Source of the DNA: a virus
Lineage: Duplodnaviria; Caudoviricetes
Virus record (IMG/VR): IMGVR_UViG_3300032319_000326
Location: 27,734 to 91,733 of that record
Length of the DNA: 64,000 nt
Direction: 5' to 3' (one strand)
Shown here: piece by piece, positions 1 through 64,000 of the stretch
Position numbering within the stretch: the stretch's first letter is position 1
How the letters are laid out: every line of letters begins with the position of its first letter
Program-made: the position numbers and the translations under genes
Notes under the pieces: model-generated
Seen by the model: the letters and a program-made list of their open reading frames with translations, nothing else
What the model was told of the DNA's origin: nothing
The model's database searches: none

Positions 1-1
1 T

Positions 2-1102
2 AATGACTTTTTGAAATCGATCAAATCCGATTTAGATAAAAATATTTCGTCTGGAACTTGGAAAAAAGAGAATGTTCCTGCTTGTTTTTTACCTGATCCA
101 GATCCAGCTTTACCAGGTCCGCCTACACAAACGATATCAGGAGTTGCTAATAAAGCTCCTGTAGTAGATAATCCTAACATAAAACTTCCAACACAAGAAG
201 TAAAGGGGTTAGATGCAAATGCAGCACAACAAGCAACCTCACAAGCGCAAGGCGCAGCATCTAATGCTGTGTCTCAAGTACAAAGTGCAGCCGGCGGGTT
301 AACATCACAAGTTCAAGGTGCAGTGGGTCAAGCACAAGGTGCATTAGAAGGAGCCGCTGTACAGGCACAAGGTGCAGTTAGTGGTGTTCAAGAATCCGCT
401 GGGGGAGTACTTAGTAATCTTTCATCAGGAGTTAAAGGTGCAATTGGCGGAGGGGCTTTAGGCGCGGGTATTGGAGCTTTAGCCGGTGGGGGAAAAGGTG
501 CATTAATTGGTGCAGGCGCTGGATTGATTACGGGTGGTATAGCTGGTAAAGTATTTGATAAACTCAATCCTAAAGGTATTAAACCAGATGGTTTGGGTAA
601 AGATTGGTCTCCTGATAAGTTTAGTCCTGAATCTATAGCTGGAAATGATAAATTTGTAAATGCTAAAACAGGTATGGTTGAATCCACATCTAATTTAGTT
701 AAAGGATTAAAAAATGGAATATTAGGTGGTGCTATTGGAGCCGGTGTGGGATCATTAGCTGGGGGTGGTAAAGGAGCATTAATAGGCGGATTAAGTGGTA
801 CCGCACTTGGTGCTGGATTGTCCGTTGGTGGTGTAACAGGAGCAGCGTTAGTCGGAGGTGGATTAGGAGCTGGAATAGGAGGAATAGTTGGGGGGGGAAA
901 AGGTGCTGCAATTGGGGCTGTTACTGGAGGAGCCGTTGGAGCTGCGGCAGCTAAATTGGCCAGTGTCCAAAAAGGAATGCCTAAGCCAAATATACCAAAA
1001 CCACCTAGTATGCCACGTATCAAAACTATCAAGATACCCAGACCATCTGATACAAAAGGCGCACAATCATTATTAAATTTACCTAAATCTAATTTGGGTT
1101 AA
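2..1102 (+). CDS. Partial (5'-truncated) virion/baseplate-associated protein with Gln/Ala-rich segment and repeated glycine-zipper motifs
   Basis: Frame is open from position 2. Repeats of GAGIGALAGGGKGALIGAG. Lies two genes upstream of the gp25-like gene. Confidence 0.5.
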   Translation, partial: NDFLKSIKSDLDKNISSGTWKKENVPACFLPDPDPALPGPPTQTISGVANKAPVVDNPNIKLPTQEVKGLDANAAQQATSQAQGAASNAVSQVQSAAGGLTSQVQGAVGQAQGALEGAAVQAQGAVSGVQESAGGVLSNLSSGVKGAIGGGALGAGIGALAGGGKGALIGAGAGLITGGIAGKVFDKLNPKGIKPDGLGKDWSPDKFSPESIAGNDKFVNAKTGMVESTSNLVKGLKNGILGGAIGAGVGSLAGGGKGALIGGLSGTALGAGLSVGGVTGAALVGGGLGAGIGGIVGGGKGAAIGAVTGGAVGAAAAKLASVQKGMPKPNIPKPPSMPRIKTIKIPRPSDTKGAQSLLNLPKSNLG

Positions 1103-1119
1103 TAATTATATATAATAAT

Positions 1120-1590
1120 ATGAAAATAGATATATTGAAAGAATTTATTAAGAAAACCGTACAACAAGAGGTACGAAGTGTAGTACAATCTGAACTTAAA
1201 CGTCAATTGGCAGAAATATTCTCTAAAGAAGTCATTCAAGCCAAGAAAAAATCATCAGATTCTGAGTTGGAACAACAAATTCTAAAAGAATTGGATGTGA
1301 TGAATGAATCAGATGTTGTTGAGGAACAAGTTAAGCCCACGAAGAAGTTTGTAAAATATACCAGTAACCCAATGTTGAATGATATTTTAAACCAAACCAC
1401 GGGTGGTGTGCCACAAGAAGGCAGTATGGTTAGTATGATGGGTGGATATGGAGGTGGTACACAAGAAGTTATTACAGAAACCAAAGTACCTGAAAATGCT
1501 CCTGAACCAGTTAAAAGCGTATACAATGCTATTAACAGAGATTATAGATCTCTAATGCAAGCGGTAAACAAGAAAAAAGGCGATAAATAA
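1120..1590 (+). CDS. Hypothetical phage protein
   Basis: 156-aa ORF tightly packed in the operon, with an AT-rich leader. Confidence 0.6.
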   Translation: MKIDILKEFIKKTVQQEVRSVVQSELKRQLAEIFSKEVIQAKKKSSDSELEQQILKELDVMNESDVVEEQVKPTKKFVKYTSNPMLNDILNQTTGGVPQEGSMVSMMGGYGGGTQEVITETKVPENAPEPVKSVYNAINRDYRSLMQAVNKKKGDK

Positions 1591-1598
1591 GGTGAATA

Positions 1599-2000
1599 AT
1601 GTCAACTCCTAAAAAAGCAATAGGTTTATCTTTACCAATACAACTTGGTAATGAGGGATATTTTGCAACCAATAAAGATACTATTTCTCAGATAGCTGAC
1701 AATATACAAAATTTATTATTGACCATGCCGGGCGAACGTAGATTTAATAATAGTTTTGGTTCCGGATTATATAATTTACTGTTTCAACCAATTGAAAGTG
1801 ACGTTACAAACGAAATGATTGTAGATGTAATACAACGGGATGTTGACAAGTATATTAATGGTACAACCATTCTGAATGTGGAATTATCTCCACAACAGCC
1901 TGAAAATAATGATAGAAATTCAATATTTGTAAGTATTACATTTAGATACAACAACACTATAAGTAAAACTGAGCTCAATTTGGAAGGTAATAGAATATAA
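1599..2000 (+). CDS. Baseplate wedge protein, T4 gp25-like
   Basis: QIADNIQNLLLTMPGERRFNNSFGSGL matches the gp25/GPW motif (NLLLT..GER....FG). Confidence 0.85.
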   Translation: MSTPKKAIGLSLPIQLGNEGYFATNKDTISQIADNIQNLLLTMPGERRFNNSFGSGLYNLLFQPIESDVTNEMIVDVIQRDVDKYINGTTILNVELSPQQPENNDRNSIFVSITFRYNNTISKTELNLEGNRI

Positions 2001-3979
2001 TGTCAAAATTAATTAATAAAACGTTTAATGCAAATACAAAAGATATTAATTATCTTAATAGAGATTTCGCATCTTTACGTCAACAACTAATCGACTTTAC
2101 TAAACAATATTACCCACAAAGTTATAAAGATTTTAGTGAAAGTTCACCTGGTCAAATTTTTATTGAACAAGCTGCCTATGTTGGTGACGTACTTTCGTAT
2201 TATACGGATCAACAGTTTTTTGAAAGTTTTTTACAATTTGCACAAGATCGTAGAAATATTATAAACGGAGCTAAATCTTTAGGTTATAAACCAAAAGTAT
2301 CGTCTGCTTCTTCTACTATGGTAGATGTATTTCAGTTGTTACCAGCTACCCGTTCAAACGATAATGTATATAGTCCAGATGAACGATATTGTTTGATATT
2401 AAAACCATTTACACAATTAACGAGTGTATCAGGCGTTAACTTTATTATAGAAGAAAGTATTGATTTTAGCCAAGACACAAAGTTTTCGCCTAGAGAAATA
2501 ACAGTTTATAGTCGCGATAATACAGGAGCTCCTCAGTTTTATTTGATTAAAAAATCAACAAAAGCTTATTCTGGTACCTTAATTGTAAGACAATTTTCGG
2601 TCAATGAACAAATTCCGTTTTACAGTATAAAATTAGATGAAACCAATGTTCTAAAAATTGTTAGTGTAACAGATCTAAATAATATAAACTATTATGAAGT
2701 GGATTATTTAGCACAAGATACAATTCCAATCGAATTGGATAACGTACCTTTAAATAATCAAACACTTTCACAATATCGAAATGAAACTCCGAAGGTTTTG
2801 AAATATTTAAGAACTGAAAAAAGATTTGTAACTACAATTGATGAAAATAATCAAACAACTATTCAGTTCGGTGCTAATACGGAAAATTATGATAATACCA
2901 TTATAATTCCAAATCCGACTAACATCGGAGTATCTCTTTCGAACTTAAAGAATTTAAATATTTCTTTAGATAACACAAATATATTAAAGGCAAATTCATA
3001 CGGAGTTTCTCCATCTAATACTACATTGACAGTTGTATATATAATTGGTGGGGGATTAAGTTCTAATGTTAACTCAGGTGAAATTAAGAGTATAATTGCA
3101 TCATCTTACTTAAACGACGTTACATCACTAACCGACAGTGAAGTTACGTTATTAAATACAATTAAAAACTCATTACGAGTTAACAACGTAGAATCTTCAA
3201 CTGGTGGAGATGATGCTGAGTCAGATGAAGAAATCAGACAGAATGCAATATTGAATTTTTCTACACAAAATCGTATGGTTACTGAAGACGATTTCTTATT
3301 GAGAGTATATGCGTTACCTCCACAACTGGGAAATATTGCAAAAGCATATATACAAAGCAATTTAACAAGAGAAGTACAATATAATGGATTTATTACAGGC
3401 GTAGTGAATACAAACAACAATTCTACTGTTGATTTAACACCTTTAAATCCATTAGATAGAAGAAAATTTTTACAATCGAATAACCCATTTACAAATAATT
3501 TGTATTTGTTGGGATACAATTCAAATAAAAATCTAACACAAATTAATCCAGCTACACTTCAAAATTTAATTACATATTTACAGAACTATAAGATCTTGAC
3601 TGATAAGATTAACATAATAGATGGTTATATTATCAATATAGGAGTACGATTTAAAATCACTGTATTTAAAGGATTTAATAAATCAGAAGTATTAAACAAT
3701 TGTATTCAATCTGTGAAGAGCTTTTTTTCTATCGATAACTGGAGTTTTAATCAACCGATTAATCTTAGCCAAATCAATTTTGAAATAATGCAAAATGAAG
3801 GTGTACAATCGGTAAGTGAGATTATAATCAACAATTTAACTATTGACGATGGTAGTTATTCATCCGTTGCATATGATATAAACATTGCAACACAAAATAA
3901 TATCATATATCCACCAAAAGATCCAGCTATATTTGAAGTTAAATATATTGACTCTGACATTAAAGGACTTGTAGTATAA
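2000..3979 (+). CDS. Baseplate wedge protein, T4 gp6-like (baseplate J family)
   Basis: RDFASLRQQLIDF, DFSESSPG, AYVGDVLSYY, STGGDDAESDEEIR, QNRMVTEDDF. Follows gp25. Confidence 0.85.
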   Translation: MSKLINKTFNANTKDINYLNRDFASLRQQLIDFTKQYYPQSYKDFSESSPGQIFIEQAAYVGDVLSYYTDQQFFESFLQFAQDRRNIINGAKSLGYKPKVSSASSTMVDVFQLLPATRSNDNVYSPDERYCLILKPFTQLTSVSGVNFIIEESIDFSQDTKFSPREITVYSRDNTGAPQFYLIKKSTKAYSGTLIVRQFSVNEQIPFYSIKLDETNVLKIVSVTDLNNINYYEVDYLAQDTIPIELDNVPLNNQTLSQYRNETPKVLKYLRTEKRFVTTIDENNQTTIQFGANTENYDNTIIIPNPTNIGVSLSNLKNLNISLDNTNILKANSYGVSPSNTTLTVVYIIGGGLSSNVNSGEIKSIIASSYLNDVTSLTDSEVTLLNTIKNSLRVNNVESSTGGDDAESDEEIRQNAILNFSTQNRMVTEDDFLLRVYALPPQLGNIAKAYIQSNLTREVQYNGFITGVVNTNNNSTVDLTPLNPLDRRKFLQSNNPFTNNLYLLGYNSNKNLTQINPATLQNLITYLQNYKILTDKINIIDGYIINIGVRFKITVFKGFNKSEVLNNCIQSVKSFFSIDNWSFNQPINLSQINFEIMQNEGVQSVSEIIINNLTIDDGSYSSVAYDINIATQNNIIYPPKDPAIFEVKYIDSDIKGLVV

Positions 3980-3980
3980 T

Positions 3981-5873
3981 ATGCATACATTTATTTATCC
4001 ATCACATGACACCTACATAAATAATTCTTCGGAATTTATCGATAAAAATTTTGGAATCGATGAGATCTTAGAAATTTATGCCTCTAATAAAGGCACAACG
4101 ACCGAATATACAGATCCAAACTGGCATACAGCTCCAGTAACGGCCTCGTCATATGGTAACGAAGGTTGGTTAGCTTATACCACCTCGTCATTATGTATAT
4201 ATTCAGGAAGCAAATGGTATGCGTTTTCTTTGAATTCATCTGTAATACCAAATACAGCGTTTATTGCTAATTTTACAGGCAGATTATCTAATGTAACATC
4301 CAATCCAAAAAAACCACTTTATATTTCTGGATCTGCCAATTATGCATCTGGATCATTTACTGGTAGTATGAATATAACAAGTTATTCGTTTTTTACAGGT
4401 AGTTGGAGTACAGGTAGTTTTTCTGGATCTGTAAGAGTCGGTAGCTTTTTTACAAAATTAAAAGTAAACAAACGGACATATACAACAAGTCCATTAACAG
4501 CATCTTTGACAGGTACAGGCAGCTTTAAAAATTTAAGAGGTAAACTATTAGGTAAATCAAATACAGGCATACCGTGTAGCTCCAGTTTTTATTCTCCGGT
4601 AAGAGCTTTTAATTCAGGATCGTTTACAGGAAGTTTTAGTGGTTCAAATTCTAAGTTATATATAGAAACTTTAACGTCCAGTAAATTATCATATACAGAT
4701 GTTAGAAATTTTATTGGGTATTTCAAAGGCCAATACAGTGGATCTTTTACTCAACCGTCTACAGCAACATATTTGAACTATCCTGAGTTTTCTAGAACAC
4801 TTGTTAAGTTTGATATAACTGAATTGAGTAAATCTATCTCAAATAATAATATTAGTGGATCCAATATAAAATTTACATTAAACTTAAAGTCTTGTGGTGC
4901 TAGAAACTTACCGTTAAATTATAAAATTTATGCTTATCCGATAAGTCAAAGTTGGAATAATGGTAATGGTAGATATGCGGATGATGGTTCACAGTTAGGT
5001 GTGAGTTGGAACTATAAAAACTATGATGGCGATGGTATCTGGTATGGAAGTCAAATTACAAACGAGTATCAACAGATAGATTACTTATTAACATCGTCGT
5101 ATTCAAGTGCTAGTTTTGAAAATCAAGGAGGTACTTGGTTTTATAAAGTTCCTGCTTCATACACAAACAAACCAAAGTGGATTTGTAATTCTACAAAATA
5201 TCCATCGTTAGTTAATGCAAGTTTAATTTGTAGTCAATCATTTAGTTACGGTAATCAAAGTGATGTTGCAATGGATATAACCAGAATTGTTAGAGGTTGG
5301 TTATGTGGATGTATACCTAATCAAGGATTGATTTTAGTAAGTTCGTTGGAGCTTTCAACTCCACCGTTACAACAAACAAACGGATTGTTACAGTTCTTTA
5401 GTAAAGATACAAATACAATTTACAGTCCTTATGTTGATGTAGCTTGGGACGACAGTGTATTTAGTACAGGAAGTTTAGACCCCGTTACAGGATCTATTCA
5501 GAATTTAATTACACTAAACTATTTAAAGGATGCTTATAAAGCGGGTAGTTTACCTAAGATCTATGTATTCGCAAGAGATAGATATCCTTTAAAGAACTTC
5601 CAAAAATCATATCAACAACCATCAATGGTTACTCCAAAATATCTTCCTACGAGTTCCTATTATATGATTAAGGACGCAGAATCCGAAGAAGTTTTGATTG
5701 GATTTGATCAATATACAAAGTTAAGTTGTGAACCTAATAACGGAAATTATTTCAAGTTACAAACAACAGGATTGCCACAAGAACGATATTTGAAAATATT
5801 TATTAAGACAGAGTATATCGACGGAACTATAGATATAACAGATACTCAAAAAGTATTTAAAATAACAAGATAA
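3981..5873 (+). CDS. Virion structural protein (baseplate-associated), SGS/TGS-rich
   Basis: DTYI..NFG.DEILE, SRTLVKFD, SQSW..G.G and FFSKDT motifs typical of structural genes following gp6 in large phages. Confidence 0.6.
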   Translation: MHTFIYPSHDTYINNSSEFIDKNFGIDEILEIYASNKGTTTEYTDPNWHTAPVTASSYGNEGWLAYTTSSLCIYSGSKWYAFSLNSSVIPNTAFIANFTGRLSNVTSNPKKPLYISGSANYASGSFTGSMNITSYSFFTGSWSTGSFSGSVRVGSFFTKLKVNKRTYTTSPLTASLTGTGSFKNLRGKLLGKSNTGIPCSSSFYSPVRAFNSGSFTGSFSGSNSKLYIETLTSSKLSYTDVRNFIGYFKGQYSGSFTQPSTATYLNYPEFSRTLVKFDITELSKSISNNNISGSNIKFTLNLKSCGARNLPLNYKIYAYPISQSWNNGNGRYADDGSQLGVSWNYKNYDGDGIWYGSQITNEYQQIDYLLTSSYSSASFENQGGTWFYKVPASYTNKPKWICNSTKYPSLVNASLICSQSFSYGNQSDVAMDITRIVRGWLCGCIPNQGLILVSSLELSTPPLQQTNGLLQFFSKDTNTIYSPYVDVAWDDSVFSTGSLDPVTGSIQNLITLNYLKDAYKAGSLPKIYVFARDRYPLKNFQKSYQQPSMVTPKYLPTSSYYMIKDAESEEVLIGFDQYTKLSCEPNNGNYFKLQTTGLPQERYLKIFIKTEYIDGTIDITDTQKVFKITR

Positions 5874-5874
5874 T

Positions 5875-6348
5875 ATGGCAAATATCCCATTAAATTACGA
5901 TGTAGCCGTTGATGAAGTTGATAATTTCAAGAGTTTCGGTACTTTCACTAATAATACAGATTCATTCGGAAATCTACAGTTGGTATATTCAGTTGCACAA
6001 TCTGTTAATGCAAACGTTAGTTATGTAAAAATACCATTAAAAACGTTTGTTTATAATGAAAATAAAATTGTAGATTCCAATACCTCGGATTTTACGGAAT
6101 TACAAACACCTGAAATACAACAAAAACGCAACGTTAATGAAATATTGCAACAATATAATGAACTGTTAGCAGAAAATCGAATTTTGAACGAAACTGTTAA
6201 TAGTCTTGTTGAGAAATATGAAAATAACGATGATAAACAAGTAATCAACGCACAGAAAACCACAATACTAAATTTAAGAATACAACTTGGCCAAGGAAAT
6301 GTTCCTTCAGATTTCTCCGACGATTTTCCGTTTTTACCACTAGTATAA
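5875..6348 (+). CDS. Hypothetical coiled-coil structural protein
   Basis: 157-aa ORF in the baseplate operon with a C-terminal heptad-like segment. Confidence 0.55.
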   Translation: MANIPLNYDVAVDEVDNFKSFGTFTNNTDSFGNLQLVYSVAQSVNANVSYVKIPLKTFVYNENKIVDSNTSDFTELQTPEIQQKRNVNEILQQYNELLAENRILNETVNSLVEKYENNDDKQVINAQKTTILNLRIQLGQGNVPSDFSDDFPFLPLV

Positions 6349-6349
6349 T

Positions 6350-9300
6350 ATGCCTTACGATTATTTAACAATCAACGAACAAGATTTACCTTACGGTATA
6401 GTAAGTGCTTCATATTTAACTACCGATTTACAATCGTTGTATGAACAACAAATTTTGAATTCCGAATCTTTCTTTGGAGATTCAAACGACGATATTATTG
6501 AATTAAGTATTTATAATAGCAATCAACAACCAATTTTATTTAATAGAATAATTCCCACTACGACATATAGTATTGTTGAATCAAAGTATCGAGACATTAA
6601 TAATGTACAGAGATCATATAGAGTAGCAAATCCATTTACAAATTATGCGTTATATGAAAATGAATTATTATTACATACACAATTTGATTTAAGAGTAAAC
6701 GAATTAAGTCCTGGTCTATATTACACTTTGTATAACCCAGTAAAAAACATTGCTGGTAATTTAATCAATCGATTATTCATTAAAGAAATCTCTCCTAGCA
6801 GAACGGAAATTCGTTTGTCTTTTGCTTTTAATACAACTTTAAATGAAAGTGCTAGATTAGATTCGGTTAAAATTTCATCGTTCGCTGATAAAAAGTATGT
6901 ATTCTTACAGATTGTAGATGAAATAATTCCTATAATTAATAAAAATCCAATCGATAATAATTTCAATTTGGAACGTGACAATTTTAATTATTTTAAATAC
7001 GCACAATTACTAGGTTTTAAATCTGTCGCTGAGTTACAAGAATATATCAACTTGATTTATATTGGATATGATAAAACTATAAATTTATCAGTTGATCCAG
7101 ATTCAACCATAAATCAAAATGTTAAGTTTGTTGGTATATCAGATCAATTAAAAAACTTTGTTTACCAATATAATGATGTAGAATTTAGTCAAGATGAAAT
7201 TCTAAGTGCTTTTCAAATAATTGTAACTAAAGTAAGTCAAGATGCAATCCTTCAAAGAACCACATTAACAAATGTTGATTTACAAGAAATATTAAATGTA
7301 TTTGTAACAATAATTTTTAACGATTGGATATCTCTAAAAACAACTGAGTTATTGACAAATTACTATGATAAGTTTTATGGATTCTTTAAGAATGCTTTAA
7401 ATTTTGACAATGGTAATTTAGTTAAAATTTTAAATCACAGCAGTTATTTAAATCCTGTAGATGGCAGAATTAATATCCAAATTAAACTTGATCAGCCACT
7501 TCCGTCTCAGTATACTTTAAAAGATACATGTTGGATATCTAATATATCGTTGTCGCCAATATACTTTAAAACTAATTTATATACATCTCCTATTTCTAGA
7601 AAAGTATATTTGAACGGAGTTAATTTTAGCGTTGTTGTACCAACTGTAAATCCTACAAATGATGTATTTACAGATAATAAACCAAATACCATATTTGCAG
7701 CAGAGTCTCGCTTACAACAAAAAATAAATGATTTGTTGATAAACTATAATAATTTTGATAATTTTATTAATTTTTCCTCTGCTGAGTTAAGAACCAAAAT
7801 TGCTAAAAGTAAATTAGTTACATATCAATCGTATAATTCTACGAAAAATACTCTTAAAATTAATGCGGCAGCAACAACGAATCTATCAATATCAGCTTCG
7901 TATTCACAAGATTTGAATATTGTTATCAAAGAACAAATTTCTCTATTGGATAGTTTTGATGAATACGAATCGTATTTATTTTATTATACGGGAAGCATTG
8001 ATGATAAACTTACGGATGGTGTAACTTACGATAAAAATAATTTTAATAGTTTATTTTATCAATTACCAGATTATATTAAAAGTGAATCTGTATATGGTGA
8101 TTACGTAAAATTCACAGCAATGGTAGGTCACTTCTTTGATAATATTTTGGTGTTTATCAAAAAGTTTCCCAAATCATATCCAATTGATTATAATGATAAC
8201 AATCATTATCCAAAGAATTATATAGAAGAATTATTAAATAATTTTAATTGGGACGTTACAAATGTTAAGTTTAATAAAAGTAATATTAGTCAGTTATTAT
8301 TTAACCAAACACAATTAACAGGAAGTTTATCGTCTTCATATTTTAATTATGCAAAATCAATTTTCAATCGTATAACAAACAACCTACCTTACATTTATAA
8401 AACAAAAGGTACATCCGATTCATTTAATTTGATTAGAAGTATATTTGGCATTTCTTCAGATCTAATCAATGTTGTTGAATATACAAGTCCTGACGTTTTG
8501 ACTAATAGAACTGCATTTTATGACTTTGATGACGTAATATATGCTACTGAATTTGATAACAACCAATACATTAAATTTAACTTTACCGGTAGCGAATATA
8601 AATTGTTTGCTGGTCAGAAATTTTACAGTGGAAGTACATTTAATCAATTGACACAATCCGTTGTAGAAAGATTTACAGGTGTATCTACAGTAGAATGTAC
8701 ATTTAGATCAAATAATCCTACGGTATATAATTTCAGAGATAGAATTCCTGTAATTAAAAAGTTAAGAAATAAAAAGGTTGATTGGCAAGTTTATTTGTAT
8801 AAAACAAAACAAGAACAATCTGCTAAATTGGTGTTTGAGTTTACTCCTAAAGAATCACATACAACATCCAGTATTTCCAGCATTGAAATGCCATATTTAA
8901 ATGGCGATTTCTATACATTCATGTTAAAAAAACAACCAAATGATACTATAGAATTTGATGCTCTTTATATAATTTCTCAATCAAATGCTTTTACACAGTC
9001 ATTAACATCATCAGCAGCTGATAAATATGTTCCTCATACATACACATTGCTGGTGAATCAATATTATGGTAGCCAATTAAATTTTACAGATACACAAAAG
9101 AAAACTATATTATATAATCAAAATCAATACTTTTCTTCCGGAAGTTATTATGTAGGAAATTTTTCTAGTTCTATAAATTTTCTTGGTAATATTGATAAAA
9201 TTAAAATTCAAAAGTATGCATTGAGTGATAGTGATTTTCAAGAACATTCATACAATCTAAACTCAATTTCAATACCAGAAAAATCGTTGATTTATGAGAA

Positions 9301-10792
9301 TATGTATTATTTATGGTCGTTTGATACGCCTGTGAATTTATATGGAAATCCGGCTATTATTCCGAATCAGAATAATAGATATAATACGCAATTTTACACG
9401 TATAATTTTCAAAGAAATTCTGTAATATCTGGAGCTCCTATTTGTGATACCATATTAACAGATATTTTTCCATACCAATTTGAAAAATTTAATGTTAAAC
9501 AAGCGATCAATTCAAATAGATACGGGCCAAATTATAAAGCTAATGCAAATATTACTAAGATTAGCCAATCTGTAAATTCTAATTTGGTACCGTATGAATA
9601 CACTACATATACAACTGACATTTTGGGAAGTGATTCTAATTTGGTCGGGTATTATATATCACCATATAGTTATTTAAATAACAAGATAGAAGACTTTTTA
9701 GGTAAGGAAGGCATCAGTGATATAATCGGAGATCCTAAGTATCTCACATCAAGAAACTATCCAGAACTAAAATTGCGACAGAAGGAATTTTCCGCAGCTA
9801 ACATCAAGTATACGTATCCACAAGAGTATTATAGTACATATAGATTTTATATCGACTTCTCTATATTTGATTTTATTAAAAAACTAACACCTGCTCGTAG
9901 TACTTTGAAGACAGGTCTATTATTAGAACCTTCAATATTTGAACGTGTAAAATTTAATTATAAGGATGCTATATTTTCTCCATTGGATCCAAATACAACA
10001 TCAAGTCTAATATCGTTCAATATCAATCCTAAATTCACTTCATCGTTGTTAGATACAAATGATACATCCAGTTATTCTATAATAGATATCACCGGTATAA
10101 ACACTCTCAAACGTGATAATGATACTTATAATTTCTCTTTGTTTGAAGTTAAAGACGTTGTTGATGATAGAGATTTTATTTTTTCTAAATTTGGCAAAAA
10201 TGTATATGTAAATTCTAACGGTTACAATTTACGAGATGTGATTAAATATCCTACACACGACTATTATTTATCAACAAATAATACAGGATCATCAACTGTA
10301 ATATTTACGTCTAGTTATGATTTAATTCAATCAATTGGATCTGGATCCGGTAAACTAACAAATCAAATAACAGGTAGCAATTCTTTTAAGAACCTTTATA
10401 GTGGTTCATCTGGTAATGGTTATTCAGAAAGACATTTGAGTAAATTTGTAAGAGTCGGTACACGTGTCAAAAAACAAGCAGTATCAGGTTCATTCTACAA
10501 AATTATAAATGGTATCAAACTAGTATCTGCCGGCGCATTAACTTATTATACATACATAAAAGGTAGAAATGACATATCTACGACGGTAAATCGTAAGGGA
10601 TTGCCAAATGGAAGTTCTCCTATTATTACAATACCGGGCTTCTTAAGCGTAGATATTGAAAGTGATAATTTTCCTAAGTATGGTACATTAACGGGTTCGG
10701 TCGGCGATCCAAATAGTTTGTTTGTACAACAACCACTAACATGTTCCACATGTGCGAGTGCTAGTATGAACAATTATATTATGAATTTATAA
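6350..10792 (+). CDS. Large baseplate structural protein (gp7-like position)
   Basis: 1480 aa. EISPSRTEIR, F.NFSSAE.R, MVGHFFD, NNLPYIYKTKGT motifs; operon context. Confidence 0.6.
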   Translation: MPYDYLTINEQDLPYGIVSASYLTTDLQSLYEQQILNSESFFGDSNDDIIELSIYNSNQQPILFNRIIPTTTYSIVESKYRDINNVQRSYRVANPFTNYALYENELLLHTQFDLRVNELSPGLYYTLYNPVKNIAGNLINRLFIKEISPSRTEIRLSFAFNTTLNESARLDSVKISSFADKKYVFLQIVDEIIPIINKNPIDNNFNLERDNFNYFKYAQLLGFKSVAELQEYINLIYIGYDKTINLSVDPDSTINQNVKFVGISDQLKNFVYQYNDVEFSQDEILSAFQIIVTKVSQDAILQRTTLTNVDLQEILNVFVTIIFNDWISLKTTELLTNYYDKFYGFFKNALNFDNGNLVKILNHSSYLNPVDGRINIQIKLDQPLPSQYTLKDTCWISNISLSPIYFKTNLYTSPISRKVYLNGVNFSVVVPTVNPTNDVFTDNKPNTIFAAESRLQQKINDLLINYNNFDNFINFSSAELRTKIAKSKLVTYQSYNSTKNTLKINAAATTNLSISASYSQDLNIVIKEQISLLDSFDEYESYLFYYTGSIDDKLTDGVTYDKNNFNSLFYQLPDYIKSESVYGDYVKFTAMVGHFFDNILVFIKKFPKSYPIDYNDNNHYPKNYIEELLNNFNWDVTNVKFNKSNISQLLFNQTQLTGSLSSSYFNYAKSIFNRITNNLPYIYKTKGTSDSFNLIRSIFGISSDLINVVEYTSPDVLTNRTAFYDFDDVIYATEFDNNQYIKFNFTGSEYKLFAGQKFYSGSTFNQLTQSVVERFTGVSTVECTFRSNNPTVYNFRDRIPVIKKLRNKKVDWQVYLYKTKQEQSAKLVFEFTPKESHTTSSISSIEMPYLNGDFYTFMLKKQPNDTIEFDALYIISQSNAFTQSLTSSAADKYVPHTYTLLVNQYYGSQLNFTDTQKKTILYNQNQYFSSGSYYVGNFSSSINFLGNIDKIKIQKYALSDSDFQEHSYNLNSISIPEKSLIYENMYYLWSFDTPVNLYGNPAIIPNQNNRYNTQFYTYNFQRNSVISGAPICDTILTDIFPYQFEKFNVKQAINSNRYGPNYKANANITKISQSVNSNLVPYEYTTYTTDILGSDSNLVGYYISPYSYLNNKIEDFLGKEGISDIIGDPKYLTSRNYPELKLRQKEFSAANIKYTYPQEYYSTYRFYIDFSIFDFIKKLTPARSTLKTGLLLEPSIFERVKFNYKDAIFSPLDPNTTSSLISFNINPKFTSSLLDTNDTSSYSIIDITGINTLKRDNDTYNFSLFEVKDVVDDRDFIFSKFGKNVYVNSNGYNLRDVIKYPTHDYYLSTNNTGSSTVIFTSSYDLIQSIGSGSGKLTNQITGSNSFKNLYSGSSGNGYSERHLSKFVRVGTRVKKQAVSGSFYKIINGIKLVSAGALTYYTYIKGRNDISTTVNRKGLPNGSSPIITIPGFLSVDIESDNFPKYGTLTGSVGDPNSLFVQQPLTCSTCASASMNNYIMNL

Positions 10793-10841
10793 TACAATTT
10801 TTGATTAAAAACAGAAAACGATTGATAATTATTTAATATAT

Positions 10842-11483
10842 ATGGCATACCTTAATAACAACGTTCTTACAGTCAACGCGATTTTGACAAAAAAGGGTCG
10901 TGAAGTATTGGCAAAGACAGGCGGATTAAACATTACAGCCTTCGCTTTAGCCGACGACGAAATAGATTATACACAGTTTAATCCAACTCACCCTATGGGA
11001 AGTGCATACTTTGATATTGCAATTCGTAATACTCCAATTATGGAGCCGGTTACAGATGAAACGCAAACTATGAAGTATAAGTTAGTAACATTAAATGACG
11101 GCGTTACTTCAGTACCAACTATCAGTATAGCACCACCTGTAATTTCAGTACCACGTACTTATACAGCTGCAATTGATATTGTTCCAAATACAAACCCAGT
11201 TTACAATGTAACATTGGGTTATACCGCAATTTTGGCAAATAAAAATGTAGGTACGCTCGTAGTAACTGAAACGAATAGTTTGAATTCTGCTACAGCAACC
11301 ATTCCTACATTTGCAGGCGATCTAGCTTCACAAGCTTCACAGGTTGTTGTTGGTAATAAATTCCGATTTATACCAAATAGTTCATTGTCAAAGACAACTA
11401 CCACAAACATTACATTAATTGGTAACGAAAGTGGTGGTAGTGCTTCAATCAACGTTACTGTAAGTGTACCAACTACGAACTAA
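10842..11483 (+). CDS. Baseplate/tail-collar structural protein
   Basis: VNAILTKKGREVLA...ITAFALADDEIDY resembles the N-terminal half of tail-collar/fibre attachment (P2 gpH N-terminal-like) domains. Confidence 0.55.
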   Translation: MAYLNNNVLTVNAILTKKGREVLAKTGGLNITAFALADDEIDYTQFNPTHPMGSAYFDIAIRNTPIMEPVTDETQTMKYKLVTLNDGVTSVPTISIAPPVISVPRTYTAAIDIVPNTNPVYNVTLGYTAILANKNVGTLVVTETNSLNSATATIPTFAGDLASQASQVVVGNKFRFIPNSSLSKTTTTNITLIGNESGGSASINVTVSVPTTN

Positions 11484-11489
11484 TAAATT

Positions 11490-12611
11490 ATGATATTTAC
11501 TCCCTTTACTCAAGACGATGTAGTAGCCGGTAGAATTAACCAAGTGTCCTCAGGTATGTTTGGTACCGGTAGTTTGACTGTTGCACAATCTACATTCATA
11601 TCCGCCTCTGCCCAAGCCAACGTAGTAACAGGATCAGGTCCGTTTGACGTTAAAAACGGACAATATTACATAGACATGTATAGTGGTGGAGATCAATATT
11701 TCTCTGTAGCATACGGCGACTTTTATAATTCAGGCAGTAGTTATTTTGATTATTCAGGACAAAGTATAGCTAAAGTATTTACAAACGAAACTAAAGTTAT
11801 TTATACACAGTATAAGAACACGTTGTTACAACCAGGCGACACATATTTTAGCTTTGCGTCTAGTAGTGTGGACTCACCAACTGATAGTTCTGCAATTTTT
11901 GTGATTAATTATGTTGCTGATAAATTCCAAGATCAAATTGATCCAGGACAAATTCAAGTAAATTTTAGTGGATCCCGTGGCCAATATTCTTACATCGATG
12001 ATTCCCAAGTTGTAAATACACAACAAAATGTGTATAATTTGATTTCAGGATCAATTATCAATGGCGTACCAACTCCATTTACTAAAGGCAGCACAGTATC
12101 GGCTGTTTACGAGGGAATTGGTTTATTTTATCCGACAACAGGCATTGTTGTATTAAATGCAATCAAGTTGGATGCAAAGGTCGGTATTACACCTACGAGT
12201 CCTAGCGGCAGTCCACAAATTACATCTACACGACCATCTAACGCTACATCTACTCAGTTTAAAAATTATTGGAGAGATTGGATTCGTAAATTCTATAATT
12301 CTTTAAGAAAATCTACCCGTAATATGGCTGTAAGAAAAAGTGAGTTTGTACCTTCTACAAATTACTTCATACGAGTCAAAAATAAAGAATTTAACTATAG
12401 TAACAATCCAACGTTTGTTTCTGACGGTAGTGACGGTCAGACAAAGGGTACAATTATTTATCCACAGTTAATAAGTAATCCGCGCACTTATATTACTACG
12501 ATTGGTTTATATGACACCAACAATGAACTGTTGGCAGTAGGCAAACTAAGCAAACCTACACAGAAATCGTTTGATAACGAATTGTTGATTAAGTGTAGAA
12601 TTGATTTTTAA
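11490..12611 (+). CDS. Baseplate/tail structural protein
   Basis: C-terminal EFNYSNNP...YITTIGLYD.NNELLAVGKLSKP motif. Confidence 0.6.
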   Translation: MIFTPFTQDDVVAGRINQVSSGMFGTGSLTVAQSTFISASAQANVVTGSGPFDVKNGQYYIDMYSGGDQYFSVAYGDFYNSGSSYFDYSGQSIAKVFTNETKVIYTQYKNTLLQPGDTYFSFASSSVDSPTDSSAIFVINYVADKFQDQIDPGQIQVNFSGSRGQYSYIDDSQVVNTQQNVYNLISGSIINGVPTPFTKGSTVSAVYEGIGLFYPTTGIVVLNAIKLDAKVGITPTSPSGSPQITSTRPSNATSTQFKNYWRDWIRKFYNSLRKSTRNMAVRKSEFVPSTNYFIRVKNKEFNYSNNPTFVSDGSDGQTKGTIIYPQLISNPRTYITTIGLYDTNNELLAVGKLSKPTQKSFDNELLIKCRIDF

Positions 12612-12646
12612 TTTAAATAAGTTTAATTTTTCCTATTTATATTGGG

Positions 12647-13372
12647 ATGATTAAATTTCTTAAAAATCAAGATATACAGACTACTACATTTGCTGTAGCG
12701 AAGAAAAATGTCGCGAATAATATATTTAACGACCTTATTCTTGCTAGTGACGGAACGTATGATTTTCCATTAATTATTCCTATACAACAATGTGATTATA
12801 ACTATAACAGTTTACAAACAGGATCATTTGCTTCGTTAAATTATAACTGTGTCGGAAGTGTATATAATACAAATGGATTTTTAGCTAGCTCTCAATTTAC
12901 AGATCAAAACAATCCATCTTTTAGATTGGGTTTAAAAGTACCATCAAGTTCAGTTTTTTATCCTATAGGAGATCCAAACTACAATCAACTCGTTAATCCT
13001 ACGAACTTAGACGGTACATATCAAGGACAGGTTTATAATACGGTTAAAAATATGTATTATAATAATTACAATAATGCATATCAACAATTTGGATTTGATG
13101 GATATGATACTTCTTTAACCGAGTTAAACCTAGATGATAAGTTTATAAGTTACACACTTAATATTACTCAAAGTGGTGATAGAATTAGACCAAAAAGCGT
13201 TTTGATAAATAATCAAACCGGAGATATAGTTGCATACATAGTAGACGACGGAAATCATAACTTATATTTGTCAGGTTCATATTTTGTAAATGGGTTTGAA
13301 TTGAACACCAACAATACAGCATCAACTGTTAATTATTGTTATCAAGGAATTGGTAGATATCTGTGTAGTTGA
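12647..13372 (+). CDS. Hypothetical structural protein
   Basis: 241 aa. IRPKSV...DDGNHNLY motif; TATTTATA element at 12634. Confidence 0.55.
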   Translation: MIKFLKNQDIQTTTFAVAKKNVANNIFNDLILASDGTYDFPLIIPIQQCDYNYNSLQTGSFASLNYNCVGSVYNTNGFLASSQFTDQNNPSFRLGLKVPSSSVFYPIGDPNYNQLVNPTNLDGTYQGQVYNTVKNMYYNNYNNAYQQFGFDGYDTSLTELNLDDKFISYTLNITQSGDRIRPKSVLINNQTGDIVAYIVDDGNHNLYLSGSYFVNGFELNTNNTASTVNYCYQGIGRYLCS

Positions 13373-13438
13373 AAATATAAAAAATGTCGGTCAAATTTAA
13401 GTAGTTAATAATCACAGAAACAAATATTTATATACATA

Positions 13439-16078
13439 ATGTCTACTTTAGAAAACATATATAATCAGAACTATGGCACAGTCGTTTGTACCAATGGTGA
13501 TTATGTTGCTGTTGGAAATCCAGTCGATCAAAACTACGAAAATTGTCAAGGATATGGTAAAATTGGTCAGGTATTGCTTTATAGAAAAGATAATTACTTA
13601 AATCAGTATAAGCTTTCAAACATTATTACTAACAAGACATATAGTAATAATGGAACTTTGTTAACATATTATACTGAACAAAGTAGCAGTGCTGTATTTA
13701 CAGCTTCTTTTATTAAAGACGACGGTACTCTTAACAGTGTAGCTACAACTTGTAGTTATCTAGTTGTAGAATCGGATACTGAAGATATTTATCAATCAAA
13801 ATATGGATACTCACTTGATTTATCTACATATTTCTTGGCGGTGGGAGATTACGGATCGATTAATAGTTATTATTCAGGATTAACATCTTCAAAAGCATCT
13901 GTATCAGTATATGAAATTAATCCAAACTACACATATGACGTTACTTCCAGCGTCACAGCTGTGCAAACGTCTGATTATCAAAGTTTGGAGACATACGTAG
14001 TCAATGAAATTCCTATATGCGTAATTACAGGATCTTCAAACATTCAATTTGGTAAGAGTTTAATCATTTCAAATAATTATTTGGCAGTAGGTGCGCCGTT
14101 ATTTAACGGTGGACGAGGTGCTGTGTATATATACAAATACACGGATTCGGATTGTAGATATTCTCTTCAAAAAATATTAAGTTGTAGTGTTGGTTCTTAT
14201 CCATATCAATACGGATTTGGATTTTCTATTAGTATAGATAAGAAGAATGAGAACACATTGGTAATTGGTAGTAATCAATTATCACAATCAAATGTTTATT
14301 TGTATCAAACATCATCTACTGATTGGAAGTTAACACAAGTATTTTCTCAAAACACAAGTTCACAATATTATAAATTACAAGGAGCTACATTTGAATTATT
14401 TCCAAGCGGCAGCCAAATTAATACACGATTTGGATATTCGGTTTCGATGTATGATACCGTATTGGCAATCGGTTCTCCAAATGATTTGATATATTGGGAA
14501 TATTCCGGATCGAACGTATTACGACAACGTGGTAGTGTTTATGTTTATCAAAATCAACAATGTGCAGCTGATACAAACAGTGGATTTCAATTACTAACCA
14601 AATTATACGGAGATGACGTAACATTTAAAGATAATTTATTTGGTTATTCTGTATCTGTACATAACAAAAAGTTATTGATTGGGTCTCCAAAACCATATTT
14701 TCCATTTAGTTCACTCTTTGTTTCAAGTTCAATAAATTATTATGATTTAACATTCGATCAATATGATTTTGGTGAATCTACATATTGTGGTCAGAGTTTG
14801 TTGTATTATGTAACAGGATCTGTAATTAATCAGCTTACTACAGATCCAATTTCAAAAAGAAAAGAAATTGGCAAACCATTTAACTCGTTTGGTTATAGCG
14901 TTTCGGTTTCAGATCAAAATGTTGTAATCGGAGCTCCTATACCTCTTAATGATGATTTTTATTTGTCAGGAATACTAATTACAGAATCTGGTAGTAGAAG
15001 TAATTTAACTTATTTACTAACATCTTCATATCAAAGTGAAGATTGTAATACCACTTCAAGTTTTGTGTATCTTCAGATGGAAGATTGTATAAGTTGTGAT
15101 CCGAGTGGACCGATAAGCGGTGCTTTAAGTGGTGCTCTAAGCGGTGCTTGTAATAATATAATCGTATTTGTCGATGAACAGGGTGATACTGAATTTGCAG
15201 CAAATTCTATTTTTGGTAAAACGTACATATATAATTTAACGGATTTACAAAAAAATTATAATGTCGGAAATATATTTTATAATACCAACACATTAATCAT
15301 TAACAATTCCGGAAGTTTATTGAAGAATTTGACGTTAGATCCTACAAATGATAAAAATACATATTTGTACATGGAATATCAAAGTCAAATTTCTTTACAT
15401 GAAAAACAGTATATTTGTACTATAGAACCAGGCGAGTTCAATGTATCTACAAATCCTACATCGTTAACTGCTTCTTTATTCGATTATGGTGTAATTAATA
15501 CTAAGACATTTGATTTTGATAATCTAGATATTATTTTACGTTATATTAATTATAGAATCTCAATTGATGGATCTGAAAAATGGTGGAATAATTTTGTAGG
15601 AGGAAATATTGACGAATCAATATTTAATTTTTATAGTTCTTCGTATTTTAACTATGAAGAAAATCGATTAACGGAAGCCCTGAAAGTTAAATGTAGTTCA
15701 CTTGATTTTGACGTAAATGGAGACGGTATTGCTAACAGTCAAGATGGATCTGCAATTTGGAAGTATTTTATTCAAGATTTCACAATAAACAATTATCAGA
15801 ATTATACGAACCAACGATCAAATCGTAAAAATTATGATGATATGTTTAGTTTTTTAAATAAAAAGACAGGCAAATTTAGTACCTCTACAATAAAGACGGA
15901 TTTCTTTAGTTATAATTTAAGTTCCTCATATGATCCAACAGGATCGTATTTAGCACCTTATATAACTACCGTAGGTCTATATAGTGGTGCAGAATTGGTT
16001 GCTATAGCAAAGTTAGCCGCTCCAATTAAAAATACAGGCGAGATTCCTATTAATATTGTTATTAAATGGGACACTTAA
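13439..16078 (+). CDS. FG-GAP/beta-propeller repeat virion protein with dockerin-like EF-hand and C-terminal baseplate-attachment motif
   Basis: Repeated FGYSVS....L.IGAP/GSP and G.VY.Y, DVNGDG, and C-terminal YITTVGLY..ELVAIAKLAAP. Confidence 0.7.
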   Translation: MSTLENIYNQNYGTVVCTNGDYVAVGNPVDQNYENCQGYGKIGQVLLYRKDNYLNQYKLSNIITNKTYSNNGTLLTYYTEQSSSAVFTASFIKDDGTLNSVATTCSYLVVESDTEDIYQSKYGYSLDLSTYFLAVGDYGSINSYYSGLTSSKASVSVYEINPNYTYDVTSSVTAVQTSDYQSLETYVVNEIPICVITGSSNIQFGKSLIISNNYLAVGAPLFNGGRGAVYIYKYTDSDCRYSLQKILSCSVGSYPYQYGFGFSISIDKKNENTLVIGSNQLSQSNVYLYQTSSTDWKLTQVFSQNTSSQYYKLQGATFELFPSGSQINTRFGYSVSMYDTVLAIGSPNDLIYWEYSGSNVLRQRGSVYVYQNQQCAADTNSGFQLLTKLYGDDVTFKDNLFGYSVSVHNKKLLIGSPKPYFPFSSLFVSSSINYYDLTFDQYDFGESTYCGQSLLYYVTGSVINQLTTDPISKRKEIGKPFNSFGYSVSVSDQNVVIGAPIPLNDDFYLSGILITESGSRSNLTYLLTSSYQSEDCNTTSSFVYLQMEDCISCDPSGPISGALSGALSGACNNIIVFVDEQGDTEFAANSIFGKTYIYNLTDLQKNYNVGNIFYNTNTLIINNSGSLLKNLTLDPTNDKNTYLYMEYQSQISLHEKQYICTIEPGEFNVSTNPTSLTASLFDYGVINTKTFDFDNLDIILRYINYRISIDGSEKWWNNFVGGNIDESIFNFYSSSYFNYEENRLTEALKVKCSSLDFDVNGDGIANSQDGSAIWKYFIQDFTINNYQNYTNQRSNRKNYDDMFSFLNKKTGKFSTSTIKTDFFSYNLSSSYDPTGSYLAPYITTVGLYSGAELVAIAKLAAPIKNTGEIPINIVIKWDT

Positions 16079-16104
16079 TTATATTTATTATAAAATAGAC
16101 ATTT

Positions 16105-16599
16105 ATGGCAACAATCGCTTCAGATACTTCAAAAATCAACCGTACATCCTTAGCTAAGGGACTCGGAGATCTTTATCTTTCAAAGTCTCCAGCCGGAGGA
16201 GCTTTTTCGGCATATGATGCTGGTAATAACACAATGATTCAAGGTGTAAGTACACCATATGGATTTACTCAAAAATCAAGAGAATACACGGTTACCCCAG
16301 GGTTTAAAGTCGGTGCAACTACCGGTACAGAAAACTTTAATGGTAAGGCTCTGAACTACAGCGATAACACGAATAACGGTCCTGTATTAACTTCAGGTGT
16401 AAATAAGATTTCTACAAATTGGAATGGTCAAGCATCTTTGCAAGATGCTCTTTATACTAAAGACCCAGGATTTAGATTAAAAACTACGTTCGGATCTAGT
16501 CAATTCAAAGATATATCAGGTCAACGATCACTTGAACTTTCACGTTATGTTAAAGGGTTTAATAGTAACAAATATACTAACGGTTCATTCGGTCGGTAA
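16105..16599 (+). CDS. Hypothetical protein
   Basis: 164-aa ORF preceded by TATTTATT at 16082. Confidence 0.55.
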   Translation: MATIASDTSKINRTSLAKGLGDLYLSKSPAGGAFSAYDAGNNTMIQGVSTPYGFTQKSREYTVTPGFKVGATTGTENFNGKALNYSDNTNNGPVLTSGVNKISTNWNGQASLQDALYTKDPGFRLKTTFGSSQFKDISGQRSLELSRYVKGFNSNKYTNGSFGR

Positions 16600-16611
16600 T
16601 ATATATTGTAA

Positions 16612-16651
16612 ATGGTTATATTAGGATTAGATTCATCTACATCAGTAACAG
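16612..16651 (+). pseudogene. Orphaned original 5' end of the RuvC gene (MVILGLDSSTSVT)
   Basis: ATG GTT ATA TTA GGA TTA GAT TCA TCT ACA TCA GTA ACA encodes the RuvC first catalytic strand (ILGLD), then runs into AT-rich sequence. Confidence 0.75.
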
Positions 16652-16709
16652 TTATAGTTTTGTACAAAAATTTGTATTTTTTTGTATATAATATGATATT
16701 TATTATTAT

Positions 16710-16841
16710 ATGAAACAAAAAGATTTAAAAACAGTAAGAATTCCACTTGAAATTTATAATTTATTAAAATTACATTGTGACAAAAAAGGATATAAAATAT
16801 ATAAATTTTTATCTGAATTAATAACTCAAAACGTAAAATAA
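16710..16841 (+). CDS. Small ribbon-helix-helix-like DNA-binding protein (43 aa; below ORF-track cutoff)
   Basis: MKQKDLKTVRIPLEIYNLLKLHCDKKGYKIYKFLSELITQNVK has an RHH-like pattern. TATTTATT upstream. Confidence 0.6.
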   Translation: MKQKDLKTVRIPLEIYNLLKLHCDKKGYKIYKFLSELITQNVK

Positions 16842-16847
16842 ATTGTT

Positions 16848-16977
16848 ATGCACTGCGATTTTTATGTTTATTGTTTAATTGATCCTGATGATAACATTCC
16901 GTTCTATGTTAAGAATATATAGAGGTGATAGAAAAACCTATAAAGGATATAAAAAATATGAATGTATTGGGAATTGA
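16848..16977 (+). pseudogene. Internally deleted GIY-YIG homing endonuclease remnant
   Basis: MHCDFYVYCLIDPDDNIPFYV (GIY-YIG N-terminus) is joined out of frame to RGDRKTYKGY (NUMOD-type C-terminus), which overlaps the RuvC start. Confidence 0.65.
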
Positions 16978-17452
16978 TTTATCATCTAGAATTTGCGGAT
17001 ATGCTATTTCTGAAAATGGTAAAATTATAGATGCTGGATTTATTGATATTTCAAAATATGATGCTTATAAAGATAAGTCAAACGCAATTATTAATATATT
17101 AAAAAACAAATCATTTGATAAAATTCAAGTAGAGGAAACATTAGCTAATTTTTCTTTTGGAAGAACCAGTCAACAAACCATACTAAAACTAGCTATGAAT
17201 AAAGCAGTTATATGTTATATATTAGAAGAAGAATTTAAAATCAAAATATCATCTATAAATGTTAATACCATGCGAAAACAATTATTTGGTAAATGTAGAA
17301 TAAAAGGAATCAAATCAAAAGATTTTGTTAGACAAGAACTTGAATTGCTTATGCCTGATGTTATAAAGTTTACTACACAAAATAAAAAAGGAAATTGGGA
17401 CGAACGTAATGGTGATATGTACGACGCTATCGTTGCATCTCTTTTCAAATAA
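16958..17452 (+). CDS. ruvC: Holliday junction resolvase, RuvC family
   Basis: MNVLGIDLSS, VEE and DMYDAI acidic catalytic motifs. ATG 16958 preferred over GTG 16925. Confidence 0.85.
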   Translation: MNVLGIDLSSRICGYAISENGKIIDAGFIDISKYDAYKDKSNAIINILKNKSFDKIQVEETLANFSFGRTSQQTILKLAMNKAVICYILEEEFKIKISSINVNTMRKQLFGKCRIKGIKSKDFVRQELELLMPDVIKFTTQNKKGNWDERNGDMYDAIVASLFK

Positions 17453-17456
17453 ATTG

Positions 17457-17480
17457 CATTTTTATCGTACGATAAAAATG
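17457..17480. repeat. Perfect 24-bp palindrome
   Basis: CATTTTTATCGT|ACGATAAAAATG immediately after the ruvC stop. Confidence 0.9.
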
Positions 17481-17558
17481 AGAGAGAATTGCTCATTAAT
17501 ATTTGTTGTATGATAATGGATGTTCCCGGATTAAAGTGGAAAGAAAAAAATAAATGTC

Positions 17559-17587
17559 TTGATTTAATTTAATTCATCTGTTACTAT
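17559..17587 (+). promoter_or_regulatory. Sigma70-like promoter for the primase-sbcD-sbcC operon
   Basis: TTGATT-N17-TACTAT with extended -10 TG, 8 nt before the primase ATG. Confidence 0.55.
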
Positions 17588-17595
17588 AGAATGAG

Positions 17596-18516
17596 ATGAT
17601 TAATAGTTCGGTTATAGAAACACTTTCAAAGTTGTTTAAGCAAAAACCTCAAATCCAAAAAGGCGGAGTTGAGATATTAGTGTTTTGTCCGAATTGCAAT
17701 CACCATAAAAGAAAACTAAATATCAATACTACAACAGGTTTTTATCAATGTTGGATAGGATGTGGATTTAGCGGAAAAAGTTTTCATAGTCTTCTAAAAA
17801 AAGTAAAAGCGACCAGAGATTTTTATGAAATCCTATGTAAGGATAGACCGCGAGTTTTAGATAAAATTAAAAAAGATGAAGTAAGACTTGAACTTCCACA
17901 TGAATTTCATCCTCTATATAAATCTTCTTCTGATCCGGCATACAAACACGCATTAAATTATTGTTTGAAAAGAAATCTTAGTATACACGAAATCGTTCGT
18001 TATAATATTGGTTATTGTACAGAAGGTCCATTTGCAAATAAAGTTATTGTTCCGTCATACGATAAAGAAGGAAATTTAAATTTTTATTGTGGTCGAGATT
18101 TTTATGGAGGTAAGTTTAAATATCGACTGTGTGATGGTAGCAAAGATATAATCGGATTTGAATTATTTACGGATTTCAATCAACCAATTACAATCGTCGA
18201 AGGACCATTTGATGCTTTATCTGTTAAATATAATGTAGTTCCATTATTTGGTAAAACGTTATCAAAAAAGCTTAAGTTGAAGTTGACGGAAAATAAACCA
18301 CCAAGGGTTAATGTCCTACTGGATAATGATGCTCTAACATCGAGTCTGAAAATATGTGAATTTTTAGTTTCTAACAATGTAGAAACACACTTAATTTTAT
18401 TGGACGGTAAAGATCCAAGTGACATTGGTCACGAAAAAACTTGGCAAACCATCAGCTGTGGTGTTAGAATGGATGAAAGTGTATTATACAGATATAAATT
18501 AATAAATAAACTATGA
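17596..18516 (+). CDS. DNA primase (Zn finger + TOPRIM)
   Basis: CPNC...CWIGC Zn-binding, VEGPFDA and LDNDA TOPRIM motifs. Confidence 0.85.
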   Translation: MINSSVIETLSKLFKQKPQIQKGGVEILVFCPNCNHHKRKLNINTTTGFYQCWIGCGFSGKSFHSLLKKVKATRDFYEILCKDRPRVLDKIKKDEVRLELPHEFHPLYKSSSDPAYKHALNYCLKRNLSIHEIVRYNIGYCTEGPFANKVIVPSYDKEGNLNFYCGRDFYGGKFKYRLCDGSKDIIGFELFTDFNQPITIVEGPFDALSVKYNVVPLFGKTLSKKLKLKLTENKPPRVNVLLDNDALTSSLKICEFLVSNNVETHLILLDGKDPSDIGHEKTWQTISCGVRMDESVLYRYKLINKL

Positions 18517-19223
18517 TCGTATTAAAAAATACCGACGATAAAATCAATTGTGTGATGCATGTTGCGGATATTCACATTCGTTTGACAAAACGACACGATG
18601 AGTATACATCTGTATTTGAAAGATTTTATAATGCATTAGACAAAGCTAAGACTTTAAATGCAATCTTAGTTATTGCAGGCGATGTTTTTCACAATAAATC
18701 CGATTTGAGTCCCGAGTGCGTTAAAATCGGAAGTGATTTTCTAAGAAATTGCGCAGATCGTGTGCCTGTAATTCTAACCGCTGGCAATCACGATGCTACA
18801 TTAGCAAATAAATCTAGACTTGACTGTTTAACCCCAATTGTACAAGCACTAAATCACCCTAATTTGTATTATCTCAAAAATACAGAGGTATTTCGCTTTG
18901 AAAATATATTGTTTAATAATTTCAGTGTATTTGATGATCCAGATAAGTACATAAGATACGAGGATATTCCGTCTAAATACCGTGTAGAGACGGATCATCA
19001 CATTGCATTATTCCATGGGCCAGTAAACAATGCTGTTACCGATGTAGGATATACTGTAAGCAATCGTGCTATTACAAATGAACTATTTGATGGCCATCAC
19101 ATTGCTATGTTGGGTGACATTCACAAACATCAAGTAATTCCAAATCCCGAAATAGTTGTATCTGAAGAGGAATTGATGAAATTAGACTTAAATGAATGGG
19201 AAATTGTGGAAGAAATTCCATAG
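18513..19223 (+). CDS. sbcD: Mre11/SbcD (T4 gp47-like) nuclease, N-terminal fragment
   Basis: DIH, GDVFH, GNHD, FHG and GDIH metallophosphoesterase motifs. The final motif is missing and is found in the next ORF. Confidence 0.85.
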   Translation: MIVLKNTDDKINCVMHVADIHIRLTKRHDEYTSVFERFYNALDKAKTLNAILVIAGDVFHNKSDLSPECVKIGSDFLRNCADRVPVILTAGNHDATLANKSRLDCLTPIVQALNHPNLYYLKNTEVFRFENILFNNFSVFDDPDKYIRYEDIPSKYRVETDHHIALFHGPVNNAVTDVGYTVSNRAITNELFDGHHIAMLGDIHKHQVIPNPEIVVSEEELMKLDLNEWEIVEEIP

Positions 19224-19307
19224 TTTTGTACAGAATTATGGAAAAGAGAGATAAAAAAATCCGATTTTGAAGTTGAGTTTTTAAAACATTTAGGCGATAA
19301 AATATGA
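19220..19307 (+). pseudogene. Remnant of a deleted endonuclease cassette between the two SbcD halves
   Basis: Begins with ATAGTTTTGTACA (also at 16654). Residual frame ELWKREIKKSDFEVEFLKHLGDKI* resembles a Vsr/DUF559-type C-terminus and overlaps the next start (ATGA). Confidence 0.5.
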
Positions 19308-21865
19308 AAAAATATGTAGTTAGAAAAAAGTATCCAGTGATTGCATACGCATCCAGTATGATTCAACAAAATCATGGCGAAGAACTTAAAGGTCATGGAT
19401 TTTTGATGTGGGATCTAAAGAGAAAAGTTTATAAACACTATGAACTAAAAAATGATTATGGCTTTTATACAATTGAAATAAATAAAGGTAAGTTAACAAC
19501 TGATATTAGTGACATCCCAAAGAAAGTTCGTATTCGTACACTTTGTTTCGAATCTATTCCATCTCAGGTAAAAGAGATTATTAATGAAGTAAAGAATAAG
19601 TGTGACATCATTGAAACTACATTCAATCGAATTGACGAACCATCAACGGATTTGACTTTAAAATCTGGCCAGATATTTGAAATTCACAACATTTTTGATG
19701 TGGATTATCAAAATAAATTAATTGAGGAAAATCTTTTATCTAAGAATGTTTCTTCCGATCTTGTCTATAAAGTCAAAGAGTTGAATAAAACTATTAATTT
19801 AGAAATACCAAAAGATAAAGCTCCAAAGAATATTCGTTGGAAACCAAAGATGTTTGAATTTGACAATATGTTTAGTTACGGAGAAGGAAACGTAATTGAC
19901 TTTACCAAATTAAAAGGCACAATTGGATTATTTGCTCCAAATGCAAGTGGCAAGTCTAGTATTATGGACGCTTTGGCATTTTGTGTATTCGATAAGTTTA
20001 GCAAAGGATATAAAGCCGTTCATGTATTGAATACTCAAAAAATGAGTTTTCGTTGTAAGTTTAATTTTGAAGTAAATGGAGTAGATTATTTCATTGAACG
20101 GGATGGTAAAGCTGATAAAAAAGGAAATGTCAAGGTTGACGTTAAGTTTTATAAGATCGAAAATGACAATGAAGTACCATTAAACGGAGAAGCTCGTCGT
20201 AGTACTAATGACATCATCAGAGATTATGTTGGTACTTACGAAGACTTTATTCTTACTGTATTAAGCATACAAAACAGTAAAGCCGGATCATTTATTGATT
20301 TGGGTCAAACAGAACGTAAAGATTTGTTGTGCCAATTTATGGGTTTAACTGTATTTGATCAGTTATATACAATTGCAAATGATAAGTTCAAAGAAACTAA
20401 CACATTACTTAAGAATATTAGTAAAGATCAGTTAATTGAGGAGTTGCAGAACGTATCTGGTAGTATAGATTTAAATAATATTAAAATATCAGAGTGCAAT
20501 GATAAAATCAAAGAGTACGAAGCTTCAAAAGAAACGTATAATAATAACTTATTAGAGTTATCTAATGACATTGTAAAAACTGCATCATTTGATTTGGATA
20601 TAACCATATTAGAATCAGAAAAGGTAAATCTTGATAACAGTATTTCTTCTTGTCAAATCGATATTGATCTTAAAAAGACTAAGTTTTCTGAAATAGAACT
20701 ACAGTTGACTGATTTGTCATCATCATTAAAAGCTTGTGAGAACATCGATGATGAATATGAACAATATAAGTCTTACAAAGATGAAGAAGTTAAAAAATCA
20801 TCCGAGATAGAAAAACTTAAAGTTGTTGTTAAGAATAAAATTGACAAACTTAAAAAGCTGGAAGATCATAAATACGATCCAAATTGTACTTATTGTACTA
20901 ATAACGTATTCGTAAAAGATGCAATCAAAACAAAAGAAGAGATTGAATCTGACAAAAACAAAGGAAAAATTTTGGTAGATGAATACAATTCTATCAAAAA
21001 GAAATTAGAATCATTTGGAGACATAGATCTTCGTTATAAAGAATGTCAGCGTGTTAATTCCGAAAAAGTTAAATTAGAAAAATCAAGAGAGATTTTATCT
21101 ACTGCAATATTGCGCGATGAAAATGTTTTGATTACTCGTCAGAACAAGTTAAAGACGGTGACAGACAATATTGATATTTTTTATAAAAACAAAGACATCA
21201 TTGAAAATAACTCCAAATTATTAAAAGAAATAAACGATGTTAAAAATATTATAAAATCAATCGAATCAGATATTAAAACTATTAATAGTCGATTGTTTTC
21301 AACTTCTACTGAAAAAGGAAAGTTGGAGCTTCAATACAAGAATACTACTGATCAACTAAATAAAGTAAAAGAGTTGGAAGATTCGTATGAGGCTTATAAG
21401 TTGTATACTAATATTATCAGTAGAGATGGTATTCCATATGAAATCATCACTAAAACTTTGCCTGAAATAGAAAAACAAGTTAATAATATTTTGCAACAAA
21501 TCGTTGAATTCTCTATCACTTTACAAACAGATGGCAAGAATATTATGACTAATATTGTTTATGACGATAAACGTTGGCCATTAGAAATGGCTAGTGGTAT
21601 GGAGAAGTTTGTTAGTGGTTTGGCTATCAGAGTAGCGTTAATCAATATTAGCAATTTACCAAGACCTAACATTATCTGCATAGACGAGGGATTTGGATGT
21701 GCTGATAGCGATCATTTGGGTCAAATGGGAGCGTTGTTTAGTTATTTGAAACATCAATTTGATTTTATTTGGATAATTAGCCATTTGGATCAGATGAGAG
21801 ATATGGTAGACGAACAAGTAGAAATAAAAAAAGAAAATGGTTTCAGTAAAGTAGTATATATTTGA
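19304..21865 (+). CDS. sbcC: SbcD C-terminal part fused to Rad50/SbcC (T4 gp46-like) ATPase
   Basis: IAYASSMIQQNHGE (SbcD late motif), Walker A APNASGKS, Zn hook CTYC, signature ASGME, Walker B ICIDEGF. Confidence 0.88.
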   Translation: MKKYVVRKKYPVIAYASSMIQQNHGEELKGHGFLMWDLKRKVYKHYELKNDYGFYTIEINKGKLTTDISDIPKKVRIRTLCFESIPSQVKEIINEVKNKCDIIETTFNRIDEPSTDLTLKSGQIFEIHNIFDVDYQNKLIEENLLSKNVSSDLVYKVKELNKTINLEIPKDKAPKNIRWKPKMFEFDNMFSYGEGNVIDFTKLKGTIGLFAPNASGKSSIMDALAFCVFDKFSKGYKAVHVLNTQKMSFRCKFNFEVNGVDYFIERDGKADKKGNVKVDVKFYKIENDNEVPLNGEARRSTNDIIRDYVGTYEDFILTVLSIQNSKAGSFIDLGQTERKDLLCQFMGLTVFDQLYTIANDKFKETNTLLKNISKDQLIEELQNVSGSIDLNNIKISECNDKIKEYEASKETYNNNLLELSNDIVKTASFDLDITILESEKVNLDNSISSCQIDIDLKKTKFSEIELQLTDLSSSLKACENIDDEYEQYKSYKDEEVKKSSEIEKLKVVVKNKIDKLKKLEDHKYDPNCTYCTNNVFVKDAIKTKEEIESDKNKGKILVDEYNSIKKKLESFGDIDLRYKECQRVNSEKVKLEKSREILSTAILRDENVLITRQNKLKTVTDNIDIFYKNKDIIENNSKLLKEINDVKNIIKSIESDIKTINSRLFSTSTEKGKLELQYKNTTDQLNKVKELEDSYEAYKLYTNIISRDGIPYEIITKTLPEIEKQVNNILQQIVEFSITLQTDGKNIMTNIVYDDKRWPLEMASGMEKFVSGLAIRVALINISNLPRPNIICIDEGFGCADSDHLGQMGALFSYLKHQFDFIWIISHLDQMRDMVDEQVEIKKENGFSKVVYI

Positions 21866-21869
21866 TATC

Positions 21870-24521
21870 ATGAAAATATTGTTTATAACACCACATTTAT
21901 CTACGGGGGGAGCTCCTCAATATCTTTTAAGAAAAATTTTAGAATTGAAGGATGCTCACGATGTATATTGTATAGAATATTCTAACATTACAGGAGGTGT
22001 ACTTGTTGTACAAAGAACTCAAATTCAAGATTTATTGGGAGATAAGCTCATAACATTATCAGACGACAAAAATGAACTAATAAATTATATAAAAACTATA
22101 AATCCGGACATTGTTCATTTAGAAGAATTACCGGAATATTTCTGTGATAGAGAGGTTTCTAAAAAACTATATTCAATAGACAGAAAATATAAAATTATAG
22201 AAACCTCACACGACAGCAGTTTTGACGTTTCTCAAAAACAATTTTTTCCGGACAGATTTGTTTTTGTGAGCCAATATCAAAAAAATTTATTTTCGTCGTT
22301 ATCAATACCATCTGATGTAATTGAATATCCAATTTTGTACAAAATAAAGTCTGATCGTGAAACTTCGTTGTCTGTTTTAGGATTAGATCCAAACAAAAGA
22401 CATTTTTTAAACGTTGGTCTATTTACTTCTAGAAAAAATCAGTCTGAAATTATAGACTATGCTAAAACGTTAATTGATGAAAATGTACAGTTTCATTTTG
22501 TAGGAAATCAGGCAGATAACTTTAAAAGTTATTGGGAGCCTTTAATGAAAAATTTTCCTTCTAATTGTAAATTCTGGGGGGAAAGAAAAGATGTAGATGT
22601 TTTTTACAATGCGATGGATGTTTTTCTTTTTACATCTAGAGGTCATAATAACGATAAAGAAACTAGTCCATTAGTTTTACGGGAGGCTATAGGGTGGAAT
22701 ATGCCTATATTGATGTATAATCTTCCTGTATATAGTGGGATGTATAATACGTATAAAAATATCACTTGGTTGACAGAAAATTATGATAATAACATTTCAC
22801 TTATAAAAAACTTTATTACAAAATTAGACGATTCTACTATAAAATCACCGATTGTAGAATCCACAAATAATATATGCGATAAGTTTGACATTTATTTTGA
22901 AAAATCAAATAAAATTGTTTTTAAATACTTAGACGATAAAACCGTAATACATTGTCATATTGTTATAAAAGATATAGATTCAAACATTCCAATTTACCAT
23001 TTCAAAAATGTATTTTGTAATAAATCTGTTTATTGGACTGTTCCGATTCCACAATATATTTGTGATTTTGAATTAGACAATTCGTTTAGAGGATTTTTAA
23101 TAGAATTTTACGATTTAGATAAAAAAATCGTAATGTCTAAAGAGCTCTTTATTAAAAAAGATCAGAAAAATGTAAAATATAAACTTAATATAGATAATCC
23201 ATTCGATTTGCTATTTCATAACTATTTGGAAATGTTTGTTAAAAAAAATTACGATTGTTATAATATTAATAATTTATCTACCGTTATAGATATAGGCGCA
23301 AATTCAGGATTATTTTCTAAACTATGTGTTGATAAAAATGTAAACCATGTATATGCTATAGAACCGAACTCAGAGTGTATGGTTAATCTTAATAGTATAT
23401 TTAAAAATGAACCACGTGTTACTATTATTAATAAAGCAATATCAAATGTTGAAGGAGACGTAGAACTTTTTACAAGTAAAGAATGTACAACTCTTGGTTC
23501 TTTAGATAAAAATCATTCAAATACAAACACAATAATACAAACGGTAAAATGTACTACATTGGAAAAAATAGTGACTGAGTTTAATATAACCTCGATTTCA
23601 TTATTAAAATTAGACGTTGAAGGAGCAGAATATTCTATACTTGAAAATTTAAGCAATAAAGTTTACGACATTACAGATTCTATTTTATTGGAATATCACG
23701 ACAATACAAATGGAAAAATTAAAAAGTTGGTAGATATTTTATCTTCTCACGGATTTAACATAACACAAGTACGTAATCATAGTAAAAATAATGAAGATAT
23801 CTCTTCTAATTATATTGATGTAGATAATGCTACAATTTATGCTACCAAACTCAAACATACGAATGTGAAGGACATTTTAAAGATTTACGATTTAGCGTAT
23901 CTTAAAAAGAATGAATTTTCTGATATTAGGGGGGTATGCCACGTAGGTTCACATTTAGGATCCGAGGTAACAGAATATGTTGAAAATGATGTGAATACAA
24001 TGATATGGGTAGAAGCCAATTATTTGATATTAAATAAGTTAATTAAAAATACATCTAAATTTGGCAAAAATCAATATTGGTTACCTTTTACATTGTATAA
24101 TAAAGACGATGTGATTAAAACGTTCAATATATCAAACAACGAAGAAAGTTCTTCGGTTTTAGATTTAGGTGAAGAACATAAAAAACAATATCCACACATT
24201 CATTATTCGAATAAAATATCAGTAATAACAAAACGATTTGATACGTATGTTAAAAACCAATCAGATTTTGATTGGTCTGATATTAATATGTTAGTAACAG
24301 ATTGTCAAGGGGCTGATTTACAAGTATTGGAAGGCTTCGGCGACTTGTTAAACTCACCTTCCTTAAAAATAATAAAAACCGAAGTAAATATTGGTGAGAT
24401 GTATAAGAATGGATCAACAAAGAATGACATAGCTAATTATTTATCAAAGTATAATTTTTATGAAAAGTATTATATGTATACGGACTACAGTTGGGGTGAT
24501 GTAATTTGGATTCGAAAATAA
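21870..24521 (+). CDS. GT-B (GT4-like) glycosyltransferase fused to two FkbM-like methyltransferase domains
   Basis: PHLSTGGAPQ, NVGLF..RKNQ, ETSPLVLREA; IDIGANSG...LKLDVEGAE; HVGSH.G.E...DCQGADL. Confidence 0.8.
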   Translation: MKILFITPHLSTGGAPQYLLRKILELKDAHDVYCIEYSNITGGVLVVQRTQIQDLLGDKLITLSDDKNELINYIKTINPDIVHLEELPEYFCDREVSKKLYSIDRKYKIIETSHDSSFDVSQKQFFPDRFVFVSQYQKNLFSSLSIPSDVIEYPILYKIKSDRETSLSVLGLDPNKRHFLNVGLFTSRKNQSEIIDYAKTLIDENVQFHFVGNQADNFKSYWEPLMKNFPSNCKFWGERKDVDVFYNAMDVFLFTSRGHNNDKETSPLVLREAIGWNMPILMYNLPVYSGMYNTYKNITWLTENYDNNISLIKNFITKLDDSTIKSPIVESTNNICDKFDIYFEKSNKIVFKYLDDKTVIHCHIVIKDIDSNIPIYHFKNVFCNKSVYWTVPIPQYICDFELDNSFRGFLIEFYDLDKKIVMSKELFIKKDQKNVKYKLNIDNPFDLLFHNYLEMFVKKNYDCYNINNLSTVIDIGANSGLFSKLCVDKNVNHVYAIEPNSECMVNLNSIFKNEPRVTIINKAISNVEGDVELFTSKECTTLGSLDKNHSNTNTIIQTVKCTTLEKIVTEFNITSISLLKLDVEGAEYSILENLSNKVYDITDSILLEYHDNTNGKIKKLVDILSSHGFNITQVRNHSKNNEDISSNYIDVDNATIYATKLKHTNVKDILKIYDLAYLKKNEFSDIRGVCHVGSHLGSEVTEYVENDVNTMIWVEANYLILNKLIKNTSKFGKNQYWLPFTLYNKDDVIKTFNISNNEESSSVLDLGEEHKKQYPHIHYSNKISVITKRFDTYVKNQSDFDWSDINMLVTDCQGADLQVLEGFGDLLNSPSLKIIKTEVNIGEMYKNGSTKNDIANYLSKYNFYEKYYMYTDYSWGDVIWIRK

Positions 24522-24525
24522 TGTT

Positions 24526-26250
24526 ATGAAATTAAGTGTTATAATACCGTGTTACAATTTTTGCGATTATATAGAAGAATGTATAAATTCTGTATTAAAC
24601 CAGATCGTAAATTTTGAGTACGAAATAATCATTAGAGACGACGGTTCAAAAGATAATACCGAACATATCGTTAAAGAAAAATTTTCTCATTTAAAAAACC
24701 TGCGATTGTTAGATTCTTCAATAAATTACGGAGTTTCACACAATCCTTTAATTCTAAATAAAGAATGTGTTGGAGAATATGTTTTTTATATAGATGGAGA
24801 TGATTACTTGCTAGATCGTGATTATTTACAACGAGCTGTTGATTTTCTTGATAATAATAAAAATTATGTGGTATACTCGTCTGGATGTAAATATAAAGAA
24901 AATGACACGATATATCCCGAGACACAGTGGGTATGTAGTGCACTTAACATCGTCACTTTAAAAGATCTATTAATAACAAATTATATTTGTTTTGGTAGAG
25001 TATACAGAAAATTACAAATAGAATCATTTGATAAATTTATAAACTTCCCATATCCCGACTGGATTTTTAATTTCGAATTATTAAAAAATGGAGATGGTTA
25101 TTGTGATAATAGTAGATGGGTGGGAATATATAGATTCAGAGATGGGAGTGTGTTCAGTAAAAAAACGCCGGAAGAAAAGTATTTAAATAATGAAATAATA
25201 AAAAGAGAATTAGAGCGTCGTTATGTTAAACATACATCTAAAATACTAACCATAATTGATAGTTTTGTTCACAATGAATCTATTAAAAATAAACTAAAAA
25301 ATACACTAAATTGGATGCGTGAAGATGAACATGAAGTTTTGCTTATATCTAATACTCAGATTGACAAAAATATAATAGAAAACGTAAATTATTACATATA
25401 CGACAGTAATAATAGATTGTTTACAAACACATATACTAATTTACCATATTTAGATTCTTGGAAATTAATAGGCGATATGTATCTACACGATATATCGTTC
25501 AGTCTTCAAAAACATGGATTATCCGTTTTAGTTAATTTGTTCAATGTTCTCGCATACGCTAAATCTTTGGGTTATACACATTTTCAACGATTCGAAGTGG
25601 ATGATCTTTATGGACCCGAATCACGAAAGTATATAAAAAATGTTCCTGTGGAATGTTTTTTACAGAACAAACGGGGGTTGTTTTATTATAACGATTCTAA
25701 CTTTCCACCTGATATATCATTTCACTATTTTTATTGTGATATAGATTATTTTTTGTCAAAAATTCATAAAATAACATGTGAATCAGATTATAAAAAATAT
25801 CTATTAGAATTCTACAATAATCAAGATTTTAAAATCGTAGAAGTTTTTATATACGATTGTTTAAAAAAGAATTTGGACGACGAGATTTTAAAAAAATCCG
25901 GAGGGCAACAAATGTTGATTGATTTTAACGATACTGTCTGGAATACAGAAACTTCTATTTCTAATTATCATTCCAAATATAAAGGATGCACTACTAAACT
26001 TTATAAATACAATGACGATTATATACTATTAACACACAATTATACAAATCAAGAAATTCAGAGATCCATACGTGTAGAATATGTGGATAATAGTTCTACA
26101 AACATTATTCACACAGTATTGTGTATAAACGCTTGGAATTTTAACCATTTGCCTAAAAATATAAAAAATATATCTGTGTATCAAGATGGAACTTTAATGT
26201 ATACTGAAAACGTAAATGACGTTCATAGTTACATAACTAGAAAAAATTAA
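24526..26250 (+). CDS. GT2-family glycosyltransferase with additional C-terminal domain
   Basis: SVIIPCYN, DDGSKD and IDGDD motifs. Confidence 0.8.
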   Translation: MKLSVIIPCYNFCDYIEECINSVLNQIVNFEYEIIIRDDGSKDNTEHIVKEKFSHLKNLRLLDSSINYGVSHNPLILNKECVGEYVFYIDGDDYLLDRDYLQRAVDFLDNNKNYVVYSSGCKYKENDTIYPETQWVCSALNIVTLKDLLITNYICFGRVYRKLQIESFDKFINFPYPDWIFNFELLKNGDGYCDNSRWVGIYRFRDGSVFSKKTPEEKYLNNEIIKRELERRYVKHTSKILTIIDSFVHNESIKNKLKNTLNWMREDEHEVLLISNTQIDKNIIENVNYYIYDSNNRLFTNTYTNLPYLDSWKLIGDMYLHDISFSLQKHGLSVLVNLFNVLAYAKSLGYTHFQRFEVDDLYGPESRKYIKNVPVECFLQNKRGLFYYNDSNFPPDISFHYFYCDIDYFLSKIHKITCESDYKKYLLEFYNNQDFKIVEVFIYDCLKKNLDDEILKKSGGQQMLIDFNDTVWNTETSISNYHSKYKGCTTKLYKYNDDYILLTHNYTNQEIQRSIRVEYVDNSSTNIIHTVLCINAWNFNHLPKNIKNISVYQDGTLMYTENVNDVHSYITRKN

Positions 26251-26252
26251 TA

Positions 26253-28367
26253 ATGAATATTGTACAAGTACATCCTGGACTGTTGCCGATTCCACCAAAC
26301 GGATGGGGTGCCGTGGAAAAAATAATATGGGAATATAAAACATCGTTTGAAAAATTAGGTCACACGTGTGATATTTTGTATCTTAATGATATCGACTTTT
26401 CAAAATATGACGTTGTTCATGTTCATGTAGCTAATTTGGCAATCATGATTAGAGATAAAAATATTCCTTATTATTTTACGTGTCATGATCATCACGCTTA
26501 TTTATATGGTAAAGAAAGTGATGTTTTTAAAGAAAATTATGAAGCCGCTAAATTTTCTTTAAAAACTTTTGTTCCTGCTAAATATTTAGTTGATTATTTT
26601 GATTTGAAAAATGTTTTTTATTTAAGTCATGGGGTCAACAACTCTTTTTTTAAACCCAGTGATCGTTCTATAGATAATCATAAGTTGTTATGTGTAGCTA
26701 ATAACGGTATATCACACGATAACTCGTATGATCGAAAAGGATTTTCGTATGCAATAAAAGCAGCTGAATTCTTAAAATTACCAATTACAATAGTTGGTCC
26801 TGATAATAACCGACATTTCTTTGATAAATTTAACAGTGATTACGATAAATTAACCATAAAATATAATTTAAATGAAACTGATTTATTAAAAGAATATCAT
26901 TCACATAGTATATTTTTACATCTATCAGATTTAGAAGCCGGACATCCAAATCTGACATTGTTAGAAGCGATTGGATGTGGATTACCAATAGTAGGTACTT
27001 TTGAAAATAATAATGTACTGGGCGGATTATATCCAGTAGACAGAAATATGTCTGATGTAGTAAACGGAATAAATTATGTTATTTCTAATTATGAAGAATT
27101 CAAAAACCAATGTTTATCTTCAGCTAAAGTTAAAAACTGGGATAATATAATCATAAATTTATTAAATCTGTACAGTGAAAATATGATGTCTTGTAAGTTA
27201 ATAAATTTATACAACAAAACAAATATAACTTATAAATCTTCAGTTGATCCTAAAAACAGATTTATTTTTAATTTTAATAACGGTCCCAAAGTTGAAATCT
27301 TGGGTGAGAATTCAAAACACTACAATGTTAAAATGATAGATTTAAATTCGAATCAAATCATGTATGACACAAATATTACAAATAACATGTGGTGTACGAC
27401 AAATAAAAAATATTATATACCATGGCAAATTGAAATAACTCAATTAGACACAGATGAAAAATTTGTTTATAAATTGAATTTAAAAGATGTCAGAGTTAAG
27501 ATAATTAACGAATCGCCTTCTTTGGGAGATTATATATCTTGGATTTCATACATCGATAAATTTCAAAAAGAGCACGGATGTATAGTTGATTTTTTCACTC
27601 CAAATAAAAACTTGTTTAAAACGTCGTATAAAAATTTAAACTTTTATAATTACAACGAATCTTCTAACGTAACATATTTCGCTACCTATAGAATAGGATG
27701 TTTTGAACCAACAAATAGAGACTTGTCTCCCACAGATTATAGAGAACAAAATTTACAACAAATTGCAGCGAACATACTAGGATTCAAATATGTTGAAATA
27801 GTTCCTAATATTGATGTAGTCTATACTGACAGAAAGTTAAAAGAAAAATATGTTTGTATTTCAACCGCCTCAACGTCAGGATGTAAACATTGGCATCATG
27901 AAAATGGATGGCAAAAAGTAGTAGATTATTTAAATCAAATGGGATTTAAAGTAGTGGTGATACAAAAAGAACCTTTAAATTATATGGATTTAAATGATTT
28001 ACATAACGTTATACATCCGAAAACAGAAAACGTCGATGATGCAATTAATTGGTTGATTAATTGTGAATTTTTTATAGGTTTAAGTTCCGGTATAAGTTGG
28101 TTAGCGTGGGCTTTAAAAAAACCAGTCATAATGATAAGTGGATTTACAAAAACGTTTAATGAATTTAATACTCCTTATAGATTAACAAACGAATCGGTTT
28201 GTAATGGTTGTTGGAATAATTCGTTGTATAAATTAGACGGGGGAGATTGGAATTGGTGTCCTGTAAACAAAAATAATGATGATCGATTTATTTGTAGTAA
28301 ATCTATTACTGCTGATAAAGTTTTAAAAACTATAGATAAATTGGTTTTAGAAAAAAATATTGGTTAA
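26253..28367 (+). CDS. GT4-like glycosyltransferase fused to autotransporter O-heptosyltransferase-like (Aah/TibC) domain
   Basis: IPPNGWGAVEK, EAGHPNLTLLEA; SLGD..W, FIGLSSGISWLAWA, ISGF, CNGCWN...WCP...C.K.IT. Confidence 0.75.
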   Translation: MNIVQVHPGLLPIPPNGWGAVEKIIWEYKTSFEKLGHTCDILYLNDIDFSKYDVVHVHVANLAIMIRDKNIPYYFTCHDHHAYLYGKESDVFKENYEAAKFSLKTFVPAKYLVDYFDLKNVFYLSHGVNNSFFKPSDRSIDNHKLLCVANNGISHDNSYDRKGFSYAIKAAEFLKLPITIVGPDNNRHFFDKFNSDYDKLTIKYNLNETDLLKEYHSHSIFLHLSDLEAGHPNLTLLEAIGCGLPIVGTFENNNVLGGLYPVDRNMSDVVNGINYVISNYEEFKNQCLSSAKVKNWDNIIINLLNLYSENMMSCKLINLYNKTNITYKSSVDPKNRFIFNFNNGPKVEILGENSKHYNVKMIDLNSNQIMYDTNITNNMWCTTNKKYYIPWQIEITQLDTDEKFVYKLNLKDVRVKIINESPSLGDYISWISYIDKFQKEHGCIVDFFTPNKNLFKTSYKNLNFYNYNESSNVTYFATYRIGCFEPTNRDLSPTDYREQNLQQIAANILGFKYVEIVPNIDVVYTDRKLKEKYVCISTASTSGCKHWHHENGWQKVVDYLNQMGFKVVVIQKEPLNYMDLNDLHNVIHPKTENVDDAINWLINCEFFIGLSSGISWLAWALKKPVIMISGFTKTFNEFNTPYRLTNESVCNGCWNNSLYKLDGGDWNWCPVNKNNDDRFICSKSITADKVLKTIDKLVLEKNIG

Positions 28368-28415
28368 AATTTAAAAAGATATAATAAATAGTTTAATCTT
28401 GACTTTTTTCTGTTA

Positions 28416-28423
28416 TATTTATT
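28416..28423 (+). promoter_or_regulatory. Putative phage late-promoter element TATTTAT(A/T) (representative copy)
   Basis: Same motif upstream of many genes: 12634, 13425, 16082, 32505, 34419, 37126, 44827, 50152, 51679, 57606, 59864. Confidence 0.6.
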
Positions 28424-28456
28424 GATTAAATATAACTTTGAAAGGATATTAATATT

Positions 28457-31400
28457 ATGCCAATACAAGAAGGCGGTACATTCGCCCCAACACAAAATAT
28501 AGTAAGTCCAGGAGTTTTCACAAGAGAAAATGACCTGTCAGGTTTAGCACAAGGAGTAGCCAATATCGGCGGAGCTATAGTGGCTCCGTTCGCCGATGGT
28601 CCAGCATTCTTCCCAGCAACAATTACCGACGTAGCCACTTTGGAAAGTCGTTTCGGTGTAGCCGATGGAGTGTATTATGGTCCATATACCGCAAAAGAAT
28701 ATCTACAACAACAAGGTATCGTTACAATTGTTCGTGTAGGTGGTCTAACTGGTTATTGGCAAAAGAATCCATTACTTGTTTATGCTCAACCAGGTGAATG
28801 GTTAAGAAATGGTGATGTAGGTGCAATTACAACTGCATCTTTCATGTATCTAGACAGTAATAGTTATACTACAAATATTAACTATCAACAAAGTAGTTCT
28901 GTTCTATTATCATCTGGTAGTAAGGCAGGATCCGCTGAGTTTAGAAACGTCACAAACTATTTCAGTGTAACTAAAGCTACTAACAGTCAAATTTTAAGTT
29001 TTGTATCTCAAATTTCAAGTTTACCAAATGCTTTAACACTATCAGCATCGTTAGCAAATTCTGCTAGTAAGGGTAAAGTATTGAAAATTACAACCAGTCG
29101 ATATAACTCTCTATTCACAGGATCCGCTGTTAGAAGAGGTAAGACTGTAAGCGATACTTCGGGATATACACTAGCAGCATTTGACTTTGCAAAGTCAAGA
29201 TTGTCTGGATCTTTGTCATCGAGTTATACCGTTAGATCCGAATCTGTACTAAAATTTGATACAGCAACTTTTGCTTCTACAGGAGGCAGTCAAAATGCAG
29301 CTCCAACTCCACCACAATCTTATTTCAGTTATTTAACAGCATCATATACACTGTCAGGCGCTAACATTGTATATGGATTAGTATTTGGTAAAAATTCATT
29401 AGCAGCATCTAACAATGTAAACTTTAGTTCTGTTACTTATAATTTAAATCTATCTACCGGAAGTTATTGTTTTAGATATGATAACTCCAGACTGTATTTA
29501 AGTGGTTCATCAAATATCACATTTGGTCCAAAAACAGCAACCAGTGCTATAGACGCAAATGCGGTTGATGGTGTAAATGGTCCTACTGGTTCCGGATTAA
29601 GTGGTAGTATTTTATATGCTGGTCAAAAATTGAATATTGGTGGAATTGGTCCTATATTATTTACACGTAAAAATGTAGATAACAGTGTTTATCCATATTA
29701 TTATTTGACTTCAAGTGTACAAGGACAAGCTATAAGTGAAGAAACAGCAATCTCTACAGCATTTGCAGAAAGTACAACTACAACCGCATTAGTATCCAGT
29801 TCTTACTTCGGCAATACTACTGGAAACGTAGTTGTTAATTATAATCCGACTGTAATTAATGTAGGTTCTACCGGATTAAAATATGTGAGTGGTAGTTTCG
29901 CCTCTATCAGAAAAGTAGGTACATGTGTTGCCGGTCTACAACTTAAAGGTGTAATTAGTGGTGCTTTCGGTAAATATAATGGAAGTTTCCAAAACCAAGA
30001 TAATCCAGGTAATGATCCGTGTAACCCAAATACAGCCGGTCGTCAAAAGATGATTTTGGCAGTATTGGCTAACACACAAAATGCTTCAACACAATTTAGT
30101 AACGATTATGAAGTATACGGATTCAACACTTCTACAATGTCACAATTAACAAGTAGTGTTTATCCATACAACGGATTAATCAATCCTAACGAAAACGTTT
30201 ATAACTTGGCATTGAAGTATAACTTCTCAAATACAAATGGTAGTATAAGTGCTGGTACATATGGTTATTATGATTTCAGCTTGAATGAAAATGATAATAA
30301 CTACATCAAGGACGTATTCGGAATTGATCCTACAGTAGGTAATCCTAACAAGCAAATCGCCGGTCAAAAGGTCGAAGCTGCTTACAACTACGTTCTATTC
30401 GAAGATAGTATTAAGAAGTTCGTAGCTGAAAAGACAAGTACTCTTGGTTGGAGATTGTTGGTAGGTACCAGTACTCTATCCGGCAGTTCAGTTATCGGCG
30501 AACCTCTAAAGTTTGTTGATCAGTACAGTACAAATCTAAGTGCTGGAGATAGTCAATTTGGTATTACAAATGCTTATACACCTTACATTTATAGTCAACA
30601 AATTGCTCCGTTCAGAAGTAGTGCGAATGAAGCTGCTGTCCCAACTAAGTTCCAATTGTTCAAAGTACATACTTTAAGCGACGGTAGTTTGAGTAACAAA
30701 AAATTCAAGATTGAAATTAGCAATGTTAAGTTAGCCGGTACAGTTCCAGGCAGTGATTGGGGTACATTCACCGTAGCAGTACGTGATTATAGTGATACGG
30801 ATAAGAAGCCAAAATATTTGGAAATCTTCCAAAATTGTAACTTAGATCCCGATTCCGCTAACTTCGTAGCCCGTAAAATTGGTAATAGATATGCTTACAT
30901 CACGTTTGCAGGTAAGATTATCCAATTTGGCGATTATGTTAATTTGAGTAAATATATTAGAATTGAAATGGCAGATGGATCTTATCCAGTTTCTTCTGTA
31001 CCATACGGATTCGAAGCATATAATACACCAATTGATAGTACTGCAAGTACATATATTCCTTATATTCAATATAGCAAGGCAAGTATTTATGGTTTAGCAC
31101 CAGGCAAGTATCCATCAGGTACTGTATTTGGTGCTGTACCACAAAGTGATGATGAAATTCTATCTCTATATCCAACCTCTTCGTTTGGTGTAGGTGTAGA
31201 AAATAATACTCAACAATACTTCAAACCACTACCATACTTTGGTAGTACAGATGCAAACGGTCAAAATATTGACTTCGATCTTGAAGATAAAGTTTGGGGT
31301 ACAAGTACAGCTAAATATTACGCGCAAGGCGTTCCAGCAAGTACTGGTTCACTACTAGCTCCAAGTTTGAGTGGTAGTATCCCAAGTACATATGATGCTG

Positions 31401-32425
31401 TAAATGAATCTACATATGTTAAGTTACGTAAATTCGTAATCGGATTCCAGGGTGGATTTGAAGGTCAGTGGCCAGCAATTCCAATCAATGTAGGTAGTAG
31501 CATTACAGCCGGTAATACACAGGGCCTAGATTGTACAAGTATCAATAGTCCTGGTAGTATCGGTTACAAACAATGTATTGCTGCTCTAAGTAATGCGGAT
31601 GAATTCGATATCAACTTGATCGTGTTGCCTGGTATCTTCCGTGAAGTACACAGTTATGTTACCGAATTGGTAATCAATATGTGTGAAACTCGTCAAGATT
31701 GTTTCTACATTATGGATAACGTAGTGTTCCCAGCAAGCAATCAAACTGTAGGATTGATTGATGCAGCAATTAACAGTGTTGCTACAATCGACAGTAATTA
31801 TGTAGGTACTTATTATCCTTGGGTTAAGATCCTAGATACTAATACCAACAAGATCATCAGTGTTCCTCCTTCAGTGGTATTACCAGCAGTTTACGCTGCT
31901 AACGATAACTCCGCTGCTGAATGGTATGCTCCCGCGGGTTTAAACCGTGGTGGTATTCCAACAGCTGTACAAGTACTTGATAGAGTAAATCACAGTGAAC
32001 GTGATACCTTGTACGAAGGTCGTGTAAATCCAATCGCAGCATTTCCTGGTCAAGGTATCTGTGTATGGGGTCAAAAGACTCTACAAATCGCCCCAAGCGC
32101 TTTGGATCGTATCAATGTACGTCGCTTGTTGATCAACTTGAAGAAGTTTATCGCAAGTTCAAGCAACTACTTGGTATTTGAACAAAATGTTGCTTCTACA
32201 AGAAATCGTTTCTTGAGTATTGTAACTCCATACTTGGAATCAGTACAACAACGTAACGGTATCTACGCATTCCAAGTCAAGATGGATGCTGAAAACAATA
32301 CTCCTGACCTAATTGATAGAAATATCCTATATGGTCAAATCTTTATCCAACCAACTCGCACAGCTGAGTTCATTATACTTGATTTCAACATACTCCCATC
32401 GGGCGGCGCCAGCTTTAGTGCTTAA
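28457..32425 (+). CDS. Contractile tail sheath protein (T4 gp18-like) with large Ser/Thr-rich insertions
   Basis: SPGVFTRENDLS, YYPWV, WYAPAGLNRG, WGQKTLQ, LDRINVRRLL, QPTRTAEFI. Confidence 0.95.
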   Translation: MPIQEGGTFAPTQNIVSPGVFTRENDLSGLAQGVANIGGAIVAPFADGPAFFPATITDVATLESRFGVADGVYYGPYTAKEYLQQQGIVTIVRVGGLTGYWQKNPLLVYAQPGEWLRNGDVGAITTASFMYLDSNSYTTNINYQQSSSVLLSSGSKAGSAEFRNVTNYFSVTKATNSQILSFVSQISSLPNALTLSASLANSASKGKVLKITTSRYNSLFTGSAVRRGKTVSDTSGYTLAAFDFAKSRLSGSLSSSYTVRSESVLKFDTATFASTGGSQNAAPTPPQSYFSYLTASYTLSGANIVYGLVFGKNSLAASNNVNFSSVTYNLNLSTGSYCFRYDNSRLYLSGSSNITFGPKTATSAIDANAVDGVNGPTGSGLSGSILYAGQKLNIGGIGPILFTRKNVDNSVYPYYYLTSSVQGQAISEETAISTAFAESTTTTALVSSSYFGNTTGNVVVNYNPTVINVGSTGLKYVSGSFASIRKVGTCVAGLQLKGVISGAFGKYNGSFQNQDNPGNDPCNPNTAGRQKMILAVLANTQNASTQFSNDYEVYGFNTSTMSQLTSSVYPYNGLINPNENVYNLALKYNFSNTNGSISAGTYGYYDFSLNENDNNYIKDVFGIDPTVGNPNKQIAGQKVEAAYNYVLFEDSIKKFVAEKTSTLGWRLLVGTSTLSGSSVIGEPLKFVDQYSTNLSAGDSQFGITNAYTPYIYSQQIAPFRSSANEAAVPTKFQLFKVHTLSDGSLSNKKFKIEISNVKLAGTVPGSDWGTFTVAVRDYSDTDKKPKYLEIFQNCNLDPDSANFVARKIGNRYAYITFAGKIIQFGDYVNLSKYIRIEMADGSYPVSSVPYGFEAYNTPIDSTASTYIPYIQYSKASIYGLAPGKYPSGTVFGAVPQSDDEILSLYPTSSFGVGVENNTQQYFKPLPYFGSTDANGQNIDFDLEDKVWGTSTAKYYAQGVPASTGSLLAPSLSGSIPSTYDAVNESTYVKLRKFVIGFQGGFEGQWPAIPINVGSSITAGNTQGLDCTSINSPGSIGYKQCIAALSNADEFDINLIVLPGIFREVHSYVTELVINMCETRQDCFYIMDNVVFPASNQTVGLIDAAINSVATIDSNYVGTYYPWVKILDTNTNKIISVPPSVVLPAVYAANDNSAAEWYAPAGLNRGGIPTAVQVLDRVNHSERDTLYEGRVNPIAAFPGQGICVWGQKTLQIAPSALDRINVRRLLINLKKFIASSSNYLVFEQNVASTRNRFLSIVTPYLESVQQRNGIYAFQVKMDAENNTPDLIDRNILYGQIFIQPTRTAEFIILDFNILPSGGASFSA

Positions 32426-32434
32426 TTAAACACA

Positions 32435-32467
32435 AAAACCCCATCGTAATTGATGGGGTTTTATTTT
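32435..32467 (+). terminator. Intrinsic terminator after sheath
   Basis: AAAACCCCATC-gtaatt-GATGGGGTTTT followed by a T-rich tract. Confidence 0.85.
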
Positions 32468-32515
32468 ATTTATTAGGATTTTAACTTTTTACCCACTCAT
32501 ATACTATTTATTAAT

Positions 32516-32866
32516 ATGAAGGATATTAAAAGAATTTGTGAATGGACCGGTCAAGAATTTTATGTCGATTTTAAACATAGAAACCAAAGATTTATAGATA
32601 AAAATGCAATGTATTCGTGGAGAAAAAATCAAAATAGAGAAATGATTAAATGTTTAAAGTGTGGAAAAGACTTTGAAAGATATAAAAATATATTACATCC
32701 GACGAGCGGAAAGCCTACTCAGTACTGTTCAAATGATTGTAATAGAACTTCTATTGAAAAACGAGAAAAATTAAAAAACTGGGCAAATTCAAACAAGAAT
32801 CATTGGTTTAATAAAAAATGTCAATCAAAAGTAAAAACAACAAATTTTCTTTTTTTGACTTTTTGA
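32516..32866 (+). pseudogene. Truncated homing endonuclease N-terminus (treble-clef Zn fingers)
   Basis: CLKC...YCSNDC Zn motif. Ends abruptly at KVKTT, where a KYG repeat would start. Confidence 0.55.
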
Positions 32867-32908
32867 AGTTTGGTGTAATATTTATCTATTAGATAAGGAG
32901 TATTGTAT

Positions 32909-34414
32909 ATGACTGAACGAGGTAAAAAAATAAGAGAAGCATTTTTCAAAAAGTATGGTGTTTATCATCCGTCTCAATTGCCTGAAGTTAAAGCTAAAAT
33001 AAAGCAAAAGAGAGACAGTGGTGCGTATGACAATATGGTAAAAAAGATGAAGGATACTCTAAAAGAAAAATATGGAGATGAAAACTATAACAATGTAGAG
33101 AAGGGAAAACGCACCAAATTGGAGAAATATGGAGATGAAAACTATAATAACAGAGATAAAATGACGCAGACCAACAATAAGAAATATGGAATGAATGTTT
33201 CACCTAACACTCTTAAAAGAACTCAAGAACGTGCATCTAATGGAGATATTGGTTTTAAATCTGATCAGTTTAAACAATATCTTGAAGATAATAATATAAA
33301 AAATGTGTCTCAATTATCGTGCGTTAAAGAAAAAAAGAGACAGGAGAAGATCAATTGTATGGTTGCAAATATTTTTGACGGCGGGCGTCTTAATAACGTT
33401 GTGTTACCTATTTTTCGACGAGAAGAATATACGGGGTGTGATTATGATAAAATGTATAAGTTTAAATGTTGTAAATGCAACAATGAATTTCAAGATAACT
33501 TATACTCTGGAAATATTCCACGTTGTTTGAATTGTTATCCTCACAATAGGTTTAAGTCATCAATAGAAACGGAGATTTTAGATTTCTTACATTCGTATAA
33601 CATAGAAACAAAACATCATGATAGAACTATTTTAAATGGATACGAAATTGATATATCAATACCATCACGCAATTTTGCAATTGAATGTGATGGAGTTTAT
33701 TGGCATAGTGAAATTGCTGGTAACAAGAACAAACATTATCATCTTAACAAAACTTTAAAGTGTAATCAGCAAAATATTCAATTGATGCACATATGGGATT
33801 GGGAATGGTGGTGTAAACAAGATATAATAAAAAGTATTTTATTAAGTAAGCTTGGTAAGTCCAAAAGAATATTTGCACGTAAATGTGAAATAAAACAAGT
33901 GATTAATGACGAAAAAGCTGCATTTTTGACCGATAACCATATACAGGGAAATGATACATCATCTATCAGATTGGGATTATATCACAACGATGTTTTGGTC
34001 TCACTAATGACGTTTGTTAAATCTAGATATGACAAAAAATATCAATATGAGTTATCTAGATATTGTAATATATTAAACACAAATGTAATAGGGGGTGCAT
34101 CTAAACTATTCAGTTATTTTGTAAAAAATCACGATGTAAATTCGATTGTAACGTATAGTGATAGAAGATTGTTTACTGGTAATTTATATAAACAAATTGG
34201 TATGTCATTTGTAGATAACACTCCGTCTGGATATCACTATTTTCATAAAAACAAAGGGGTACCAATTGAAAGAACACATTTTCAAAAACATAAATTGAAA
34301 GAAAAGCTTGAAAAATTTGATATTAGTTTAAGTGAATGGCAAAATATGCAAATTAATGGTTATGATAGAATTTGGGATTGTGGACATATGAAATTTAGTT
34401 GGAATCGTAAATGA
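32909..34414 (+). CDS. Free-standing homing endonuclease (Hef-like): KYG repeats, Zn ribbon, Vsr/EDxHD-type nuclease, C-terminal Mom/GNAT-like domain
   Basis: EIDI...AIECDGVYWH, HIWDWEW, FARKC, NHIQG, ELSRYC, GGASKL, TYSDRR, GYDRIWDCG. AAGGAG upstream. Confidence 0.8.
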   Translation: MTERGKKIREAFFKKYGVYHPSQLPEVKAKIKQKRDSGAYDNMVKKMKDTLKEKYGDENYNNVEKGKRTKLEKYGDENYNNRDKMTQTNNKKYGMNVSPNTLKRTQERASNGDIGFKSDQFKQYLEDNNIKNVSQLSCVKEKKRQEKINCMVANIFDGGRLNNVVLPIFRREEYTGCDYDKMYKFKCCKCNNEFQDNLYSGNIPRCLNCYPHNRFKSSIETEILDFLHSYNIETKHHDRTILNGYEIDISIPSRNFAIECDGVYWHSEIAGNKNKHYHLNKTLKCNQQNIQLMHIWDWEWWCKQDIIKSILLSKLGKSKRIFARKCEIKQVINDEKAAFLTDNHIQGNDTSSIRLGLYHNDVLVSLMTFVKSRYDKKYQYELSRYCNILNTNVIGGASKLFSYFVKNHDVNSIVTYSDRRLFTGNLYKQIGMSFVDNTPSGYHYFHKNKGVPIERTHFQKHKLKEKLEKFDISLSEWQNMQINGYDRIWDCGHMKFSWNRK

Positions 34415-34430
34415 TCACTATTTATATATT

Positions 34431-34721
34431 ATGATACGATTGACTCAAATTATTGAAGATTTAACCAAACCACAGATTAAAGAAGCTGTAGATCCATCTC
34501 TTTTAAAGTTAATTGACGAAGTAATTAATGACACAAATGTTTTGGTAGTTAATAATTTAAAGATGGTAAAAGACATTCTTTCAAAAGAACCAATTGATAA
34601 AGCTAGATTAGACGTGGCTCTAAGCAACTATAAACGTTATTTTAATAGAGACAACGGTGGCACGCCTGAAGTTATTCGTGGTATGACAATGCAAAATAAA
34701 CTAGACAAGTTATCAAAATGA
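34431..34721 (+). CDS. Hypothetical protein with N-terminal MIRL..I.E motif
   Basis: 96 aa; TATTTATA at 34419. Confidence 0.55.
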   Translation: MIRLTQIIEDLTKPQIKEAVDPSLLKLIDEVINDTNVLVVNNLKMVKDILSKEPIDKARLDVALSNYKRYFNRDNGGTPEVIRGMTMQNKLDKLSK

Positions 34722-35503
34722 TTAGTTTAACCGATCTATTGTTAGAAGCTAAACTTCCTCAAAGCGAGCAAGATATGGATCTTTATGCTCGTAAATACAA
34801 GAAAACAATAGATTATTTACGTACCAAGAATAAAGTATTGTTGCTTACAACCAGTAATAGATGGAGTCAACACAAAGACGATGTTCCCAAGAGTACTCAA
34901 TTAGCAATCAAAATACAAGAACTATTAGGTAAAGAGAAAGTAACATTAATTGAAGTACCCAGTTTAAATATAGTTCCATGTGAAGGCAATGTAAGTAGTA
35001 ATTTGAAATACGATGGTAATCACTGTGGCGCAGTAAAAGCACTATTAAAAGATAAAGATAAAAATCCAAGCGGTAACCATTGTTGTTGGGCAAGTATCAA
35101 TGAAAAAGGAGACGAACTTTGGAAGATTACCAAAGAATTATTTCAGAGTGATTGTGTTGTATTTTTTGCAAGTGTTAGGTGGGGCCAAGCCAATGGTTAT
35201 TATCAGAAACTAATTGAAAGATTAACTTGGATTGAGAACAGACATTCTACACTCGGAGAAAAGAATGTTGTAAAAGACATTGAAGCTGGATTTATTGCGG
35301 TTGGCCAAAACTGGCACGGTAAACAAGTTGTAGAAACACAAAGAGCTGTGTTGGGAGATTATTATAAATTTAAAACATCAGATCAATTGTTCTGGAATTG
35401 GCAATTTACACAAGATGACACTGACGAAACAAATCGTTCCTACAACAAAGCTATTACAACATTTGACAAAACATTTTTAAAACCATATGATAAGACTAAA
35501 TAA
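34718..35503 (+). CDS. Flavodoxin-fold protein (NADPH-dependent FMN reductase / iron-sulfur flavoprotein-like)
   Basis: LLLTTSNR, PCEGNVS..C..CWAS, SDCVVFFASVRWG, KLIERL. Confidence 0.65.
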   Translation: MISLTDLLLEAKLPQSEQDMDLYARKYKKTIDYLRTKNKVLLLTTSNRWSQHKDDVPKSTQLAIKIQELLGKEKVTLIEVPSLNIVPCEGNVSSNLKYDGNHCGAVKALLKDKDKNPSGNHCCWASINEKGDELWKITKELFQSDCVVFFASVRWGQANGYYQKLIERLTWIENRHSTLGEKNVVKDIEAGFIAVGQNWHGKQVVETQRAVLGDYYKFKTSDQLFWNWQFTQDDTDETNRSYNKAITTFDKTFLKPYDKTK

Positions 35504-36539
35504 CATTTTAAGTGAAGTAATACAAGAAGGCGGCGCAGGTGGACATATGGCACATCCATTTGATTTTGTAAATACTGGTGCTAAATTAGTAGATGTATTT
35601 GCGAAATCAGTAAAGTCTTTGAAGCAAGGTGCCGGTAGTGTAAAGATTGACGGTGTTAATGCAAGTATCCGTATGGTAAACGGCCAATTTGTGATGGATC
35701 GTGGATCAGCAAAGCCACTTGATATTAAAGGAATGAGACCTGAAGATCTAACTGCTAGATTTTTACCAAATCCAGAGACTGGGGTTGCCCACGGATTTAT
35801 TAAGATTGGTTCTACGGTAATTCAGATATTTGACGACGCAATTTCATCTACACAATCTGAGTTAAAGACATTGGGGTTATTAGACAATCCGAATATACTA
35901 TTCAACATTGAATATGTAGAGGGACAAACGAATGTACTTGGATATGGAGAAATAGGAAACTTTTTAGCTATTCATGGATTAAAAGAAATTAAACCAAAAA
36001 CTTTTGGTAAAGATGGAAGTGTTAAATCAAGAGAAGCTGTTGAAATACCATATGACAAAATAGCAATGCAGTCTTATATAAACAAATTAAATGTAGTTGC
36101 TATGAAACGTGGTTTTAAGGTATTGGGTAGTGTTGATACTACTTTCAAATCAAAACCAAACCTAGCGAATGTTTTGACACAATCAGTTACATTGTATCCT
36201 ACGGGAGAAGCTGTAACTAAGTCTTTGAAAGACTGGTTAAAAGGATTAAAGTTTACTACTCCACTAATTACGAGAGAACAATTTTTAAAAGCGGTTGATA
36301 GTAAGAATATTAGTCAAGATTTAGTCGGACAAGATGTAAATAAAATAGTTAATGATACCATCGTTTATTTAACAACAATTAAATTAGGCGACGAGATATT
36401 AAAAAATACCACAAGTGAAATTGGCGATTTAGATAAACACGAAGGTATAGTTATAAGAGATACAAGCATTTATAGTGATCCTTTCAAAATTACAGGAAGT
36501 TTTATTATAAAAGGTCTTGGAAGTAAGTTTAAGAAATAA
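35487..36539 (+). CDS. Conserved phage protein with ligase-type nucleotidyltransferase motifs
   Basis: EGGAGGHMAHPFD, KIDG (motif I-like), HEGIV (motif IV-like), FKITG (motif V-like). Confidence 0.5.
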   Translation: MIRLNNILSEVIQEGGAGGHMAHPFDFVNTGAKLVDVFAKSVKSLKQGAGSVKIDGVNASIRMVNGQFVMDRGSAKPLDIKGMRPEDLTARFLPNPETGVAHGFIKIGSTVIQIFDDAISSTQSELKTLGLLDNPNILFNIEYVEGQTNVLGYGEIGNFLAIHGLKEIKPKTFGKDGSVKSREAVEIPYDKIAMQSYINKLNVVAMKRGFKVLGSVDTTFKSKPNLANVLTQSVTLYPTGEAVTKSLKDWLKGLKFTTPLITREQFLKAVDSKNISQDLVGQDVNKIVNDTIVYLTTIKLGDEILKNTTSEIGDLDKHEGIVIRDTSIYSDPFKITGSFIIKGLGSKFKK

Positions 36540-36559
36540 ATTAAATACGTATTTGTTAT

Positions 36560-37084
36560 ATGCATATATCGGCAAAACTAAATTGTGATAAATTTTATAA
36601 CACATATTGTAGACATTTAAATGAATCTTCTTATATTATAGATTTTGGATCTTGTGATGTAAATGGAACATTAAAGCCCATTTTTAATAAACACAAATAT
36701 ATCGGTATTGATTTTTCTCCCGGACCAAATGTTGATATCGTTTGTAAAAATGAAGATGTCCCATTTAAAGATAATTTTTTTGATATAGTTGTTTCATCTT
36801 CTTGTTTTGAACACGACGATTTTTTTTGGTTAACATTTTTAGAAATGTGCCGATTAGTGAAGTCAGGTGGATACATTTATATAAACGTTCCTTCCAGTGG
36901 ACCTTACCACGCACATCCGACTGATAATTGGAGGTTTTATTTAGATAGTTGGAAAGCTTTGCAAAAATGGGCAATTAAAAGTGGATATAACATTGAATTG
37001 GTTGAACATTATATAGACACGATAAGTGCAGATTCAGATTCAACTCAGTGGAAAGACTCAATTGGAATTTTTAAAAAGTTATGA
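36560..37084 (+). CDS. Class I SAM-dependent methyltransferase
   Basis: IDFGSCDVNG, FDIVVSSSCFEH, KSGG, YHAHPTDNWRF. Confidence 0.8.
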   Translation: MHISAKLNCDKFYNTYCRHLNESSYIIDFGSCDVNGTLKPIFNKHKYIGIDFSPGPNVDIVCKNEDVPFKDNFFDIVVSSSCFEHDDFFWLTFLEMCRLVKSGGYIYINVPSSGPYHAHPTDNWRFYLDSWKALQKWAIKSGYNIELVEHYIDTISADSDSTQWKDSIGIFKKL

Positions 37085-37122
37085 AAAAAGCATCAGGTAA
37101 AAGCAATTTTTTATTTTTTTAA
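37081..37122 (+). pseudogene. Orphaned original 5' end (MKKASGKSN) of the 37931 gene
   Basis: ATGA overlap with the upstream stop. GKSN is repeated in the downstream gene (TGKSNL). Confidence 0.65.
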
Positions 37123-37137
37123 TCATATTTATTCTAT

Positions 37138-37941
37138 ATGAATGAAAGGTCTATGTCTAATACCGGAATATATAAAATAAGAAATATCATCAACGATGAC
37201 TGTTATATTGGAAGTGCATCATATACTTTTAATAAACGATGGAATACACATAAACATCAATTAAAAAATAATAAACATCATTCTATTATTCTTCAAAGAT
37301 CGTGGAATAAATACGGAGAAAACAATTTTATTTTTGAAATCATAGAATGTTGTGAACCATCTGAATGTTTAATAAAAGAACAACATTATTTGGATAATTT
37401 AAAACCAAAATATAATATAAATCCTAATGCTGAAAGTCCACTTGGCAGAAAACTTAAACCAGAAGACTGTAAAAAAATATCAGATAGAACAAGTGGTATA
37501 AAAAATCCATTTTTTGGAAAACATCACACAGAAGAAACTAAAAAATTACTTTCGGAGAAATTGAAAGGAAAAAATAAAGGAAAATTTTTGGCAGAAAAAA
37601 ACCCAATGTATAAAAAAACACATTCTGATGAAAATAAAAAAATAATGTCTATATCTAGTAATCAATTTTGGAATAGTGAAATGGGAATAAAATTAAAAGA
37701 AATCAAATCAAAAGAAAAATTAGGAAAAACTAATCAATTTGCAAAAAAAGGAACAGAACATCCGAATTTTGTTTCCACAACATACAAATTTTTAAATAAA
37801 CAATTAAATGAAGAATTCATTGGAACTATGTTTGATTTTAGAAAAAAATATAAACTGTGTTCAGATGTTTACTATCTATTAGATGGGAAAAAGAAAAAGT
37901 ATAAACAATACAAAGGATGGGTTGTAAGTTATGAAAACTAA
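37138..37941 (+). CDS. GIY-YIG homing endonuclease with NUMOD3 repeats (Seg-like)
   Basis: GIYKIRNIIN..CYIGSA, RW..H, EQHYLD, NPFFGKHHTEETKK, NPMYKKTHSDE. Confidence 0.9.
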   Translation: MNERSMSNTGIYKIRNIINDDCYIGSASYTFNKRWNTHKHQLKNNKHHSIILQRSWNKYGENNFIFEIIECCEPSECLIKEQHYLDNLKPKYNINPNAESPLGRKLKPEDCKKISDRTSGIKNPFFGKHHTEETKKLLSEKLKGKNKGKFLAEKNPMYKKTHSDENKKIMSISSNQFWNSEMGIKLKEIKSKEKLGKTNQFAKKGTEHPNFVSTTYKFLNKQLNEEFIGTMFDFRKKYKLCSDVYYLLDGKKKKYKQYKGWVVSYEN

Positions 37942-38596
37942 TACTGGTAAAAATATAAAACTAAAAACGGGTAAATCTAATTTAGATATAGTTAGAAGTT
38001 ATTTAAACGGAGAAAAGGCATTCGTACAAGTTGGCTACGATGCCAATTTGGAGAATAATAAACGCAAAGAAGGTGAAGAATGGGAGGATAGTCAAGGACA
38101 CAAATGGGTTTGGAAGAATAAAAGTAAACGTAGAGTTTCAAAGCGTGCTACGATCATTAATGAAAAACGATGTAAATGTTGTAATATGGATGTTCGTTGG
38201 GGCAATTATTTAGATGATCGTGTTTGGCCTAAAACAACGATGTGTTATGATTGTTTTACAAAATTTCAAACAGATCTTAAACTGATGGGTGTGTTTGATG
38301 TCTATAATGAACTACAGGATTTAAAAAATGAACGTAGTATTCTAGAAGAATATAAAAGAAAATTTGAAGAAAGTCAAAAATTTTGTCATGAAAATCAAGG
38401 TAAGCCTGTTGAATTTTTAGAAGAAGACGGTTCGTTTGAAAGATGGGAAGGTGTCCAAGATTATACTAAAATATTAGAAGACGTGACTAATGATTTGGTA
38501 AAAATTAATGACGGGTTACTAGACATTAATACTAAAATAAAAGAATACGAAGAATTGTATGAGTCAGCCAAGTCTAAGAGAAATAATAAAACGTGA
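37931..38596 (+). CDS. Conserved protein upstream of terminase (CxxC Zn motifs, coiled coil)
   Basis: RKEGEEW, CKCC...CYDC. Overlaps the terminase start. Confidence 0.55.
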   Translation: MKTNTGKNIKLKTGKSNLDIVRSYLNGEKAFVQVGYDANLENNKRKEGEEWEDSQGHKWVWKNKSKRRVSKRATIINEKRCKCCNMDVRWGNYLDDRVWPKTTMCYDCFTKFQTDLKLMGVFDVYNELQDLKNERSILEEYKRKFEESQKFCHENQGKPVEFLEEDGSFERWEGVQDYTKILEDVTNDLVKINDGLLDINTKIKEYEELYESAKSKRNNKT

Positions 38597-39395
38597 GTAT
38601 AAGAAGTGTATAGAAGATCCTATATACTTCATGAAAAAATATGTTAAGATTCAACATCCTATAAGAGGTACGGTTGGATTCGAACTATATCCATTTCAAG
38701 AAGATGCTTTACAAAACTTCGTTGATAATCAATTAAACATTGTTCTTAAGAGTCGTCAGATGGGTATCAGTACTCTTACAGCAGCTTATAGTTTGTGGTT
38801 AATGACATTTCATAATGATAAGAACATTCTTTGTATTAGTATTACCCAAGAAACAGCGAAAGAAATTGTCACTAAGGTAAGATTTGCAAATGACAATCTT
38901 CCAAGTTGGTTAAAAGTTCCATGTGTAGAAGATAATAGATTATCATTGCGATTGAAGAACGGATCTCAAATCAAAGCGGTTTCATCTGCTGGTACAGCAG
39001 GTCGTTCATCAGCACTCTCATTATTAATCATTGACGAAGCTGCATTTATCGATGGCATTGAGGAAATTTGGTTATCTGCTCAATATACATTATCCACTGG
39101 TGGTAGAGCTATCATATTAAGTACGCCAAACGGCGTAGGTAACTTCTTTCATAAAACGTGGGTTGAAGCCGAGGAAGGTAAGAACAAAGACTTCAAGACT
39201 ATTAGATTGCCATGGCATTTACATCCAGAAAGAGATCAATCATGGAGAGATAAACAAACTGAATTATCCGGTGTAAAAGGCGCCGCCCAAGAATGCGACT
39301 GTCTATGGGGAGAGTCTACGATTAGAGTCAGAGATAAAACATCAGGAAAAGAATTTGATATTTCTTTAGAAAAATTGTATTCCGGAGAATTGTAA
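38559..39395 (+). CDS. terL: Terminase large subunit, N-terminal (ATPase) part + 31-aa split intein N-fragment
   Basis: KSRQMGIST Walker A, IIDEAAF Walker B, STPNG. Ends QECD|CLWGEST...LYSGEL. Confidence 0.92.
   Translation: MSQPSLREIIKREYKKCIEDPIYFMKKYVKIQHPIRGTVGFELYPFQEDALQNFVDNQLNIVLKSRQMGISTLTAAYSLWLMTFHNDKNILCISITQETAKEIVTKVRFANDNLPSWLKVPCVEDNRLSLRLKNGSQIKAVSSAGTAGRSSALSLLIIDEAAFIDGIEEIWLSAQYTLSTGGRAIILSTPNGVGNFFHKTWVEAEEGKNKDFKTIRLPWHLHPERDQSWRDKQTELSGVKGAAQECDCLWGESTIRVRDKTSGKEFDISLEKLYSGEL
39300..39392 (+). mobile_element. Atypically split intein, IntN (31 aa)
   Basis: CLWGESTIRVRDKTSGKEFDISLEKLYSGEL: block A starting with Cys, then stop. Confidence 0.85.
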
Positions 39396-39431
39396 TCATA
39401 TGTATTATACAAGAATGTGATTGCGACCCAT

Positions 39432-39485
39432 ATGTGTGTACCTAAAAATTTGTTAGGGTGCAAACTATTTACAATAGACATATGA
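39432..39485 (+). pseudogene. Probable remnant of an endonuclease gene between the split intein halves
   Basis: MCVPKNLLGCKLFTIDI* with ATGA overlap onto the IntC start, preceded by promoter-like TATGTATTA. Confidence 0.45.
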
Positions 39486-40675
39486 TCGATTCAAATGTTA
39501 AACTAAATACCAAGTTTCAAATTTTGACTCCAACAGGTTACCAAGATTTTTTTGGAATCAGAAAAATAAAAAAGGATTGTTACTATAAAATATTATTGAG
39601 TAATGGCAAAATAATAAAATGTTCGGACAATCATCCTTTTATATATAAAAATTCAGAACTGCGATCTCACGATATCAAAATCGGATCAAAAATATCGGGA
39701 GCAAATGGTGTAGATGTAGTTGTCATAACGATAGAAAAATTCGAAAATCTCATTGATTTATATGATATAGTAAACGTCTCCGGCGGTAATGTTTTTAATG
39801 TAGACGGAATTGTTTCACATAATTGTGATTTTAGTACATCTGGTAATCAAGTGGTAAGTGTAGAAGTTCTTGAATTTTATAGACAAACTCATCTAAAAGA
39901 TCCCGTGGAAAAACGGGGTAACAATCAAGATCTATGGATCTGGGATTATCCAAATTATAGTAAAAACTACATATTAACAGCAGACTGTGCTAGAGGAGAT
40001 GGCGGAGATTTTAGTGCGTTTCACGTTTTAGATATTGAAACGATGGAACAGGTTGCTGAATATAAGGGGCAATTAACTACAAAAGATTATGGCAATTTAC
40101 TAGTGAGTGTGGCGACAGAGTACAATAACGCATTGTTGGTTGTAGAAAATAATAATATAGGATGGGCTACATTACAACAGATCATAGACAGAAATTATCA
40201 AAATACATTTTATAGCGCAACTGATTTAACCGTTGTAGACGTGGAAAGATCATATTCCAATAAGTTAAATTCAGCCGATAAAAAATTAGTTGCTGGATTT
40301 ACTACAACTAGTAAAAATAGACCGATGATTATAAGTAATTTAGAATTATTTTTTAGACAAAAACAAATAATTATGAAGTCTAAAAGGTTATATGAAGAGT
40401 TAAATGTTTTCATTTGGAACGGTCATAAAGCCGAAGCTATGAGAGGTTACAACGACGATTTAGTAATGTCTATAGGTATTGGTTTGTGGGTTCGTGAAAC
40501 TGCTTTGAAACTTAGAAACGATCAAATTGCTTATAACAAGGCTATGATTTCTAATATCTCTAAGGTTTCCAGTCAAATAATACTACCTAAAGAAGTAAGT
40601 GCAGTACCAGATCATCATAAAACTATGGAATTTACAGTTAAAGATAAAAAAGAAAGTTTAACTTGGTTAATGTAA
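39482..40675 (+). CDS. terL: Split intein C-fragment (114 aa, 39482-39823) + terminase large subunit nuclease domain
   Basis: ILTPTGYQDF.GI.K, CSDNH (block B), YDI (block F), VSHN|CDF; then ADCARGDG.D and NDDLVM. Confidence 0.9.
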   Translation: MIDSNVKLNTKFQILTPTGYQDFFGIRKIKKDCYYKILLSNGKIIKCSDNHPFIYKNSELRSHDIKIGSKISGANGVDVVVITIEKFENLIDLYDIVNVSGGNVFNVDGIVSHNCDFSTSGNQVVSVEVLEFYRQTHLKDPVEKRGNNQDLWIWDYPNYSKNYILTADCARGDGGDFSAFHVLDIETMEQVAEYKGQLTTKDYGNLLVSVATEYNNALLVVENNNIGWATLQQIIDRNYQNTFYSATDLTVVDVERSYSNKLNSADKKLVAGFTTTSKNRPMIISNLELFFRQKQIIMKSKRLYEELNVFIWNGHKAEAMRGYNDDLVMSIGIGLWVRETALKLRNDQIAYNKAMISNISKVSSQIILPKEVSAVPDHHKTMEFTVKDKKESLTWLM

Positions 40676-40698
40676 ATACTTATATACTAGAATAATAT

Positions 40699-43600
40699 AT
40701 GGCAGATCAATCATTTCAGGAATTAAGAAATCGTTCATTATTTGCACGTTTGAAACGTTTGTTTTCAAACGATGTAATCGTTCGTAATATCGGAGGTAAA
40801 AAGTTAAAGGTTATTGATACGGATGAAATTCAGTATGCTACGGATCGTAATAGTTTAAGAGATCGATTTAATAGATTGCGTACAAGTTCATATAATCAAT
40901 ATACCAGAGATTTTAATTTATCATATCAAAGCAGTCGTGTAGAACTATTTCGTGATTATGACTGTGTTGGTCCTGATACAATCATACCTCTACCAGATGG
41001 TACTAAACCAACTATAGCTGAACTAACGGAGAGATATAAAGATAAACCCCAAGAAAGATTTTATGTATTTTCATACGATCACGAAACTGACAGTATAAAA
41101 TTAGGTAAAGCATTTCATCCACGTAAAAAGGCAGGTAAACGTCAGGGATACAAAGTTACATTTGATAACGGACAGTATGTAGTTGGAAGTTTGAAACATC
41201 CGTTTATGATGCGAGATGGTTCATATAAACGAATTTTTGAACTAAGAGTCGGTGATTCAGTGATGCCATTTTATGAACATGAATATGGTTATAAAAAGAA
41301 TGGAATTAAACCTTATAGACGAGTTTATAATTTTTCTAAAGGTTATCAATCAATACATAAAATGGTTGTGGAACAATTTCAGAGAAAGTTGAATGGTGAT
41401 GAAGTAATTCATCATAGAGATTTTAACGGGTTTAATAATTCTCCAGAAAATTTACAAATAATGGACCGAAAAAATCACTATGAATTTCATGCTAACCATA
41501 GTAAAAATGTAATATGGAGTGATGAAAATTATGAAAACCAACTCAACAAATTAAAATCACATCCAAATTATATTAACCGTGAGTTTCATCATTGGGATGG
41601 AGAACGAAATGGTGAGAATAACCCGTTTTATGGAAAAGAACATTCTAATGAATCGAATGAAAAGCGTTCAGAGACTCTTAAATCTGTATTTGTTAATAGA
41701 GATCAAACCGGAGAAAAAAATCCAAAATATAGAGGTGATGTAACATTTGATAATGTTAAAGAAAAAGCATACGAATATTACAAAGAATATTCAAAAATCA
41801 ATTTGTGGGATTTCATTAAACATATAAAGTGTGATCATTCTACTCTTCAAAATCGTCTCAAAAAAGAGAAGCATGACTGGAAATCTTTTAAACAAGAAGT
41901 AGAAACTACATTAAATCATAAAATCGTATCTATTGAGATGGTGGGTGAAACAGATGTATATGATGTCACAGTTGAGGAGTATCATAACTTTGCGACTGAT
42001 AGTTGTTTCGTGAAAAATACAATGGATATGGATCCAATTCTAGCATCTGCATTGGACATTTACTCGGATGAATGTACAACCAGAAATGAAATGGGAGAAA
42101 TTCTACAAATCAAATCCACAAACGATGAAATCAAGAATATATTACATAATTTGTTCTACGATATTCTAAATATTGAATTCAATCTTTGGAGTTGGACTCG
42201 TTGTATGGTTAAGTACGGAGATTTCTATCTTCGTCTGCATATTAGTCCTGAATACGGAGTCTACATGGTAGAACCTCTGAGTACCTATTATGTTACCCGT
42301 GTAGAAAATGCTGTGTTGACAAACAAGAACTTTGTTAAGTTTCAAGTCAATCTTCCATATGGAAACAAAATGGAAGATTTAGAAAATTATCAAATTGCAC
42401 ATTTCCGTTTATTGAGCGACAGTAACTTTTTGCCATATGGAAAATGTTTAGTCGGTGAAACTCACGTTGATACCGAATTTGGTTCTAAATATATAAAAGA
42501 TCTACTCATTGGAGAAAAAATATGGTCTTTCAATACAAATAACAAATTGTTCGAATTAACCAGTGTAAAAAACAAAATCAACTCTGGTGTAAAAGAGACT
42601 ATCAAAATTAGAACTCAACACAATTTTATAGAATCTAGCAAAACCCATCCTATTTTAACTTTTAATAAAGTTACAAATGAATTGGAATACAAACAAACGT
42701 CTGATGTCAAGATTGGAGATTTGTTGTTAATAAACGCCAATGAAAACAAAAAATCAAAAATTTGTTATATTAACACAGATTTGGTCGGTTTTAACAAAAA
42801 CGGATGGAAAAATAATGTTATCAACTTACCTAACAACATAGACTGCGAGTTTTCTGAATTAATGGGATTTATGATTGGCGATGGGTGGTTGAGTGGAGAA
42901 AATACTAGAGTGAATTTTGCTATAGGGACAGATGATATACAAAACAAACATTATGCGTCTATTTTAGAAAAATATTCGGGGAAAATCGGAAATTGGTTGT
43001 CTCCCAAGAAAAATTCAGGCGGACAATTTTATGTTGATAACAAAATGTTGGCAACTGTATTGTTTAATAATGGGTTGATTGGAAAAGCAAAAACTAAAAG
43101 AATACCAACGTGGGTGTTTGAATCAAGTGAAGACATACAATTAGCTTTCATTAAAGGATTGACAAACGCCGATGCGTGGAGTTTTGATGATGGATTTGCC
43201 AACAGATATACAATTTCATTATGCAATAAAGATTTGATATATGATTTCAAACGTCTTTTACAATTTAATAATATAAAATCGTCAATACCAACTGAAGATG
43301 ATACCGTTTCAGAGGTGACTATTTGTGGAGTTGATTGTATTAAACATGGGGAATATTCAATAAATTATTATTTGGAAGGCAACAAAAAACAACAACTCAA
43401 AAAATATAATCACTTAGACAATTCTAATATATTGTTGGAACCAGTTGTTAATATTGAGTTTACAGGAGAAAAAGAAACGTGGGATATTCAAGTTGAATCG
43501 GAAAATTCAAATTTTGTAGCAAATGGCGTCGTCGTTCATAATTCGATGTTGGAAGGCGCACGACGTGTTTGGAAACAATTAAGTTTGATGGAAGACGCAA

Positions 43601-44793
43601 TGTTAATTCATCGTATCATGCGTGCACCTGAAAAACGTATTTTCAAAGTTGATATTGGTAGTATACCTCCAAATGAAGTTGATAATCATATGGAACGTAT
43701 TATGAACCAAATGAAAAAGACTCCTTATTTGGATCAACAAACAGGAGACTATAACTTACGTTTCAATCTACAAAACATGGTTGAAGACTTTTTCTTACCT
43801 GTTCGTGGTAGTGATAGTGGTACTAGTATTGATAATTTACCAGGTCTTGAATGGACAGGAACCGATGATATCGAATATTTACGTAACAAGATGATGGCGG
43901 CACTCAAAATTCCTAAGGCATTTTTAGGTTATGATGAATCTCTATCTGGTAAAGCTACATTAGCAGCTGAAGATATTCGTTTTGCTCGTACAATTCAACG
44001 AGTTCAAAGAATTATTGTTAGTGAATTGAATAAGATCGCCGTTATTCATTTATATTCACAGGGATACCGTGACGAATCGTTGGTGGATTTCAGCCTTGAA
44101 CTTACTAATCCATCCACTATATTTGAAAAAGAAAAGATTGATGTTTGGAAGAGTAAGGTTGATGTTAGCAAAGACATGCAAGAAAATAAATTCTTCAGTA
44201 AAAAGTGGATTTATGAAAATGTATTTAGTCTTACAGATCAAGACATGATCGAATTACAAAAACAACTTATCGACGATGCTAAGGGAAATTATAGATTTAA
44301 ACAAATCGAAGAAGAAGGAAATGACCCAGCTATTAAGTTCTTAAAATCAATCGACTCTGATAAAGAAGAAGGTGGTGGTCCGGATGGAGGAACTGCGGAT
44401 GAAACCGATAGTGGATTGACCGGTGGAGATTCGGGCGGTACACCGCCAACCGAACCGCCAACCGAACCGCCAACTGAACCAACGCCTGTAGAACCAGCAG
44501 CTGCTAGTGGTGGCGAAACTAAAGCTCCTACTCCTGCCAAGTTATCTGAACGTGATCAAACTGGCAGAAAAAATGCAAGAAAATATCCATTTGGCGAAGA
44601 TCCACTTGGTACATTAGAAAACAATAGACGTAGTGATTTATCAGTAACTCACAAGTATAAAAACAAATCTCCGTTATCATTAGAATCTCTCAAAGGACTG
44701 ACTAATATGTTAAATACAGTTGAAGAGGAAAAGAAAATTTTAAGAGAAGGAGAAGAAAAATCCTACATGGATGAAAGAAATATAAAAGAATAA
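40699..44793 (+). CDS. Portal protein (T4 gp20-like) with two inteins; ~646 aa after splicing
   Basis: ALDIYSDE, KYGDFYL, PYGK|SMLE, EDAMLIHRIMRAPEKR, EDFFLPVRG, ALKIPK. Confidence 0.93.
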   Translation: MADQSFQELRNRSLFARLKRLFSNDVIVRNIGGKKLKVIDTDEIQYATDRNSLRDRFNRLRTSSYNQYTRDFNLSYQSSRVELFRDYDCVGPDTIIPLPDGTKPTIAELTERYKDKPQERFYVFSYDHETDSIKLGKAFHPRKKAGKRQGYKVTFDNGQYVVGSLKHPFMMRDGSYKRIFELRVGDSVMPFYEHEYGYKKNGIKPYRRVYNFSKGYQSIHKMVVEQFQRKLNGDEVIHHRDFNGFNNSPENLQIMDRKNHYEFHANHSKNVIWSDENYENQLNKLKSHPNYINREFHHWDGERNGENNPFYGKEHSNESNEKRSETLKSVFVNRDQTGEKNPKYRGDVTFDNVKEKAYEYYKEYSKINLWDFIKHIKCDHSTLQNRLKKEKHDWKSFKQEVETTLNHKIVSIEMVGETDVYDVTVEEYHNFATDSCFVKNTMDMDPILASALDIYSDECTTRNEMGEILQIKSTNDEIKNILHNLFYDILNIEFNLWSWTRCMVKYGDFYLRLHISPEYGVYMVEPLSTYYVTRVENAVLTNKNFVKFQVNLPYGNKMEDLENYQIAHFRLLSDSNFLPYGKCLVGETHVDTEFGSKYIKDLLIGEKIWSFNTNNKLFELTSVKNKINSGVKETIKIRTQHNFIESSKTHPILTFNKVTNELEYKQTSDVKIGDLLLINANENKKSKICYINTDLVGFNKNGWKNNVINLPNNIDCEFSELMGFMIGDGWLSGENTRVNFAIGTDDIQNKHYASILEKYSGKIGNWLSPKKNSGGQFYVDNKMLATVLFNNGLIGKAKTKRIPTWVFESSEDIQLAFIKGLTNADAWSFDDGFANRYTISLCNKDLIYDFKRLLQFNNIKSSIPTEDDTVSEVTICGVDCIKHGEYSINYYLEGNKKQQLKKYNHLDNSNILLEPVVNIEFTGEKETWDIQVESENSNFVANGVVVHNSMLEGARRVWKQLSLMEDAMLIHRIMRAPEKRIFKVDIGSIPPNEVDNHMERIMNQMKKTPYLDQQTGDYNLRFNLQNMVEDFFLPVRGSDSGTSIDNLPGLEWTGTDDIEYLRNKMMAALKIPKAFLGYDESLSGKATLAAEDIRFARTIQRVQRIIVSELNKIAVIHLYSQGYRDESLVDFSLELTNPSTIFEKEKIDVWKSKVDVSKDMQENKFFSKKWIYENVFSLTDQDMIELQKQLIDDAKGNYRFKQIEEEGNDPAIKFLKSIDSDKEEGGGPDGGTADETDSGLTGGDSGGTPPTEPPTEPPTEPTPVEPAAASGGETKAPTPAKLSERDQTGRKNARKYPFGEDPLGTLENNRRSDLSVTHKYKNKSPLSLESLKGLTNMLNTVEEEKKILREGEEKSYMDERNIKE
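40963..42018 (+). mobile_element. Portal intein 1 (352 aa) with HNH endonuclease and NUMOD3
   Basis: DYD|CVGPDT ... HPF ... IHHRDFNGFNNSPENL ... NPFYGKEHS ... VYDVTV..HNF...CFVKN|T. Confidence 0.88.
42445..43542 (+). mobile_element. Portal intein 2 (366 aa) with LAGLIDADG endonuclease
   Basis: PYGK|CLVGET ... THP ... LMGFMIGDG ... FIKGLTNADA ... TWDIQV...NFVANGVVVHN|S. Confidence 0.9.
44443..44481 (+). repeat. 12-bp tandem repeat encoding PPTE x3 in portal C-terminal tail
   Basis: ccgccaaccgaa repeated. Confidence 0.8.
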
Positions 44794-44843
44794 ACACAAA
44801 TCCTATATATTTAAGGAGTTCAGATATATTTATAATTAATATT

Positions 44844-45728
44844 ATGCATAAGAAAGCAAAACATTCAAAATTCAAGAATGCCGGAATATTATTTGAACTT
44901 CTTACGCGTCAAATAACTGCGGATATTTTGGCGGGTAGAGATGAGTCGTTTACCAAAAATTTGATGTTTAAGTACTTCCACGAAAGTAAGGAACTTGGCA
45001 AAGAAGCACAGTTATACAATTTTGTAATACAACAAACCAGCAAAGACGAAAACGCAGCTGATCGTATTTTAAATGTAGTACTACAAACTCGTTCAAAGTT
45101 AGACGAACTTGAATTGAATAAACAAAAATATAACGTAATTAAAGAGATAAAAGAAAAATATAACATTGACGAATTTTTAAAGAATAAAATTCCAAATTAT
45201 AAATTATATGCTTCAATTTATAAATTGTTTGAAACCCAATCAGATTCGAACGTTAAGTTTGATATTACGGAATTAATAGAATCCAGAGAATATATAGTTG
45301 AGAACTTAACTAAGGAAAAGAAGAGTGATGAAGAAAGTTTGGACGTTTACGGATGTCAAAGTGCTGAAGTAAGATTGTTAGCTTATAAGTTTTTAATAGA
45401 AAATTTCAATACCAAGTATAGTAATTTATTACCGGCTCAAAAGAAGTTACTTAAAGAGTATATTACAAACATCAGCAATTCGAGCAAATTCACCAAATTT
45501 GTAAACGAAGAATATAAGAGAGTCAGTGTCATTCTAAAAGACAATCTTCAAACAATTAAATCTGATATAGTAAAGATTAAAATTACAGAGATAGTTAGTC
45601 AGTTTTCCACTAAAAATGTTATTGGTGTAGTCCGAGAAAATCAATTAACTTCATTGTTGAACGCTTACGAATTGGTTGAAGAAATTGAAAAGTTAAAGAA
45701 TGAAACCACACCTAAAACACAAGATTAA
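44844..45728 (+). CDS. Conserved head-cluster protein
   Basis: KHSKFKNAGILFELLTRQI; lies between portal and protease. Confidence 0.6.
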   Translation: MHKKAKHSKFKNAGILFELLTRQITADILAGRDESFTKNLMFKYFHESKELGKEAQLYNFVIQQTSKDENAADRILNVVLQTRSKLDELELNKQKYNVIKEIKEKYNIDEFLKNKIPNYKLYASIYKLFETQSDSNVKFDITELIESREYIVENLTKEKKSDEESLDVYGCQSAEVRLLAYKFLIENFNTKYSNLLPAQKKLLKEYITNISNSSKFTKFVNEEYKRVSVILKDNLQTIKSDIVKIKITEIVSQFSTKNVIGVVRENQLTSLLNAYELVEEIEKLKNETTPKTQD

Positions 45729-46683
45729 GAAACTCTTAAGTAAATTAAGAGCTAAAAATGAGGCTAGTACCACAGGTACAGGTCCAGTTGCTTCTGGTCC
45801 TGTTGCTGTAGGAGGAGATGCTGCTAGAACACCGTTTGCGTTCTCAAAGAGGGGAGCTAGACCAGATACTTATACACAATTAGGTTATACGTTAGCTAAA
45901 CCGATCAACCGAAGTGCTAATTACAAATTAGAAAATCAAGTATATAGTCAACCAGCATATGCAACTCCTGCTTTTAATATAGAACCAGCAGACACATATA
46001 CAGATGAAAATGGTTTGGTTCAACACAACGATCCTGATATGGATCCTAATTTAATTGGATATAAACAAGGTAGTTTACCATGTACCGAAGGTTTTAATGG
46101 GATGAAATATGAACAAGAAGGTCAACCTCAAACTCCTCAACAAAATCCCTCTGTACCCGTTCAACCAACTGTTCAACCAGTTAAATCACAAACACAACCG
46201 TCTGTAGATGTAAAAACCTACGATGTATTACCCGACTTTACTAAATTTGATACTAAATTAAAAAGTGGTACGGAATCATTAAAAAACAATTTACAAAAAA
46301 CTATACAAGATAAAATTTTAGGCAAAAAGATTGTTGTGAGAGCTAGTAAAGGATATAAACAGCCAGAAACTGATTATACCATAAACGTTACAGGAGTAAC
46401 AATTGATTATTATTATGATAGATATGTAATTATCATAAACGGACGTGAAGAAAATAAACAAAAAGTTGCTAAATTCTTCATTAAACCAGGATTTTCTATT
46501 AAGATATTAGGCTCTGCAGAATTAAAACCAAAAGATCGATATCAAGTTGCTAAATCCCAAGCACTTGTTAATCCTCAGCAATCAGCAACGCCTACAAATA
46601 CGGTAACATCAGATGAAGAAAACTCTCCACCTGAACCAAAATCCGATACCAAAGAACAACCTTCTACACAACCCAAAGTATAA
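45700..46683 (+). CDS. Hypothetical head-cluster protein
   Basis: 327 aa with NEASTTG...TPFAF motif and low-complexity linkers. Confidence 0.55.
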   Translation: MKPHLKHKIKKLLSKLRAKNEASTTGTGPVASGPVAVGGDAARTPFAFSKRGARPDTYTQLGYTLAKPINRSANYKLENQVYSQPAYATPAFNIEPADTYTDENGLVQHNDPDMDPNLIGYKQGSLPCTEGFNGMKYEQEGQPQTPQQNPSVPVQPTVQPVKSQTQPSVDVKTYDVLPDFTKFDTKLKSGTESLKNNLQKTIQDKILGKKIVVRASKGYKQPETDYTINVTGVTIDYYYDRYVIIINGREENKQKVAKFFIKPGFSIKILGSAELKPKDRYQVAKSQALVNPQQSATPTNTVTSDEENSPPEPKSDTKEQPSTQPKV

Positions 46684-46684
46684 T

Positions 46685-48394
46685 ATGAAACAAGTATTGA
46701 TTGATGTAATGCCATTTGAATTTAAGAGATCCGCCTTAAATGAATCGCTTAAGGACGGAAAACTACTAGTTAGTGGTGTATTACAACGTGCTGATGCAAA
46801 AAACCAAAATAATCGACTTTATCCCGAAGATGTACTAAAAAGAGAATCTGAAAAGTACATGCAAAATTTTGTAAAACAACGTCGAGCTATGGGGGAACTA
46901 GATCACCCGGAATGTCACCGAGCTAGTGCTCAAGCATTGACTATTGATGGGTGGAAATATATTGAAGATATTGTTGTTAATGAAAAAATCGCAACTTTAA
47001 ATACAAAAACAAATTCTATAGAATACCAACACGCCTTAAGAGTTATTAATGAACCATATAAAGGTAAAATGATATCTATTAAAGGTAAAAATATAGATTT
47101 ATTGGTTACGCCGAATCATAGGTTTGTCTTAAATACAAGAAATGGTGAATTTATAGAAAAAACTGCGCAAGAAATATTTGAAATTTCAAAGATTAACAAG
47201 TATCCACATTTATCTATTCCGACCGTGGCAGATAATTGGGATGGTATAAAATATGATATTTTCAAAATAGATGCTGTCAAAGTCGAAGATATTGCTAATA
47301 ATCAATCGTTGGATTATACTATCAAACAGACCACCTCTTTAGATTTAAATGCCAGTGCTTGGTTTTCATTTTTAGGTTTTTATTTGGCTGAAGGTCATTG
47401 TGTAGATAGAAATACTTCTACTGGATATGGCATATTTATCACTCAAAACAAAGGTGAAATCGCTGATGAATTCAGAGAAATATTAAAGCAGTTAAGTCCC
47501 GAACTAAAATGGAACGAATGGGACAAAGGAGATGGTGGAACTGTGTTTAACACATCTGACGTGCGGTTATGGACTTATCTTTCCAAATTGGGGAATAAAT
47601 ATAATAAATATATACCTCAAGAAATAAAAGATGCTTCACAAGACCTTCTTCAAAATTTATATGATTGGTATTTAAATGGAGATGGAACAGTTGTGGGGGA
47701 TTATGAAAGATCATCGATATTTTCGGTATCTAAAGAATTAATAGAAGATCTTTATGAAATTATATTAAAACTCGGAATGACCGGGGTTATTAAAGAACAA
47801 GTAACAACCGATGATTATATGTTTGCTGGAAGGTTAATCGAAGCAAAAAATAAAGTTCCGTTATATAGACTATGGATTAAAGAATCTAAAGCTATACATC
47901 TAGATTTTAGATTTATAAAAATAAAAGAAGTTGATTATGACGATAGGGTTTATTGTTTAACAGTTGATAACGGTGTATTTTATTGTAGAGATTTAAACAA
48001 ATGTTTTTGGTCTGGAAATTCATCGGTGGTAAATTTAAAAAATGTCAGTCACAACATTGTAGATATGGGTTGGGATGGTAAAGATTTAGTTGGTACAATA
48101 GAAATTCTTCCTACACCAAGTGGTAATATCTTAAGAGACCTGTTACAATCAGGTATTCTTTTGGGTATCAGTAGTCGTGGATTGGGAAGTGTTAAAAAAG
48201 ATATGCGTGAAAATGCAGATGTTGTACAAGATGACTTTGACTTAATTGCTTTCGACTTCGTAAGCAATCCAAGTACACAAGGAGCTTTTATGTATCCACA
48301 GGGAAAAATCAATGAAAGCGTTGAACAAAAAATAATAGTTAATCCGTATAGTAATGTTGAAAGAATTATTCACAACATTCTATCAGAGTTATAA
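46685..48394 (+). CDS. Prohead protease (T4 gp21-like) with intein; ~200 aa after splicing
   Basis: QRADAKNQNNRLYP, GELDHPE|...|SSVVNLKNVSH, GISSRGLGS, FDFVSNPST. Start reassigned to ATG 46685. Confidence 0.92.
   Translation: MKQVLIDVMPFEFKRSALNESLKDGKLLVSGVLQRADAKNQNNRLYPEDVLKRESEKYMQNFVKQRRAMGELDHPECHRASAQALTIDGWKYIEDIVVNEKIATLNTKTNSIEYQHALRVINEPYKGKMISIKGKNIDLLVTPNHRFVLNTRNGEFIEKTAQEIFEISKINKYPHLSIPTVADNWDGIKYDIFKIDAVKVEDIANNQSLDYTIKQTTSLDLNASAWFSFLGFYLAEGHCVDRNTSTGYGIFITQNKGEIADEFREILKQLSPELKWNEWDKGDGGTVFNTSDVRLWTYLSKLGNKYNKYIPQEIKDASQDLLQNLYDWYLNGDGTVVGDYERSSIFSVSKELIEDLYEIILKLGMTGVIKEQVTTDDYMFAGRLIEAKNKVPLYRLWIKESKAIHLDFRFIKIKEVDYDDRVYCLTVDNGVFYCRDLNKCFWSGNSSVVNLKNVSHNIVDMGWDGKDLVGTIEILPTPSGNILRDLLQSGILLGISSRGLGSVKKDMRENADVVQDDFDLIAFDFVSNPSTQGAFMYPQGKINESVEQKIIVNPYSNVERIIHNILSEL
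46913..48019 (+). mobile_element. Prohead protease intein (369 aa), LAGLIDADG, ends in GN
   Basis: HPE|CHRAS..LTIDGW, VTPNH, FLGFYLAEG, YLNGDG, VYCLTV...WSGN|S. Confidence 0.88.
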
Positions 48395-48473
48395 TTTTAT
48401 AAACACATCAATTTTTTAATTGTTGTGTTTTTTAATAATTCGGTTTATAATTATATACCAAGACAAACGCTGT

Positions 48474-50147
48474 ATGATTAAAAACTGGATAGAGAATAAT
48501 TTAATTTCAAATAAAAAACTTGTATCTAAAAGATGTAAAAAAGAATGGTTTATTAAAAATAAACATATTGATGTGTATAATGAAATCTTATTACAAACTA
48601 ATTTTTTAAATGAATCAACATTTCCGCAAAAAATATGGCATATAGTAAATGAAAAATTTAGTTTGTATAAGTGCAATAATCCTAATTGTAACAATGTACC
48701 TAATTTTTTAACATATACAAGTGGATATTCAAGAACATGTAGTAATGTATGTGCTCAATTTGATCCACAAACTGTAAGCAAAATAAAACAGACCAATTAT
48801 AAAAAATACGGTGTTGAATATGGATTGAGCAATAAAGATATAATTGAAAAACGAAAATTTACATGTGTTAAAAATTATGGAGTTGATAATCCAACCAAAT
48901 CAAAAATTATTTTAGATAAAATTGCAAGTTCAAACAAAGAAAAATATGGTGTTGAATGGATTTTACAAGATCTGCCTAAAAAAGAATTGGGTATGGTTAA
49001 AAAATATGGTGTAAAAAATGCTCAACACAGTGAAGACATAAAACTGAGAACATCGATAACTCGCCGTTCTATATTTTATGATACATTATTTTCTACAGAT
49101 AGATTAAAGAATAAAGTTGTTCCGTTATTTACAAAAGAAGAATATATTATTGGTGGATATTATTCAAATTTTGAATTTATATGTTTAACGTGTAACACTG
49201 AATTTTTTGATTGTTTGGAGGATGGTGATGTTCCTAGATGTACAAACTGTTATAAACATTCTTCGATTTTTGAAGAAGAAGTATTTAATTTTATACAAAG
49301 TTTAGTTACAGTTGATATCATACGAAATGATAAAACTATATTGAACACATTAGAATTGGATGTATATATACCCAAATTAAAATTAGCATTTGAATGTAAT
49401 GGTTTGTATTGGCACGGTGAAATTAATGGTGGTAAAAATAAAAAATATCATATAAATAAAACAGCCGAGTGTAAAAATAAAGGAATACGATTGATTCATA
49501 TATTTGAAGACGAGTGGTTATTTAAAAAAGAAATAGTTAAAAGTAGAATAAAAGATTTGTTAACCAAAACAGAAAATAAAATATTTGCTAGAAAGTGTAT
49601 TATAAAATCGATAAGTTCAAAAGAAAGCAATTTATTTTTAGAAAGTAACCATTTACAAGGAAAAGATAATTCATCTATCAAATACGGATTATATTTTAAT
49701 AACGAATTAGTGTCTTTAATGACATTTGGCAAACTTCGAAGTGCTCTTGGTAATAAAAATATACAGATTGATTGTTGGGAATTGTATAGATTTTGTTCTA
49801 AGTTAAATACAACAATCACAGGCGGAGCTAGCAAATTGTTAAATTACTTTGTTAATAATCACAATCCCCAAAAAATAATAAGTTATGCAGATAAAAGATG
49901 GAGTGTGGGTAATTTGTATGAATCTATAGGATTTAAATTGATTTCCGAAGGAGTTCCTAATTATTGGTACTATGGTCGAGGTAATTCATATAAAAGATAT
50001 CATAGATATGGGTTCGCAAAACATACATTACATACTAAGTTAAATAACTATGATGATAAATTAAGTGAATGGGAAAATATGAAAAACAATGGTTATGATA
50101 GAATTTGGGATTGTGGTAGCATTAAATTTGAATTAATTTTAAATTGA
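48474..50147 (+). CDS. Free-standing homing endonuclease (Hef-like), paralogous to 32909
   Basis: Zn motifs, KYG repeats, ELDVY..LAFECNGLYWH, HIFEDEW, FARKC, GGASKL, SYADKR, GYDRIWDCG. Start reassigned to ATG 48474. Confidence 0.8.
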   Translation: MIKNWIENNLISNKKLVSKRCKKEWFIKNKHIDVYNEILLQTNFLNESTFPQKIWHIVNEKFSLYKCNNPNCNNVPNFLTYTSGYSRTCSNVCAQFDPQTVSKIKQTNYKKYGVEYGLSNKDIIEKRKFTCVKNYGVDNPTKSKIILDKIASSNKEKYGVEWILQDLPKKELGMVKKYGVKNAQHSEDIKLRTSITRRSIFYDTLFSTDRLKNKVVPLFTKEEYIIGGYYSNFEFICLTCNTEFFDCLEDGDVPRCTNCYKHSSIFEEEVFNFIQSLVTVDIIRNDKTILNTLELDVYIPKLKLAFECNGLYWHGEINGGKNKKYHINKTAECKNKGIRLIHIFEDEWLFKKEIVKSRIKDLLTKTENKIFARKCIIKSISSKESNLFLESNHLQGKDNSSIKYGLYFNNELVSLMTFGKLRSALGNKNIQIDCWELYRFCSKLNTTITGGASKLLNYFVNNHNPQKIISYADKRWSVGNLYESIGFKLISEGVPNYWYYGRGNSYKRYHRYGFAKHTLHTKLNNYDDKLSEWENMKNNGYDRIWDCGSIKFELILN

Positions 50148-50172
50148 TGTATATTTATATAGTATATCAGAT

Positions 50173-50601
50173 ATGAAATTAAAACATTTACTAGAAAACT
50201 CTACCGAACACGCATATACTCCTCTCACAGTATATGAAAAGAAAAATATGGTGGAAACGATAAAATCATACAATGAATATCGTAAAGGTTTAAAAGCTGA
50301 TAATGTGTATGAAACCGCCCATAAAATAATGGAAGCTGTTAATTTGGCAGAACGTTATGCTATTAAAGAATGTAACGAATGGATGGAAGCTAAAATGGTA
50401 GAACGTGATATGAAAGAAATCAAACGTGATGCCGCTAAGATGTACGAAGAAGCACAAAAGATGAAAGCTATTGAAAAACAACTTGAAATGTTGTATGAAG
50501 AAGTAGGTCGTCGTTTAGAGAGATACTTCGAAATTGCAGATGTGGTTCGACCAACTGATGTAGTTAATTCTTCACCCACGTCATCGGAATTGAATCAATA
50601 A
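50173..50601 (+). CDS. Conserved head-cluster protein with MKL..LLE N-terminus
   Basis: LYEEVGRRLERYFEI C-terminal motif; TATTTATA at 50152. Confidence 0.6.
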   Translation: MKLKHLLENSTEHAYTPLTVYEKKNMVETIKSYNEYRKGLKADNVYETAHKIMEAVNLAERYAIKECNEWMEAKMVERDMKEIKRDAAKMYEEAQKMKAIEKQLEMLYEEVGRRLERYFEIADVVRPTDVVNSSPTSSELNQ

Positions 50602-51037
50602 ACTCTAACATTTTATTGAACGTTTCAAAAACGTATCGTCTGTTAGCTTCAAGAACATAACCTTCGTCAGTTTTATAGACGAAGGTTTTTATTTTCTCAT
50701 TTTGCATTTTAATAGATGGTACTTCAATTTCACTATACATTTTGTAGTCGTCATCAATCCGAAAGTCCATTTCACCTAACATATCAATTTCTTTGAAATC
50801 CCAACCATTTGGATGATCTATATCTTCTAACTTGTACATTTTGACATCCTCATCAAACTCGTCGTTATTTAAAAAGTTTACTAACTTGGGACTTTTATAA
50901 TTGTTATAATTATTATTCATTGCACGAACATCTGGATTTGAGTACGGAGTTTCATCTCCGGTTCGTTTTATGTTTTTATAATTATCCTTGGGTTGATTCA
51001 TGTGTTTGTTAAAATTTGGATTGAAATTGTATGACAT
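50564..51037 (-). CDS. Hypothetical protein
   Basis: 157-aa ORF in tandem with 51039-51632. Confidence 0.55.
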   Translation of the reverse strand: MSYNFNPNFNKHMNQPKDNYKNIKRTGDETPYSNPDVRAMNNNYNNYKSPKLVNFLNNDEFDEDVKMYKLEDIDHPNGWDFKEIDMLGEMDFRIDDDYKMYSEIEVPSIKMQNEKIKTFVYKTDEGYVLEANRRYVFETFNKMLEFIDSIPMTWVKN

Positions 51038-51038
51038 A

Positions 51039-51632
51039 TTAAATAGATCCTAATGTTGTATTAATACGTTCAATGAAGTCTGCTAATGTTTTAGTTTTTT
51101 CCGCTACATCTTTACTATCAAAACTGTTACTTAATAAGTCTAAAATTTCTTTTTCTTGTGTATCTAAGAATGATCGTTGTATAAAACAAGCATACTTGTA
51201 TGTACCATCGTTAACATCTATTAATTTTTTGAATACAAACTTTTTATTCGTATTATTACTACTTACGTCTGTATAAATTTCGTTATTTATTTTATCGTTC
51301 TTAAATGTAGTTTTTCCAAATCCAGCAAATCCATTCTGTTTATTCTGAAAAGTCTCAAGTTCCTTTTTATCAAACGGTATACCAACTTGTTTCATTAAGT
51401 GTTGTTTGAAACTAACACCTGTTACCTTTTTTATTTTACTCAAACTATATTCGTTTTCTTTTAGTTGTTTAAGAATTTCTTTTAACTTTGTAAAATGCTT
51501 TACGTTACTCGGACTGATGGTACGAGCCATCTTACGAATTTGTGGAGATACTTCTTTAGTTTTAATTTTACCTTTTTGGAAGGCTCTTACGAGTCTAAAA
51601 AGTCTTGCTTGTTTTTCTGATTTAGCAGGCAT
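51039..51632 (-). CDS. Hypothetical protein with DUF3008-like N-terminus
   Basis: MPAKSEKQARLF..V.A.QKG...MAR.IS...VKHF. TATTTATT on the minus strand upstream. Confidence 0.55.
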   Translation of the reverse strand: MPAKSEKQARLFRLVRAFQKGKIKTKEVSPQIRKMARTISPSNVKHFTKLKEILKQLKENEYSLSKIKKVTGVSFKQHLMKQVGIPFDKKELETFQNKQNGFAGFGKTTFKNDKINNEIYTDVSSNNTNKKFVFKKLIDVNDGTYKYACFIQRSFLDTQEKEILDLLSNSFDSKDVAEKTKTLADFIERINTTLGSI

Positions 51633-51787
51633 ATATCAATAAATATAAAATATTTTGATATATTTACGTTTTATATTATATTTATTATTCAAATACATCA
51701 TTCTTTGATGTCATATCATTTTATCTTCTTTGGAGTTCTTCAATAACTCCACAACCAAATAACAATAAGAAAGACAGAAATATAATT

Positions 51788-52861
51788 ATGAGCGATCTAT
51801 TAAAAGAAAGTATTGCGGACGCAAAGGCAGTTCGTGAAACAGCATTAGCAAATGCAAAAACTTTCCTTGAAGAAAACTTTGCTGCAAGCATGAAAGAAAT
51901 GTTCGCAGACAAACTCAAGGAAGAAATGGCCGAAGAAGCCGACTCCAAAGAAGACACAATGGAAGAAACACTTGGATCTTCTAACATCGGTAAAGATGAC
52001 GGTCTTACAGCTAAGACTACAAAACCAGTAAAACCATCAACTGTTGCTAACAAAAACACAACTGCTGCTGGTAAACAAGAATTCGACGCAAAACTTGACG
52101 AAGATGCTGATGTCGAAGAAGGCGCTGAAGTAACAAGTGAAGAGTTGGATGAAATTCTAGCTGAACTTGGAAGTGAAGTGGATGATAGTTCTTCTGATCA
52201 AATGGGAATGGACAGTACTAATACAGAAGAACCAGTTAGCGACGACGTAGATGAAGAAATCAGTCTCGACGAACTTCTTGCTGAATTAGAAGCAGAAGAA
52301 ACATCCCCAGCTCCGACTGTTCCTGTAGCTGCAGCGCCAGTTGCTCCAGTTCCAGCTCCAGTACCAACACCAGTCGTCGGACAAGTTCCTTCTCCTGTAT
52401 CAGAAGAAGATAACGTAACTGCCGATGAAATGGCAGAAGCATTGATTGCTATCAATGAAGAAAACGAATCTCTTAAGCAACATTTATCAGAAGCCTTAAG
52501 TACGGTTAAATTCATGAAGAATGTTCTAGCAGAAACCAACCTATTGAATGCTAAGTTGCTTTATACCAACAAGTTGTTCAAAGGTAAGAGTTTAACCGAA
52601 GATCAAAAACTTAAGATCATTAACACTTTCGACTTGACCAAGAATATTCGTGAAGTCAAGTTGGCATATACAGTTTTAGCCGAATCATTTAATTCCGGTG
52701 TATCAGTTGTCAAGAAAAAAATTAATACAACTGCTCAAACTATCACCGAAGGTTTGGCAAGCAAACAAGTATCATCAACACGGCCCGTGTCTACTATTGT
52801 AGAACCACATGCTGACGAGATGACTTCAAGATTCCAAAAACTCGCAGGAATCAAGAAGTAA
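51788..52861 (+). CDS. Prohead scaffold/core protein (T4 gp22-like)
   Basis: Acidic. LLKESIADAKAVRETA, ETNLLNAKLLY, RFQKLAGI; directly upstream of MCP. Confidence 0.8.
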   Translation: MSDLLKESIADAKAVRETALANAKTFLEENFAASMKEMFADKLKEEMAEEADSKEDTMEETLGSSNIGKDDGLTAKTTKPVKPSTVANKNTTAAGKQEFDAKLDEDADVEEGAEVTSEELDEILAELGSEVDDSSSDQMGMDSTNTEEPVSDDVDEEISLDELLAELEAEETSPAPTVPVAAAPVAPVPAPVPTPVVGQVPSPVSEEDNVTADEMAEALIAINEENESLKQHLSEALSTVKFMKNVLAETNLLNAKLLYTNKLFKGKSLTEDQKLKIINTFDLTKNIREVKLAYTVLAESFNSGVSVVKKKINTTAQTITEGLASKQVSSTRPVSTIVEPHADEMTSRFQKLAGIKK

Positions 52862-52915
52862 AATTAGTTTGCGAGTAAAAAACCTAACAGTAATTAAATA
52901 AAGAAAGATACAAAT

Positions 52916-54745
52916 ATGAGTATGGATATTAAAAGTCTATTGACAAACAATATGAATCCACAGGCCAAATTAATGGCAGAAACACGTGGACTACAAGGCA
53001 AATGGGAAAAGACAGGCCTCCTAGAAGGTTGCAAAGGTGTTGAAAAAGCACACATGTCAATCCTATTAGAAAATCAAGCAAAACAATTGCTAGACGAAGC
53101 AACCACAACTGGTACCTCCACCAGTTCAGAACAATGGGCTGGCGTAGCTCTTCCATTGGTTCGTCGTGTGTTTGCTGAAATCGCTGCGAAGGAATTCGTA
53201 AGCGTTCAACCAATGAATCTACCATCCGGTCTAATCTTCTATCTAGACTTCAAGTATGGTACAAACGCTCCCGGACAAGATTTGCGTAACTTGAACAACG
53301 GTAGTTCTGTAACTACCCGTGGTGGTAAGCAATTGAACGATAGTTTGTTCGGTGGTACAGGTAAGAAGTTGGGTTCAACTGATAGCACAGTACGTGGTCT
53401 ATACGGTCAAGGTGCTTATGCTTATTCAATCCGTCCAGTAAGTAGTTCCGTTGTTACTCTAGCTAAAAGTGCAACCGCAACTTCAATCGGTAACACAATT
53501 CAAACAGCTTCATGGAACGACGTGCAATTTGATGCTGATTTGAGTTCATCCGTAGTAGCTAAGAAGTTGTTCAAAGTAACCTTGAATCACAGCGATAACG
53601 TAACTACTGGTATTGCTGCCAATGGTTATATGTACAACGTTGACTTGAATGCAGTACGTTCATTCAACTTAATCTCAGGTTCAACCACTCCAACATCTCT
53701 AAGAAGTAATGGTTTGGTATTGAATACATATTCTAGAGCAATTAATACTGGTAGTTTAAATACACCATTCTATCAATCAGTATATATCATATCTGCTTCT
53801 AACAGTGCATTGGGTGGTGTAGCAAGTAAGGTTAAATTGGTCTATAGTTTACAACCTACCGATAACCTACGTGGTGACTTTGAAGCTGGTAAGACAGCTG
53901 GTGAAGGTTCTGGTCAACAAGGTAACGTTGCTACACAAAGCATCGATACTGATATTAGTATCCCAGAAGTTAACTTGGTACTAAACAGCGAACCAATCGT
54001 TGCTAAGACCCGTAAGTTGAAGGCAGTCTGGACCCCAGAATTGGCTCAAGACTTGAACGCATATCATTCTATCGATGCAGAAGCAGAATTGACTGCTCTA
54101 TTGAGTGAATATGTATCTATGGAAATTGATCTTGAAATCCTAGACATGTTGAACGAATCCGTTGAAGGTATAACAACCGAAGCTTGGTCCGCCCAAATCG
54201 GTGTTGAATTCAGCAAGACATTGAATGCAAATACTGGTGAAGCATTCTTCACACGTAATGCAAACAGTTCACCAAATCGTACTGCTTACGTAAAGAGCAC
54301 TTGGTTCCAAACTCTTGGTAACAAGATTCAAAAGGTATCTAACACAATCCAAAAATTGACCCTACGTGGTGGTGCTAACTTCTTGGTCGTAAGTCCAGAC
54401 GTAGCAACCATCTTGGAATCAATCCCAGGATATGTAGTAAACACCGACGGTGACAGTGCTAAGTTCGCAATGGGTGTTGCAAGAGTTGGTAGCTTCGCAA
54501 GTCGCTTCCAAGTTTACAAGAACCCATATATGACCGATAATATCGTATTGGTTGGTTTCCGTGGAAATAACTTCCTAGAAACAGGCGCAGTGTATGCTCC
54601 ATACATCCCACTAATCCAAACTCCATTGGTCTATGATCCAGTGAACTTCACTCCACGTAGAGGTGTAATGACCCGCTACGCTAAGAAAGTCGTACGCCCT
54701 GAATTCTATGGAAAAGTTATTATCGGTGATCTCGATACCGTATAA
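52916..54745 (+). CDS. Major capsid protein (T4 gp23-like)
   Basis: LPLVRR, VQPMNLPSGLIF, AKTRKLKA.WTPELAQDL, EIDLEI, YAPYIPL, GVMTRY. Confidence 0.97.
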   Translation: MSMDIKSLLTNNMNPQAKLMAETRGLQGKWEKTGLLEGCKGVEKAHMSILLENQAKQLLDEATTTGTSTSSEQWAGVALPLVRRVFAEIAAKEFVSVQPMNLPSGLIFYLDFKYGTNAPGQDLRNLNNGSSVTTRGGKQLNDSLFGGTGKKLGSTDSTVRGLYGQGAYAYSIRPVSSSVVTLAKSATATSIGNTIQTASWNDVQFDADLSSSVVAKKLFKVTLNHSDNVTTGIAANGYMYNVDLNAVRSFNLISGSTTPTSLRSNGLVLNTYSRAINTGSLNTPFYQSVYIISASNSALGGVASKVKLVYSLQPTDNLRGDFEAGKTAGEGSGQQGNVATQSIDTDISIPEVNLVLNSEPIVAKTRKLKAVWTPELAQDLNAYHSIDAEAELTALLSEYVSMEIDLEILDMLNESVEGITTEAWSAQIGVEFSKTLNANTGEAFFTRNANSSPNRTAYVKSTWFQTLGNKIQKVSNTIQKLTLRGGANFLVVSPDVATILESIPGYVVNTDGDSAKFAMGVARVGSFASRFQVYKNPYMTDNIVLVGFRGNNFLETGAVYAPYIPLIQTPLVYDPVNFTPRRGVMTRYAKKVVRPEFYGKVIIGDLDTV

Positions 54746-54774
54746 TATTTGATTTAAAACCTCAATAAACACAG

Positions 54775-54802
54775 GGCTTTCATGAAAATGAAAGCCTTTT
54801 TT
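54775..54802 (+). terminator. Intrinsic terminator after MCP
   Basis: GGCTTTCAT-GAAA-ATGAAAGCC-TTTTTT. Confidence 0.9.
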
Positions 54803-54890
54803 ATTATATACACGATTAGTTTCAAAAAAATTACAACGGTCTCTAGGAAATTAGTTGTATTTTTGTTATAGTATTATATACTTATTGTAT

Positions 54891-56714
54891 ATGAATAAAA
54901 ACGGAAATGAGATAACTATAACAGAAGAAGAATCTAAGACGTGTAAAGTTTGTGATATTCGGTTTGACTCTCCTAGAAAAAGAATGTGGCATATCAAAAA
55001 AGAACATAAACTTGATTTTGAAGAATATGTAATAAAGTTTTATTATGATGGGGTAGTTCCTACATGTTTAAAAACAGGAAAATCTTTGAGTTTTAAAGCG
55101 AACCAACTTGGTCCTTGGTTTAAAAATTATACAAAAAATTGTTTTCCACGAAACCCACATTCACAACAAACAAAAAATAAGATAAGAGATGGGTGTGAAA
55201 AAAATTCAATTAAAAAATATGGAGTAAAAAATATATTTCAATCTGATTGGTGTAAAGAAAAAATTAAAAATACAATGATTGAAAGATACGGTGTAAGAAA
55301 CATAATGGAAAATTGTGATATAAAAGCAAAAGTCTTATCTTCTTTCTTTGAAACTATAAGAAACAGACCAAAAAAAATATATGATGTTACAGATTACGAC
55401 CCAAATAAACCATCATCATTGGAGAATGATTTAAAAAATAAATTAACCGATTTAAATATTGAATTTGAATCTCCGTTTATATTTCAAGGAAAACGGTATG
55501 ATTTTTATATTCCTATAATAAATGTCGTTATAGAATTAGATGGAAACGCTTTTCACAAAGAAACTTTGGAAGAATTAAGTTTAATGACATTAAATAATAG
55601 CATAAATGATTATAATAAAAACAATTTAATTAAAGATACTAAATATAATTTTTACAGAATTAGATATGACACCAATAAATTTATATTTGATGAAAATGAT
55701 GATTTATTTAATAAAATTAAACAATTTGAATATTCCCCAAGTTATTCTATAAAATATAAACAAAAAATTATATCTAAAGAATATTTCTCAAGATATATTG
55801 AGAATAAAGGAAAGGATAAATTAAAATCTTATAGTAAATTATTATTAAAATTTATTAGATTATTTCAACCTAGACTACCGAGATATGAATTGGAGGAGGA
55901 TATAAAAGATGTTATGTCGAAGATTTCACTACAGGATTTTTCCAAAGTTTATTTTGATGGAACATTTCACAACAATATATCTACAACTGGACATAATTAT
56001 TTAAAATATTATTTTGAGTCATATTGGAAATCCGCTTATAAAGGAAACAAATCTCCTGTTGATTGTTGGTTGGATGATGAATTGATGCAAAAAATTATTG
56101 AATATCGAATTGGTTGTAATAATTCGGATGAGGTTTATGATTTTAGTTTGTATCAAATGGTGAAAGGGTTGTCGGCGAACAGAAAAACAGTTTCATTTTT
56201 TAAGCCTACATTAGCTGCTGGAATATATAAACATTATTTAAAAAACAACAATTCTCCGTTTGTTTTAGATCCGTGTTGTGGTTTCGGTGGAAGATTATTA
56301 GGATTTAAATCTGTCTATCCGAATGGAAAATATATAGGTTGTGAACCTAATGTTGAAACTTACAATGAATTGATACAAATGATTGACCGTGAGAAATTTA
56401 CGGATGTTAAAATTTATAATTGTAAGTTTGAGGATTACAATGATACAAAAGATGTCGATTTTACATTTACAAGCATTCCTTATTTTGATTTGGAATCATA
56501 TTCTAATGTAGTAAATTATGATGATTTTAATCATTGGAAAAATACATTTATAAAATCTATAGAATCGTGTCATAATTGTTATATAAATACATCCATCCAA
56601 TTGGCAAAAGAATTGAATTGGAATGTTGTGGATTCGTATATTGTATCAAACGGTTCACATTTTGATAAAAAGAATGGAATGTCTACAAAAACGGAATTGA
56701 TTGTAAAAATATAA
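54891..56714 (+). CDS. C2H2 Zn finger + Vsr/EDxHD-type endonuclease fused to amino-DNA-methyltransferase-like domain
   Basis: CKVC..HIKKEH, KYG repeats, YDFY..VIELDGNAFH; DPCCGFGGRL (motif I) and FTSIPYF (motif IV-like). Start reassigned to ATG 54891. Confidence 0.75.
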   Translation: MNKNGNEITITEEESKTCKVCDIRFDSPRKRMWHIKKEHKLDFEEYVIKFYYDGVVPTCLKTGKSLSFKANQLGPWFKNYTKNCFPRNPHSQQTKNKIRDGCEKNSIKKYGVKNIFQSDWCKEKIKNTMIERYGVRNIMENCDIKAKVLSSFFETIRNRPKKIYDVTDYDPNKPSSLENDLKNKLTDLNIEFESPFIFQGKRYDFYIPIINVVIELDGNAFHKETLEELSLMTLNNSINDYNKNNLIKDTKYNFYRIRYDTNKFIFDENDDLFNKIKQFEYSPSYSIKYKQKIISKEYFSRYIENKGKDKLKSYSKLLLKFIRLFQPRLPRYELEEDIKDVMSKISLQDFSKVYFDGTFHNNISTTGHNYLKYYFESYWKSAYKGNKSPVDCWLDDELMQKIIEYRIGCNNSDEVYDFSLYQMVKGLSANRKTVSFFKPTLAAGIYKHYLKNNNSPFVLDPCCGFGGRLLGFKSVYPNGKYIGCEPNVETYNELIQMIDREKFTDVKIYNCKFEDYNDTKDVDFTFTSIPYFDLESYSNVVNYDDFNHWKNTFIKSIESCHNCYINTSIQLAKELNWNVVDSYIVSNGSHFDKKNGMSTKTELIVKI

Positions 56715-56746
56715 AATTTTTAAACCATAATAAATTTTAATAAAAC

Positions 56747-56773
56747 AAACCCCAACTTTCGTTGGGGTTTTTT
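56747..56773. terminator. Bidirectional terminator between convergent genes
   Basis: AAACCCCAAC-tttc-GTTGGGGTTT flanked by A/T tracts. Confidence 0.85.
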
Positions 56774-56779
56774 CTTGCA

Positions 56780-57553
56780 CTATTCGAAAAATTCGTTTGT
56801 AGAATTTACAACTATTTCTTGCACTTCTTCTTTGAACGAAGTATCTTTGGGGTAACTACGAACTTTATGTTTTAGAGATTTAACCAGTTTCTTATTTTCT
56901 ATCTTGTTGCTTATAAACTTGATATAACGATGTTTACCGCTTTCACGTTTGCGCCAAAATGTTCTACCAATACGTTCTTTTAATTTATCTACACTGTGTG
57001 TTTTCCAACGTGCATATACACTTCTACTATGTATCCAATCATATTCAGTGGGGCCAATCAAACTAACACTATAGTTAGGCATCAGTGCAATATCCACATA
57101 GTTATCACCTTGATATACAAATCCAGTTGCTTGATATATTGTACCAACGTGACCAGCTTCACTATCTGCATAACTCAAAATACATTTTATTTGTGGATAG
57201 TCTATATTTAATAATCTAAAACTTTCAGCTATACAATAACTTTCTATATTTTTACCATAACCATCTGCAATCCACAGTCGTGTTAATTCCAACACATTGT
57301 TATTAGTAAGTAGAGGAGATATGCTGGTACTTGCATTTCTACCCACGGCATTTCCATATACTAATACACCTATTAGGCGTTCGTTAAAACCACCAAAGAA
57401 CGTGCTTTCAATAAACTCTTTATAATAAACTCCATACGCTACAGTACAAAGAGACCATTTGTGTGTATAATGGTTTTTTTCAATAAGAGTTTTTGCAACA
57501 TTCTTATTGATGTTTTTTAGATAAAGTAATGTAGGGTCAAAATACTCCGACAT
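56780..57553 (-). CDS. Mom-like DNA modification protein (GNAT fold)
   Basis: KNHY, GVLVYG, LELTRLW, ESY.I, SYADSEAGHVGTIYQATGF. Confidence 0.75.
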   Translation of the reverse strand: MSEYFDPTLLYLKNINKNVAKTLIEKNHYTHKWSLCTVAYGVYYKEFIESTFFGGFNERLIGVLVYGNAVGRNASTSISPLLTNNNVLELTRLWIADGYGKNIESYCIAESFRLLNIDYPQIKCILSYADSEAGHVGTIYQATGFVYQGDNYVDIALMPNYSVSLIGPTEYDWIHSRSVYARWKTHSVDKLKERIGRTFWRKRESGKHRYIKFISNKIENKKLVKSLKHKVRSYPKDTSFKEEVQEIVVNSTNEFFE

Positions 57554-57559
57554 ATTATT

Positions 57560-57587
57560 ATCCTATCACACTAAATTCAAATGACAA
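57560..57587 (-). promoter_or_regulatory. Sigma70-like promoter for the mom-like gene
   Basis: TTGTCA-N16-TAGGAT with extended TG on the minus strand. Confidence 0.45.
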
Positions 57588-57617
57588 GTTTTTATAATTT
57601 TGATATATTTATAAGAT

Positions 57618-58544
57618 ATGAGAAACCATTTATTATTATTTTTAATATTTACAATATTTTTATGCGGTTGTGAAACCACGTATTTTGATAAAGTTCAAAA
57701 GACTAAAGATGGTTTGTCTGAAACCAGAGTTAAAAAATCAAAAAACGATGAAGAAAAACTCAAAACGGTTTCTACTTTAGCTGCCGGCACTGAGTATTCA
57801 TTACAGTCTGTTAGTAATCCGCCTGTTCAAGTTAAAACAGCTTTGGATTATAACGCTAGAATTATAAATGTAGCCGGTAATCCAAATATTGATGAATTAA
57901 ACAAAATAAAAGACATAACTGATTTATTGAATAGTCGCGTAGAAAAAGAAAAAGAAAAGGGTTTGACGTTATTAAAAACAAAAGACGGAGAGATTTTAGA
58001 TTTACAAAATCGACAGACAGAAATAGAAGATGTATACGAACAACAAATAAAAAATTTAGAAGTTCAAGCATCTCAAGTAGCTAAAAACGCTGATAAGTTA
58101 CAAGGTACCGTGGATGAAGTTAATAGTTGGATGGGATTGGGAGGAGTAATGTATGGTTTAAAAAGGTTTGTAACAATTGGTGTGACGGGTATATTGATAT
58201 TTTTAGTGTGTTTTATAATTTTAAGACTTTTAGCTGCTACAAATCCTATAGCGGGTGCTATATTTTCTATAGTGGAACACATTGTGGGTATGTTTATTAA
58301 TATTTTAAAGGGAATAACTCCTAAAGCTATACAGTTTAGTAATCACATAGAATTACCTATATTTAACAAATATAAAGATACATTAGATACTGTTGTGGAT
58401 ACACTTGAAAATCTAAGAACTATTCAAAAAAGATCTGATGCACAGATAACACTTAGTGATGTATTTGTTGAATTGGATAAGAATCTAGATTCAAAAGAAA
58501 AGATTTTGGTCGGAGAATTAAAATCAATTAATAAATACGGATAA
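57618..58544 (+). CDS. Lipoprotein with coiled coil and C-proximal transmembrane segment (unimolecular-spanin-like)
   Basis: Signal peptide with lipobox LCGC, helical periplasmic stretch, hydrophobic FVTIGVTGILIFLVCFIIL. Confidence 0.55.
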   Translation: MRNHLLLFLIFTIFLCGCETTYFDKVQKTKDGLSETRVKKSKNDEEKLKTVSTLAAGTEYSLQSVSNPPVQVKTALDYNARIINVAGNPNIDELNKIKDITDLLNSRVEKEKEKGLTLLKTKDGEILDLQNRQTEIEDVYEQQIKNLEVQASQVAKNADKLQGTVDEVNSWMGLGGVMYGLKRFVTIGVTGILIFLVCFIILRLLAATNPIAGAIFSIVEHIVGMFINILKGITPKAIQFSNHIELPIFNKYKDTLDTVVDTLENLRTIQKRSDAQITLSDVFVELDKNLDSKEKILVGELKSINKYG

Positions 58545-58681
58545 TATTTATAGATATCATCAAGTTAAATTAGATAATAATCTACCACAATTACTTACAG
58601 ACACTATATTTATATCCAAAGAAACATATCACCGTGTAATAAAAGTCACAGGTAGTTTAAAGTAAAAATATCAAAACACAT

Positions 58682-59836
58682 ATGAAATTAATTGATTTGC
58701 TAGCCGAAATTAAAATGTACGAAGGCATGGGTCTACCTGCCGATAGTATTATCCCACTTTCACAATTTATATCGGCTGAATTAGATGAAGCGGATATGTT
58801 GGGTGCTACAACCAGAATTTTACCTCCTGATGAATTACAAGCATATCTCCAAAGAACAGGTGCTGGAGAAAAGGAGAAATTAGACAAATATAAGATGCCT
58901 TATGTACACAGAGGCAACATTGAAATTAAAGATGAAAATGATCGTACATATGATCTAAACAAATTAAAAGCAGCAATTACAGCCCGACCAGAAAAAATCT
59001 TAAAACAAAACGAAAAGATTACACATAGTGGTGGAGGTAGCACTATTTACTTTAATATTGGTTTACCAGCATTAAAAGGACTAGCTGTTAATGAAAAAAC
59101 AGGCGACTTTGTAGTAGTAGATACATGTCCGGGCGCAGGTGCGTGTAAAGTTTATTGTTATGCTAAAAAAGGTGGTTATGTTCAATGGAAAGCAAGTTCA
59201 TTATCTCAAACCAGACAATTGAATTTCTTGTTAAACGATCCATCAGGATATAAAGCCAAATTGGAGTCCGAATTAAGCGCTGCCGAATCAAAGTTTGGTA
59301 AAAAAGGTACCAAAGTAGTAGTTCGTTGGCACGACGCTGGAGATTTCTTTTCACCTGATTATTTGGGATTAGCATACAGTGTTGCTAACGATTTTCCCAA
59401 CGTTGATTTTTATGCTTATACAAAGATGGCAGGTGTAGCACAAGGTAGTAAACCGTCTAATTTTAAGATCAATTTTAGTGCGGGTGCAGATGTAAGTCAA
59501 GAAAAACAAGTAAATTTTCAAACAACTAAACATTCAACCGTGGTACCTAAACAAATGTTTGCTGATTTAGTAGATAGAGTTGAAGTAGATGATTCGGATA
59601 AACCAGGTAAAAAGATCAAAAAAATGGTGTTTAAATCCCCATCAGATCTTCAAACATTGAAACAAAAACTAGCAGTAAAATATGGATTCCCGGTTGATAC
59701 AGTTATTACCTATGACGAAATGATGAAAATTCCTGTGGGAGATAAACCAAAGTGGAATGTTATAGTTAAACCAGGTGATGGAGATGATAGTGCAAATAGA
59801 TCAGATGTAGTAGGTACTTGGTTATTAATCCACTAA
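58682..59836 (+). CDS. Gp88-like (radical-SAM-related) phage protein
   Basis: TCPGAGACKVYCYA, VRWHDAGDF, FYAYTK, INFS. Confidence 0.7.
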   Translation: MKLIDLLAEIKMYEGMGLPADSIIPLSQFISAELDEADMLGATTRILPPDELQAYLQRTGAGEKEKLDKYKMPYVHRGNIEIKDENDRTYDLNKLKAAITARPEKILKQNEKITHSGGGSTIYFNIGLPALKGLAVNEKTGDFVVVDTCPGAGACKVYCYAKKGGYVQWKASSLSQTRQLNFLLNDPSGYKAKLESELSAAESKFGKKGTKVVVRWHDAGDFFSPDYLGLAYSVANDFPNVDFYAYTKMAGVAQGSKPSNFKINFSAGADVSQEKQVNFQTTKHSTVVPKQMFADLVDRVEVDDSDKPGKKIKKMVFKSPSDLQTLKQKLAVKYGFPVDTVITYDEMMKIPVGDKPKWNVIVKPGDGDDSANRSDVVGTWLLIH

Positions 59837-59903
59837 TTTAGTTGTATTATCTCACTCCAGAGATATTTATAGTTAATGATTGATACTGTTAATGGACTAA
59901 AAT

Positions 59904-61190
59904 ATGAGTGCTAATCTTGATGCCGATAGGGTAAGATGGCCCGGGAGTGGTAGTAGTGTTAATCTAAACACTGTGCCATTTGGCTATTATCTAAACGAAA
60001 GTTGCGTTGGAGCTGAAACCACATTTGTTAATGATTGTAGTAGCAGCGCGATGTGGGCAGCGAAACGTTTGGGATATCCAATCGTTGATATAGAAATGAT
60101 CGACGTTAATTTCTACGCATGTTTTGAAGAATCCGTACTAGAATATAACCGTGTAATAAACGAGTTTAACATCGTAAACAATTTGGTTTCATTAGTTGGC
60201 TTACCTCAATCTAAATATAACAATTTAACCGGTCTTGGTATGAAGAGTACTGGTTTGCCATTTGTTGTACAATTAAGCAAACAATACGGAGCCGAAGCGC
60301 TTGTTGGTGGAGAATATGAAGTAAAAAGAAATTACATTGCAATAACGGGTAGTGCCGCTCCTGCAAATACAAATCAAGTTTACGATTTAAATGTATTAAT
60401 CGGAAAAGATATTGAACATTTAACAGGTTCTCGTATTGAAGTAAAGAGAGTATTTCACCATCGGCCGCCTGCTATCGCTCGTATTTACGATCCATTTAGT
60501 ATGACAGGTATGAGTTATAGCAACGTATTACAAGAAATGGGATTTAGTTCTTATAGTCCAGCAACTCAGTTCTTGATGACTCCTATCTTTGAAGATTTGG
60601 AACGTGTTCAAGCTATTGAGTTTAATGATATGGTTCGTAAAAGTAGTTATAGTTTTGAAATTCTTGGTAATAATAAGTTGAGAATTTTCCCAATTCCAAC
60701 CGACAGTTTCAAAGTTTATATAGATTATATCGTTGAAAGTGAACGTGACATTACAAATTTCTTTAGCGGATCTCGTTATCAATATATTAGTGATCCAAGT
60801 GATGTTCCGTATGAATATTGTACATATTGTAAAATAAATCAACCAGGTAAACAATGGATTAAAAAGTATTTCTTGGCATTATGTAAAGAAACACTGGGTC
60901 GTATTCTTCAAAAGTATACAACCGTGCCAATTCCTGGCGGCGAAGTAACTCTTGATGGCGCTGAATTACGTTCTGAAGCCAAAGAAGAAAAAGATTCGTT
61001 ACTCGAAAAATTGAGAGATATGTTAGAAAAGACATTGCGTGTAAATCAAATGGAAAATAAAGGTAAAGAAAGTGACGAAATGCATAAAATTTTGTCTCGT
61101 ATACCTTTACATATTTACATTGGGGTTTGGGCATTTTTACTAATATATATTAATATATGGACAAACATCAATGTGGTATCTGTGGTTTAA
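59904..61190 (+). CDS. Neck protein (T4 gp13-like)
   Basis: KRLGYPIVDIE, WIKKY.LAL.KE.LG, PIPGGEVTLDG, IPLHIYIG. Confidence 0.8.
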   Translation: MSANLDADRVRWPGSGSSVNLNTVPFGYYLNESCVGAETTFVNDCSSSAMWAAKRLGYPIVDIEMIDVNFYACFEESVLEYNRVINEFNIVNNLVSLVGLPQSKYNNLTGLGMKSTGLPFVVQLSKQYGAEALVGGEYEVKRNYIAITGSAAPANTNQVYDLNVLIGKDIEHLTGSRIEVKRVFHHRPPAIARIYDPFSMTGMSYSNVLQEMGFSSYSPATQFLMTPIFEDLERVQAIEFNDMVRKSSYSFEILGNNKLRIFPIPTDSFKVYIDYIVESERDITNFFSGSRYQYISDPSDVPYEYCTYCKINQPGKQWIKKYFLALCKETLGRILQKYTTVPIPGGEVTLDGAELRSEAKEEKDSLLEKLRDMLEKTLRVNQMENKGKESDEMHKILSRIPLHIYIGVWAFLLIYINIWTNINVVSVV

Positions 61191-61351
61191 AATATAAAAG
61201 TACCAGATCTTTATCAATTCATATAAAATCTTCACATAAAACATCAACTGAAGAATAAATCGAGATCGATGGTATATTTTGGCATCCAAAATCGTTGGAT
61301 GAGTGTAAATATGAATTTCCAGATTCAATCATTAACATTATAAATGAATAA
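61157..61351 (+). pseudogene. Degenerate C2H2 + EDxHD-type homing endonuclease
   Basis: MDKHQCGICGLKYKSTRSLSIHIKSSH..TEE* followed in frame by IEIDGIFWHPK. Confidence 0.75.
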
Positions 61352-61379
61352 TATAAATATATTTATATTTATATAACAT

Positions 61380-61952
61380 ATGGCAGCACCTGTATCTCCA
61401 CAATATCCTAAACAAAATCCAGCGTTTCCACAATATTGGACCAATGGACGAAAGGATATTGGTATATATAATCCGAATTATTCGCCTGGTAGATATTTTT
61501 CACCGAGAGATCTCAATATGATAGGTTCTCTTAATGCTGAATTGATGGGGGATATTATCGAAAATGTCGTGCAGATATTTAAAATTGCTACGTATGAAAC
61601 TACAGTTAACATTTACGACGAAAGTAGTAGTGAAAAAGGTAAAGTATTTTATCCAGGTATTAATCTTACAGCTTTGATTCAACGGGAAGATATAACAACA
61701 GATGGATCGCAAGGATATGGTCCTGATAGAAAACAAGATATTGTTTATAGATTCAGAGAACGTGATTGTATTATCACTAACTTTTTCCCTGAAATTGGAG
61801 ATTTGGTGTTGTATAATGAACGATATTATGAAATTGATAACGTAGTTCAAGAACAATTTGCAGGCGGACATCCAGACAAGTCTTTAAGTTTAATTGTTAA
61901 TACTCACTATACAAGACTAAGCAAACTAAATCTAGTAGAAAGACAAACATAA
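61380..61952 (+). CDS. Head closure/neck protein (T4 gp14-like)
   Basis: NIYDES, PEIGDLV.Y.ERYYEI; follows gp13. Confidence 0.7.
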   Translation: MAAPVSPQYPKQNPAFPQYWTNGRKDIGIYNPNYSPGRYFSPRDLNMIGSLNAELMGDIIENVVQIFKIATYETTVNIYDESSSEKGKVFYPGINLTALIQREDITTDGSQGYGPDRKQDIVYRFRERDCIITNFFPEIGDLVLYNERYYEIDNVVQEQFAGGHPDKSLSLIVNTHYTRLSKLNLVERQT

Positions 61953-61955
61953 TTT

Positions 61956-63443
61956 ATGCCGTGGGGACCAAACAACGTTGGTGATCCTAATAATGCTCCA
62001 AATCCGATTGAGAAAGGCATGTCTCAATCGGATGTTAAAAAGTATTATAATAGAGCAGATGCCGTGCGTCGTGATACAGACAAAGAAAAAAATGTCACAA
62101 TCACTTTGTTAGACATTGATTCAGCAATAATTAGTACACTAGATTCTCAGTTGAAGTTGCAAGTTAATGATAACGGAGAAACTATCAAAGTACCGGTTAT
62201 ATATGGCAATCCAGAAAGATGGGTTGCTATGAAAAAGTACGGGGGTATTAGAGATAATCAAGGTAAACTGTTGTTGCCTGCTATAATGATTCGTAGAAAA
62301 AGTGTGGAAAATAACAAGGATTTAGCCACGTTTAATCGTTATTTATCATATCAAACTATACAATCATACAGTGAAAAAAATAAGTATGATCGGTTTGATT
62401 TAGTTAATACCGACATTTTTAAGAGCAAACCAACCAGACAAATTTATAGTGTTTCGTTACCAGTACACGTAAATATTACATACGAATGCATGATCTGGAC
62501 GGATTATGTAGATCAAAATAATAAGTTATTGGAACAAATAAACTACGCGGCTAAGGATTATTGGGGAGACCGTGAAAGATTTAAATTTAGAGCCAGAGTA
62601 GATAATTACAGTATCGATCAAGAAATCGCTGACGGTGAGGATCGTAATGTCAAGACTGCTTTTGATTTAAATGTTAACGCATATCTATTAAATGACAGTT
62701 ATATAACAAGTATGGGTGGTATAAAAAATACTACTTCAAAGGTATTCACTGTACGTAAAATACGATTACAGGAAAATGATATCGTTTCATCATCCGAAAT
62801 GGAATCAATTAAACGGAATATACAAATTGTACAAAAACAAGATACAAGTAATCTAAGAGACAAAAACGGTGACTATATCGATATAACCGGCAATGGTACA
62901 TTAGAAATTAGGCCAAATATTGTTACTAATAACGACGGGTATAACAAAATTGTACCTGGAAATATTCGCAAAACAATATTCCATCCAGCCCCTAAATCGG
63001 TATTGGAGTATGGCGAAAATGGTTGGTTAGCATATGATAGTACGTATATTTACGTATACCAATATCCAACTGGGTGGTTAAAAAGAGAAATTGCTACATT
63101 TGATTATGATTATAGTAGCCAAACATATATTAGTGGATATGATTGTAACGGAAATCCGATTTACACGACTGCGAATAGAAGACCTATAAATACAGCATTT
63201 AGAATCTTTCAACGATTTCCCGATAAATTCTATCATCAAGTACCATATCAGTCATCTGATTATGGACAAGATGGATGGATAAGTTACGACGGTAGTTATT
63301 TTTATATATATAGCCAAAACGAATGGAGAAGAGTTCCGATCAATACATTCTCGCCTATCGCGGTCGATAACACATATCTACGTCCAGACGGCATTTCTTT
63401 TTATCTAAGACCAGATGGAACTTCTATTTATTTAAGACCATAA
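61956..63443 (+). CDS. Tail terminator/completion protein (T4 gp15-like) with C-terminal repeats
   Basis: KVPVIYGNPERW, LLPAI, V.ITYE..IWT....QNN.LLEQI; two YG..GW..YD..Y.Y.Y repeats. Confidence 0.7.
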   Translation: MPWGPNNVGDPNNAPNPIEKGMSQSDVKKYYNRADAVRRDTDKEKNVTITLLDIDSAIISTLDSQLKLQVNDNGETIKVPVIYGNPERWVAMKKYGGIRDNQGKLLLPAIMIRRKSVENNKDLATFNRYLSYQTIQSYSEKNKYDRFDLVNTDIFKSKPTRQIYSVSLPVHVNITYECMIWTDYVDQNNKLLEQINYAAKDYWGDRERFKFRARVDNYSIDQEIADGEDRNVKTAFDLNVNAYLLNDSYITSMGGIKNTTSKVFTVRKIRLQENDIVSSSEMESIKRNIQIVQKQDTSNLRDKNGDYIDITGNGTLEIRPNIVTNNDGYNKIVPGNIRKTIFHPAPKSVLEYGENGWLAYDSTYIYVYQYPTGWLKREIATFDYDYSSQTYISGYDCNGNPIYTTANRRPINTAFRIFQRFPDKFYHQVPYQSSDYGQDGWISYDGSYFYIYSQNEWRRVPINTFSPIAVDNTYLRPDGISFYLRPDGTSIYLRP

Positions 63444-63452
63444 TTATAATTT

Positions 63453-64000
63453 ATGCCAAATTTAACAGTCTCCTCAACAATTGACACGTTTATGCAGTCT
63501 GCCACACAAGCAGACGCACGTACAGCCATAGGTATATCAAGTATAGTTGGTAGTTCCGGATCATCAGGAACTTCAGGATCTAGTGGATCAAGTGGACAAA
63601 CAGGATCAAGTGGTACAGCCGGTACAAGCGGATCAAGTGGCACAAGTGGACAAACAGGATCAAACGGATCAAGTGGATCAAGTGGTACAAGTGGAAGTAA
63701 TGGATCAAGTGGTTCAAGTGGATCTAGTGGTACAAGTGGTACAAGTGGATCAAGTGGTACAAGTGGATCAAGTGGTACAAGTGGTACAAGTGGATCTAGT
63801 GGTACAAGTGGATCTAGTGGTACAAGTGGTACAAGTGGTACAAGTGGACAAACAGGATCTAGTGGTACAAGTGGACAAAACGGTTCAAGTGGATCTAGTG
63901 GTACAAGTGGTACAAGTGGTACAAGTGGACAAACAGGATCTAGTGGTACAAGTGGACAAAACGGTTCAAGTGGATCTAGTGGTACAAGTGGTACAAGTGG
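63453..64000 (+). CDS. Collagen-like (Gly-Ser/Thr-Ser)n repeat protein, 3'-truncated by window
   Basis: ATG 63453, then continuous 9-bp units such as ggtacaagt/ggatcaagt/ggatctagt to the window end with no stop. Confidence 0.8.
   Translation, partial: MPNLTVSSTIDTFMQSATQADARTAIGISSIVGSSGSSGTSGSSGSSGQTGSSGTAGTSGSSGTSGQTGSNGSSGSSGTSGSNGSSGSSGSSGTSGTSGSSGTSGSSGTSGTSGSSGTSGSSGTSGTSGTSGQTGSSGTSGQNGSSGSSGTSGTSGTSGQTGSSGTSGQNGSSGSSGTSGTS

Follow-up and report, generated by a model that had tools for sequence, protein, structure and literature searches.

The locus described here raises the question of how a nuclease can be encoded in two pieces that are cut within its own fold, and what has become of the element that cut it. 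The window, by which we mean the whole stretch of 64,000 nt that was analysed (positions 27,734 to 91,733 of IMG/VR virus record IMGVR_UViG_3300032319_000326), encodes a single-chain Mre11-Rad50-type enzyme (SbcD-SbcC) of a large uncultured phage as two ORFs, which are adjacent on the same strand and together collinear with unsplit homologues of about 1062 aa. With a probability of roughly 0.85 we consider the locus to be a 'fractured' (genes-in-pieces) allele of the phage single-chain SbcD-SbcC, in which a cassette has invaded the gene and decayed and two pieces reassemble. The gene is organized as follows:

18513-19223, + strand: ORF A (N-half), 236 aa, with SbcD/Mre11 motifs I-V and a 29-residue acidic tail
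18513-19133, + strand: body of the N-half, with SbcD/Mre11 phosphoesterase motifs I-V and all metal-ligand motifs, the last motif being GDIHKHQ
19134-19220, + strand: acidic tail, 29 codons, net charge -8, with its TAG stop at 19221-19223
19304-21865, + strand: ORF B (C-half), 853 aa, with an 11-residue basic head, the remaining nuclease and then the SbcC/Rad50 ATPase
19304-19336, + strand: basic head, 11 codons, net charge +5
19337-19830, + strand: remaining nuclease core (two strands, QQNHGE motif), capping domain and linker, collinear with residues ~225-385 of unsplit homologues of ~1062 aa
19831-21865, + strand: ABC ATPase of the SbcC/Rad50 type, including coiled coil and zinc hook, joined to the C-part of the nuclease (Pfam AAA_23, phrog_77)

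ORF A matches Pfam Metallophos (E 7e-11, 43 bits against a cut-off of 21.5) and the SbcD-like PHROG family phrog_100, and ORF B matches Pfam AAA_23 above its cut-off and the SbcC-like phrog_77 (E 4.5e-50). The SbcD/Mre11 motif set (DxH, GD, GNHD, H, GxxH) is complete and lies entirely within the N-half, where D19/H21, D57, GNHD 91-94, H168 and D202/H204 are invariant or nearly so (alignment A2). In the C-half, G216-K217 of Walker A, C528/C531 of the hook, D794-E795-G796 of Walker B and H827 are invariant (alignment A3). Following the head, ORF B enters the strand and QQNHGE motif that are found 14-29 residues past GDIHK in unsplit homologues. The original prediction that the nuclease is cut after GDIHKHQ, at a site that is a short loop in unsplit chains, was thereby borne out in all its elements. 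The body of the N-half is 95% identical to the unsplit L004, and in 79 of 80 IMG/VR relatives, whose identity reaches 95%, the gene is uninterrupted, with about 1062 codons, a 12-residue loop at the site and no tail. The same break with homologous tail and head recurs in independent assemblies (L067, L083-L086, L088-L094 and L002), and the split is for this reason not an assembly error. No second intact copy of the gene was found in the 91.7 kb of the record, which is about 30% complete.

The 80-nt spacer between the two ORFs reveals what had been inserted:

19224-19237, + strand: shortened leader of the lost endonuclease gene, in which 26 nt are missing relative to L084, including a TATTTATT promoter-like box (alignments A1 and A6)
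19238-19253, + strand: 5' relic, with the first 5-6 codons (MEKRDK) of the endonuclease ORF, aligned to the ORF starts of L083/L084
19254-19307, + strand: 3' relic, with the last 17 codons and the TGA of the endonuclease ORF, from alignment A1 and the frame translation

The spacer matches the first ~16 and the last ~54 bases of a 276-codon endonuclease ORF which lies between the same tail and head in L083, L084, L085 and L093, while L002 harbours a TnsA-like ORF between the halves. When the window's own record was searched with the endonuclease P0011, the spacer was the sole match (E 1.2e-4, residues 253-276). By frame translation, the 5' relic now begins a 10-codon dead ORF (19238-19270), and the TGA of the 3' relic overlaps the ATG of the C-half (ATGA). 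What remains between the halves is thus a relic of 70 nt, with 23 codons of the enzyme and no catalytic residue, and the spacer had been rightly described as an 80-bp endonuclease remnant, since it aligns to both ends of the ORF that relatives have at the same place. A scan for promoters and terminators detected no terminator between the two ORFs, and no signal exceeded shuffle expectation.

The endonuclease of the relatives L083, L084 and L093 combines an N-terminal Cys4 finger with a C-terminal nuclease of the Vsr/DUF559 type, and the ORF is found in a 60-member family carrying the JGI name very-short-patch-repair endonuclease. In this family D197, D210, G211, D212, H215 and D237 (P0011) are invariant and E208 is nearly invariant. 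As judged from its sequence, with a core of conserved Glu, Asp, His and Asp, it is an EDxHD/Vsr-like homing endonuclease. The Pfam Vsr and DUF559 matches were below cut-off, and a search of the PDB with the single sequence found nothing; a profile of 30 members matched 3hrl (E 8e-4) and, weakly, 3r3p, a 'Mobile intron protein' (E 0.034). The latter structure belongs to the I-Bth0305I, or EDxHD (Vsr-like), family of homing endonucleases (Taylor et al. 2011, Nucleic Acids Res 39:9705, PMC3239194; PDB 3R3P). The endonucleases of L083, L084 and L093 have in common with this family the Vsr-type core with invariant acidic and His residues, but they are free-standing, whereas I-Bth0305I is located within a group I intron of recA (PMC3239194).

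Empty, occupied and relic forms of the site were compared across 158 classified sequences, consisting of 150 distant representatives and 8 locus-derived ones. The short loop was found in 121 of these; 15 sequences were left unclassified by pattern, most of them also short-loop. In a FastTree phylogeny of 156 N-bodies, from which the rows P0054 and P0086 were omitted, the 13 split rows require 13 changes, of which starred branches force at least 7, and the nearest kin is short-loop for 12 of the 13. Six independent split alleles are devoid of the endonuclease while their two ORFs remain intact; the gaps measure 173, 80, 53, 16, -1 (TAATG) and -11 nt, and the interval in L083, L084 and L002 is 867-908 nt with a full ORF. 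This occurrence of occupied, empty and relic alleles at the same site agrees with the claim that a homing endonuclease caused the split and that only its relic is left. Among other relatives, the unsplit gene has premature stops in L062 and L070, and a LAGLIDADG intein is hosted at motif III by relatives of the gene.

The cassette also stands out by its similarity between phages. Comparing L083 with L084, the cassette block has 80-93% nucleotide identity against a background of 55-65% in host genes, and the identity is 83% in the tail and 91% in the head, versus 54-59% in the bodies. Between L084 and L085, dS is 0.045 in tail and head and 3.2 in the body. The tail of the window is 76-83% identical in L083/L084, though the body of L083 is only 59% identical, and the head is identical in L084/L085 and 91% identical in L083. 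A flank appears to have arrived together with the cassette:

19275-19409, + strand: co-conversion tract, in which the window is 88-89% identical to L084 and 55-77% identical to L004/L010

Downstream of this tract the identity ranking of L084 versus L004/L010 reverses. These comparisons suggest that tail, endonuclease and head travel together between phages.

The alignments and allele states above give good support to the following course of events. By recombination, a mobile cassette entered the variable loop that separates nuclease motif V from the core strand after it, and the native loop of ~12 residues was thereby replaced. This cassette consisted of the 29-codon tail with its stop, a leader, the Vsr-like/EDxHD endonuclease gene and the 11-codon head with its ATG overlapping the endonuclease stop. 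Later, two deletions took place in the window, of about 761 nt in the endonuclease gene and of 26 nt in the leader, and the gene stayed in two pieces. As to the steps that follow, we infer that both pieces are translated separately, the C-half from its own ATG at 19304 in the AT-rich, Shine-Dalgarno-less context typical of the genome; this ATG is the sole possible start of the C-half, with an in-frame TAA two codons upstream. The pieces would then re-associate non-covalently, the C-half completing the phosphoesterase sandwich with the strands that the N-half lacks. Immunity of the disrupted target site to the endonuclease is the probable reason why the relic allele persists, and the same decay path may continue to a re-fused gene that retains the insert.

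The nature of the tail and head becomes apparent from unsplit proteins. Nine unsplit representatives (including P0015, P0021, P0028 and P0038) have a continuous insertion of 41-55 residues, in which a tail-like segment is connected to a head-like one by a short turn; the longer unsplit carriers surfaced only in an exhaustive phmmer search. One of them, P0038, is the starred sister of the split P0043 in the FastTree phylogeny. Since this continuous insert exists in unsplit homologues, tail and head are most likely the two parts of a single small insert that was interrupted at its turn, and they would therefore pair, with an electrostatic clasp formed across the break. The sequence pattern and the co-fold interface described below allow the insert to be pictured as strand-helix-strand/turn/strand. 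In alignment A4 (P0015 first) the free tails of the split N-halves are misplaced by MAFFT. Complementary acidic and basic tags, as originally predicted, are common among the split alleles, including that of the window, but are not universal, as the tail and head of L094 have charges of +3 and +4, respectively. The further idea of a possible protein-tag pair found no support: tail and head correspond to two halves of one insertion that is uninterrupted in unsplit homologues, and the pair was not found at other genes in about 1 Mb of related phage DNA or by word-based protein searches. A pattern search for the tail motif in six-frame translations of the window and all compared loci located it at SbcD breaks only, and in a protein search with residues 190-236 the matches of similar length were SbcD N-halves only, with no tail-bearing longer protein.

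The dN/dS of tail and head, 0.16-0.33, based on 40 codons with about 10 changes of each kind, indicates that they are under purifying selection and conserved at the protein level. The value of the site lies in a well-resolved natural series comprising empty alleles, alleles with intact endonuclease, the relic in the window, abutting or overlapping stop and start codons, and re-fused genes with the insert. This series documents a cycle of invasion, decay and scar of a homing endonuclease inside an enzyme fold, during all of which selection acts on ~40 residues that came with the cassette.

The insert could have originated either as a native mini-insert of the ancestral host allele, transmitted by co-conversion, or as a sequence that arose with the cassette. 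In the former case it would be an old native mini-domain of the nuclease lineage, the endonuclease would have landed in its turn, and tail and head would not be adapted to the split, a reading that we regard as possible, if rather unlikely. Such an insert would be carried along by homing, in which flanking exon sequence is normally co-converted, and the nine unsplit representatives have the insert in continuous form with varied turns. However, the unsplit carriers are spread over the phylogeny (9 rows, 7 changes) instead of forming one clade, and the nearest kin of nearly all split alleles have the short loop. The graded series from full endonuclease through spacers of 173, 80, 53 and 16 nt to an overlapping stop and start also points to re-fusion as the source of at least some of the continuous forms. 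A native insert bears on the origin of the insert only and is compatible with the rest of the fractured-allele explanation. Distinctly less probable is that tail and head are the cassette's own adaptation, a clasp of ~40 oppositely charged residues by which the endonuclease could break a folded essential enzyme without killing the phage, and which would be sealed into the host protein after decay. If this were true, invasion by selfish elements would be a route for enzymes to gain surface mini-domains, and the pair might serve as a small heterodimerising tag outside the SbcD context.

Reassembly of a fractured SbcD is supported by structural modelling. Co-folding of the N-half (1-236) with the C-half (1-175) gave a score of 0.91, with 0.00 for the best of 3 controls. 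Scores at this mark were obtained for 58 of 80 solved complexes and for 2 of 110 mismatched pairs, counts which hold only roughly here as alignments made for this analysis were used. The runs share at least 74% of contacts, the partner pLDDT is at least 67, and the confident interface comprises tail residues 208-218, 221, 224 and 227-236 and head residues 1-20. The best contacts of the model list no tail-to-head pairs, so that direct pairing between tail and head is conjectural, and such a score is expected from the likeness to solved Mre11/SbcD structures. The role assigned to tail and head in reassembly by the original prediction therefore holds as a plausible clasp, given their dN/dS and their presence in the confident interface, with reassembly itself presumed. 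If tail and head are needed for it, the locus would offer a compact natural split-protein complementation in a metallophosphoesterase and a candidate small interaction pair.

It could be argued that the split has left the gene dead or dying, in that the insertion inactivated the nuclease and the ORFs are decaying remnants. The endonuclease itself has clearly decayed in the window, translation is no longer coupled to the endonuclease stop, and the stops in L062 and L070 demonstrate that loss can happen. Yet both ORFs are full length with all catalytic, Walker, hook and H-loop residues intact, the dN/dS of the N-body against L084 is 0.05, tail and head are under purifying selection, and the record contains no second copy. 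Moreover, at least 10 independent split alleles, in lineages 40-90% identical, have both halves open, six of them long after loss of the endonuclease. We therefore find a dead gene very unlikely; function of the split allele is read from this conservation. Unsplit homologues do show the extra sequence as an ordinary insertion, which had been named as one part of a possible refutation, but there is no sign of the other part, a split allele that is non-functional.

Still less probable is a rejoining of the halves into one polypeptide at the level of RNA or translation, by a self-splicing intron, ribosomal bypass or frameshifting. The CCA-TAG at 19218-19223 and the CCA at 19334-19336 could be taken for matched take-off and landing sites with a stop after take-off, an in-frame GT...AG is readable at 19134-19330, and the frames of L088 overlap by 11 nt, which could be a frameshift site. 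The CCA pair, 113 nt apart, is however not conserved (CCG/CCA in L084, absent in L067), the gaps of relatives range from 867 nt to -11 nt, and the head is located upstream of the would-be landing site, yet its protein sequence is conserved, as is its ATG, which overlaps the endonuclease stop. Splicing of the GT...AG interval would remove a tail that is under purifying selection. We consider both this spliceosomal-type GT...AG and the CCA/CCA bypass to be coincidences. The absence of an intron-sized structured RNA, as predicted, is confirmed in that no Rfam family reached the gathering score anywhere in the window, where the interval between the halves is too small to hold a group I or II intron; in L083, L084 and L002 its 867-908 nt contain a full ORF.

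Atypical split inteins have N-parts of about 25-30 residues. That tail and head form a degenerate split intein, which once ligated or still ligates the halves, has a negligible chance of being true in spite of the LAGLIDADG intein in relatives and of the 2009 'fractured gene' loci, in which the same endonuclease family usually lies between split-intein halves (PMC2677866). The splicing residues were rightly said to be missing: instead of Cys, Ser or Ala, the tail begins with Val, or Asn, Lys, Gln or others in relatives, and the head, with its 11 residues, could by no means accommodate blocks F and G, lacks a His-Asn before Cys/Ser/Thr and ends in Tyr-Pro before Val. The extra length totals 40 residues, no Pfam intein domain is found in ORF A or B, and unsplit proteins retain the sequence in their mature form as a plain insertion.

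Genes fractured by an endonuclease without an intein, SbcD included, have been in the literature since 2007-2009, and the locus therefore represents no new mechanism. The 'third solution' besides introns and inteins that had been suggested was published for an SbcD split by a Vsr-like endonuclease in the Lake Gatun GOS data (Dassa, London, Stoddard, Pietrokovski 2009, Nucleic Acids Res 37:2560, PMC2677866). As described in that paper, this intein-less SbcD-like gene has the Vsr-like endonuclease ORF between its halves, an overlapping downstream start, and extra residues at the break (25 C-terminal upstream and 9 N-terminal downstream) that are absent in unsplit SbcD. The window matches this description in its adjacent ORFs, the lack of an intein, the extra residues at the break and the freshwater phage-like source, but it has a 70-nt relic where the 2009 case has an endonuclease ORF. 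As far as the main text of PMC2677866 shows, the co-travel of the extra residues with the cassette, the selection on them and their continuous form in unsplit homologues are not part of that account.

An experimental precedent, cited in the same paper from Edgell and co-workers, is the essential gene nrdA of Aeromonas phage Aeh1, which is fractured by the free-standing HNH endonuclease gene mobE, with neither an intron nor an intein involved. Its two parts come together as an active enzyme, and the start of the downstream part overlaps with the end of mobE. This case concerns another host gene, another endonuclease family and another break site than the window, and the function of the halves is experimental in Aeh1 and predicted here. 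Naturally split inteins in fractured phage genes (gp41, NrdA, NrdJ, DnaE, TerL and others; PMC2677866) share with the split SbcD loci the layout of N-part, endonuclease, of which the window has a relic, and C-part, as well as oppositely charged strands at the break, by which the two parts are helped to meet. They differ in that the window has no splicing residues or intein blocks, and the extra peptides are predicted to stay in the mature enzyme with no ligation. With SbcD/SbcC, T4 gp47/gp46 and Mre11/Rad50 the window has in common the nuclease and ATPase chemistry and, by prediction, the two non-covalently bound polypeptides. The canonical SbcD/SbcC break lies between nuclease and ATPase, whereas the family of the window is a single-chain fusion that is broken inside the phosphoesterase fold. 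For annotation, pairs of a 'truncated SbcD' and an 'SbcC with odd N-terminus' in large phages may be treated as one functional unit.

The window (64 kb) forms the end of a 91.7-kb IMG/VR virus record whose completeness is put at ~30% by CheckV; its G+C content is about 30%, and nearly all of its genes are found on the + strand in tight packing. The two ORFs that carry the nuclease are located 3' of a RuvC-like gene and a DnaG-type primase gene:

ORF A, 18513-19223, + strand: 236 aa, SbcD/Mre11-type calcineurin-like phosphoesterase (Pfam Metallophos, E 7e-11; phrog_100)
ORF B, 19304-21865, + strand: 853 aa, SbcC/Rad50-type ATPase (AAA_23; phrog_77, E 4.5e-50)

Nuclease motifs I-V are all harboured by ORF A, whose conserved part stops at GDIHKHQ (codon ending 19133) and is followed by a tail of 29 residues with a net charge of -8 and then TAG. 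ORF B opens with a head of 11 residues (net charge +5), behind which come the strand and QQNHGE motif usually seen right behind motif V; because of an in-frame TAA two codons upstream, the ATG at 19304 is the sole possible start. The original prediction of a nuclease cut in two, with an acidic tail on one half and a basic head on the other, was right in every particular. Of its interpretation, the part that dispenses with splicing and inteins stands, but an intein-less split of SbcD had already been reported in 2009.

That report (Dassa, London, Stoddard, Pietrokovski 2009; PMC2677866) describes a Lake Gatun locus where a Vsr-like endonuclease ORF, and no intein, interrupts an SbcD-like gene. 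The break is bordered by extra residues, 25 C-terminal and 9 N-terminal, the end of the endonuclease overlaps the downstream start, and the authors set the locus beside the Aeh1 nrdA/mobE case. Our literature search found no later paper on an intein-less SbcD-like split. The window locus is confirmed as this already known kind of split, at the relic stage. Beyond the 2009 account, the extra peptides are borne by the cassette and under selection and appear to form one insert in two halves, and a full decay series is added.

In the closest cultured relative, Microcystis phage Mel-JY01 (about 40% identity), the nuclease gene likewise comes after the primase gene, and it encodes a single 1066-aa SbcD-SbcC fusion protein in which seven residues separate motif V from the next strand. 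The gene is uninterrupted in 79 of 80 IMG/VR loci, with about 1062 codons and a 12-residue loop at the break site, identity to ORF A being 93-95% in sixteen of these 79. When 1.84 billion cluster representatives were searched exhaustively with phmmer, 3091 relatives came up, the best 150 of which were classified together with eight locus-derived sequences (n = 158). Unsplit proteins with a short loop (14-29 residues) were scored in 121 cases and a window-like tail at the protein end in 12, with P0152 additionally reassigned as split for the tree; nine were unsplit yet 20-40 residues longer at the break site, the pattern left 15 unclassified, mostly short-loop on inspection, and the motif match was absent in one. 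Two otherwise unsplit fusion genes (L062 5995-8823 and L070 5980-8292) are shortened by an internal stop to 942 and 770 codons, respectively, versus about 1064, which may reflect frameshifts, further insertions or assembly errors.

In three loci from Logan assemblies (L083, L084 and L085) an ORF of 274-276 codons is found between the same tail and the same head, and its stop overlaps the start of the C-half. The encoded protein combines a four-Cys finger at its N-terminus with a nuclease at its C-terminus, and D197, D210, G211, D212, H215 and D237 are invariant in the family, E208 nearly so. Several of its 60 homologues have been named very-short-patch-repair endonuclease by JGI, PHROGs groups the ORF with homing endonucleases, and a 30-member profile matched PDB entries 3hrl (DUF559 endonuclease-like protein, E 8e-4) and 3r3p ('Mobile intron protein', E 0.034). 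These features match the Vsr-like family described by Dassa et al. in 2009. The same break is occupied in the 484-kb phage LR756508 by a different ORF, a TnsA-like PD-(D/E)xK. The Vsr-like family was later named EDxHD, after I-Bth0305I, in agreement with PMC3239194.

The 80-bp endonuclease remnant proposed to separate the halves was borne out, in that the spacer aligns with the L083/L084 endonuclease and a search of the whole 91.7-kb record with the L084 protein (P0011) has its only match there (E 1.2e-4). About 761 nt of the endonuclease ORF have been lost, and the alignment divides the 80 nt into three parts:

14 nt of the spacer, + strand: remainder of the endonuclease leader, with 26 nt missing, including the TATTTATT box
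19238-19253, + strand: 5' relic of the endonuclease ORF, its first ~16 nt, now opening a 10-codon dead frame
19254-19307, + strand: 3' relic of the endonuclease ORF, its last 17 codons plus stop

The spacers of two other split loci, L067 (53 nt) and L091 (173 nt, with a C-terminal nuclease motif still recognisable), are independent relics.

Tail and head are part of the cassette. The host genes of L083 and L084 share 54-60% protein identity and about 55-65% DNA identity, and identity rises to 80-93% in the block that runs from the tail through endonuclease and head and ends about 150 nt inside the C-half; between L084 and L085, dS is 0.045 for tail and head against 3.2 for the N-body. In the window gene, 19275-19409 is the only stretch closest to L084, the rest being a mosaic closest to unsplit L004 or L010. 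On a FastTree phylogeny that covers 156 N-bodies and omits P0054 and P0086, 13 changes, at least seven of them forced by starred branches, are needed for the 13 split rows, and the nearest kin have a short loop in 12 of the 13 cases. Block identity, dS contrast, mosaic and scatter on the tree are together what homing with co-conversion would be expected to leave. In that event the homology arms would come from the conserved codons of motif V and of the next strand, and the cassette would take the place of the variable loop. The SbcC part (19400-21400, compared with L004, L010, L023 and L084) is a recombination mosaic, 20445-21350 having about 90% identity to L010 and only 53-80% to L004 and L084; 18487-18711 is 96-99% identical to L004.

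A continuous insertion at the break site is found in nine unsplit representatives (P0015, P0021, P0028, P0038, P0044, P0047, P0095, P0128 and P0138), in which motif V and the QQNHGE motif are 41-55 residues apart. The first segment of the insertion can be aligned to the tail (in P0015, P0028 and P0095 phmmer carries the alignment to query residue 228-233), the last is head-like, and a short polar turn links the two; the break in all split alleles is at this turn. Tail and head would thus be two halves of one insert. The insert-bearing unsplit forms are dispersed on the N-body tree (7 changes for 9 rows), and unsplit P0038 is the starred sister of split P0043. That the insert is old and native, and that the endonuclease landed in its turn, is a possible but less likely origin. 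The split alleles form a graded series of gaps between the halves:

Full endonuclease: gap 867-908 nt
Relics: gaps 173, 80 and 53 nt
Short spacer: gap 16 nt
Stop and start shared as TAATG: L089/L090 (L089 about 4740-4748)
Two frames overlapping by 11 nt: L088 1115-1125

The series is best read as decay toward re-fusion. The spacer-less alleles (L088, L089/L090) may represent sites of coupled re-initiation, or may be a single indel away from fusion.

A split allele that is merely a pseudogene is unlikely, since every catalytic, Walker, hook and H-loop residue is intact in the window halves, dN/dS is 0.05 for the N-body versus L084, and both ORFs are still open in six lineages after loss of the endonuclease. 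For tail and head dN/dS is 0.16-0.33 at dS 0.3-0.7, a figure underlain by small counts. Both pieces are, we infer, functional. Splicing, bypass or frameshifting was rejected in view of a conserved ATG, gaps that run from 908 nt down to -11 nt, and protein-level selection on tail and head; the window matched no Rfam family, which counts against splicing. A split intein was likewise rejected, as splicing residues are absent, the extra residues number only 40 in total, and mature unsplit proteins keep the insert.

No terminator was found between the halves, and no second Metallophos gene in the ~30% complete 91.7-kb record. Window genes are mostly without Shine-Dalgarno sequences, and their AT-rich leaders resemble that before 19304. 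The starts of 42 window ORFs show hardly any SD-like sequence, and TAATAT or ATAAT often forms the end of the leader ahead of the ATG. This suggests a host in which translation is initiated without SD pairing.

Co-folding of ORF A (1-236) with ORF B (1-175), on a custom alignment for each, scored 0.91 against 0.00 for the best of three controls, a mark that 58 of 80 solved complexes attained, as did 2 of 110 mismatched pairs (counts that hold only roughly with custom alignments), and one that indicates likeness, not binding, because solved Mre11/SbcD structures exist and the pieces share one fold. Contact agreement between runs was at least 74% and partner pLDDT at least 67; the confident interface comprised tail residues 208-218, 221, 224 and 227-236 and head residues 1-20, with no tail-to-head pairs among the best contacts listed. 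The charges of tail and head are complementary in eight of nine alleles measured, L094 being the exception.

The window contains two copies of the 13-mer ATAGTTTTGTACA, one at 16654, where it precedes a 43-aa ORF directly 5' of the RuvC-like gene, and one at 19220, where it overlaps the N-half stop. At both sites, and 5' of the endonuclease ORFs of relatives, a TATTTATTA box stands within a few bases of a following ATG and has a TTTTGT-type element in front of it, an arrangement that looks like a leader or promoter common to mobile cassettes:

Window, 16648-16716 and 19220-19232: leader sites
L084, 5703-5760: leader site
L083, 5703-5760: leader site
L093, 811-880: leader site

Three relatives outside the window (P0037, P0162 and P0025) harbour, close to motif III (GNHD), a LAGLIDADG-type intein about 320 residues long, and the first two are also split at motif V with the tail-type break, so that one gene family is host to an intein as well as to an intein-less fracture. 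SegE-like GIY-YIG endonuclease genes are found directly 5' of the primase gene in L067 (4588-4989, - strand) and in Mel-JY01 (2238-2750), a further hot spot for mobile elements in this gene neighbourhood.

Follow-up and report, generated by a model that had tools for sequence, protein, structure and literature searches.

The window analysed here is a 64,000-nt stretch of a 92-kb fragment from a large tailed phage, whose genome is about 30% complete in that fragment. In this window, the phage SbcD-SbcC fusion gene (fused Mre11-Rad50) is divided into two separate ORFs in different frames, with 80 bp left between them by an endonuclease gene, and a short peptide has been added on each side of the break, acidic on the N-half and basic on the C-half. 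The two halves are probably reassembled non-covalently with the help of a small split domain formed by these two peptides. We infer that the tags bind each other and that they are needed for activity.

The two ORFs follow RuvC-like and primase genes, and a tail sheath gene is located at 28457. The N-half gene (18513..19223, plus strand, 236 aa) encodes the phosphoesterase core of SbcD/Mre11, in which every metal-ligand motif as far as GDIH is present, and it matches Pfam PF00149 (Metallophos, E 7e-11) and phrog_100. Its TAG stop comes 29 residues past GDIH-KHQ, the last of these motifs. The C-half gene (19304..21865, plus strand, 853 aa) has its own ATG and nine extra residues ahead of a conserved nuclease strand, and encodes the last nuclease strands and the cap fused to the SbcC/Rad50 ATPase (PF13476; phrog_77, E 4.5e-50). 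It contains the remaining SbcD part and the whole ATPase, which goes beyond the preliminary description of this DNA. That description placed the cut after GDIH-KHQ with an acidic tail and a basic head, and this account is accurate. A calcineurin-like fold, five metal-ligand motifs and the linkage to SbcC/Rad50 identify the enzyme as SbcD/Mre11. As in intein-less fractured genes, a conserved enzyme gene is found as two adjacent ORFs and is contiguous in relatives. Among the 80 nearest IMG/VR loci, 79 (up to 95% identical) are unsplit and untagged with a short loop at the split site, and so is the gene of Microcystis phage Mel-JY01, the one cultured relative found. The sole tagged locus of the 80 (L065, 60% identity) has the same split site and homologous tags. 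Read-through of the N-half stop was considered and rejected, as the frame past the TAG ends at a TGA and differs from the C-half frame. Upstream, at the end of the primase gene (18453-18503), ten differences from the window are common to all four sequencing runs compared, which suggests that the window strain has a short recombinant tract there.

The 80-bp spacer (19224..19303, plus strand) is a scar of an 867-bp cassette, in which the start of a Vsr-like endonuclease gene is joined to its last ~50 bases. It matches the first 19 bases and the last ~50 bases of a 276-aa ORF of relatives (HMM E 1e-5). The ATG of the endonuclease remains at 19238, and its TGA overlaps the ATG of the C-half (ATGA, 19304-19307). 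An intact endonuclease gene is present between the halves in four relatives (L216, L217, L211 and L405). The gap ORF of relatives encodes 274-276 aa; its start resembles a zinc finger, and its C-terminal part is a Vsr-like domain, for which the Pfam Vsr model gives E 6e-5 to 2e-3, values that fail to reach the curated cut-off. Its alignment shows conserved E163, D197, FWH 213-215 and D237, which may represent the composite E, D, H, D set of the EDxHD motif, and no sequence match to solved structures was found for it. A sibling strain (~99% identical, from a second sample of the same study) has 26 additional bases following 19229, with another 761 beyond them, so that its spacer is 867 bp, equal to those of L216 and L405. 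Two deletions relative to this full-length spacer indicate that the window allele lost the endonuclease recently. Thus, the endonuclease remnant that had been proposed is real, on the evidence of both ends of the relatives' ORF and of the sibling's spacer.

The exact 80-bp form was not found in an independent sample, since the sibling run contains the long one, and in the sibling comparison there is a stretch of 23 nt that fits at either end of the deletion. These facts could be taken to mean that the short spacer is an assembly artefact, or, more generally, that the split allele is non-functional. However, the short form requires two separate deletions, the split is present in dozens of independent assemblies, and scars of 53, 61, 113, 130 and 133 bp exist in other lineages. 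Both ORFs are also intact and under purifying selection. Between the window and L216, dN/dS is 0.05 for the N core, 0.22 for the tail and 0.08 for the C-half, and the head differs by four synonymous and no nonsynonymous codons. An artefactual or dead allele is therefore very unlikely.

The split is not confined to this strain. About 75 tailed N-halves of 225-255 aa were found, 40-92% identical to that of the window, and the family occurs in four states: with the endonuclease present (gap 861-868, or 914 in LR756508.1), with a scar (gap 53-193), with overlapping stop and start codons (gap -4), and with both tags fused in one chain. The fused state is found at six loci of four distinct lineages (L154, L166, L205, L223, L230 and L245). 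A degenerate DNA pattern scan gave mostly chance matches, with several split and fused loci among them. In the endonuclease-free lineages with ATGA overlaps, both halves are kept at near-saturated synonymous distance (pS 0.8-0.9, pN 0.07-0.26). Purifying selection on halves and tags, together with such long-kept endonuclease-free lineages, argues that the split alleles work. Some other loci deserve mention. At L406:2673-3504 a full-length endonuclease is broken into ORFs of 69 and 200 aa, an intermediate stage of decay, and at L228:5699-5908 a 69-aa ORF between the halves overlaps both and is not recognisably related to the Vsr-like endonuclease. A second break in the SbcD-SbcC gene, at the Rad50 Walker A motif, occurs at L223:2528-5208 and at L229:5726-10012. 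This second break has the look of a split intein, with a Cys-initiated N-part of ~29 aa and a long C-part ending in His-Asn, and in L229 a 395-aa ORF lies between the putative intein parts.

A residual RNA hairpin (19216..19243, plus strand) spans the stop of the N-half and the ATG of the endonuclease. Its apex, 26 nt with a TATTTAT box, is what was deleted after 19229 in the window. A hairpin upstream of the endonuclease and an endonuclease stop overlapping the downstream start are both features of fractured genes. The TATTTAT box closely resembles the T4 late promoter in reverse complement. Besides its place in the endonuclease hairpin, it occurs within 40 bases upstream of 22 of the 92 long ORFs of the whole record, mostly 3-8 bases before the ATG. 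The hairpin also raises the question of ribosomal bypassing of the T4 gene 60 type, by which the halves would be joined in this allele. The last codon before the stop in the hairpin is CCA, and the C-half has a matching CCA as its codon 11, 113 nt downstream. This match was made by eye in the window allele and is not conserved across 11 loci: in five of them none of the first 16 C-half codons matches, and the Pro-to-Pro pair occurs in one subfamily only. Moreover, gap lengths lie between -4 and 868 nt, the hairpin is what remains of the endonuclease control hairpin, the region folds no better than shuffled sequences (z -1.5), and bypassing would skip the head, which has a conserved Met and is under selection. 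Bypassing is thus highly improbable.

Even less credible is joining of the halves by RNA splicing, or descent of the tags from a degenerate split intein. In phages of the same kind, split inteins flank endonucleases and have an acidic N-part and a basic C-part, according to the study of Dassa and colleagues (PMC2677866). However, splice-junction residues are lacking, with neither a Cys/Ser start nor a His-Asn end at the tag borders. No intein family was found in the Pfam scan of either half, the predicted fold differs from HINT, and the tags, about 38 aa in total, match an endonuclease repeat. As for introns, no significant match to a group I or II core between the halves was obtained in the Rfam search, and alleles with the -4 gap leave no space for one. 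The lack of intein and intron noted in the preliminary description is borne out by this inspection. The added terminal peptides are thus oppositely charged and occur with neither intein nor intron, again as in fractured genes.

The cassette moves between phages. In lake samples, unsplit alleles are 99-100% identical to the window on both flanks, with 19136-19357 replaced by 55 bases, and the coexistence of such near-identical unsplit alleles indicates mobility. A short segment of the host gene (19331..19357, plus strand) is carried with the cassette. Across the 24 bases that precede the shared motif, it is 92% identical to a split relative but 54-62% to the nearest unsplit alleles. From its sequence, the segment is likely an altered endonuclease target, and the apparent co-conversion of these 27 nt suggests that the endonuclease may cut the uninterrupted allele near the insertion site. 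Around 5600-5700 of L021-L023, unsplit alleles carry the split-type YASS variant, not YAGS; these are possibly endonuclease-resistant or reverted alleles. Between L216 and L405, the endonuclease is 82% identical, the tail 79% and the core 58%, a discordance indicating that the tail travels with the endonuclease and not with the host gene. Similarly, the tail of P0010 is 83% identical to that of the window and its core 58%, while this core is 96% identical to that of an unsplit phage, and between the core of L217 and that of an unsplit phage the identity is 98.5%. On a FastTree tree of 154 cores, 27 changes between tagged and untagged are counted, at least 17 of them forced by well-supported branches, a count in which gains and losses are not told apart. 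In LR756508.1, a 484-kb GenBank phage (L412:948-1865), a 305-aa zinc-finger-rich TnsA-like endonuclease lies between the tagged halves. It is unrelated to the Vsr-like one, and the same tags surround both.

The acidic tail (19134..19220, plus strand) has 29 aa and a net charge of -8, and the basic head (19304..19330, plus strand) has 9 aa and a net charge of +5. Across the family, tails keep a pattern centred on a helix with EEL and a strand with W-E-I and are always net acidic (-3 to -13, mean -7.1), and heads follow the pattern M-K-x-aromatic-x-hydrophobic-R-K-K. The tail is predicted to form strand-helix-strand, and the head a strand of the same mini-domain. The fold prediction (AlphaFold2) is of a fused form that occurs in nature, and contacts of the split pair are not part of its output; the protein as a whole matches Mre11/SbcD. 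In it, the tail forms a strand at 213-215, a helix at 218-223 and a strand at 229-233, and the head a strand at 236-239. The resulting strand-helix-strand-strand unit (pLDDT 92-94) is placed between core strands of the Mre11/SbcD fold, and the same elements are kept when the fused tag is predicted alone (pLDDT 78). The tight hairpin in this model suggests that tail and head pair by their strands. Complex prediction of the two tags alone scored 0.28, under the mark of 0.32, and is given no weight here. Fold searches with the 39-residue fused tag, too small a model for them to be informative, gave a best Z of 2.7 among PDB representatives and nothing under E 0.001 in BFVD. In the ESM Atlas, there was no usable match for the tag, only leads below 0.9 for a repeat protein.

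From these observations, the following course of events can be proposed. A mobile cassette would home into the phage sbcD-sbcC gene, which encodes a single chain, at one site and turn it into two genes. The cassette would comprise the tail codons, hairpin and promoter, the endonuclease gene and the head codons, together with a short stretch of co-converted sequence. The halves would be made separately and reassembled without splicing, with the final strands of the nuclease fold contributed by the C-half. The acidic tail and the basic head would together make up one small domain that adds affinity and register, and their opposite charges would favour pairing across the break. The endonuclease would then decay, and the split gene may afterwards be kept, become fused again or give way to an unsplit allele. 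The window strain would stand at the stage where the endonuclease has been deleted while split and tags remain. The preliminary description had proposed a non-splicing tag pair travelling with a homing endonuclease. Family conservation, fused forms, fold prediction and horizontal spread all support this part of it, with the pair probably reassembling the halves and the C-half providing one strand, but not its newness.

The main rival to tag-assisted reassembly is that the native nuclease fold and Mre11-Rad50 contacts suffice, the tags being endonuclease relics, solubility caps or a translation start for the C-half. Indeed, in the predicted fold of the fused form the C-half holds several nuclease core strands, which make a large natural interface. 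The tail itself derives from an endonuclease repeat, as described below, and the head is much shortened in a distant split locus (L408). In the split NrdA of Aeromonas phage Aeh1, the halves bind without their tails, which are needed only for higher assembly (PMC3045599), and hence the tags here could work indirectly. On the other hand, the hydrophobic positions and the Trp of the tail are kept across cores that are 40-50% identical, long after endonuclease loss, and tail dN/dS is about 0.22 as given above. Also, the tail is acidic where the repeat is basic, as expected under selection to pair with a basic head. This rival is thus unlikely, though it deserves more weight than the others, and reassembly helped by the tags is preferred. 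A second intact copy of the gene might in principle exist elsewhere in the genome, in the part outside the fragment.

What is the origin of the tags? A tail profile searched against 1.84 billion protein representatives gave eight matches, one of which is the tail itself, and the six inspected are endonuclease-like repeat proteins. The matched tandem repeats belong to GIY-YIG- and NUMOD3-bearing endonucleases (E 2e-5 to 9e-4). In P0242-P0248 the repeat is ~30 residues long and had no matching Pfam model in the scan. Tail and repeat align with a profile-profile probability of 96.6% over 23 columns, a score that is partly circular because the repeat set was found via the tail profile. Against the repeat model, 31 of 75 tails score above 10 bits, compared with none of 1500 shuffles, a control for composition only. 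Homology of tail and repeat is well supported. The repeat has a mean charge of +1.9 and starts with one more strand, whose hydrophobic pattern is like that of the head, a match of seven residues picked by pattern. The tag pair may plausibly have arisen from a repeat unit that was permuted and interrupted in the linker, and the permutation is regarded as a lead. A wider proposal is held with somewhat less than even confidence: that the tags, conserved and mobile, are the non-splicing equivalent of split inteins, namely a ~38-residue domain derived from an endonuclease DNA-binding repeat by circular permutation, with the C-half supplying the missing strand and the charges switched to opposite signs. 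It would exist in contiguous, split-with-endonuclease, endonuclease-lost and re-fused states, occur with two or more endonuclease families that are unrelated, and could be put to use as a very small portable heterodimer tag of 29 + 9 aa. If the 9-residue head alone does bind the 29-residue tail tightly, a useful small protein tag pair would result. A search for the tag pair at other split genes had also been suggested, and none was found with the tail profile, a weak one, among the 1.84 billion representatives. Likewise, no second tail-like sequence is present within the 92-kb fragment.

Several known systems resemble this locus. In Lake Gatun GOS data, an SbcD-like gene in two ORFs separated by a Vsr-like ORF and with no intein was described at one locus, with 25 extra C-terminal and 9 extra N-terminal residues that are left uninterpreted in the portion of the paper used here (Dassa 2009; PMC2677866). 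Compared by that description, it shares with the window the upstream hairpin and the endonuclease stop overlapping the next gene, and differs in that the window endonuclease is deleted to a scar. In Aeh1, mobE separates nrdA-a from nrdA-b, and oppositely charged tails are essential while no splicing occurs, an arrangement named as a solution distinct from splicing (Crona 2011; PMC3045599). The idea of a third solution besides introns and inteins has therefore been in print since these two studies, and the established principle limits the surprise. In both Aeh1 and the present case, a free-standing endonuclease splits an enzyme and its insertion brings charged tails, but the host enzyme is another one, the Aeh1 endonuclease is HNH, and the polarity is reversed, with a basic tail and an acidic head. 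Moreover, Aeh1 is one phage only and its tails are expected to be non-conserved (PMC3045599), whereas here a conserved module, predicted to fold, is found in about 75 proteins. The present case offers a concrete candidate for the origin of assembly tails, a point left open by Crona et al. (PMC3045599). It also illustrates how a selfish nuclease can reside, with no splicing, in a phage repair gene that is conserved, and that this gene remains split once the nuclease is gone. The split-intein genes of the gp41-1, NrdJ-1 and IMPDH-1 type (PMC2677866) share the path from contiguous insert through endonuclease split to endonuclease loss, as well as an acidic N-part and a basic C-part, and differ from the tags here, which lack protein splicing and the intein fold and form a much shorter module. 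In T4, mobA lies between genes 39 and 60, and again an endonuclease cassette has repeatedly entered the gene of a phage DNA enzyme at a single site, and there are tail-like extensions (10.1101/2022.08.31.505936). Unlike T4 gene 60, the split SbcD family keeps no common gap length, and neither matched codons nor a bypass structure are conserved in it. Relative to these systems, and to the 2009 locus as described in that portion of the paper, what is added here is the recent endonuclease loss of the window strain, the breadth and mobility of the tags, their fused forms, a second endonuclease family and the repeat homology, by which a single observation of 2009 becomes a large family with a testable mechanism.

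Follow-up and report, generated by a model that had tools for sequence, protein, structure and literature searches.

Target-like operators have, to our knowledge, been proven only for the endonuclease I-TevI, and we know of no target mimic described for the Seg and Mob endonucleases of phage T4. The I-TevI operator matches the homing site of the enzyme at 15 of 20 positions, overlaps a late promoter, and is cleaved approximately 100-fold less well (PMC2988022). The specificity of I-Bth0305I is provided mostly by a dimer of its nuclease domain bound to a 14-bp pseudopalindrome, and single substitutions in that site are tolerated (PMC3239194). Here we describe a locus from a stretch of 64,000 nucleotides (hereafter the window), taken from a 91.7-kb contig of an uncultured virus. 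A 23-nucleotide imitation of the 3' end of the tail sheath gene, which we call the mimic, is located immediately upstream of a truncated gene of the orf247 endonuclease family. Approximately 25 natural cassettes of this kind suggest that the logic of I-TevI may also be used by an unrelated, free-standing family of endonucleases.

Organization of the sheath and endonuclease genes

The tail sheath gene is followed by a terminator, the mimic, the endonuclease remnant orf116, a second endonuclease gene, HE503, and the conserved gene g96 (Table 1). The stem of the terminator is unlike that of endonuclease-free loci. The spacer between the terminator and orf116 contains two promoter-like motifs, so that in the group to which the window belongs there is one TATTTAT motif on either side of the mimic. 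TATTTAT occurs 35 times on the plus strand of the window, and 14 of these copies lie at most 40 nt upstream of the starts of plus-strand open reading frames, usually 11–14 nt before the ATG. The distance of TATTTATT from its ATG matches those of the motifs before g96 (34419) and at 37126, 57606, 12634, and 13425. A TATTTAT-like motif lies ahead of the mimic in about 12–13 of 17 lineages, as judged by eye from upstream sequences that were not scored.

Table 1. Positions of the features of the sheath and endonuclease locus in the window
Feature	Position	Strand	Basis
Tail sheath gene, 1322 aa	28457..32425	+	Pfam Phage_sheath_1 and Phage_sheath_1C, residues 1035-1312; PHROG 23 tail sheath, E 4e-66
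Sheath site GATTTCAACATACTCCCATCGGG (DFNILPSG), presumed endonuclease recognition region	32381..32403	+	17/18 against consensus
Variant core TCG GGC GGC GCC (Ser replacing Thr, extra Gly codon)	32399..32410	+	Allele comparison
Cassette tract common to the window and intact L274: sheath tail, stop, terminator, mimic, endonuclease 5' part	32411..32844	+	Near-identity
Intrinsic terminator of sheath gene, cassette-specific type	32435..32462	+	12-bp stem and T run; -17.7 kcal/mol, z -4.4
TATTTAT promoter-like motif, just upstream of mimic	32467..32473	+	Motif enriched before ORF starts
Sheath-site mimic GATTTTAACTTTTTACCCACTCA, 23 nt, putative operator	32477..32499	+	16/18 against consensus
TATTTATT promoter-like motif, second TATTTAT(T)	32505..32512	+	11 nt before orf116 ATG
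orf116, 116 aa, truncated orf247-family endonuclease gene; zinc-ribbon DNA-binding part kept, nuclease domain absent	32516..32866	+	Alignment to full-length relatives
Junction of orf247 and HE503 cassette at TTT microhomology	32845..32849	+	Comparison with L274 and HE503-only loci
Sigma-70-like promoter of HE503 cassette: TTGACT, 16 nt, AATATT, TG ahead	32855..32882	+	Conserved in HE503-only loci
HE503, Hef-like homing endonuclease, Vsr/MTES_1575-type nuclease, 501 aa from ATG	32909..34414	+	PHROG 3339, E 9e-111
g96, conserved gene	34431..34721	+	Directly follows sheath terminator in endonuclease-free relatives

The proteins of the orf247 family are 247–266 residues long, are encoded by free-standing genes, and can be divided into an N-terminal CxxC...CxxxC zinc ribbon, a KYGDxNYNN module that is also present in HE503, a linker predicted with low confidence and probably flexible, and a C-terminal nuclease domain with the conserved motif VDIxxP...ECxGDYWHCNP. 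The predicted model of the full-length protein from locus L002 (mean pLDDT 80) has as its top matches in the PDB the catalytic domain of I-Bth0305I (3r3p_A; E 2e-3, TMt 0.57) and Vsr (1vsr), with modest significance. Searches with the sequences of orf247 and HE503 against PDB chains returned nothing useful, and the resemblance to Vsr and I-Bth0305I was found by the fold search only. There is no NUMOD match in orf247, the zinc ribbon of which has a weak similarity to L24e (E 0.13), and DUF7487 was found in the family member from L067 and in HE503. The genome also encodes an endonuclease downstream of the capsid gene that has the same nuclease motif as orf247. Just before its start there is an 18-nt match to a stretch of the capsid gene (54565–54582 versus 54839–54856, one arm pair with 83% complementarity). 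This match is inverted, whereas the sheath mimic is on the same strand as the sheath site.

The first 109 residues of the family correspond to orf116 of the window, which differs there from the intact 247-residue protein of L274 at two residues. After residue 109, orf116 reads NFLFLTF and stops, and it contains neither the Vsr-like domain, which spans residues ~150–247 of the full-length relatives, nor the VDIxxP...ECxGDYWHCNP motif. The first-pass annotation named the gene after the mimic the next endonuclease; it does belong to an endonuclease family, but that annotation missed that its product is a stump lacking the nuclease domain. Past the junction, the sequence of L274 runs on into a stretch that encodes KYGDENYNN, and the window reads TTTTCTTTTTTTGAC, the sequence with which the HE503 cassette begins on its left side in loci that have HE503 alone. 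Positions 32849–34395 replace 394 nt of L274 that encode the linker and the nuclease domain. On the basis of these alignments, the Hef-like HE503 cassette (32845–34414) has replaced the 3' part of orf247 in the window. The truncation is recent, since only three codons in the retained part differ from those of L274 (one synonymous and two non-synonymous changes). HE503 matches MTES_1575 and DUF7487 of Pfam, neither match reaching the curated cut-off, and its DNA matches genes of Campylobacter and Klebsiella phages annotated as Hef or 'EDxHD' endonucleases. The ATG start of HE503 was fixed by alignment with L005, L010, and L070.

The sheath-site mimic in the window and in related cassettes

The resemblance between the end of the sheath gene and the spacer before orf116 was described in the first-pass annotation from the readings ttt att tat tag gat ttt aac ttt tta ccc act at 32465–32497 and gat ttc aac ata ctc cca tcg at 32381, and the mimic was placed 7 nt before TATTTATT; the letters and the distance are all correct. 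The echo that was read as FIY*DFNFLPT is sound in its core, which starts with the GAT at 32477. The four codons ahead of the core (ttt att tat tag, compared with ttc att ata ctt in the sheath gene) are not conserved in related cassettes and fall in the T-rich tail of the terminator and in the TATTTAT motif.

The mimic was scored against the consensus GAYTTYAAYNTNYTNCCNACNGG, the 18 informative positions of which reflect the coding constraints on that part of the sheath gene. Of the approximately 128,000 sequence windows on both strands of the 64 kb, only the sheath site at 32381 (17) and the mimic (16) reach a score of at least 15. The mimic is identical at 16 of 21 positions to the endonuclease-free allele GAT TTC AAC ATT CTA CCA ACA and at 13 of 21 positions to the allele of the window itself. 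A strict weight matrix of log-odds, computed from endonuclease-free sites, was rejected as too harsh, and the degenerate coding consensus was used in its place; the matrix gave the mimic of the window a score of -1.6, no better than chance matches elsewhere.

Scanning viral contigs for the sheath C-terminus yielded at least 80 loci with 73–99% amino acid identity, and two more scans extended the set to 100 unique loci; in total, the sheath query matches more than 600 loci. Five classes can be distinguished by what is located downstream of the sheath gene: endonuclease-free loci, in which the sheath gene and terminator are followed by g96 or g261; loci with HE503 only; loci with orf247; loci with an endonuclease of the L093 type; and the arrangement of the window, orf116 followed by HE503. 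The presence of orf247 is sporadic: 12 of the 100 unique loci carry it, and its state changes 11 times on the sheath tree. Each of these 12 viral loci contains a match scoring 14–17 within approximately 100 nt past the sheath stop codon, and in the same region of the other 88 loci a single match reaches 14 and none reaches 15. In control windows downstream of those 88 sheath genes, 3 of 134,944 reach 14 and none reaches 15, which corresponds to a chance of P ~0.002 per lineage for a score of at least 14 in a 110-nt region. When approximately 9 kb around each of nine orf247 loci were searched on both strands, no window other than the sheath site equalled or exceeded the mimic in score, except in L091, where four windows in all reach that score.

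A metagenome scan provided about 13 further cassettes, five of which (L277–L279, L291, and L295) match the consensus at 18 of 18 positions. The mimic is present in all of the approximately 25 related cassettes from viral and metagenome contigs, with scores of 13–18 out of 18, and is positioned 24–72 nt before the start of the orf247-family gene. The copy in L067 reads DFNVLPTVTLV and that in L089 reads DNNIWPTG, each followed by a stop codon. Within the 100-locus scan, the mimic is absent from endonuclease-free, HE503-only, and L093-type loci; the L093-type endonucleases, which are 320 residues long, differ from orf247 in their N-terminus. The comparison of these loci indicates that the mimic is a real feature tied to the cassette of one endonuclease family.

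Sheath alleles beside the cassettes

Approximately 250 loci share the conserved protein motif DFN(I/V/L)(L/M)PTG, and all 74 orf247-free loci of the first set have the codons CCN ACN GGN GCN. An extra glycine codon, a duplicated GGC, occurs solely beside orf247 cassettes (the window, L002, L019, L083, and L272–L275), and these cassettes have the same type of sheath tail and terminator as the window. The threonine is replaced by serine, encoded by TCG, TCT, or AGT, in orf247-bearing loci and by TCA beside an L093-type endonuclease. These serine codons are single changes at A19 or C20, bases that are kept by the mimic. Serine or extra-glycine alleles are present in 8 of 12 orf247 loci versus 7 of 88 others (Fisher p 1e-5), and the seven include two loci beside L093-type endonucleases, one beside a distant relative of HE503, and L149, where a serine allele is kept next to a decayed endonuclease remnant reading IIECHGDYWH. 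Serine alleles are also found in L141 and L227, which carry no endonuclease. The association of allele with endonuclease is not significant in a tree-controlled independent-pairs sign test, which had few informative pairs (median p 0.25). The wild-type PTGA site persists in about half of the lineages with an endonuclease (L061, L280, L277–L279, L091, L136, L145, L282, and L283), and the variants are therefore not required for coexistence with the endonuclease. The sheath alleles of HE503-only loci have no common change at the site, and HE503 is thus not tied to the sheath target.

The first-pass annotation proposed that the cassette carries a cleavage-resistant replacement 3' end of the sheath gene, recognizable as recoded by its GC-ending codons. 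The run TCG GGC GGC GCC AGC is indeed unusual for a gene with a GC3 of 0.245, in which 9 of 1318 five-codon windows consist of GC-ending codons only and the glycine codons are GGT (74), GGA (26), and GGC (14). However, GC-ending usage is not a mark of recoding, because endonuclease-free alleles also have GC-ending codons here: L003, L004, L007, L017, and L031 read ACG GGC GCT, and L017 reads GAT TTC AAC ATA CTC CCA, identical to the window. What distinguishes the window from endonuclease-free relatives is the TCG codon, serine for threonine, and the duplicated GGC. That the replacement end is borne by the cassette is upheld by the comparison with L274, in which the sheath tail travels together with the terminator, the mimic, and the 5' part of the endonuclease gene. 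The two sequences differ at 105 positions in 31335–32410, where the sheath gene is ~90% identical, and at 4 positions in 32411–32848 (three of them before 32845), where the identity is ~99%. The last differences ahead of the near-identical tract are at 32399, 32401, 32407, and 32410. Because of this disparity, the tract can be considered one recently shared unit. The left boundaries of recently shared tracts range from +30 to +117 relative to the site across pairs of loci, and from +48 to +117 in pairs other than the window and L274. Their use as a marker of the cut position was rejected, since they vary and can be explained by ordinary recombination within the sheath gene that reaches to where its homology ends.

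Possible function of the mimic and comparison with known endonucleases

The mimic looks to be under selection rather than to be a decaying relic. For endonuclease pairs with 40–65% amino acid identity, identity at fourfold sites is 0.30–0.35, which is saturated, and that of the mimics is 0.60–0.63; the latter value is inflated by the choice of the best-scoring window in each cassette, a choice of which the control frequencies are independent. Among 17 lineage representatives, positions G1, A2, A7, T11, and A19 of the mimic are invariant, A8, C16, C17, C20, and G22 are nearly invariant, and 12 representatives have G23. G or C bases (G1, C16, C17, C20, G22, and G23) are thus among the best-kept positions despite the AT-rich spacer. 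The coding site never varies at T4, T5, and T14, whereas the mimic is free to do so. Furthermore, the mimic is not nearest to the site of its own genome, and in L067, L087, L089, and L288, 80–96% of the distinct sheath sites are more similar to the mimic than the resident one. Gene conversion from the neighbouring site is therefore unlikely.

We estimate a probability of about one half that the mimic is a target-like operator of the I-TevI kind, by which orf247 represses its own gene. The N-terminal DNA-binding part of orf247 would recognize the sheath site, its presumed target, in endonuclease-free phages, and the nuclease would cut nearby. The mimic may represent the binding half of the target without the sequence to its right; therefore, an enzyme bound to it would block its own promoter or transcript start and would not cut. 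The resident sheath alleles may escape the enzyme through the threonine-to-serine change at A19 or C20, or through the 3-nt glycine insertion, which would shift the spacing. In the window, the system would be a recent wreck, and the stump could at most bind DNA. Self-regulation by way of a conserved target copy at the promoter may apply to an entire family of free-standing, Vsr-like homing endonucleases, a more tentative proposal to which we give a somewhat lower probability. In a bolder extension, the nuclease-less 116-residue stump may persist because, as a DNA-binding guard, it protects the sheath site from related endonucleases or silences the locus against them.

The main rival to self-regulation is that the mimic is a relic of insertion. 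The endonuclease gene would have landed in the 3' end of a sheath gene just after the codons for PTG, and the mimic would be the left flank, either without function or serving as a spacer or in ribosome binding. The limits of homology are as sharp as expected of such a flank, from the initial GAT to the final GG in all lineages, the copy in L067 ends 5 nt before the ATG, and the mimic is in frame with the endonuclease in L291, the window, and L277. In several lineages, the terminal ACAGGAG doubles as a Shine–Dalgarno-like sequence. However, neutral DNA should have decayed along with the saturated fourfold sites, yet every cassette retains 13–18 of the 18 positions, and it is the G and C positions that are best kept in the AT-rich spacer. 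The relic would also leave unexplained why the resident alleles are changed at A19 and C20, to which the mimic holds, and we consider it unlikely. Recombination could instead maintain the similarity, by gene conversion from the nearby sheath site or because the mimic serves as a homology arm in homing. The two copies are only ~100 nt apart on the same strand, and phage recombination can use short homology. Nevertheless, this explanation is improbable, because the mimic is not nearest to the allele of its own genome, and because a recombinant primed from the mimic would lose the sheath tail and terminator, a deletion seen at no locus.

The mimic abuts a TATTTAT motif that is used by many genes, and it might accordingly be bound by a regulator of the phage or host that has a general role and no relation to the endonuclease. 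However, a search of the 64 kb with the positions conserved in the mimic returned the sheath site, the mimic, and one weak match at 42418, and the element is missing from the three classes of loci that lack orf247, which makes the regulator very improbable. The scores of the strict weight matrix, in which the mimic falls within the range of the top chance matches in other loci, and the lack of conservation of the FIY-stop part of the echo would be consistent with a chance resemblance in AT-rich intergenic DNA. Chance is, however, refuted by the comparative data, since no more than two windows in the 64 kb, the mimic and the sheath site, reach 15 of 18, and ~25 cassettes representing at least 10 saturated lineages have the mimic in an equivalent position, at the low probability per lineage given above. 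The look-alike that the first-pass annotation had read as a target-mimic operator is borne out as an element of the orf247 cassette that looks selected, with self-regulation as its candidate function.

The data provide predictions of the target in the sheath gene, of the contact bases, and of the escape alleles. If self-regulation is true, the mimic gives the recognition code G1 A2 A7 A8 T11 C16 C17 A19 C20 G22 G23, and carrier phages would escape by the threonine-to-serine change at A19 or C20 or by the 3-nt spacing shift. The locus documents stages in the history of an endonuclease, namely invasion, alteration of the target, and nested invasion by a second endonuclease, with decay and loss in relatives. 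If the mimic rule is general, the targets of uncharacterised phage endonucleases could be predicted from sequence alone.

The arrangement is similar to that of I-TevI in that the look-alike of the target, a presumed target in the case of orf247, is just upstream of the endonuclease reading frame. The look-alike is next to a late-type promoter in I-TevI and next to the promoter-like TATTTAT here; the mimic matches 16 of 18 constrained positions, compared with 15 of 20 in the I-TevI operator. The I-TevI operator keeps the binding part of the target and lacks the cutting part, and the mimic would do likewise. I-TevI is encoded in an intron, belongs to the GIY-YIG enzymes, and has been proven to bind and repress. 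By contrast, orf247 is free-standing and Vsr-like, its target, binding, and repression are predicted from comparative evidence, and the enzyme is truncated in the window. The C-terminal domain of full-length orf247 is predicted to share the fold of 3r3p and Vsr, which relates it to I-Bth0305I and the EDxHD endonucleases, and HE503 matches genes annotated as Hef and EDxHD. However, I-Bth0305I is intron-encoded, has NUMOD and helix-turn-helix N-terminal modules, and cuts a pseudopalindromic site as a dimer, whereas orf247 is free-standing, has zinc ribbon and KYG modules, and has a presumed site that is not palindromic. The dimeric binding mode of I-Bth0305I and its tolerance of substitutions fit poorly with a bipartite model like that of I-TevI, which calls for caution. 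As in the intronless homing of the T4 Seg and Mob endonucleases, orf247 is located between conserved genes and is present or absent among syntenic relatives, the adjacent conserved gene is polymorphic, and the flank appears to travel with the endonuclease gene. The cleavage sites of Seg and Mob are hundreds to thousands of base pairs from the gene, whereas the presumed site of orf247 lies within ~100 nt of the cassette and has its copy next to the putative promoter.

The sheath gene and its downstream interval

The sheath protein encoded in the window is very long, at 1322 residues, and its matches to sheath families are confined to the last ~370 residues, with no family match for the N-terminal ~950 residues. 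Three types of endonuclease, orf247 (Vsr/I-Bth0305I-like), HE503 (Hef-like homing endonuclease) and a 320-aa type found in locus L093, occur at the same intergenic spot between the sheath gene and the conserved gene g96 in different relatives (L002–L270), and small unrelated ORFs occupy the interval in others of this set. The sheath–g96 interval is an insertion hot spot. In locus L005, which contains only HE503, the sheath protein ends in FPGGV*, whereas those of relatives L066 and L053 end in FPGA*. The extra codon falls at a second GGNGC stretch, and may represent an HE503-related scar or escape change.

In the first 170 nt past the sheath stop codon of L149 there is a decayed cassette, composed of GGATTTTA, the start of the look-alike of the sheath site (mimic), and, after it, a fragment encoding IIECHGDYWH. 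The neighbouring sheath allele has serine (AGC) in place of the threonine of PTG. L149 provides evidence for endonuclease loss in which the altered sheath site stays behind.

Nested endonucleases and the mimic

The endonucleases of the window are nested, the 3′ 60% of orf247 being replaced by the HE503 cassette. The break in orf247 is located at the exact point where KYGDENYNN would be encoded, and this motif is present twice in HE503.

In L291 (1149–1200) the mimic is perfect (18/18, DFNVLPTG) and shares its reading frame with the endonuclease ORF. In-frame mimics, open as far as the ATG, are also present in the window and in L277. Only one further stretch in the 64 kb, GACAGTAACTTTTTGCCATATGG, agrees with the mimic at 13 of the 15 positions conserved in it; this stretch is positioned within a 1364-aa ORF.

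Positions of features in the window
Feature	Position	Strand
Sheath gene	28457–32425	
Nested endonucleases	32845–34414	
Sigma-70-like promoter of the HE503 cassette itself	32855–32882	
KYGDENYNN in HE503	33066, 33125	
GACAGTAACTTTTTGCCATATGG	42418–42440	
1364-aa ORF	40699–44793	
TATTTAT(A/T), among others	12634, 13425, 34419, 37126, 57606	
619-aa endonuclease	54855	
Inverted match, inside upstream gene	54565–54582	
Inverted match, just before 619-aa endonuclease	54839–54856	

Promoter-like motif and the 619-aa endonuclease

The motif TATTTAT(A/T) is found upstream of many start codons, at a spacing that leaves hardly any leader. Because only 11–14 nt separate it from the starts, the motif suggests late-type promoters, which would yield near-leaderless mRNAs.

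An inverted 18-nt match (83%) links the upstream gene to the region preceding the 619-aa endonuclease. This endonuclease and HE503 have a Vsr-like motif in common (E 5e-4).

Follow-up and report, generated by a model that had tools for sequence, protein, structure and literature searches.

In RNA phage MS2, an internal segment of the coat gene masks the start of the replicase gene through the long-distance (Min Jou) interaction. The closest described systems among endonuclease genes are the ribosome-binding-site-sequestering hairpins of T4 I-TevI, I-TevII, I-TevIII and segB and of Aeh1 mobE, which have a late promoter inside (PMC2988022). Owing to this promoter placement, late transcripts lack the 5′ arm, as PMC2988022 reports from Gibb and Edgell (2009). 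I-TevI also represses its own transcription via an operator that is 15/20 identical to the homing site and overlaps the late promoter (PMC2988022). Vsr-like homing endonuclease genes (HEGs) have 5′ UTR hairpins with late-promoter boxes (Dassa et al. 2009, PMC2677866).

The 64,000-nt stretch of DNA analysed here (the window) comes from a T4-like uncultivated phage and represents its late structural module, with sheath, terminase, portal, protease and capsid genes. This module is colonised by selfish elements. Besides three Vsr-like free-standing HEGs and a GIY-YIG gene, there are inteins in both the portal and the protease, and the terminase (TerL) has a split intein. Coordinates are those of the window, and features lie on the plus strand unless stated otherwise. 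A promoter-like box recurs in the phage; according to a hand count, 12 of its 23 window copies lie ≤45 nt upstream of a same-strand start codon.

The tail sheath gene (28457..32425, 1322 aa; Pfam Phage_sheath_1 and Phage_sheath_1C) is followed by an intrinsic-terminator-like hairpin (32435..32462, a 12-bp stem and then a T run), equivalents of which are present in relatives. Further downstream lies E503 (32909..34414), a free-standing Vsr-like homing endonuclease with the motif IECDGVYWH (phrog_3339, E = 1e-111 to 9e-111), whose true start, ATG 32909, is fixed by the start codon in relatives. The leader segment 32883..32908 directly adjoins this ATG, spans the Shine-Dalgarno sequence AAGGAG (32895–32900) and is the reverse complement of sheath positions 32293..32318 at 22 of 26 nucleotides, a score equalled by 0 of 1000 shuffles. 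The sheath segment (NNTPDLID codons) belongs to the motif ENNTPDLID, which is kept in all sheath relatives. We propose the two segments as the 5′ (sheath) and 3′ (leader) arms of a long-range helix; the predicted duplex has an energy of −25.6 kcal/mol (z = −5.1), and AAGGAG sits within its 11-bp perfect core. The leader copy begins at the 3′ edge of a promoter-like box, ATATTTAT (32878..32885), the recurrent motif counted above.

The complementarity is kept in ten relatives, and a profile scan of the sheath family (22 loci) gave one peak only, at the partner motif. Leaders matched the motif of their own locus better than those of other loci (p = 0.015 for DNA identity, p = 0.006 with G-U pairs allowed), and a comparison by eye of seven variable sheath positions showed the leader agreeing with its own allele at five. 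Leader and motif co-varied within loci in this family. This antisense match, the strongest case in the window, had been missed by the sequence-only reading.

That reading had instead placed the sheath copy at 32465..32497, in sense orientation, where the peptide FIY*DFNFLPT lies inside the leader of a 116-aa ORF. Its DFNFLPT resembles sheath DFNILPS, with 13/21 nt matching in the core and 18/33 by hand count; shuffle p values, uncorrected for multiple tests, were 0.03–0.04 for the peptide and 0.3–0.98 for DNA. The segment is part of the 116-aa ORF insertion, which is absent in 10 of 10 close relatives, and no such copy was found in four more distant relatives with the sheath-to-endonuclease layout. 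With its match at chance level and the segment missing in relatives, this candidate was rejected as a true copy. The ORF itself (32516..32866; weak match to phrog_1271 HNH) is probably what remains of the N-terminal part of another endonuclease gene. L081–L094 are without it, and their E503-type ATG lies 103–114 nt past the sheath stop; in L108–112, E503 has shrunk to a C-terminal stub.

The comparison set comprised 118 related loci, with 112 HEG start regions and 771 other start regions. Pairing z was 1.16 for HEGs and 0.05 for other genes (p = 2.5e-8, a value that overstates independence because the loci are related), and z exceeded 2.5 in 19.6% of HEG start regions versus 2.9% of the others. 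The HEG partner sequence lay 170–220 nt upstream of the start region. The sense-orientation control on the same start regions gave p = 0.23, so that the enrichment is antisense (RNA-pairing) only. It was restricted to positions −30..+3, the 33 nt holding the Shine-Dalgarno sequence and start codon; the promoter-proximal interval −100..−31 had no enrichment in either orientation. Over the whole intergenic region and both strands, enrichment was marginal and inflated by near-identical loci. Start-region complementarity occurred in at least four sequence-unrelated lineages: sheath/E503, protease/E575, L055-57-64 and L047-101. In L055/57/64, the neighbour gene is divergently oriented and the partner lies antisense to it.

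These results partly confirm the sequence-only observation that endonuclease cassettes carry copies of neighbour motifs: they do so more often than non-endonuclease genes, so that the lack of enrichment named there as refuting the idea was not seen, but the solid copies cover the ribosome site in antisense orientation. The interpretation attached to it, orientation-free DNA operators beside the promoter, is mostly not supported by this antisense-only, start-region signal and survives for the TerL and capsid copies.

The long-range helix was present in the MFE as well as the centroid structure of L083 (266 nt, z = −5.4), of L014 (protease to HEG, z = −6.0), of L057 (z = −4.1) and, despite a 440-nt insertion, of the window (641 nt, z = −2.8). 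The distance between the arms is 210 nt in relatives and 587 nt in the window, the 5′ arm being coding sequence. In the predicted folds of E503 and of relatives, the 3′ arm pairs with the Shine-Dalgarno sequence and/or the start codon. The promoter-like box lies between the arms, ATATTTAT for E503 and ATAATTATA before E575. In the RNAalifold consensus of 18 pairs, the share of paired cells was 97%, versus 36–46% when the partner was slid, and the alignment had U-G/C-G and G-U/A-U alternations at wobble positions of the motif. Only two pairs were altered on both sides, a number reached by 42 of 500 shuffles, and G-U and A-C mismatches numbered 34 and 23, an indecisive margin. Compensatory evidence for the RNA helix is thin. 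Only in class-B protease loci and at window E575 was there a hairpin confined to the leader itself.

The prohead protease gene (46613..48394; Peptidase_S77) carries a LAGLIDADG intein at about aa 116–453, and relatives without this insert exist. It is followed by E575 (48474..50147; true start ATG 48474), a free-standing Vsr-like homing endonuclease (phrog_3339, E = 1e-122 to 4e-122) with >594 relatives in viral contigs. The copy claimed earlier in its leader (48455..48473) is a weak antisense match that, at 14/22 in the window, does not rise above chance. Among 18 relatives, however, the homologous leader fits the same LIAFDFVS codons, the sole peak of the profile (mean z 1.9; 9/18 loci >2), corresponding to the IAFDFVS codons at 48245..48263, and the relatives' leaders pair with this segment. 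In the window, a predicted local hairpin (about 48438–48490) over the AUG stands in place of that pairing. The own-versus-cross effect was absent in the protease family at the DNA level (p = 0.48), with p = 0.08 when G-U was allowed.

We propose, with about even confidence, that the leader copies mask the HEG ribosome site in read-through transcripts, in the manner of T4 I-TevI/mobE but at long range. In a transcript reading through from the upstream gene, the HEG leader would pair with conserved coding sequence within that gene; the helix would close over the gene tail, the terminator and the promoter-like box of the HEG, and would bury its Shine-Dalgarno sequence and AUG. Transcripts from the HEG's own promoter would be without the 5′ arm and so should be open to translation. 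The logic of T4 I-TevI, segB and mobE would thereby extend to long range, with an immutable coding motif as the 5′ arm. We infer helix formation in vivo, a lowering or coupling of translation, and the transcript start sites.

The arrangement resembles the T4-type sequestering hairpins in its 3′ arm over the HEG Shine-Dalgarno sequence and AUG, in the promoter-like box between the arms, in the upstream terminator-like hairpins of the sheath, protease and capsid families, and in the T4-like host. In contrast to those local hairpins, the arms here are 170–590 nt apart, the 5′ arm falls within the coding sequence of an upstream essential gene, at a conserved motif, and the enzymes are Vsr-like, not GIY-YIG/HNH, the whole being known from sequence and predicted folds. 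As in the MS2 Min Jou interaction, the initiation region of a downstream gene is paired with an internal stretch of the preceding ORF; here, however, the phage has a DNA genome and the downstream gene is selfish, and the helix may act by coupling, being opened when the upstream gene is translated, or by plain repression. Since the 5′ arm lies within a translated ORF, ribosomes would open the helix, which counts against masking. In L055/57/64, an RNA with both arms would require a hypothetical transcript. Masking also leaves out the sense TerL copy and the capsid copy.

The terminase gene is fractured. Its first ORF (38559..39395; Terminase_6N) encodes the TerL N-extein and a 31-aa IntN (39300–39392), and its alignment to the uninterrupted TerL of L001 stops at ...AAQECD, 39299. 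The second (39458..40675) encodes IntC (to 39823, ending ...VSHN) and the C-extein. Each gene half thus forms an ORF of its own together with its intein part, with differing frames and a stop after IntN. AceL-TerL and GOS-TerL are atypically split inteins, to which this one is likened by description only: a short IntN (31 aa), a long IntC with HN at its end and Cys as the next residue, and a phage TerL. The window spacer is 62 nt long and has no endonuclease gene between the TerL halves. In L087 and L108–112, the spacer holds a 245–252-aa ORF, in which domain searches found no recognisable nuclease domain; in the window this ORF was deleted between AAAAATT repeats.

The spacer contains a sense copy of the intein-less TerL junction (39410..39427), translating as QECDCD, the exact spliced extein junction. 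Its BLOSUM62 score of 40 exceeded that of the best of 150 shuffles (32), and it is kept in L087 and L108–112; the copy, as noted from the sequence earlier, is real. It matches the intein-less alleles of relatives at 16/18 nt versus 14/18 for the window's own exteins, and all nucleotide differences are synonymous. It lies 3′ of a promoter-like box and, in L087 and L108–112, precedes the ATG of the spacer ORF. A search for an RNA partner of this copy found none (z = 0.6). The locus shares with the fractured genes of PMC2677866 a terminase among the split-intein hosts. It differs in that the endonucleases here mostly follow neighbour genes and do not lie inside them, the paired partner is within neighbour coding sequence, and the window's TerL spacer ORF is deleted.

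Between the major capsid protein gene (52916..54745; phrog_138) and E619 (54891..56714), a near-palindromic TCTCTAGGAAATT element with an upstream half-copy lies on the minus strand (54818..54855) and adjoins a −35-like box. E619 is an endonuclease-like protein with the motif VIELDGNAFH and a methyltransferase-like C-terminus (DUF7487, weak methyltransferase matches). The previously claimed capsid copy (54837–54855) is antisense, 15/19, and borderline when taken alone (p = 0.05–0.14). Its position held up better: the site 177 nt before the stop (NNFLET codons, 54566..54584) was the only peak of a six-locus profile (mean z 3.2; 5/6 loci >2), which, the six loci being one lineage, is suggestive of positional conservation. 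The element is kept in L113, L116, L118 and L062. Pairing between the element and the NNFLET segment was not in the predicted fold.

The copies might instead be DNA operators that mimic the homing site, bound without cutting by the endonuclease's DNA-binding domain, so that the enzyme represses its own promoter as I-TevI does and the copy reveals the target. We consider this unlikely as a general account. It has the I-TevI precedent, which it resembles in a 16–26-nt sequence near the HEG promoter or leader that is similar to a conserved segment of the associated gene. The TerL copy fits best, being a sense, synonymously differing match closer to the intein-less allele and placed between box and ATG with no RNA partner; the capsid copy, a near-palindrome kept in five related loci, abuts the −35-like hexamer. 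The partner segments also lie about 130–180 nt before the gene stop in the protease, sheath and capsid genes. A distance of 130–180 nt is typical for cleavage sites of free-standing endonucleases. Masking leaves unexplained that the neighbour's most conserved motif at this distance from the insertion point invariably serves as partner, which is how a homing target would be expected to look, although robustness after transfer to a new genome may explain the choice of a conserved motif. The I-TevI operator overlaps a promoter, whereas the copies here mostly cover the ribosome site in antisense orientation. Enrichment depends on orientation and is seen at −30..+3 only, and in the sheath family the leader tracks the HEG-bearing allele, with the 5/7 agreement noted above, not foreign alleles. 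Furthermore, the capsid case is one lineage of borderline significance, the TerL spacer ORF is without a recognisable nuclease domain, and the homing sites of these enzymes remain hypothetical. An I-TevI-like operator is viable for the TerL copy and perhaps applies to the capsid copy. That these two elements, and possibly the antisense leaders at both DNA and RNA level, are binding sites mimicking the homing target is rather unlikely in our judgement; if true, I-TevI-style autorepression would also apply to Vsr-like free-standing enzymes and those of fractured genes, and endonuclease specificity would be readable from the cassette sequence.

Two further accounts assign the copies no present role. 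Chance resemblances in the AT-rich DNA of an ancestor could have been inherited by all relatives because the partners are conserved separately, one by coding constraint and the other by ribosome-site or promoter function. Three of the four sites noted earlier are individually at or near chance in the window, the whole-intergenic tests are marginal and inflated, and covariation is weak. This account is nevertheless quite improbable given the 22/26 match that shuffles failed to reach, the same geometry in at least four unrelated lineages, the difference between HEG and non-HEG start regions with its clean orientation control, and the better fit of sheath-family leaders to their own locus than to others. 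The copies might also be arrival scars, that is, fragments of intein-less or HEG-less alleles or inverted micro-duplications from double-strand-break repair. The TerL copy, whose differences are all synonymous, does look as if taken from a foreign allele that lacks the intein, and the locus has seen repeated gain and loss (the spacer ORF deletion, the E503 stub, the 116-aa remnant). Scars should decay, whereas the sheath and protease leaders are still complementary among relatives whose endonucleases are 50–87% identical, and the copies always fall on the ribosome site; we regard this origin as very improbable.

The GIY-YIG/NUMOD3 homing endonuclease gene (37138..37941; Pfam matches) is found in L083 and L100 and missing from L082, L084–88, L094–96 and L102; a search of the window for a flanking-gene copy belonging to it found none. 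The Vsr-like enzymes look like members of the EDxHD-type family, with an ExDGxxxH core, an N-terminal repeat region and a free-standing location in phage DNA. Pfam MTES_1575 matched window endonucleases at 25.6 and 18.5 bits, under its 38.2-bit cutoff, and the motifs IECDGVYWH and VIELDGNAFH are visible.

The window sits in a 91.7-kb contig of ~30% G+C, and a T4-like late module at 28.4–56.7 kb encodes the sheath, the terminase large subunit (TerL) preceded by a 221-aa ORF of unknown family, a T4 gp20-type portal, a prohead protease (S77) and the major capsid protein. This region is heavily colonised by selfish elements. The portal gene (40699–44793) contains two inteins (aa ~96–440 and ~585–936) and the prohead protease gene (46613–48394) a LAGLIDADG intein (aa ~116–453); relatives carry none, one or both of the portal/protease inteins. 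TerL contains an atypical split intein (39300–39823) with an N-terminal half (IntN) of 31 aa and a C-terminal half (IntC) ending in ...VSHN, followed by Cys. A search for a group I intron in TerL gave no Rfam match at the gathering or E-value threshold, and the intervening sequence was assigned to the split intein. A GIY-YIG/NUMOD3 gene starts at 37138, and three free-standing phrog_3339 Vsr-like endonuclease genes follow the sheath (E503), protease (E575) and capsid (E619, a weaker match) genes. In viral contigs the E575 family is very common (more than 594 relatives). E619 (54891–56714) combines a Vsr-like core (VIELDGNAFH) with a C-terminal part bearing methyltransferase-like motifs (LDPCCGFGGR, TSIPYF), for which Pfam methyltransferase matches were weak (E 0.013–0.08). 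A 10-kb megablast search against phage records returned no match.

The intergenic sites occupied in the window are insertion hot spots in relatives too. The post-capsid site is held by differing endonuclease genes in relatives, and after the sheath gene of L108–L112 (near 5001–5199) an E503-type gene is cut down to its last ~75 codons, a decaying endonuclease gene at the post-sheath site. Between the 350-aa and 221-aa genes lies a variable insert (36560–37941) made up of a SAM-methyltransferase gene and the GIY-YIG gene; L083 has only the latter, and neither is present in many relatives. The window alone has an insertion at 32516–32866, a Cys-rich ORF of 116 aa that is preceded by a promoter-like leader of its own and is missing from all ten close relatives; it resembles what would remain of the N-terminal (zinc-finger) part of a second endonuclease gene that had inserted after the sheath gene.

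The sequence-only reading had placed copies of neighbour-gene motifs beside endonuclease promoters at four sites: sheath (32465–32497, sense), TerL spacer (39410–39427, sense), capsid (54837–54855, antisense) and protease (48455–48473, antisense). Such a layout does exist, though in a different form from that proposed: of the four sites in the window, one is a chance match and another is weak, and the strongest example had been missed. The best 16–21-nt matches between intergenic regions and neighbour genes were ordinary in the window (P 0.06–0.99, dinucleotide shuffles), and fixed-window matches of 16, 18 or 21 nt stayed at chance level. A six-frame peptide test singled out only the sheath (P 0.03–0.04) and capsid (P 0.05) sites, before correction for ten tests. 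Whole-intergenic DNA and six-frame peptide tests on both strands of 80 loci gave only a marginal signal, driven by the near-identical L047/49/51/52/59. The sheath site is part of the leader of the 116-aa ORF that only the window has, with no counterpart in ten close relatives or in four more distant sheath-to-endonuclease loci, and we treat it as a chance match.

The overlooked example lies directly before E503, whose start at ATG 32909 is fixed by relatives. The 26 nt preceding this ATG (32883–32908), which include the Shine-Dalgarno sequence AAGGAG, match the reverse complement of the sheath ENNTPDLID codons (32293–32318) at 22/26 positions with a perfect core of 11 bp. When the 42-nt intergenic region was shuffled 1000 times and compared with the whole 3969-nt gene on either strand, no shuffle reached 19/22 or 22/26. 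The corresponding RNA duplex has a predicted energy of −25.6 kcal/mol (z −5.1). The same leader is present in ten relatives, 18–23 nt before the ATG, and a profile over the last 510 nt of the sheath gene in 22 loci has one peak, at the ENNTPDLID motif (mean z 1.8; 10–12 loci above 2; background SD 0.36).

A similar relationship was found in the protease family, where the leader just before the E575-type ATG of relatives resembles the reverse complement of the LIAFDFVS codons. Class-A loci carry the leader TCAAAGTCAAAGGCTATAAT, and class-B loci a promoter-like box flanked by an inverted repeat. The proposed protease copy is weak in the window itself (14/22), but stands out in the 18-locus profile of homologous leaders, which has a single peak at LIAFDFVS (mean z 1.9, background SD 0.4). 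The window E575 region is instead predicted to fold into a local hairpin, with the promoter-like box paired with the AUG region. An apparent amino-acid covariation in L013 (S for A) was discarded, as the codons involved are not equivalent at the DNA level.

Generality was assessed with 883 distinct start regions (−30 to +3) from 118 related viral loci and the contig, each scored for ungapped pairing against the 600 nt upstream. Antiparallel, G-U-tolerant pairing was enriched in the 112 endonuclease start regions (mean z 1.16 versus 0.05 in the 771 others, P = 2.5e-8), and z exceeded 2.5 in 19.6% of them compared to 2.9% of the others. The sense-copy test on the same start regions, made against the reverse complement of the upstream region, showed no enrichment (P = 0.23), nor did the promoter-proximal 70 nt (−100 to −31) in either orientation. 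Partners lie 170–220 nt upstream, and the conserved motifs of the sheath and protease genes account for most of them; the geometry recurs in L055/57/64 and in L047/101, two more lineages whose sequences are unrelated. The leader of the GIY-YIG gene had no significant partner.

Taken as a class, the copies look like partners for RNA pairing at the ribosome site of the endonuclease gene rather than like the promoter operators that had been proposed. Counting towards RNA is the specificity of orientation and position, together with the predicted folds: for L083, the window, L014 and L057, folding of the entire interval yields a long-range helix in the minimum-energy as well as the centroid structure (z −2.8 to −6.0), and its pairing covers the Shine-Dalgarno sequence and AUG, extending into the first codons in L014. 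Own leader–motif pairs in the sheath family also outscore cross-locus pairs (P = 0.015; 0.006 with G-U allowed), an effect absent at the DNA level in the protease family. In the RNAalifold consensus 97% of cells pair, versus 36–46% when the partner is slid, and U-G/C-G and G-U/A-U pairs alternate at wobble positions of the coding arm. Neither the compensatory pairs (only two in the covariation analysis of 10 sequences) nor the balance of G-U versus A-C mismatches (34 versus 23) is decisive. The case for RNA is weakened by the passage of ribosomes over the 5′ arm and by the divergent gene arrangement in L055/57/64.

In the proposed mechanism, the neighbour's coding motif would pair with the endonuclease start region and hide its ribosome site. 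The principle is known: ribosome sites of T4 I-TevI, I-TevII, I-TevIII and segB and of Aeh1 mobE are hidden in hairpins that late transcripts avoid through the position of a late promoter (PMC2988022), and Dassa et al. noted 5′-UTR hairpins for Vsr-like genes (PMC2677866). The present variant would differ in its long range and in taking the neighbour's conserved coding motif as the masking strand. If true, this would explain how nuclease genes behind very highly expressed structural genes hold their own expression low, and since the neighbour's motif is unchangeable, such control would persist after a move to another genome. It would also provide a sequence rule for annotating and dating cassettes in metagenomic phages, namely an antisense match between the nuclease start region and the final 200 nt of the gene that precedes it.

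The remaining two sites bear on the operator idea. The TerL copy (39410–39427) was confirmed as a genuine match, with a BLOSUM62 score of 40, where the best of 150 null shuffles scored 32. It reads QECDCD, exactly the junction that intein removal leaves, and agrees better with relatives' alleles that lack the intein (16/18) than with the exteins of the window itself (14/18). In L087 (10454–11330) and L108–112 (L108: 8717–9596) the two intein halves are separated by a 245–252-aa ORF of unknown family, as in a 'fractured gene', and the copy sits between a promoter-like box and the ATG of this spacer ORF. In the window a deletion between two AAAAATT repeats has removed this ORF, and a 62-nt spacer remains. 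The idea of an operator of the I-TevI type, which is 15/20 identical to the homing site (PMC2988022), survives here by analogy: the copy is sense, has no upstream RNA partner (z 0.6) and resembles the presumed target allele, although the spacer ORF has no recognisable nuclease domain. Just as well, the copy may be a fragment captured from an allele without the intein. The capsid site (15/19) is a near-palindrome beside a −35-like hexamer, and no helix between motif and copy appears in the fold. Its partner NNFLET, −177 nt from the stop codon, is the single peak of a six-locus profile (mean z 3.2); the loci all belong to one lineage, so that the profile adds conservation, not independence. This element could be a protein site, a candidacy whose statistics rest on that one lineage. 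We give the existence of true target mimics a minority chance; the TerL spacer above all belongs to the small set where one may exist, and such mimics could make nuclease specificity predictable.

The motif ATATTTAT is probably the late-promoter box of this phage. It is not over-represented overall, with 23 copies in the window (including those at 13424, 16081, 28415, 32878, 37125, 44826, 50151, 57605, 59863 and 61359), 12 of which lie ≤45 nt upstream of a same-strand start codon by hand count. It precedes structural and endonuclease genes alike and is near to the reverse of T4's TATAAATA.

In L055 (5600–5830), L057 (4330–4565) and L064, the E575-type gene runs counter to the structural operon. 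Its start region can form a duplex of −26 to −30 kcal/mol with the antisense of the 5′ end of the neighbouring 357-aa gene, and the modelled helix could act on the transcript of either strand.

Follow-up and report, generated by a model that had tools for sequence, protein, structure and literature searches.

A copy of the empty terL target site in front of the endonuclease gene of a split-intein cassette: a candidate operator

Results

Fractured terL and its split intein

The window, by which we mean the whole 64-kb stretch of DNA that was analyzed, derives from a 91.7-kb IMG/VR viral contig that is estimated to be ~30% complete. Its terminase gene, terL, lies in two adjacent open reading frames (ORFs) on the same strand, 38559–39395 and 39482–40675, which together align end to end with the TerL of Microcystis phage Mel-JY01; all features of the locus described below are on the + strand. 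The N-extein, comprising the ATPase part of the enzyme (38559–39299; Pfam Terminase_6N, E 2.5e-13), ends in AAQECD, as placed by alignment with intein-less TerL. It is followed by an IntN of 31 codons (CLWGEST...SGEL) and a TAA stop (39300–39395, from the sequence and the ORF list). The stop occupies 39393–39395 and the ATG of IntC begins at 39482, with a spacer of 86 bp between them (39396–39481) that, by comparison with the relative L003, is the collapsed remnant of a cassette carrying an endonuclease gene (HEG; handles such as L003 denote the loci and contigs of our comparison set). IntC, 114 codons long and ending in IVSHN (39482–39823), matches Pfam Intein_splicing at E 8.9e-5, below the curated cut-off, and its HN/C junction was read from the sequence. 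The C-extein, the nuclease part (CDFSTSG..., 39824–40675), was delimited by alignment with Mel-JY01 TerL, in which AAQECDCNF runs uninterrupted across the insertion point.

The residues for splicing are present at both junctions, with Cys1 in QECD/CLWGEST and His-Asn and Cys+1 in IVSHN/CDFSTSG, and the intein consists of a short IntN (31 aa) and a long IntC (114 aa). The locus is thus a fractured terL with an atypical split intein, of the terminase class of Dassa et al. (2009), and its halves are predicted to splice in trans. Dassa et al. (PMC2677866) include in their list a terminase locus whose intein is broken at an unusual position, the C-part being long and the endonuclease Vsr-like, and GOS-TerL and AceL-TerL are inteins of the same type, with short IntN and long IntC (PMC11766414). 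IMG/VR holds at least 599 relatives of this terL. In some of them, a second and different short-IntN split intein interrupts terL at the Walker B motif (LLIIDE/CLG...SHN/CAFIDG; L066:2330–4476, L067:335–3481, and L070:1306–4455), where it is accompanied by a 354-aa ORF with TnsA-like and NUMOD3 Pfam matches or, in L066, is HEG-less; the corresponding site is uninterrupted in the window (39024–39053). Two genes upstream of terL, the window also carries a free-standing GIY-YIG/NUMOD3 endonuclease gene (37138–37941) with a TATTTAT box before it.

The endonuclease gene and its deletion

A free-standing HEG lies between the intein halves in L003, L009, L069, L075, L095, and ~60 more relatives, and is absent from the window. 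Its product has 240–250 aa (L003, L005, and L007, 91% identity; L009 and L010, 87%; L069, 51%; L075, 53%; and L095). The deletion in the window, relative to L003, spans 684 bp (228 codons) and is in frame, and its joint falls in the 8-nt repeat TAAAAATT (39443–39450), which L003 has at both breakpoints. The HEG of L003 starts with MIATHMCVPKNYVAVGW and ends with EIKNLLGCKLFTIDI and a stop codon. What is left of it in the window is a mini-ORF at 39432–39485 (MCVPKNLLGCKLFTIDI and a stop), a remnant of 17–22 codons with an alternative GTG start at 39417, in which the first HEG codons are joined to its last 11 (MCVPKN/LLGCKLFTIDI). The TGA of the remnant overlaps the ATG of IntC (ATGA), as does the full-length HEG stop in relatives, and the deletion would therefore seem to have kept translational coupling to the IntC–TerL-C ORF. 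Because the deletion is in frame and its flanks differ from L003 by only 1–2 bases, the loss looks recent. A HEG profile search of the window's own 91.7-kb contig, ~30% of the genome, found no HEG of this kind.

Other arrangements of the same parts occur among the relatives. In L145 (1589–3244) and L147 (1643–3223), TerL-N, IntN, and a Vsr-like endonuclease form one ORF (552 and 527 aa, respectively), with IntC–TerL-C as a separate, overlapping ORF; judged from its layout, this arrangement looks like the in-frame fusion stage of a fractured gene. L150 has two Vsr-like HEG homologues, one free-standing directly upstream of terL and one inside the terL split intein (601–1467 and 2315–3157).

The AlphaFold (AF2) model of the relatives' HEG product, built on an alignment of 34 sequences (pLDDT 88.9), has a C-terminal PD-(D/E)xK domain, which by this model is Vsr-like in fold. 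The domain resembles the catalytic domain of I-Bth0305I (3r3p; Foldseek probability 0.99, E 0.03; Z 6.6 over 73 residues, rmsd 3.9), Vsr (1cw0; Z 6.5), and RAP domains (Z 10), all moderate scores. Within the alignment, Glu-209 and His-215 are invariant, and Asp-211 and Glu-212 are at least 90% conserved. Pfam searches with the relatives' HEG gave nothing above cut-off. Searches of PDB sequences with the HEG profiles gave no match to 3r3p, and their weak matches were zinc-finger-like, namely the DNA-binding domain of I-TevI (E 0.48) and GAL4; weak, sub-threshold hints point to a zinc-finger/NUMOD-like segment in the protein.

The spacer motif and the intein-less allele

The spacer contains CAAGAATGTGATTGCGAC at 39410–39427. 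The spliced terL junction is CAAGAATGCGAC (39288–39299) joined to TGTGAT (39824–39829), and the motif matches it at 14 of 18 positions, the mismatches at 9, 12, 15, and 18 all being synonymous third positions of Q-E-C-D-C-D. Base by base, this is what an earlier note on this DNA had reported from the sequence alone, and its description of the motif as lying between a promoter-like sequence and the ATG of an endonuclease remnant is likewise correct (box at 39399–39407, ATG at 39432). The whole 64-kb window, on both strands, holds no second site within four mismatches of the junction 18-mer. Taken alone, the match to the window's own junction is moderately unlikely, since it is equalled by 10 of 2000 shuffles and by 8 of 489 other in-frame terL 30-mers.

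The comparison with intein-less alleles is more telling. A protein-guided scan of IMG/VR retrieved 80 terL loci, a minority with the intein and most without it. The intein-less alleles of the closest relatives (L014–L022, L033, and L038–L041; ~89% aa identity) read ...GCACAAGAATGTGATTGCGACTTTAGT, and the spacer sequence, counting base 39409, is identical to them at 19 of 19 positions (39409–39427). None of 2000 shuffles and none of 489 other host 30-mers matched as well. An exact 19/19, against only 14/18, indicates that the motif copies the empty allele and not merely the window's own exteins. The central claim of the earlier note, that the cassette stores a likeness of the empty allele, therefore stands on firmer ground than the junction comparison had given it, and we refer to this element, with its 15-nt core CAAGARTGTGAYTGT, as the target-site mimic.

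The empty site is itself nearly invariant as DNA (CAAGARTGTGATTGTGAYTTY) across terL genes that are only ~50% identical as proteins, and QECDCDF is encoded by 68 of 72 empty-site alleles. The mimic contains the left part of this target plus 3–7 nt past the insertion point, and none of the right part. A first copy of the left part, consisting of the N-extein end and the Cys1 codon (CAAGAATGCGACTGT, 39288–39302), sits 122 nt upstream of the mimic as a direct repeat.

Conservation of the mimic across cassette lineages

A profile of five endonucleases brought in 80 more loci. Nearly all are cassettes at this position of terL, and their HEGs are 35–60% identical to that of L003. The motif is kept in these homologous cassettes, whereas its absence from them was what the earlier note had named as refuting its proposal: of the 43 distinct cassettes, more than 30 have an element like CAAGARTGTGAYTGT, lying 119–125 nt downstream of the N-extein copy or, in a second group, 99–105 nt. 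Conservation was measured on 24 lineage representatives with identities below 85% across 100 nt. In the two groups, the majority base accounts for a fraction of 0.85 and 0.93 at motif positions 1–15, compared with 0.50–0.60 in both flanks, and the motif is the most conserved spacer element among the 24 cassette lineages.

What these bases encode varies. In some lineages they form a C-terminal tail of IntN (..LQECDYL and a stop), in others a leader, in frame with the HEG and immediately before its ATG (YSQECDCM..), and in further lineages, in the +1 frame, the N-terminus of the HEG product itself (MNVIAT.. or MNAIAD..). Because the reading frame of the motif differs between lineages, a common protein-coding constraint is excluded, and the conservation is at the level of DNA. 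The five least conserved positions, 3, 6, 9, 12, and 15, coincide with the third bases of the QECDC codons in the target, a pattern whose chance for a given frame is 1 in 3003, with the lineages being not fully independent. The wobble bases of the mimic do not track the exteins of the cassette that carries it. In lineage L111, the cassette's own extein reads QEFDC, as does the nearest empty allele (L168), and the mimic reads QEYDC; 68 of the 72 other alleles read QECDCDF.

The HEG start lies 0–30 nt after the mimic, with the mimic extending over the start codon itself in L009, L095, and L139. No mimic occurs in cassettes whose HEG, lacking a separate spacer, is either fused to IntN or coupled to it in translation (L117, L133, L145, L146, L148, L152, and L154). 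Neither the AT-rich box described below nor the mimic is found in L145, an in-frame IntN fusion; in L146, L148, L152, and L154, which have an overlapping ATG...TAA; or in L117, where the ATG is inside the 3' end of IntN. In L012, another HEG-less derivative, the spacer is 11 nt and the mimic is absent. A divergent HEG subgroup (L146, L148, L152, L154, L161, and L163) has an N-terminal CxxC...HxxxH extension and neither box nor mimic; in this subgroup, the intein is inserted two codons earlier (AAQE/C... ...HN/CDTEF or CDCDF), with the start of the HEG overlapping the stop of IntN.

The AT-rich box and predicted RNA hairpins

The mimic adjoins a recurrent upstream AT-rich box. In the window this promoter-like element is TATGTATTATA (39399–39409), a form degenerate in the window's clade, with TATGTATTA at 39399–39407. 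In other lineages, the corresponding box, which immediately precedes the mimic, is TATTTATA(C), with variants TATTTATAC(G/A) in L069, L110, L116, and L123 and ATATTTATTAA in L095. TATTTAT is enriched 24-fold at −45 to −6 of the + strand ORF starts of this phage (14 of 35 occurrences; Fisher p 1e-13). On account of this enrichment upstream of ORFs, we read the box as a putative promoter element, probably late, and as a candidate consensus of this phage. TATTTAT also resembles a T4 late promoter read in reverse.

RNA folding predicts a hairpin at 39390–39426, with arms at 39390–39401 and 39415–39426 and the AT-rich box in the loop. The 12-bp stem is predicted in both the window and L003 (z −2.05 for a 117-nt piece of the window). 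The predicted hairpins bury the HEG start, as has been described for other HEGs by Dassa et al. (PMC2677866) and by Gibb and Edgell. The part played by the mimic in these structures is not constant: it is the 3' arm in the window and L003, mostly loop in L069, and in L107 it contributes in part to both stems. Where the tail reads QECDYL, it is the 5' arm, pairing with a downstream CxTTCTTG. For ten cassettes of the QECDYL group, RNAalifold returned no consensus structure; a hand-drawn helix, CAAGAAxG/CxTTCTTG, is 82% paired, with covariation not above that of shuffles. An Rfam search of 39200–39700 gave no family at threshold, only a sub-threshold snoRNA (E 0.17). Because the mimic is placed differently in the hairpins of each lineage, a shared RNA fold does not explain the conserved sequence.

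A second host gene and negative controls

A related HEG is found within a PhoH-like gene whose Walker A motif (GKAGSGK/T) is the insertion site of a split intein with a short IntN (contigs L162 and L164; Pfam PhoH, 2e-39). In this cassette, CAGGCAATGGTAAATCTTTAGTAG lies between a TACTTATACA box (TTATACA) and the HEG ATG. It matches the cassette's own junction at 18 of 24 positions (3 of 2000 shuffles and 0 of 677 other host 30-mers did as well) and the empty PhoH allele of a relative, across the insertion point, at 20 of 24 (0 of 400 shuffles, maximized over 48 alleles). As in terL, empty alleles resemble the copy more closely than the exteins of the cassette do. In HEG-less PhoH split inteins (L249 and L250), the IntN–IntC spacer is ~30 nt and at most TAAATC is left of the mimic.

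Other mobile elements gave a different result. The Walker B terL split intein with the TnsA-like ORF (L066, L067, and L070) contains no junction mimic (p 0.13–0.99), and the two inteins of the window's portal gene contain no internal junction copy above chance. The spacers following the sheath, protease, and capsid genes, each compared with the whole upstream gene on both strands, gave matches equalled or bettered by 78, 177, and 133 of 200 shuffles, respectively (p 0.39–0.89). The earlier note had seen in this locus the clearest case of a pattern repeated in the window, and that generalization is not supported by this test. As the controls lack a mimic, the phenomenon is tied to this HEG family and not to every mobile nuclease in the window.

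Discussion

Two elements of these findings are established already. The fractured terL and its class of HEG have been published, and the principle that an endonuclease gene may be preceded by a look-alike of its own target is known from T4 introns. What appears to be new, judged from sequence comparison and from the literature available to us, is a copy of the target site in front of a split-intein HEG. Dassa et al. describe hairpins and late-promoter motifs upstream of HEGs, and we found no mention of a target-site copy before the HEG in the available part of that paper (PMC2677866) or in the literature searched. The locus otherwise has much in common with the fractured genes described there: terL is split at an unusual intein point, relatives have a Vsr-like HEG between the halves, the HEG stop overlaps the downstream start, and HEG-less derivatives exist (their step III). 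It differs from them, as far as that text goes, in that the window is a HEG-deleted derivative that keeps its 5' control region.

The closest parallel to the mimic is the operator of I-TevI, the endonuclease of the T4 td intron. As shown by Edgell et al. (PMC2988022), a look-alike with 15 of 20 positions of the homing site overlaps the late promoter of the gene and is bound as tightly as the homing site itself; transcription is repressed, and the operator is cut ~100-fold less well than the homing site. In both systems, a homing-site look-alike lies at the endonuclease's own promoter and start, inside the mobile element. The terL mimic also appears to lack what efficient cleavage needs, and it is combined with a predicted hairpin and a late-promoter-like box. 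The differences are several. First, the host element is a split intein in the structural gene terL and not a group I intron. Second, the enzyme is predicted to be of the Vsr-like (EDxHD) class rather than GIY-YIG or HNH. Third, the likeness is higher, 15 of 15 in the core and 19 of 19 in the window's clade versus 15 of 20. Finally, in the window, the endonuclease gene is deleted.

By analogy, our favored reading, to which we give about an even chance, is that the mimic is an I-TevI-like operator of the HEG expression unit. The ancestral unit, as preserved in relatives, would consist of the IntN stop, a late-promoter-like AT-rich box, a 15–19-nt copy of the target spanning the insertion point, and the start of a Vsr-like HEG whose stop overlaps the start of IntC. 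An endonuclease that recognizes the empty terL allele would also occupy the look-alike, situated at the promoter and start codon of its own gene, and such occupancy would limit its synthesis by repression. Since the mimic includes nothing of the right-hand part of the true target, the endonuclease would not be expected to cut there.

The one characterized member of the Vsr-like class, I-Bth0305I, offers some guidance on this last point. Assayed as a purified protein, it requires both half-sites for a double-strand break and leaves intron-plus junctions uncut (PMC3239194). If the HEG product behaves like this class, a copy of a half-site should be bound but not double-cut, and binding of the mimic without cutting is, by this comparison, plausible. 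The model places the nuclease domain at the C-terminus after a larger N-terminal part, as in I-Bth0305I (PMC3239194; PDB 3r3p). Unlike that case, there is no match at the level of sequence, and the host element is an intein rather than an intron. By eye, the terL target contains neither the I-Bth0305I consensus TTxG-x6-CxAA nor another convincing pseudo-palindrome, and no operator for I-Bth0305I is described in PMC3239194.

Several other explanations can be considered. First, the copy could be a frozen relic, carried in or created when the HEG invaded the intein, and kept since then as part of the start-codon region or of a hairpin rather than by protein binding. We consider this possible if somewhat doubtful. 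A comparable idea is said to have been put forward by Loizos, Tillier and Belfort in 1994, who reportedly proposed ORF invasion for I-TevII of the T4 sunY/nrdD intron, with the likeness split over both flanks of the ORF and read as an invasion scar. The two cases are alike in that intervening-sequence DNA beside the endonuclease ORF resembles the exon (here extein) junction. The terL copy differs in being whole and 5' of the ORF, in being kept across deep divergence, and in recurring for a second host gene. In favor of a relic, the mimic overlaps the HEG start codon in three lineages and serves as an arm of a hairpin in the QECDYL group as well as in the window, so selection on translation initiation could conserve it in some lineages regardless of its likeness to the target; Dassa et al. 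describe hairpins and late promoters upstream of the HEGs of fractured genes without appeal to target likeness (PMC2677866). Against this, the same 15 bases are retained although both the reading frame and the hairpin register vary by lineage, and the least conserved positions follow the codon phase of the target. PhoH, moreover, has a mimic of its own junction in the same place, inside the expression unit and not at its edge. A neutral relic would also be expected to decay over the distances seen here, at which the proteins are 35–60% identical.

Second, the copy could aid recombination or homing, either by providing a short homology for the repair of double-strand breaks or, as a secondary nicking site, by stimulating the cassette to spread. 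The mimic is indeed a direct repeat of the N-extein end ~122 nt away and is identical to the broken end of the recipient. Reasoning from the anatomy of the cassette, however, if the left end of the recipient annealed at the mimic, IntN would be skipped and the resulting terL could not splice. Further, the mimic does not agree with the exteins of its cassette at wobble positions, and thus there is no sign of ongoing conversion. We regard this explanation as improbable.

Third, the copy could be an active specificity "address," either a transcribed guide or a template re-copied from recipients, such that retargeting among terL, PhoH, and other genes would occur by swapping a segment rather than by evolution of the protein; this seems very improbable. 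The narrower proposal that spacer RNA programs the nuclease to its target, which the earlier note had offered as an option, fares slightly worse still. The copy does have a guide-like sense orientation just downstream of the promoter-like box. Its flanks, however, are unconserved (0.50–0.60) and hold no conserved RNA scaffold, and RNAalifold consensus, covariation, and an Rfam family at threshold are all missing. The enzyme is predicted to belong to the protein-only, Vsr-like PD-(D/E)xK class, whose member I-Bth0305I was assayed as a purified protein (PMC3239194). Lastly, chance resemblance in AT-rich spacer DNA, for which the only moderately unlikely match to the window's own junction (10 of 2000 shuffles, 8 of 489 host 30-mers) might speak, is ruled out, to within a negligible probability, by the 19/19 identity with empty alleles (0 of 2000 shuffles), recurrence in more than 20 lineages, and the replicate in PhoH.

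Returning to the operator reading, its implications for the window itself are limited. The 684-bp in-frame deletion between the TAAAAATT repeats removed the HEG and spared the box and the mimic, together with a short leader ORF that still overlaps the IntC ATG. With the gene deleted, the window encodes no cognate protein in cis, which makes the motif either a leftover or a leader that has been co-opted. Of the earlier note's proposal of an autorepressing operator, the I-TevI precedent is apt, and the intact cognate endonuclease gene is what the window lacks. The mimic in the window is the fossil of a recently deleted gene, possibly still useful, at most as part of a promoter and leader feeding translation of the IntC–TerL-C ORF. 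For the window alone, the result is modest: the homing cycle is seen at a stage where the HEG has recently been lost and the control region remains intact.

If the mimic is an operator in the relatives, the significance is broader. Autoregulation through a homing-site look-alike would not be peculiar to the intron endonucleases of T4, but a recurrent solution, evolved in another nuclease family within split inteins of essential phage genes, and the operator would track each host gene (terL and PhoH). As translation of the IntC–TerL-C ORF is coupled to the HEG ORF, such an operator would also make expression of one half of TerL, an essential packaging enzyme, depend on the selfish element. Mimics of this kind could provide a route, from sequence only, to predicting the recognition sites of uncharacterized homing endonucleases. 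The terL cassettes are, in addition, a source of natural variants of the short-IntN split inteins that are used in biotechnology.

The window is rich in other mobile elements. The portal gene (Portal_T4, 40699–44793) contains two inteins, CVGPDT...CFVKN/T with an HNH/NUMOD-like insert and CLVGETH...VVHN/S with a LAGLIDADG match, and the prohead protease gene (Peptidase_S77, 46613–48394) contains an intein with a LAGLIDADG domain. Large ORFs after the sheath, protease, and major capsid genes (32903–34414, 48420–50147, and 54855–56714, respectively) share DUF7487; one has a REase_MTES_1575 match below cut-off and one a Mom-family match just below cut-off, and the three are likely free-standing nucleases.
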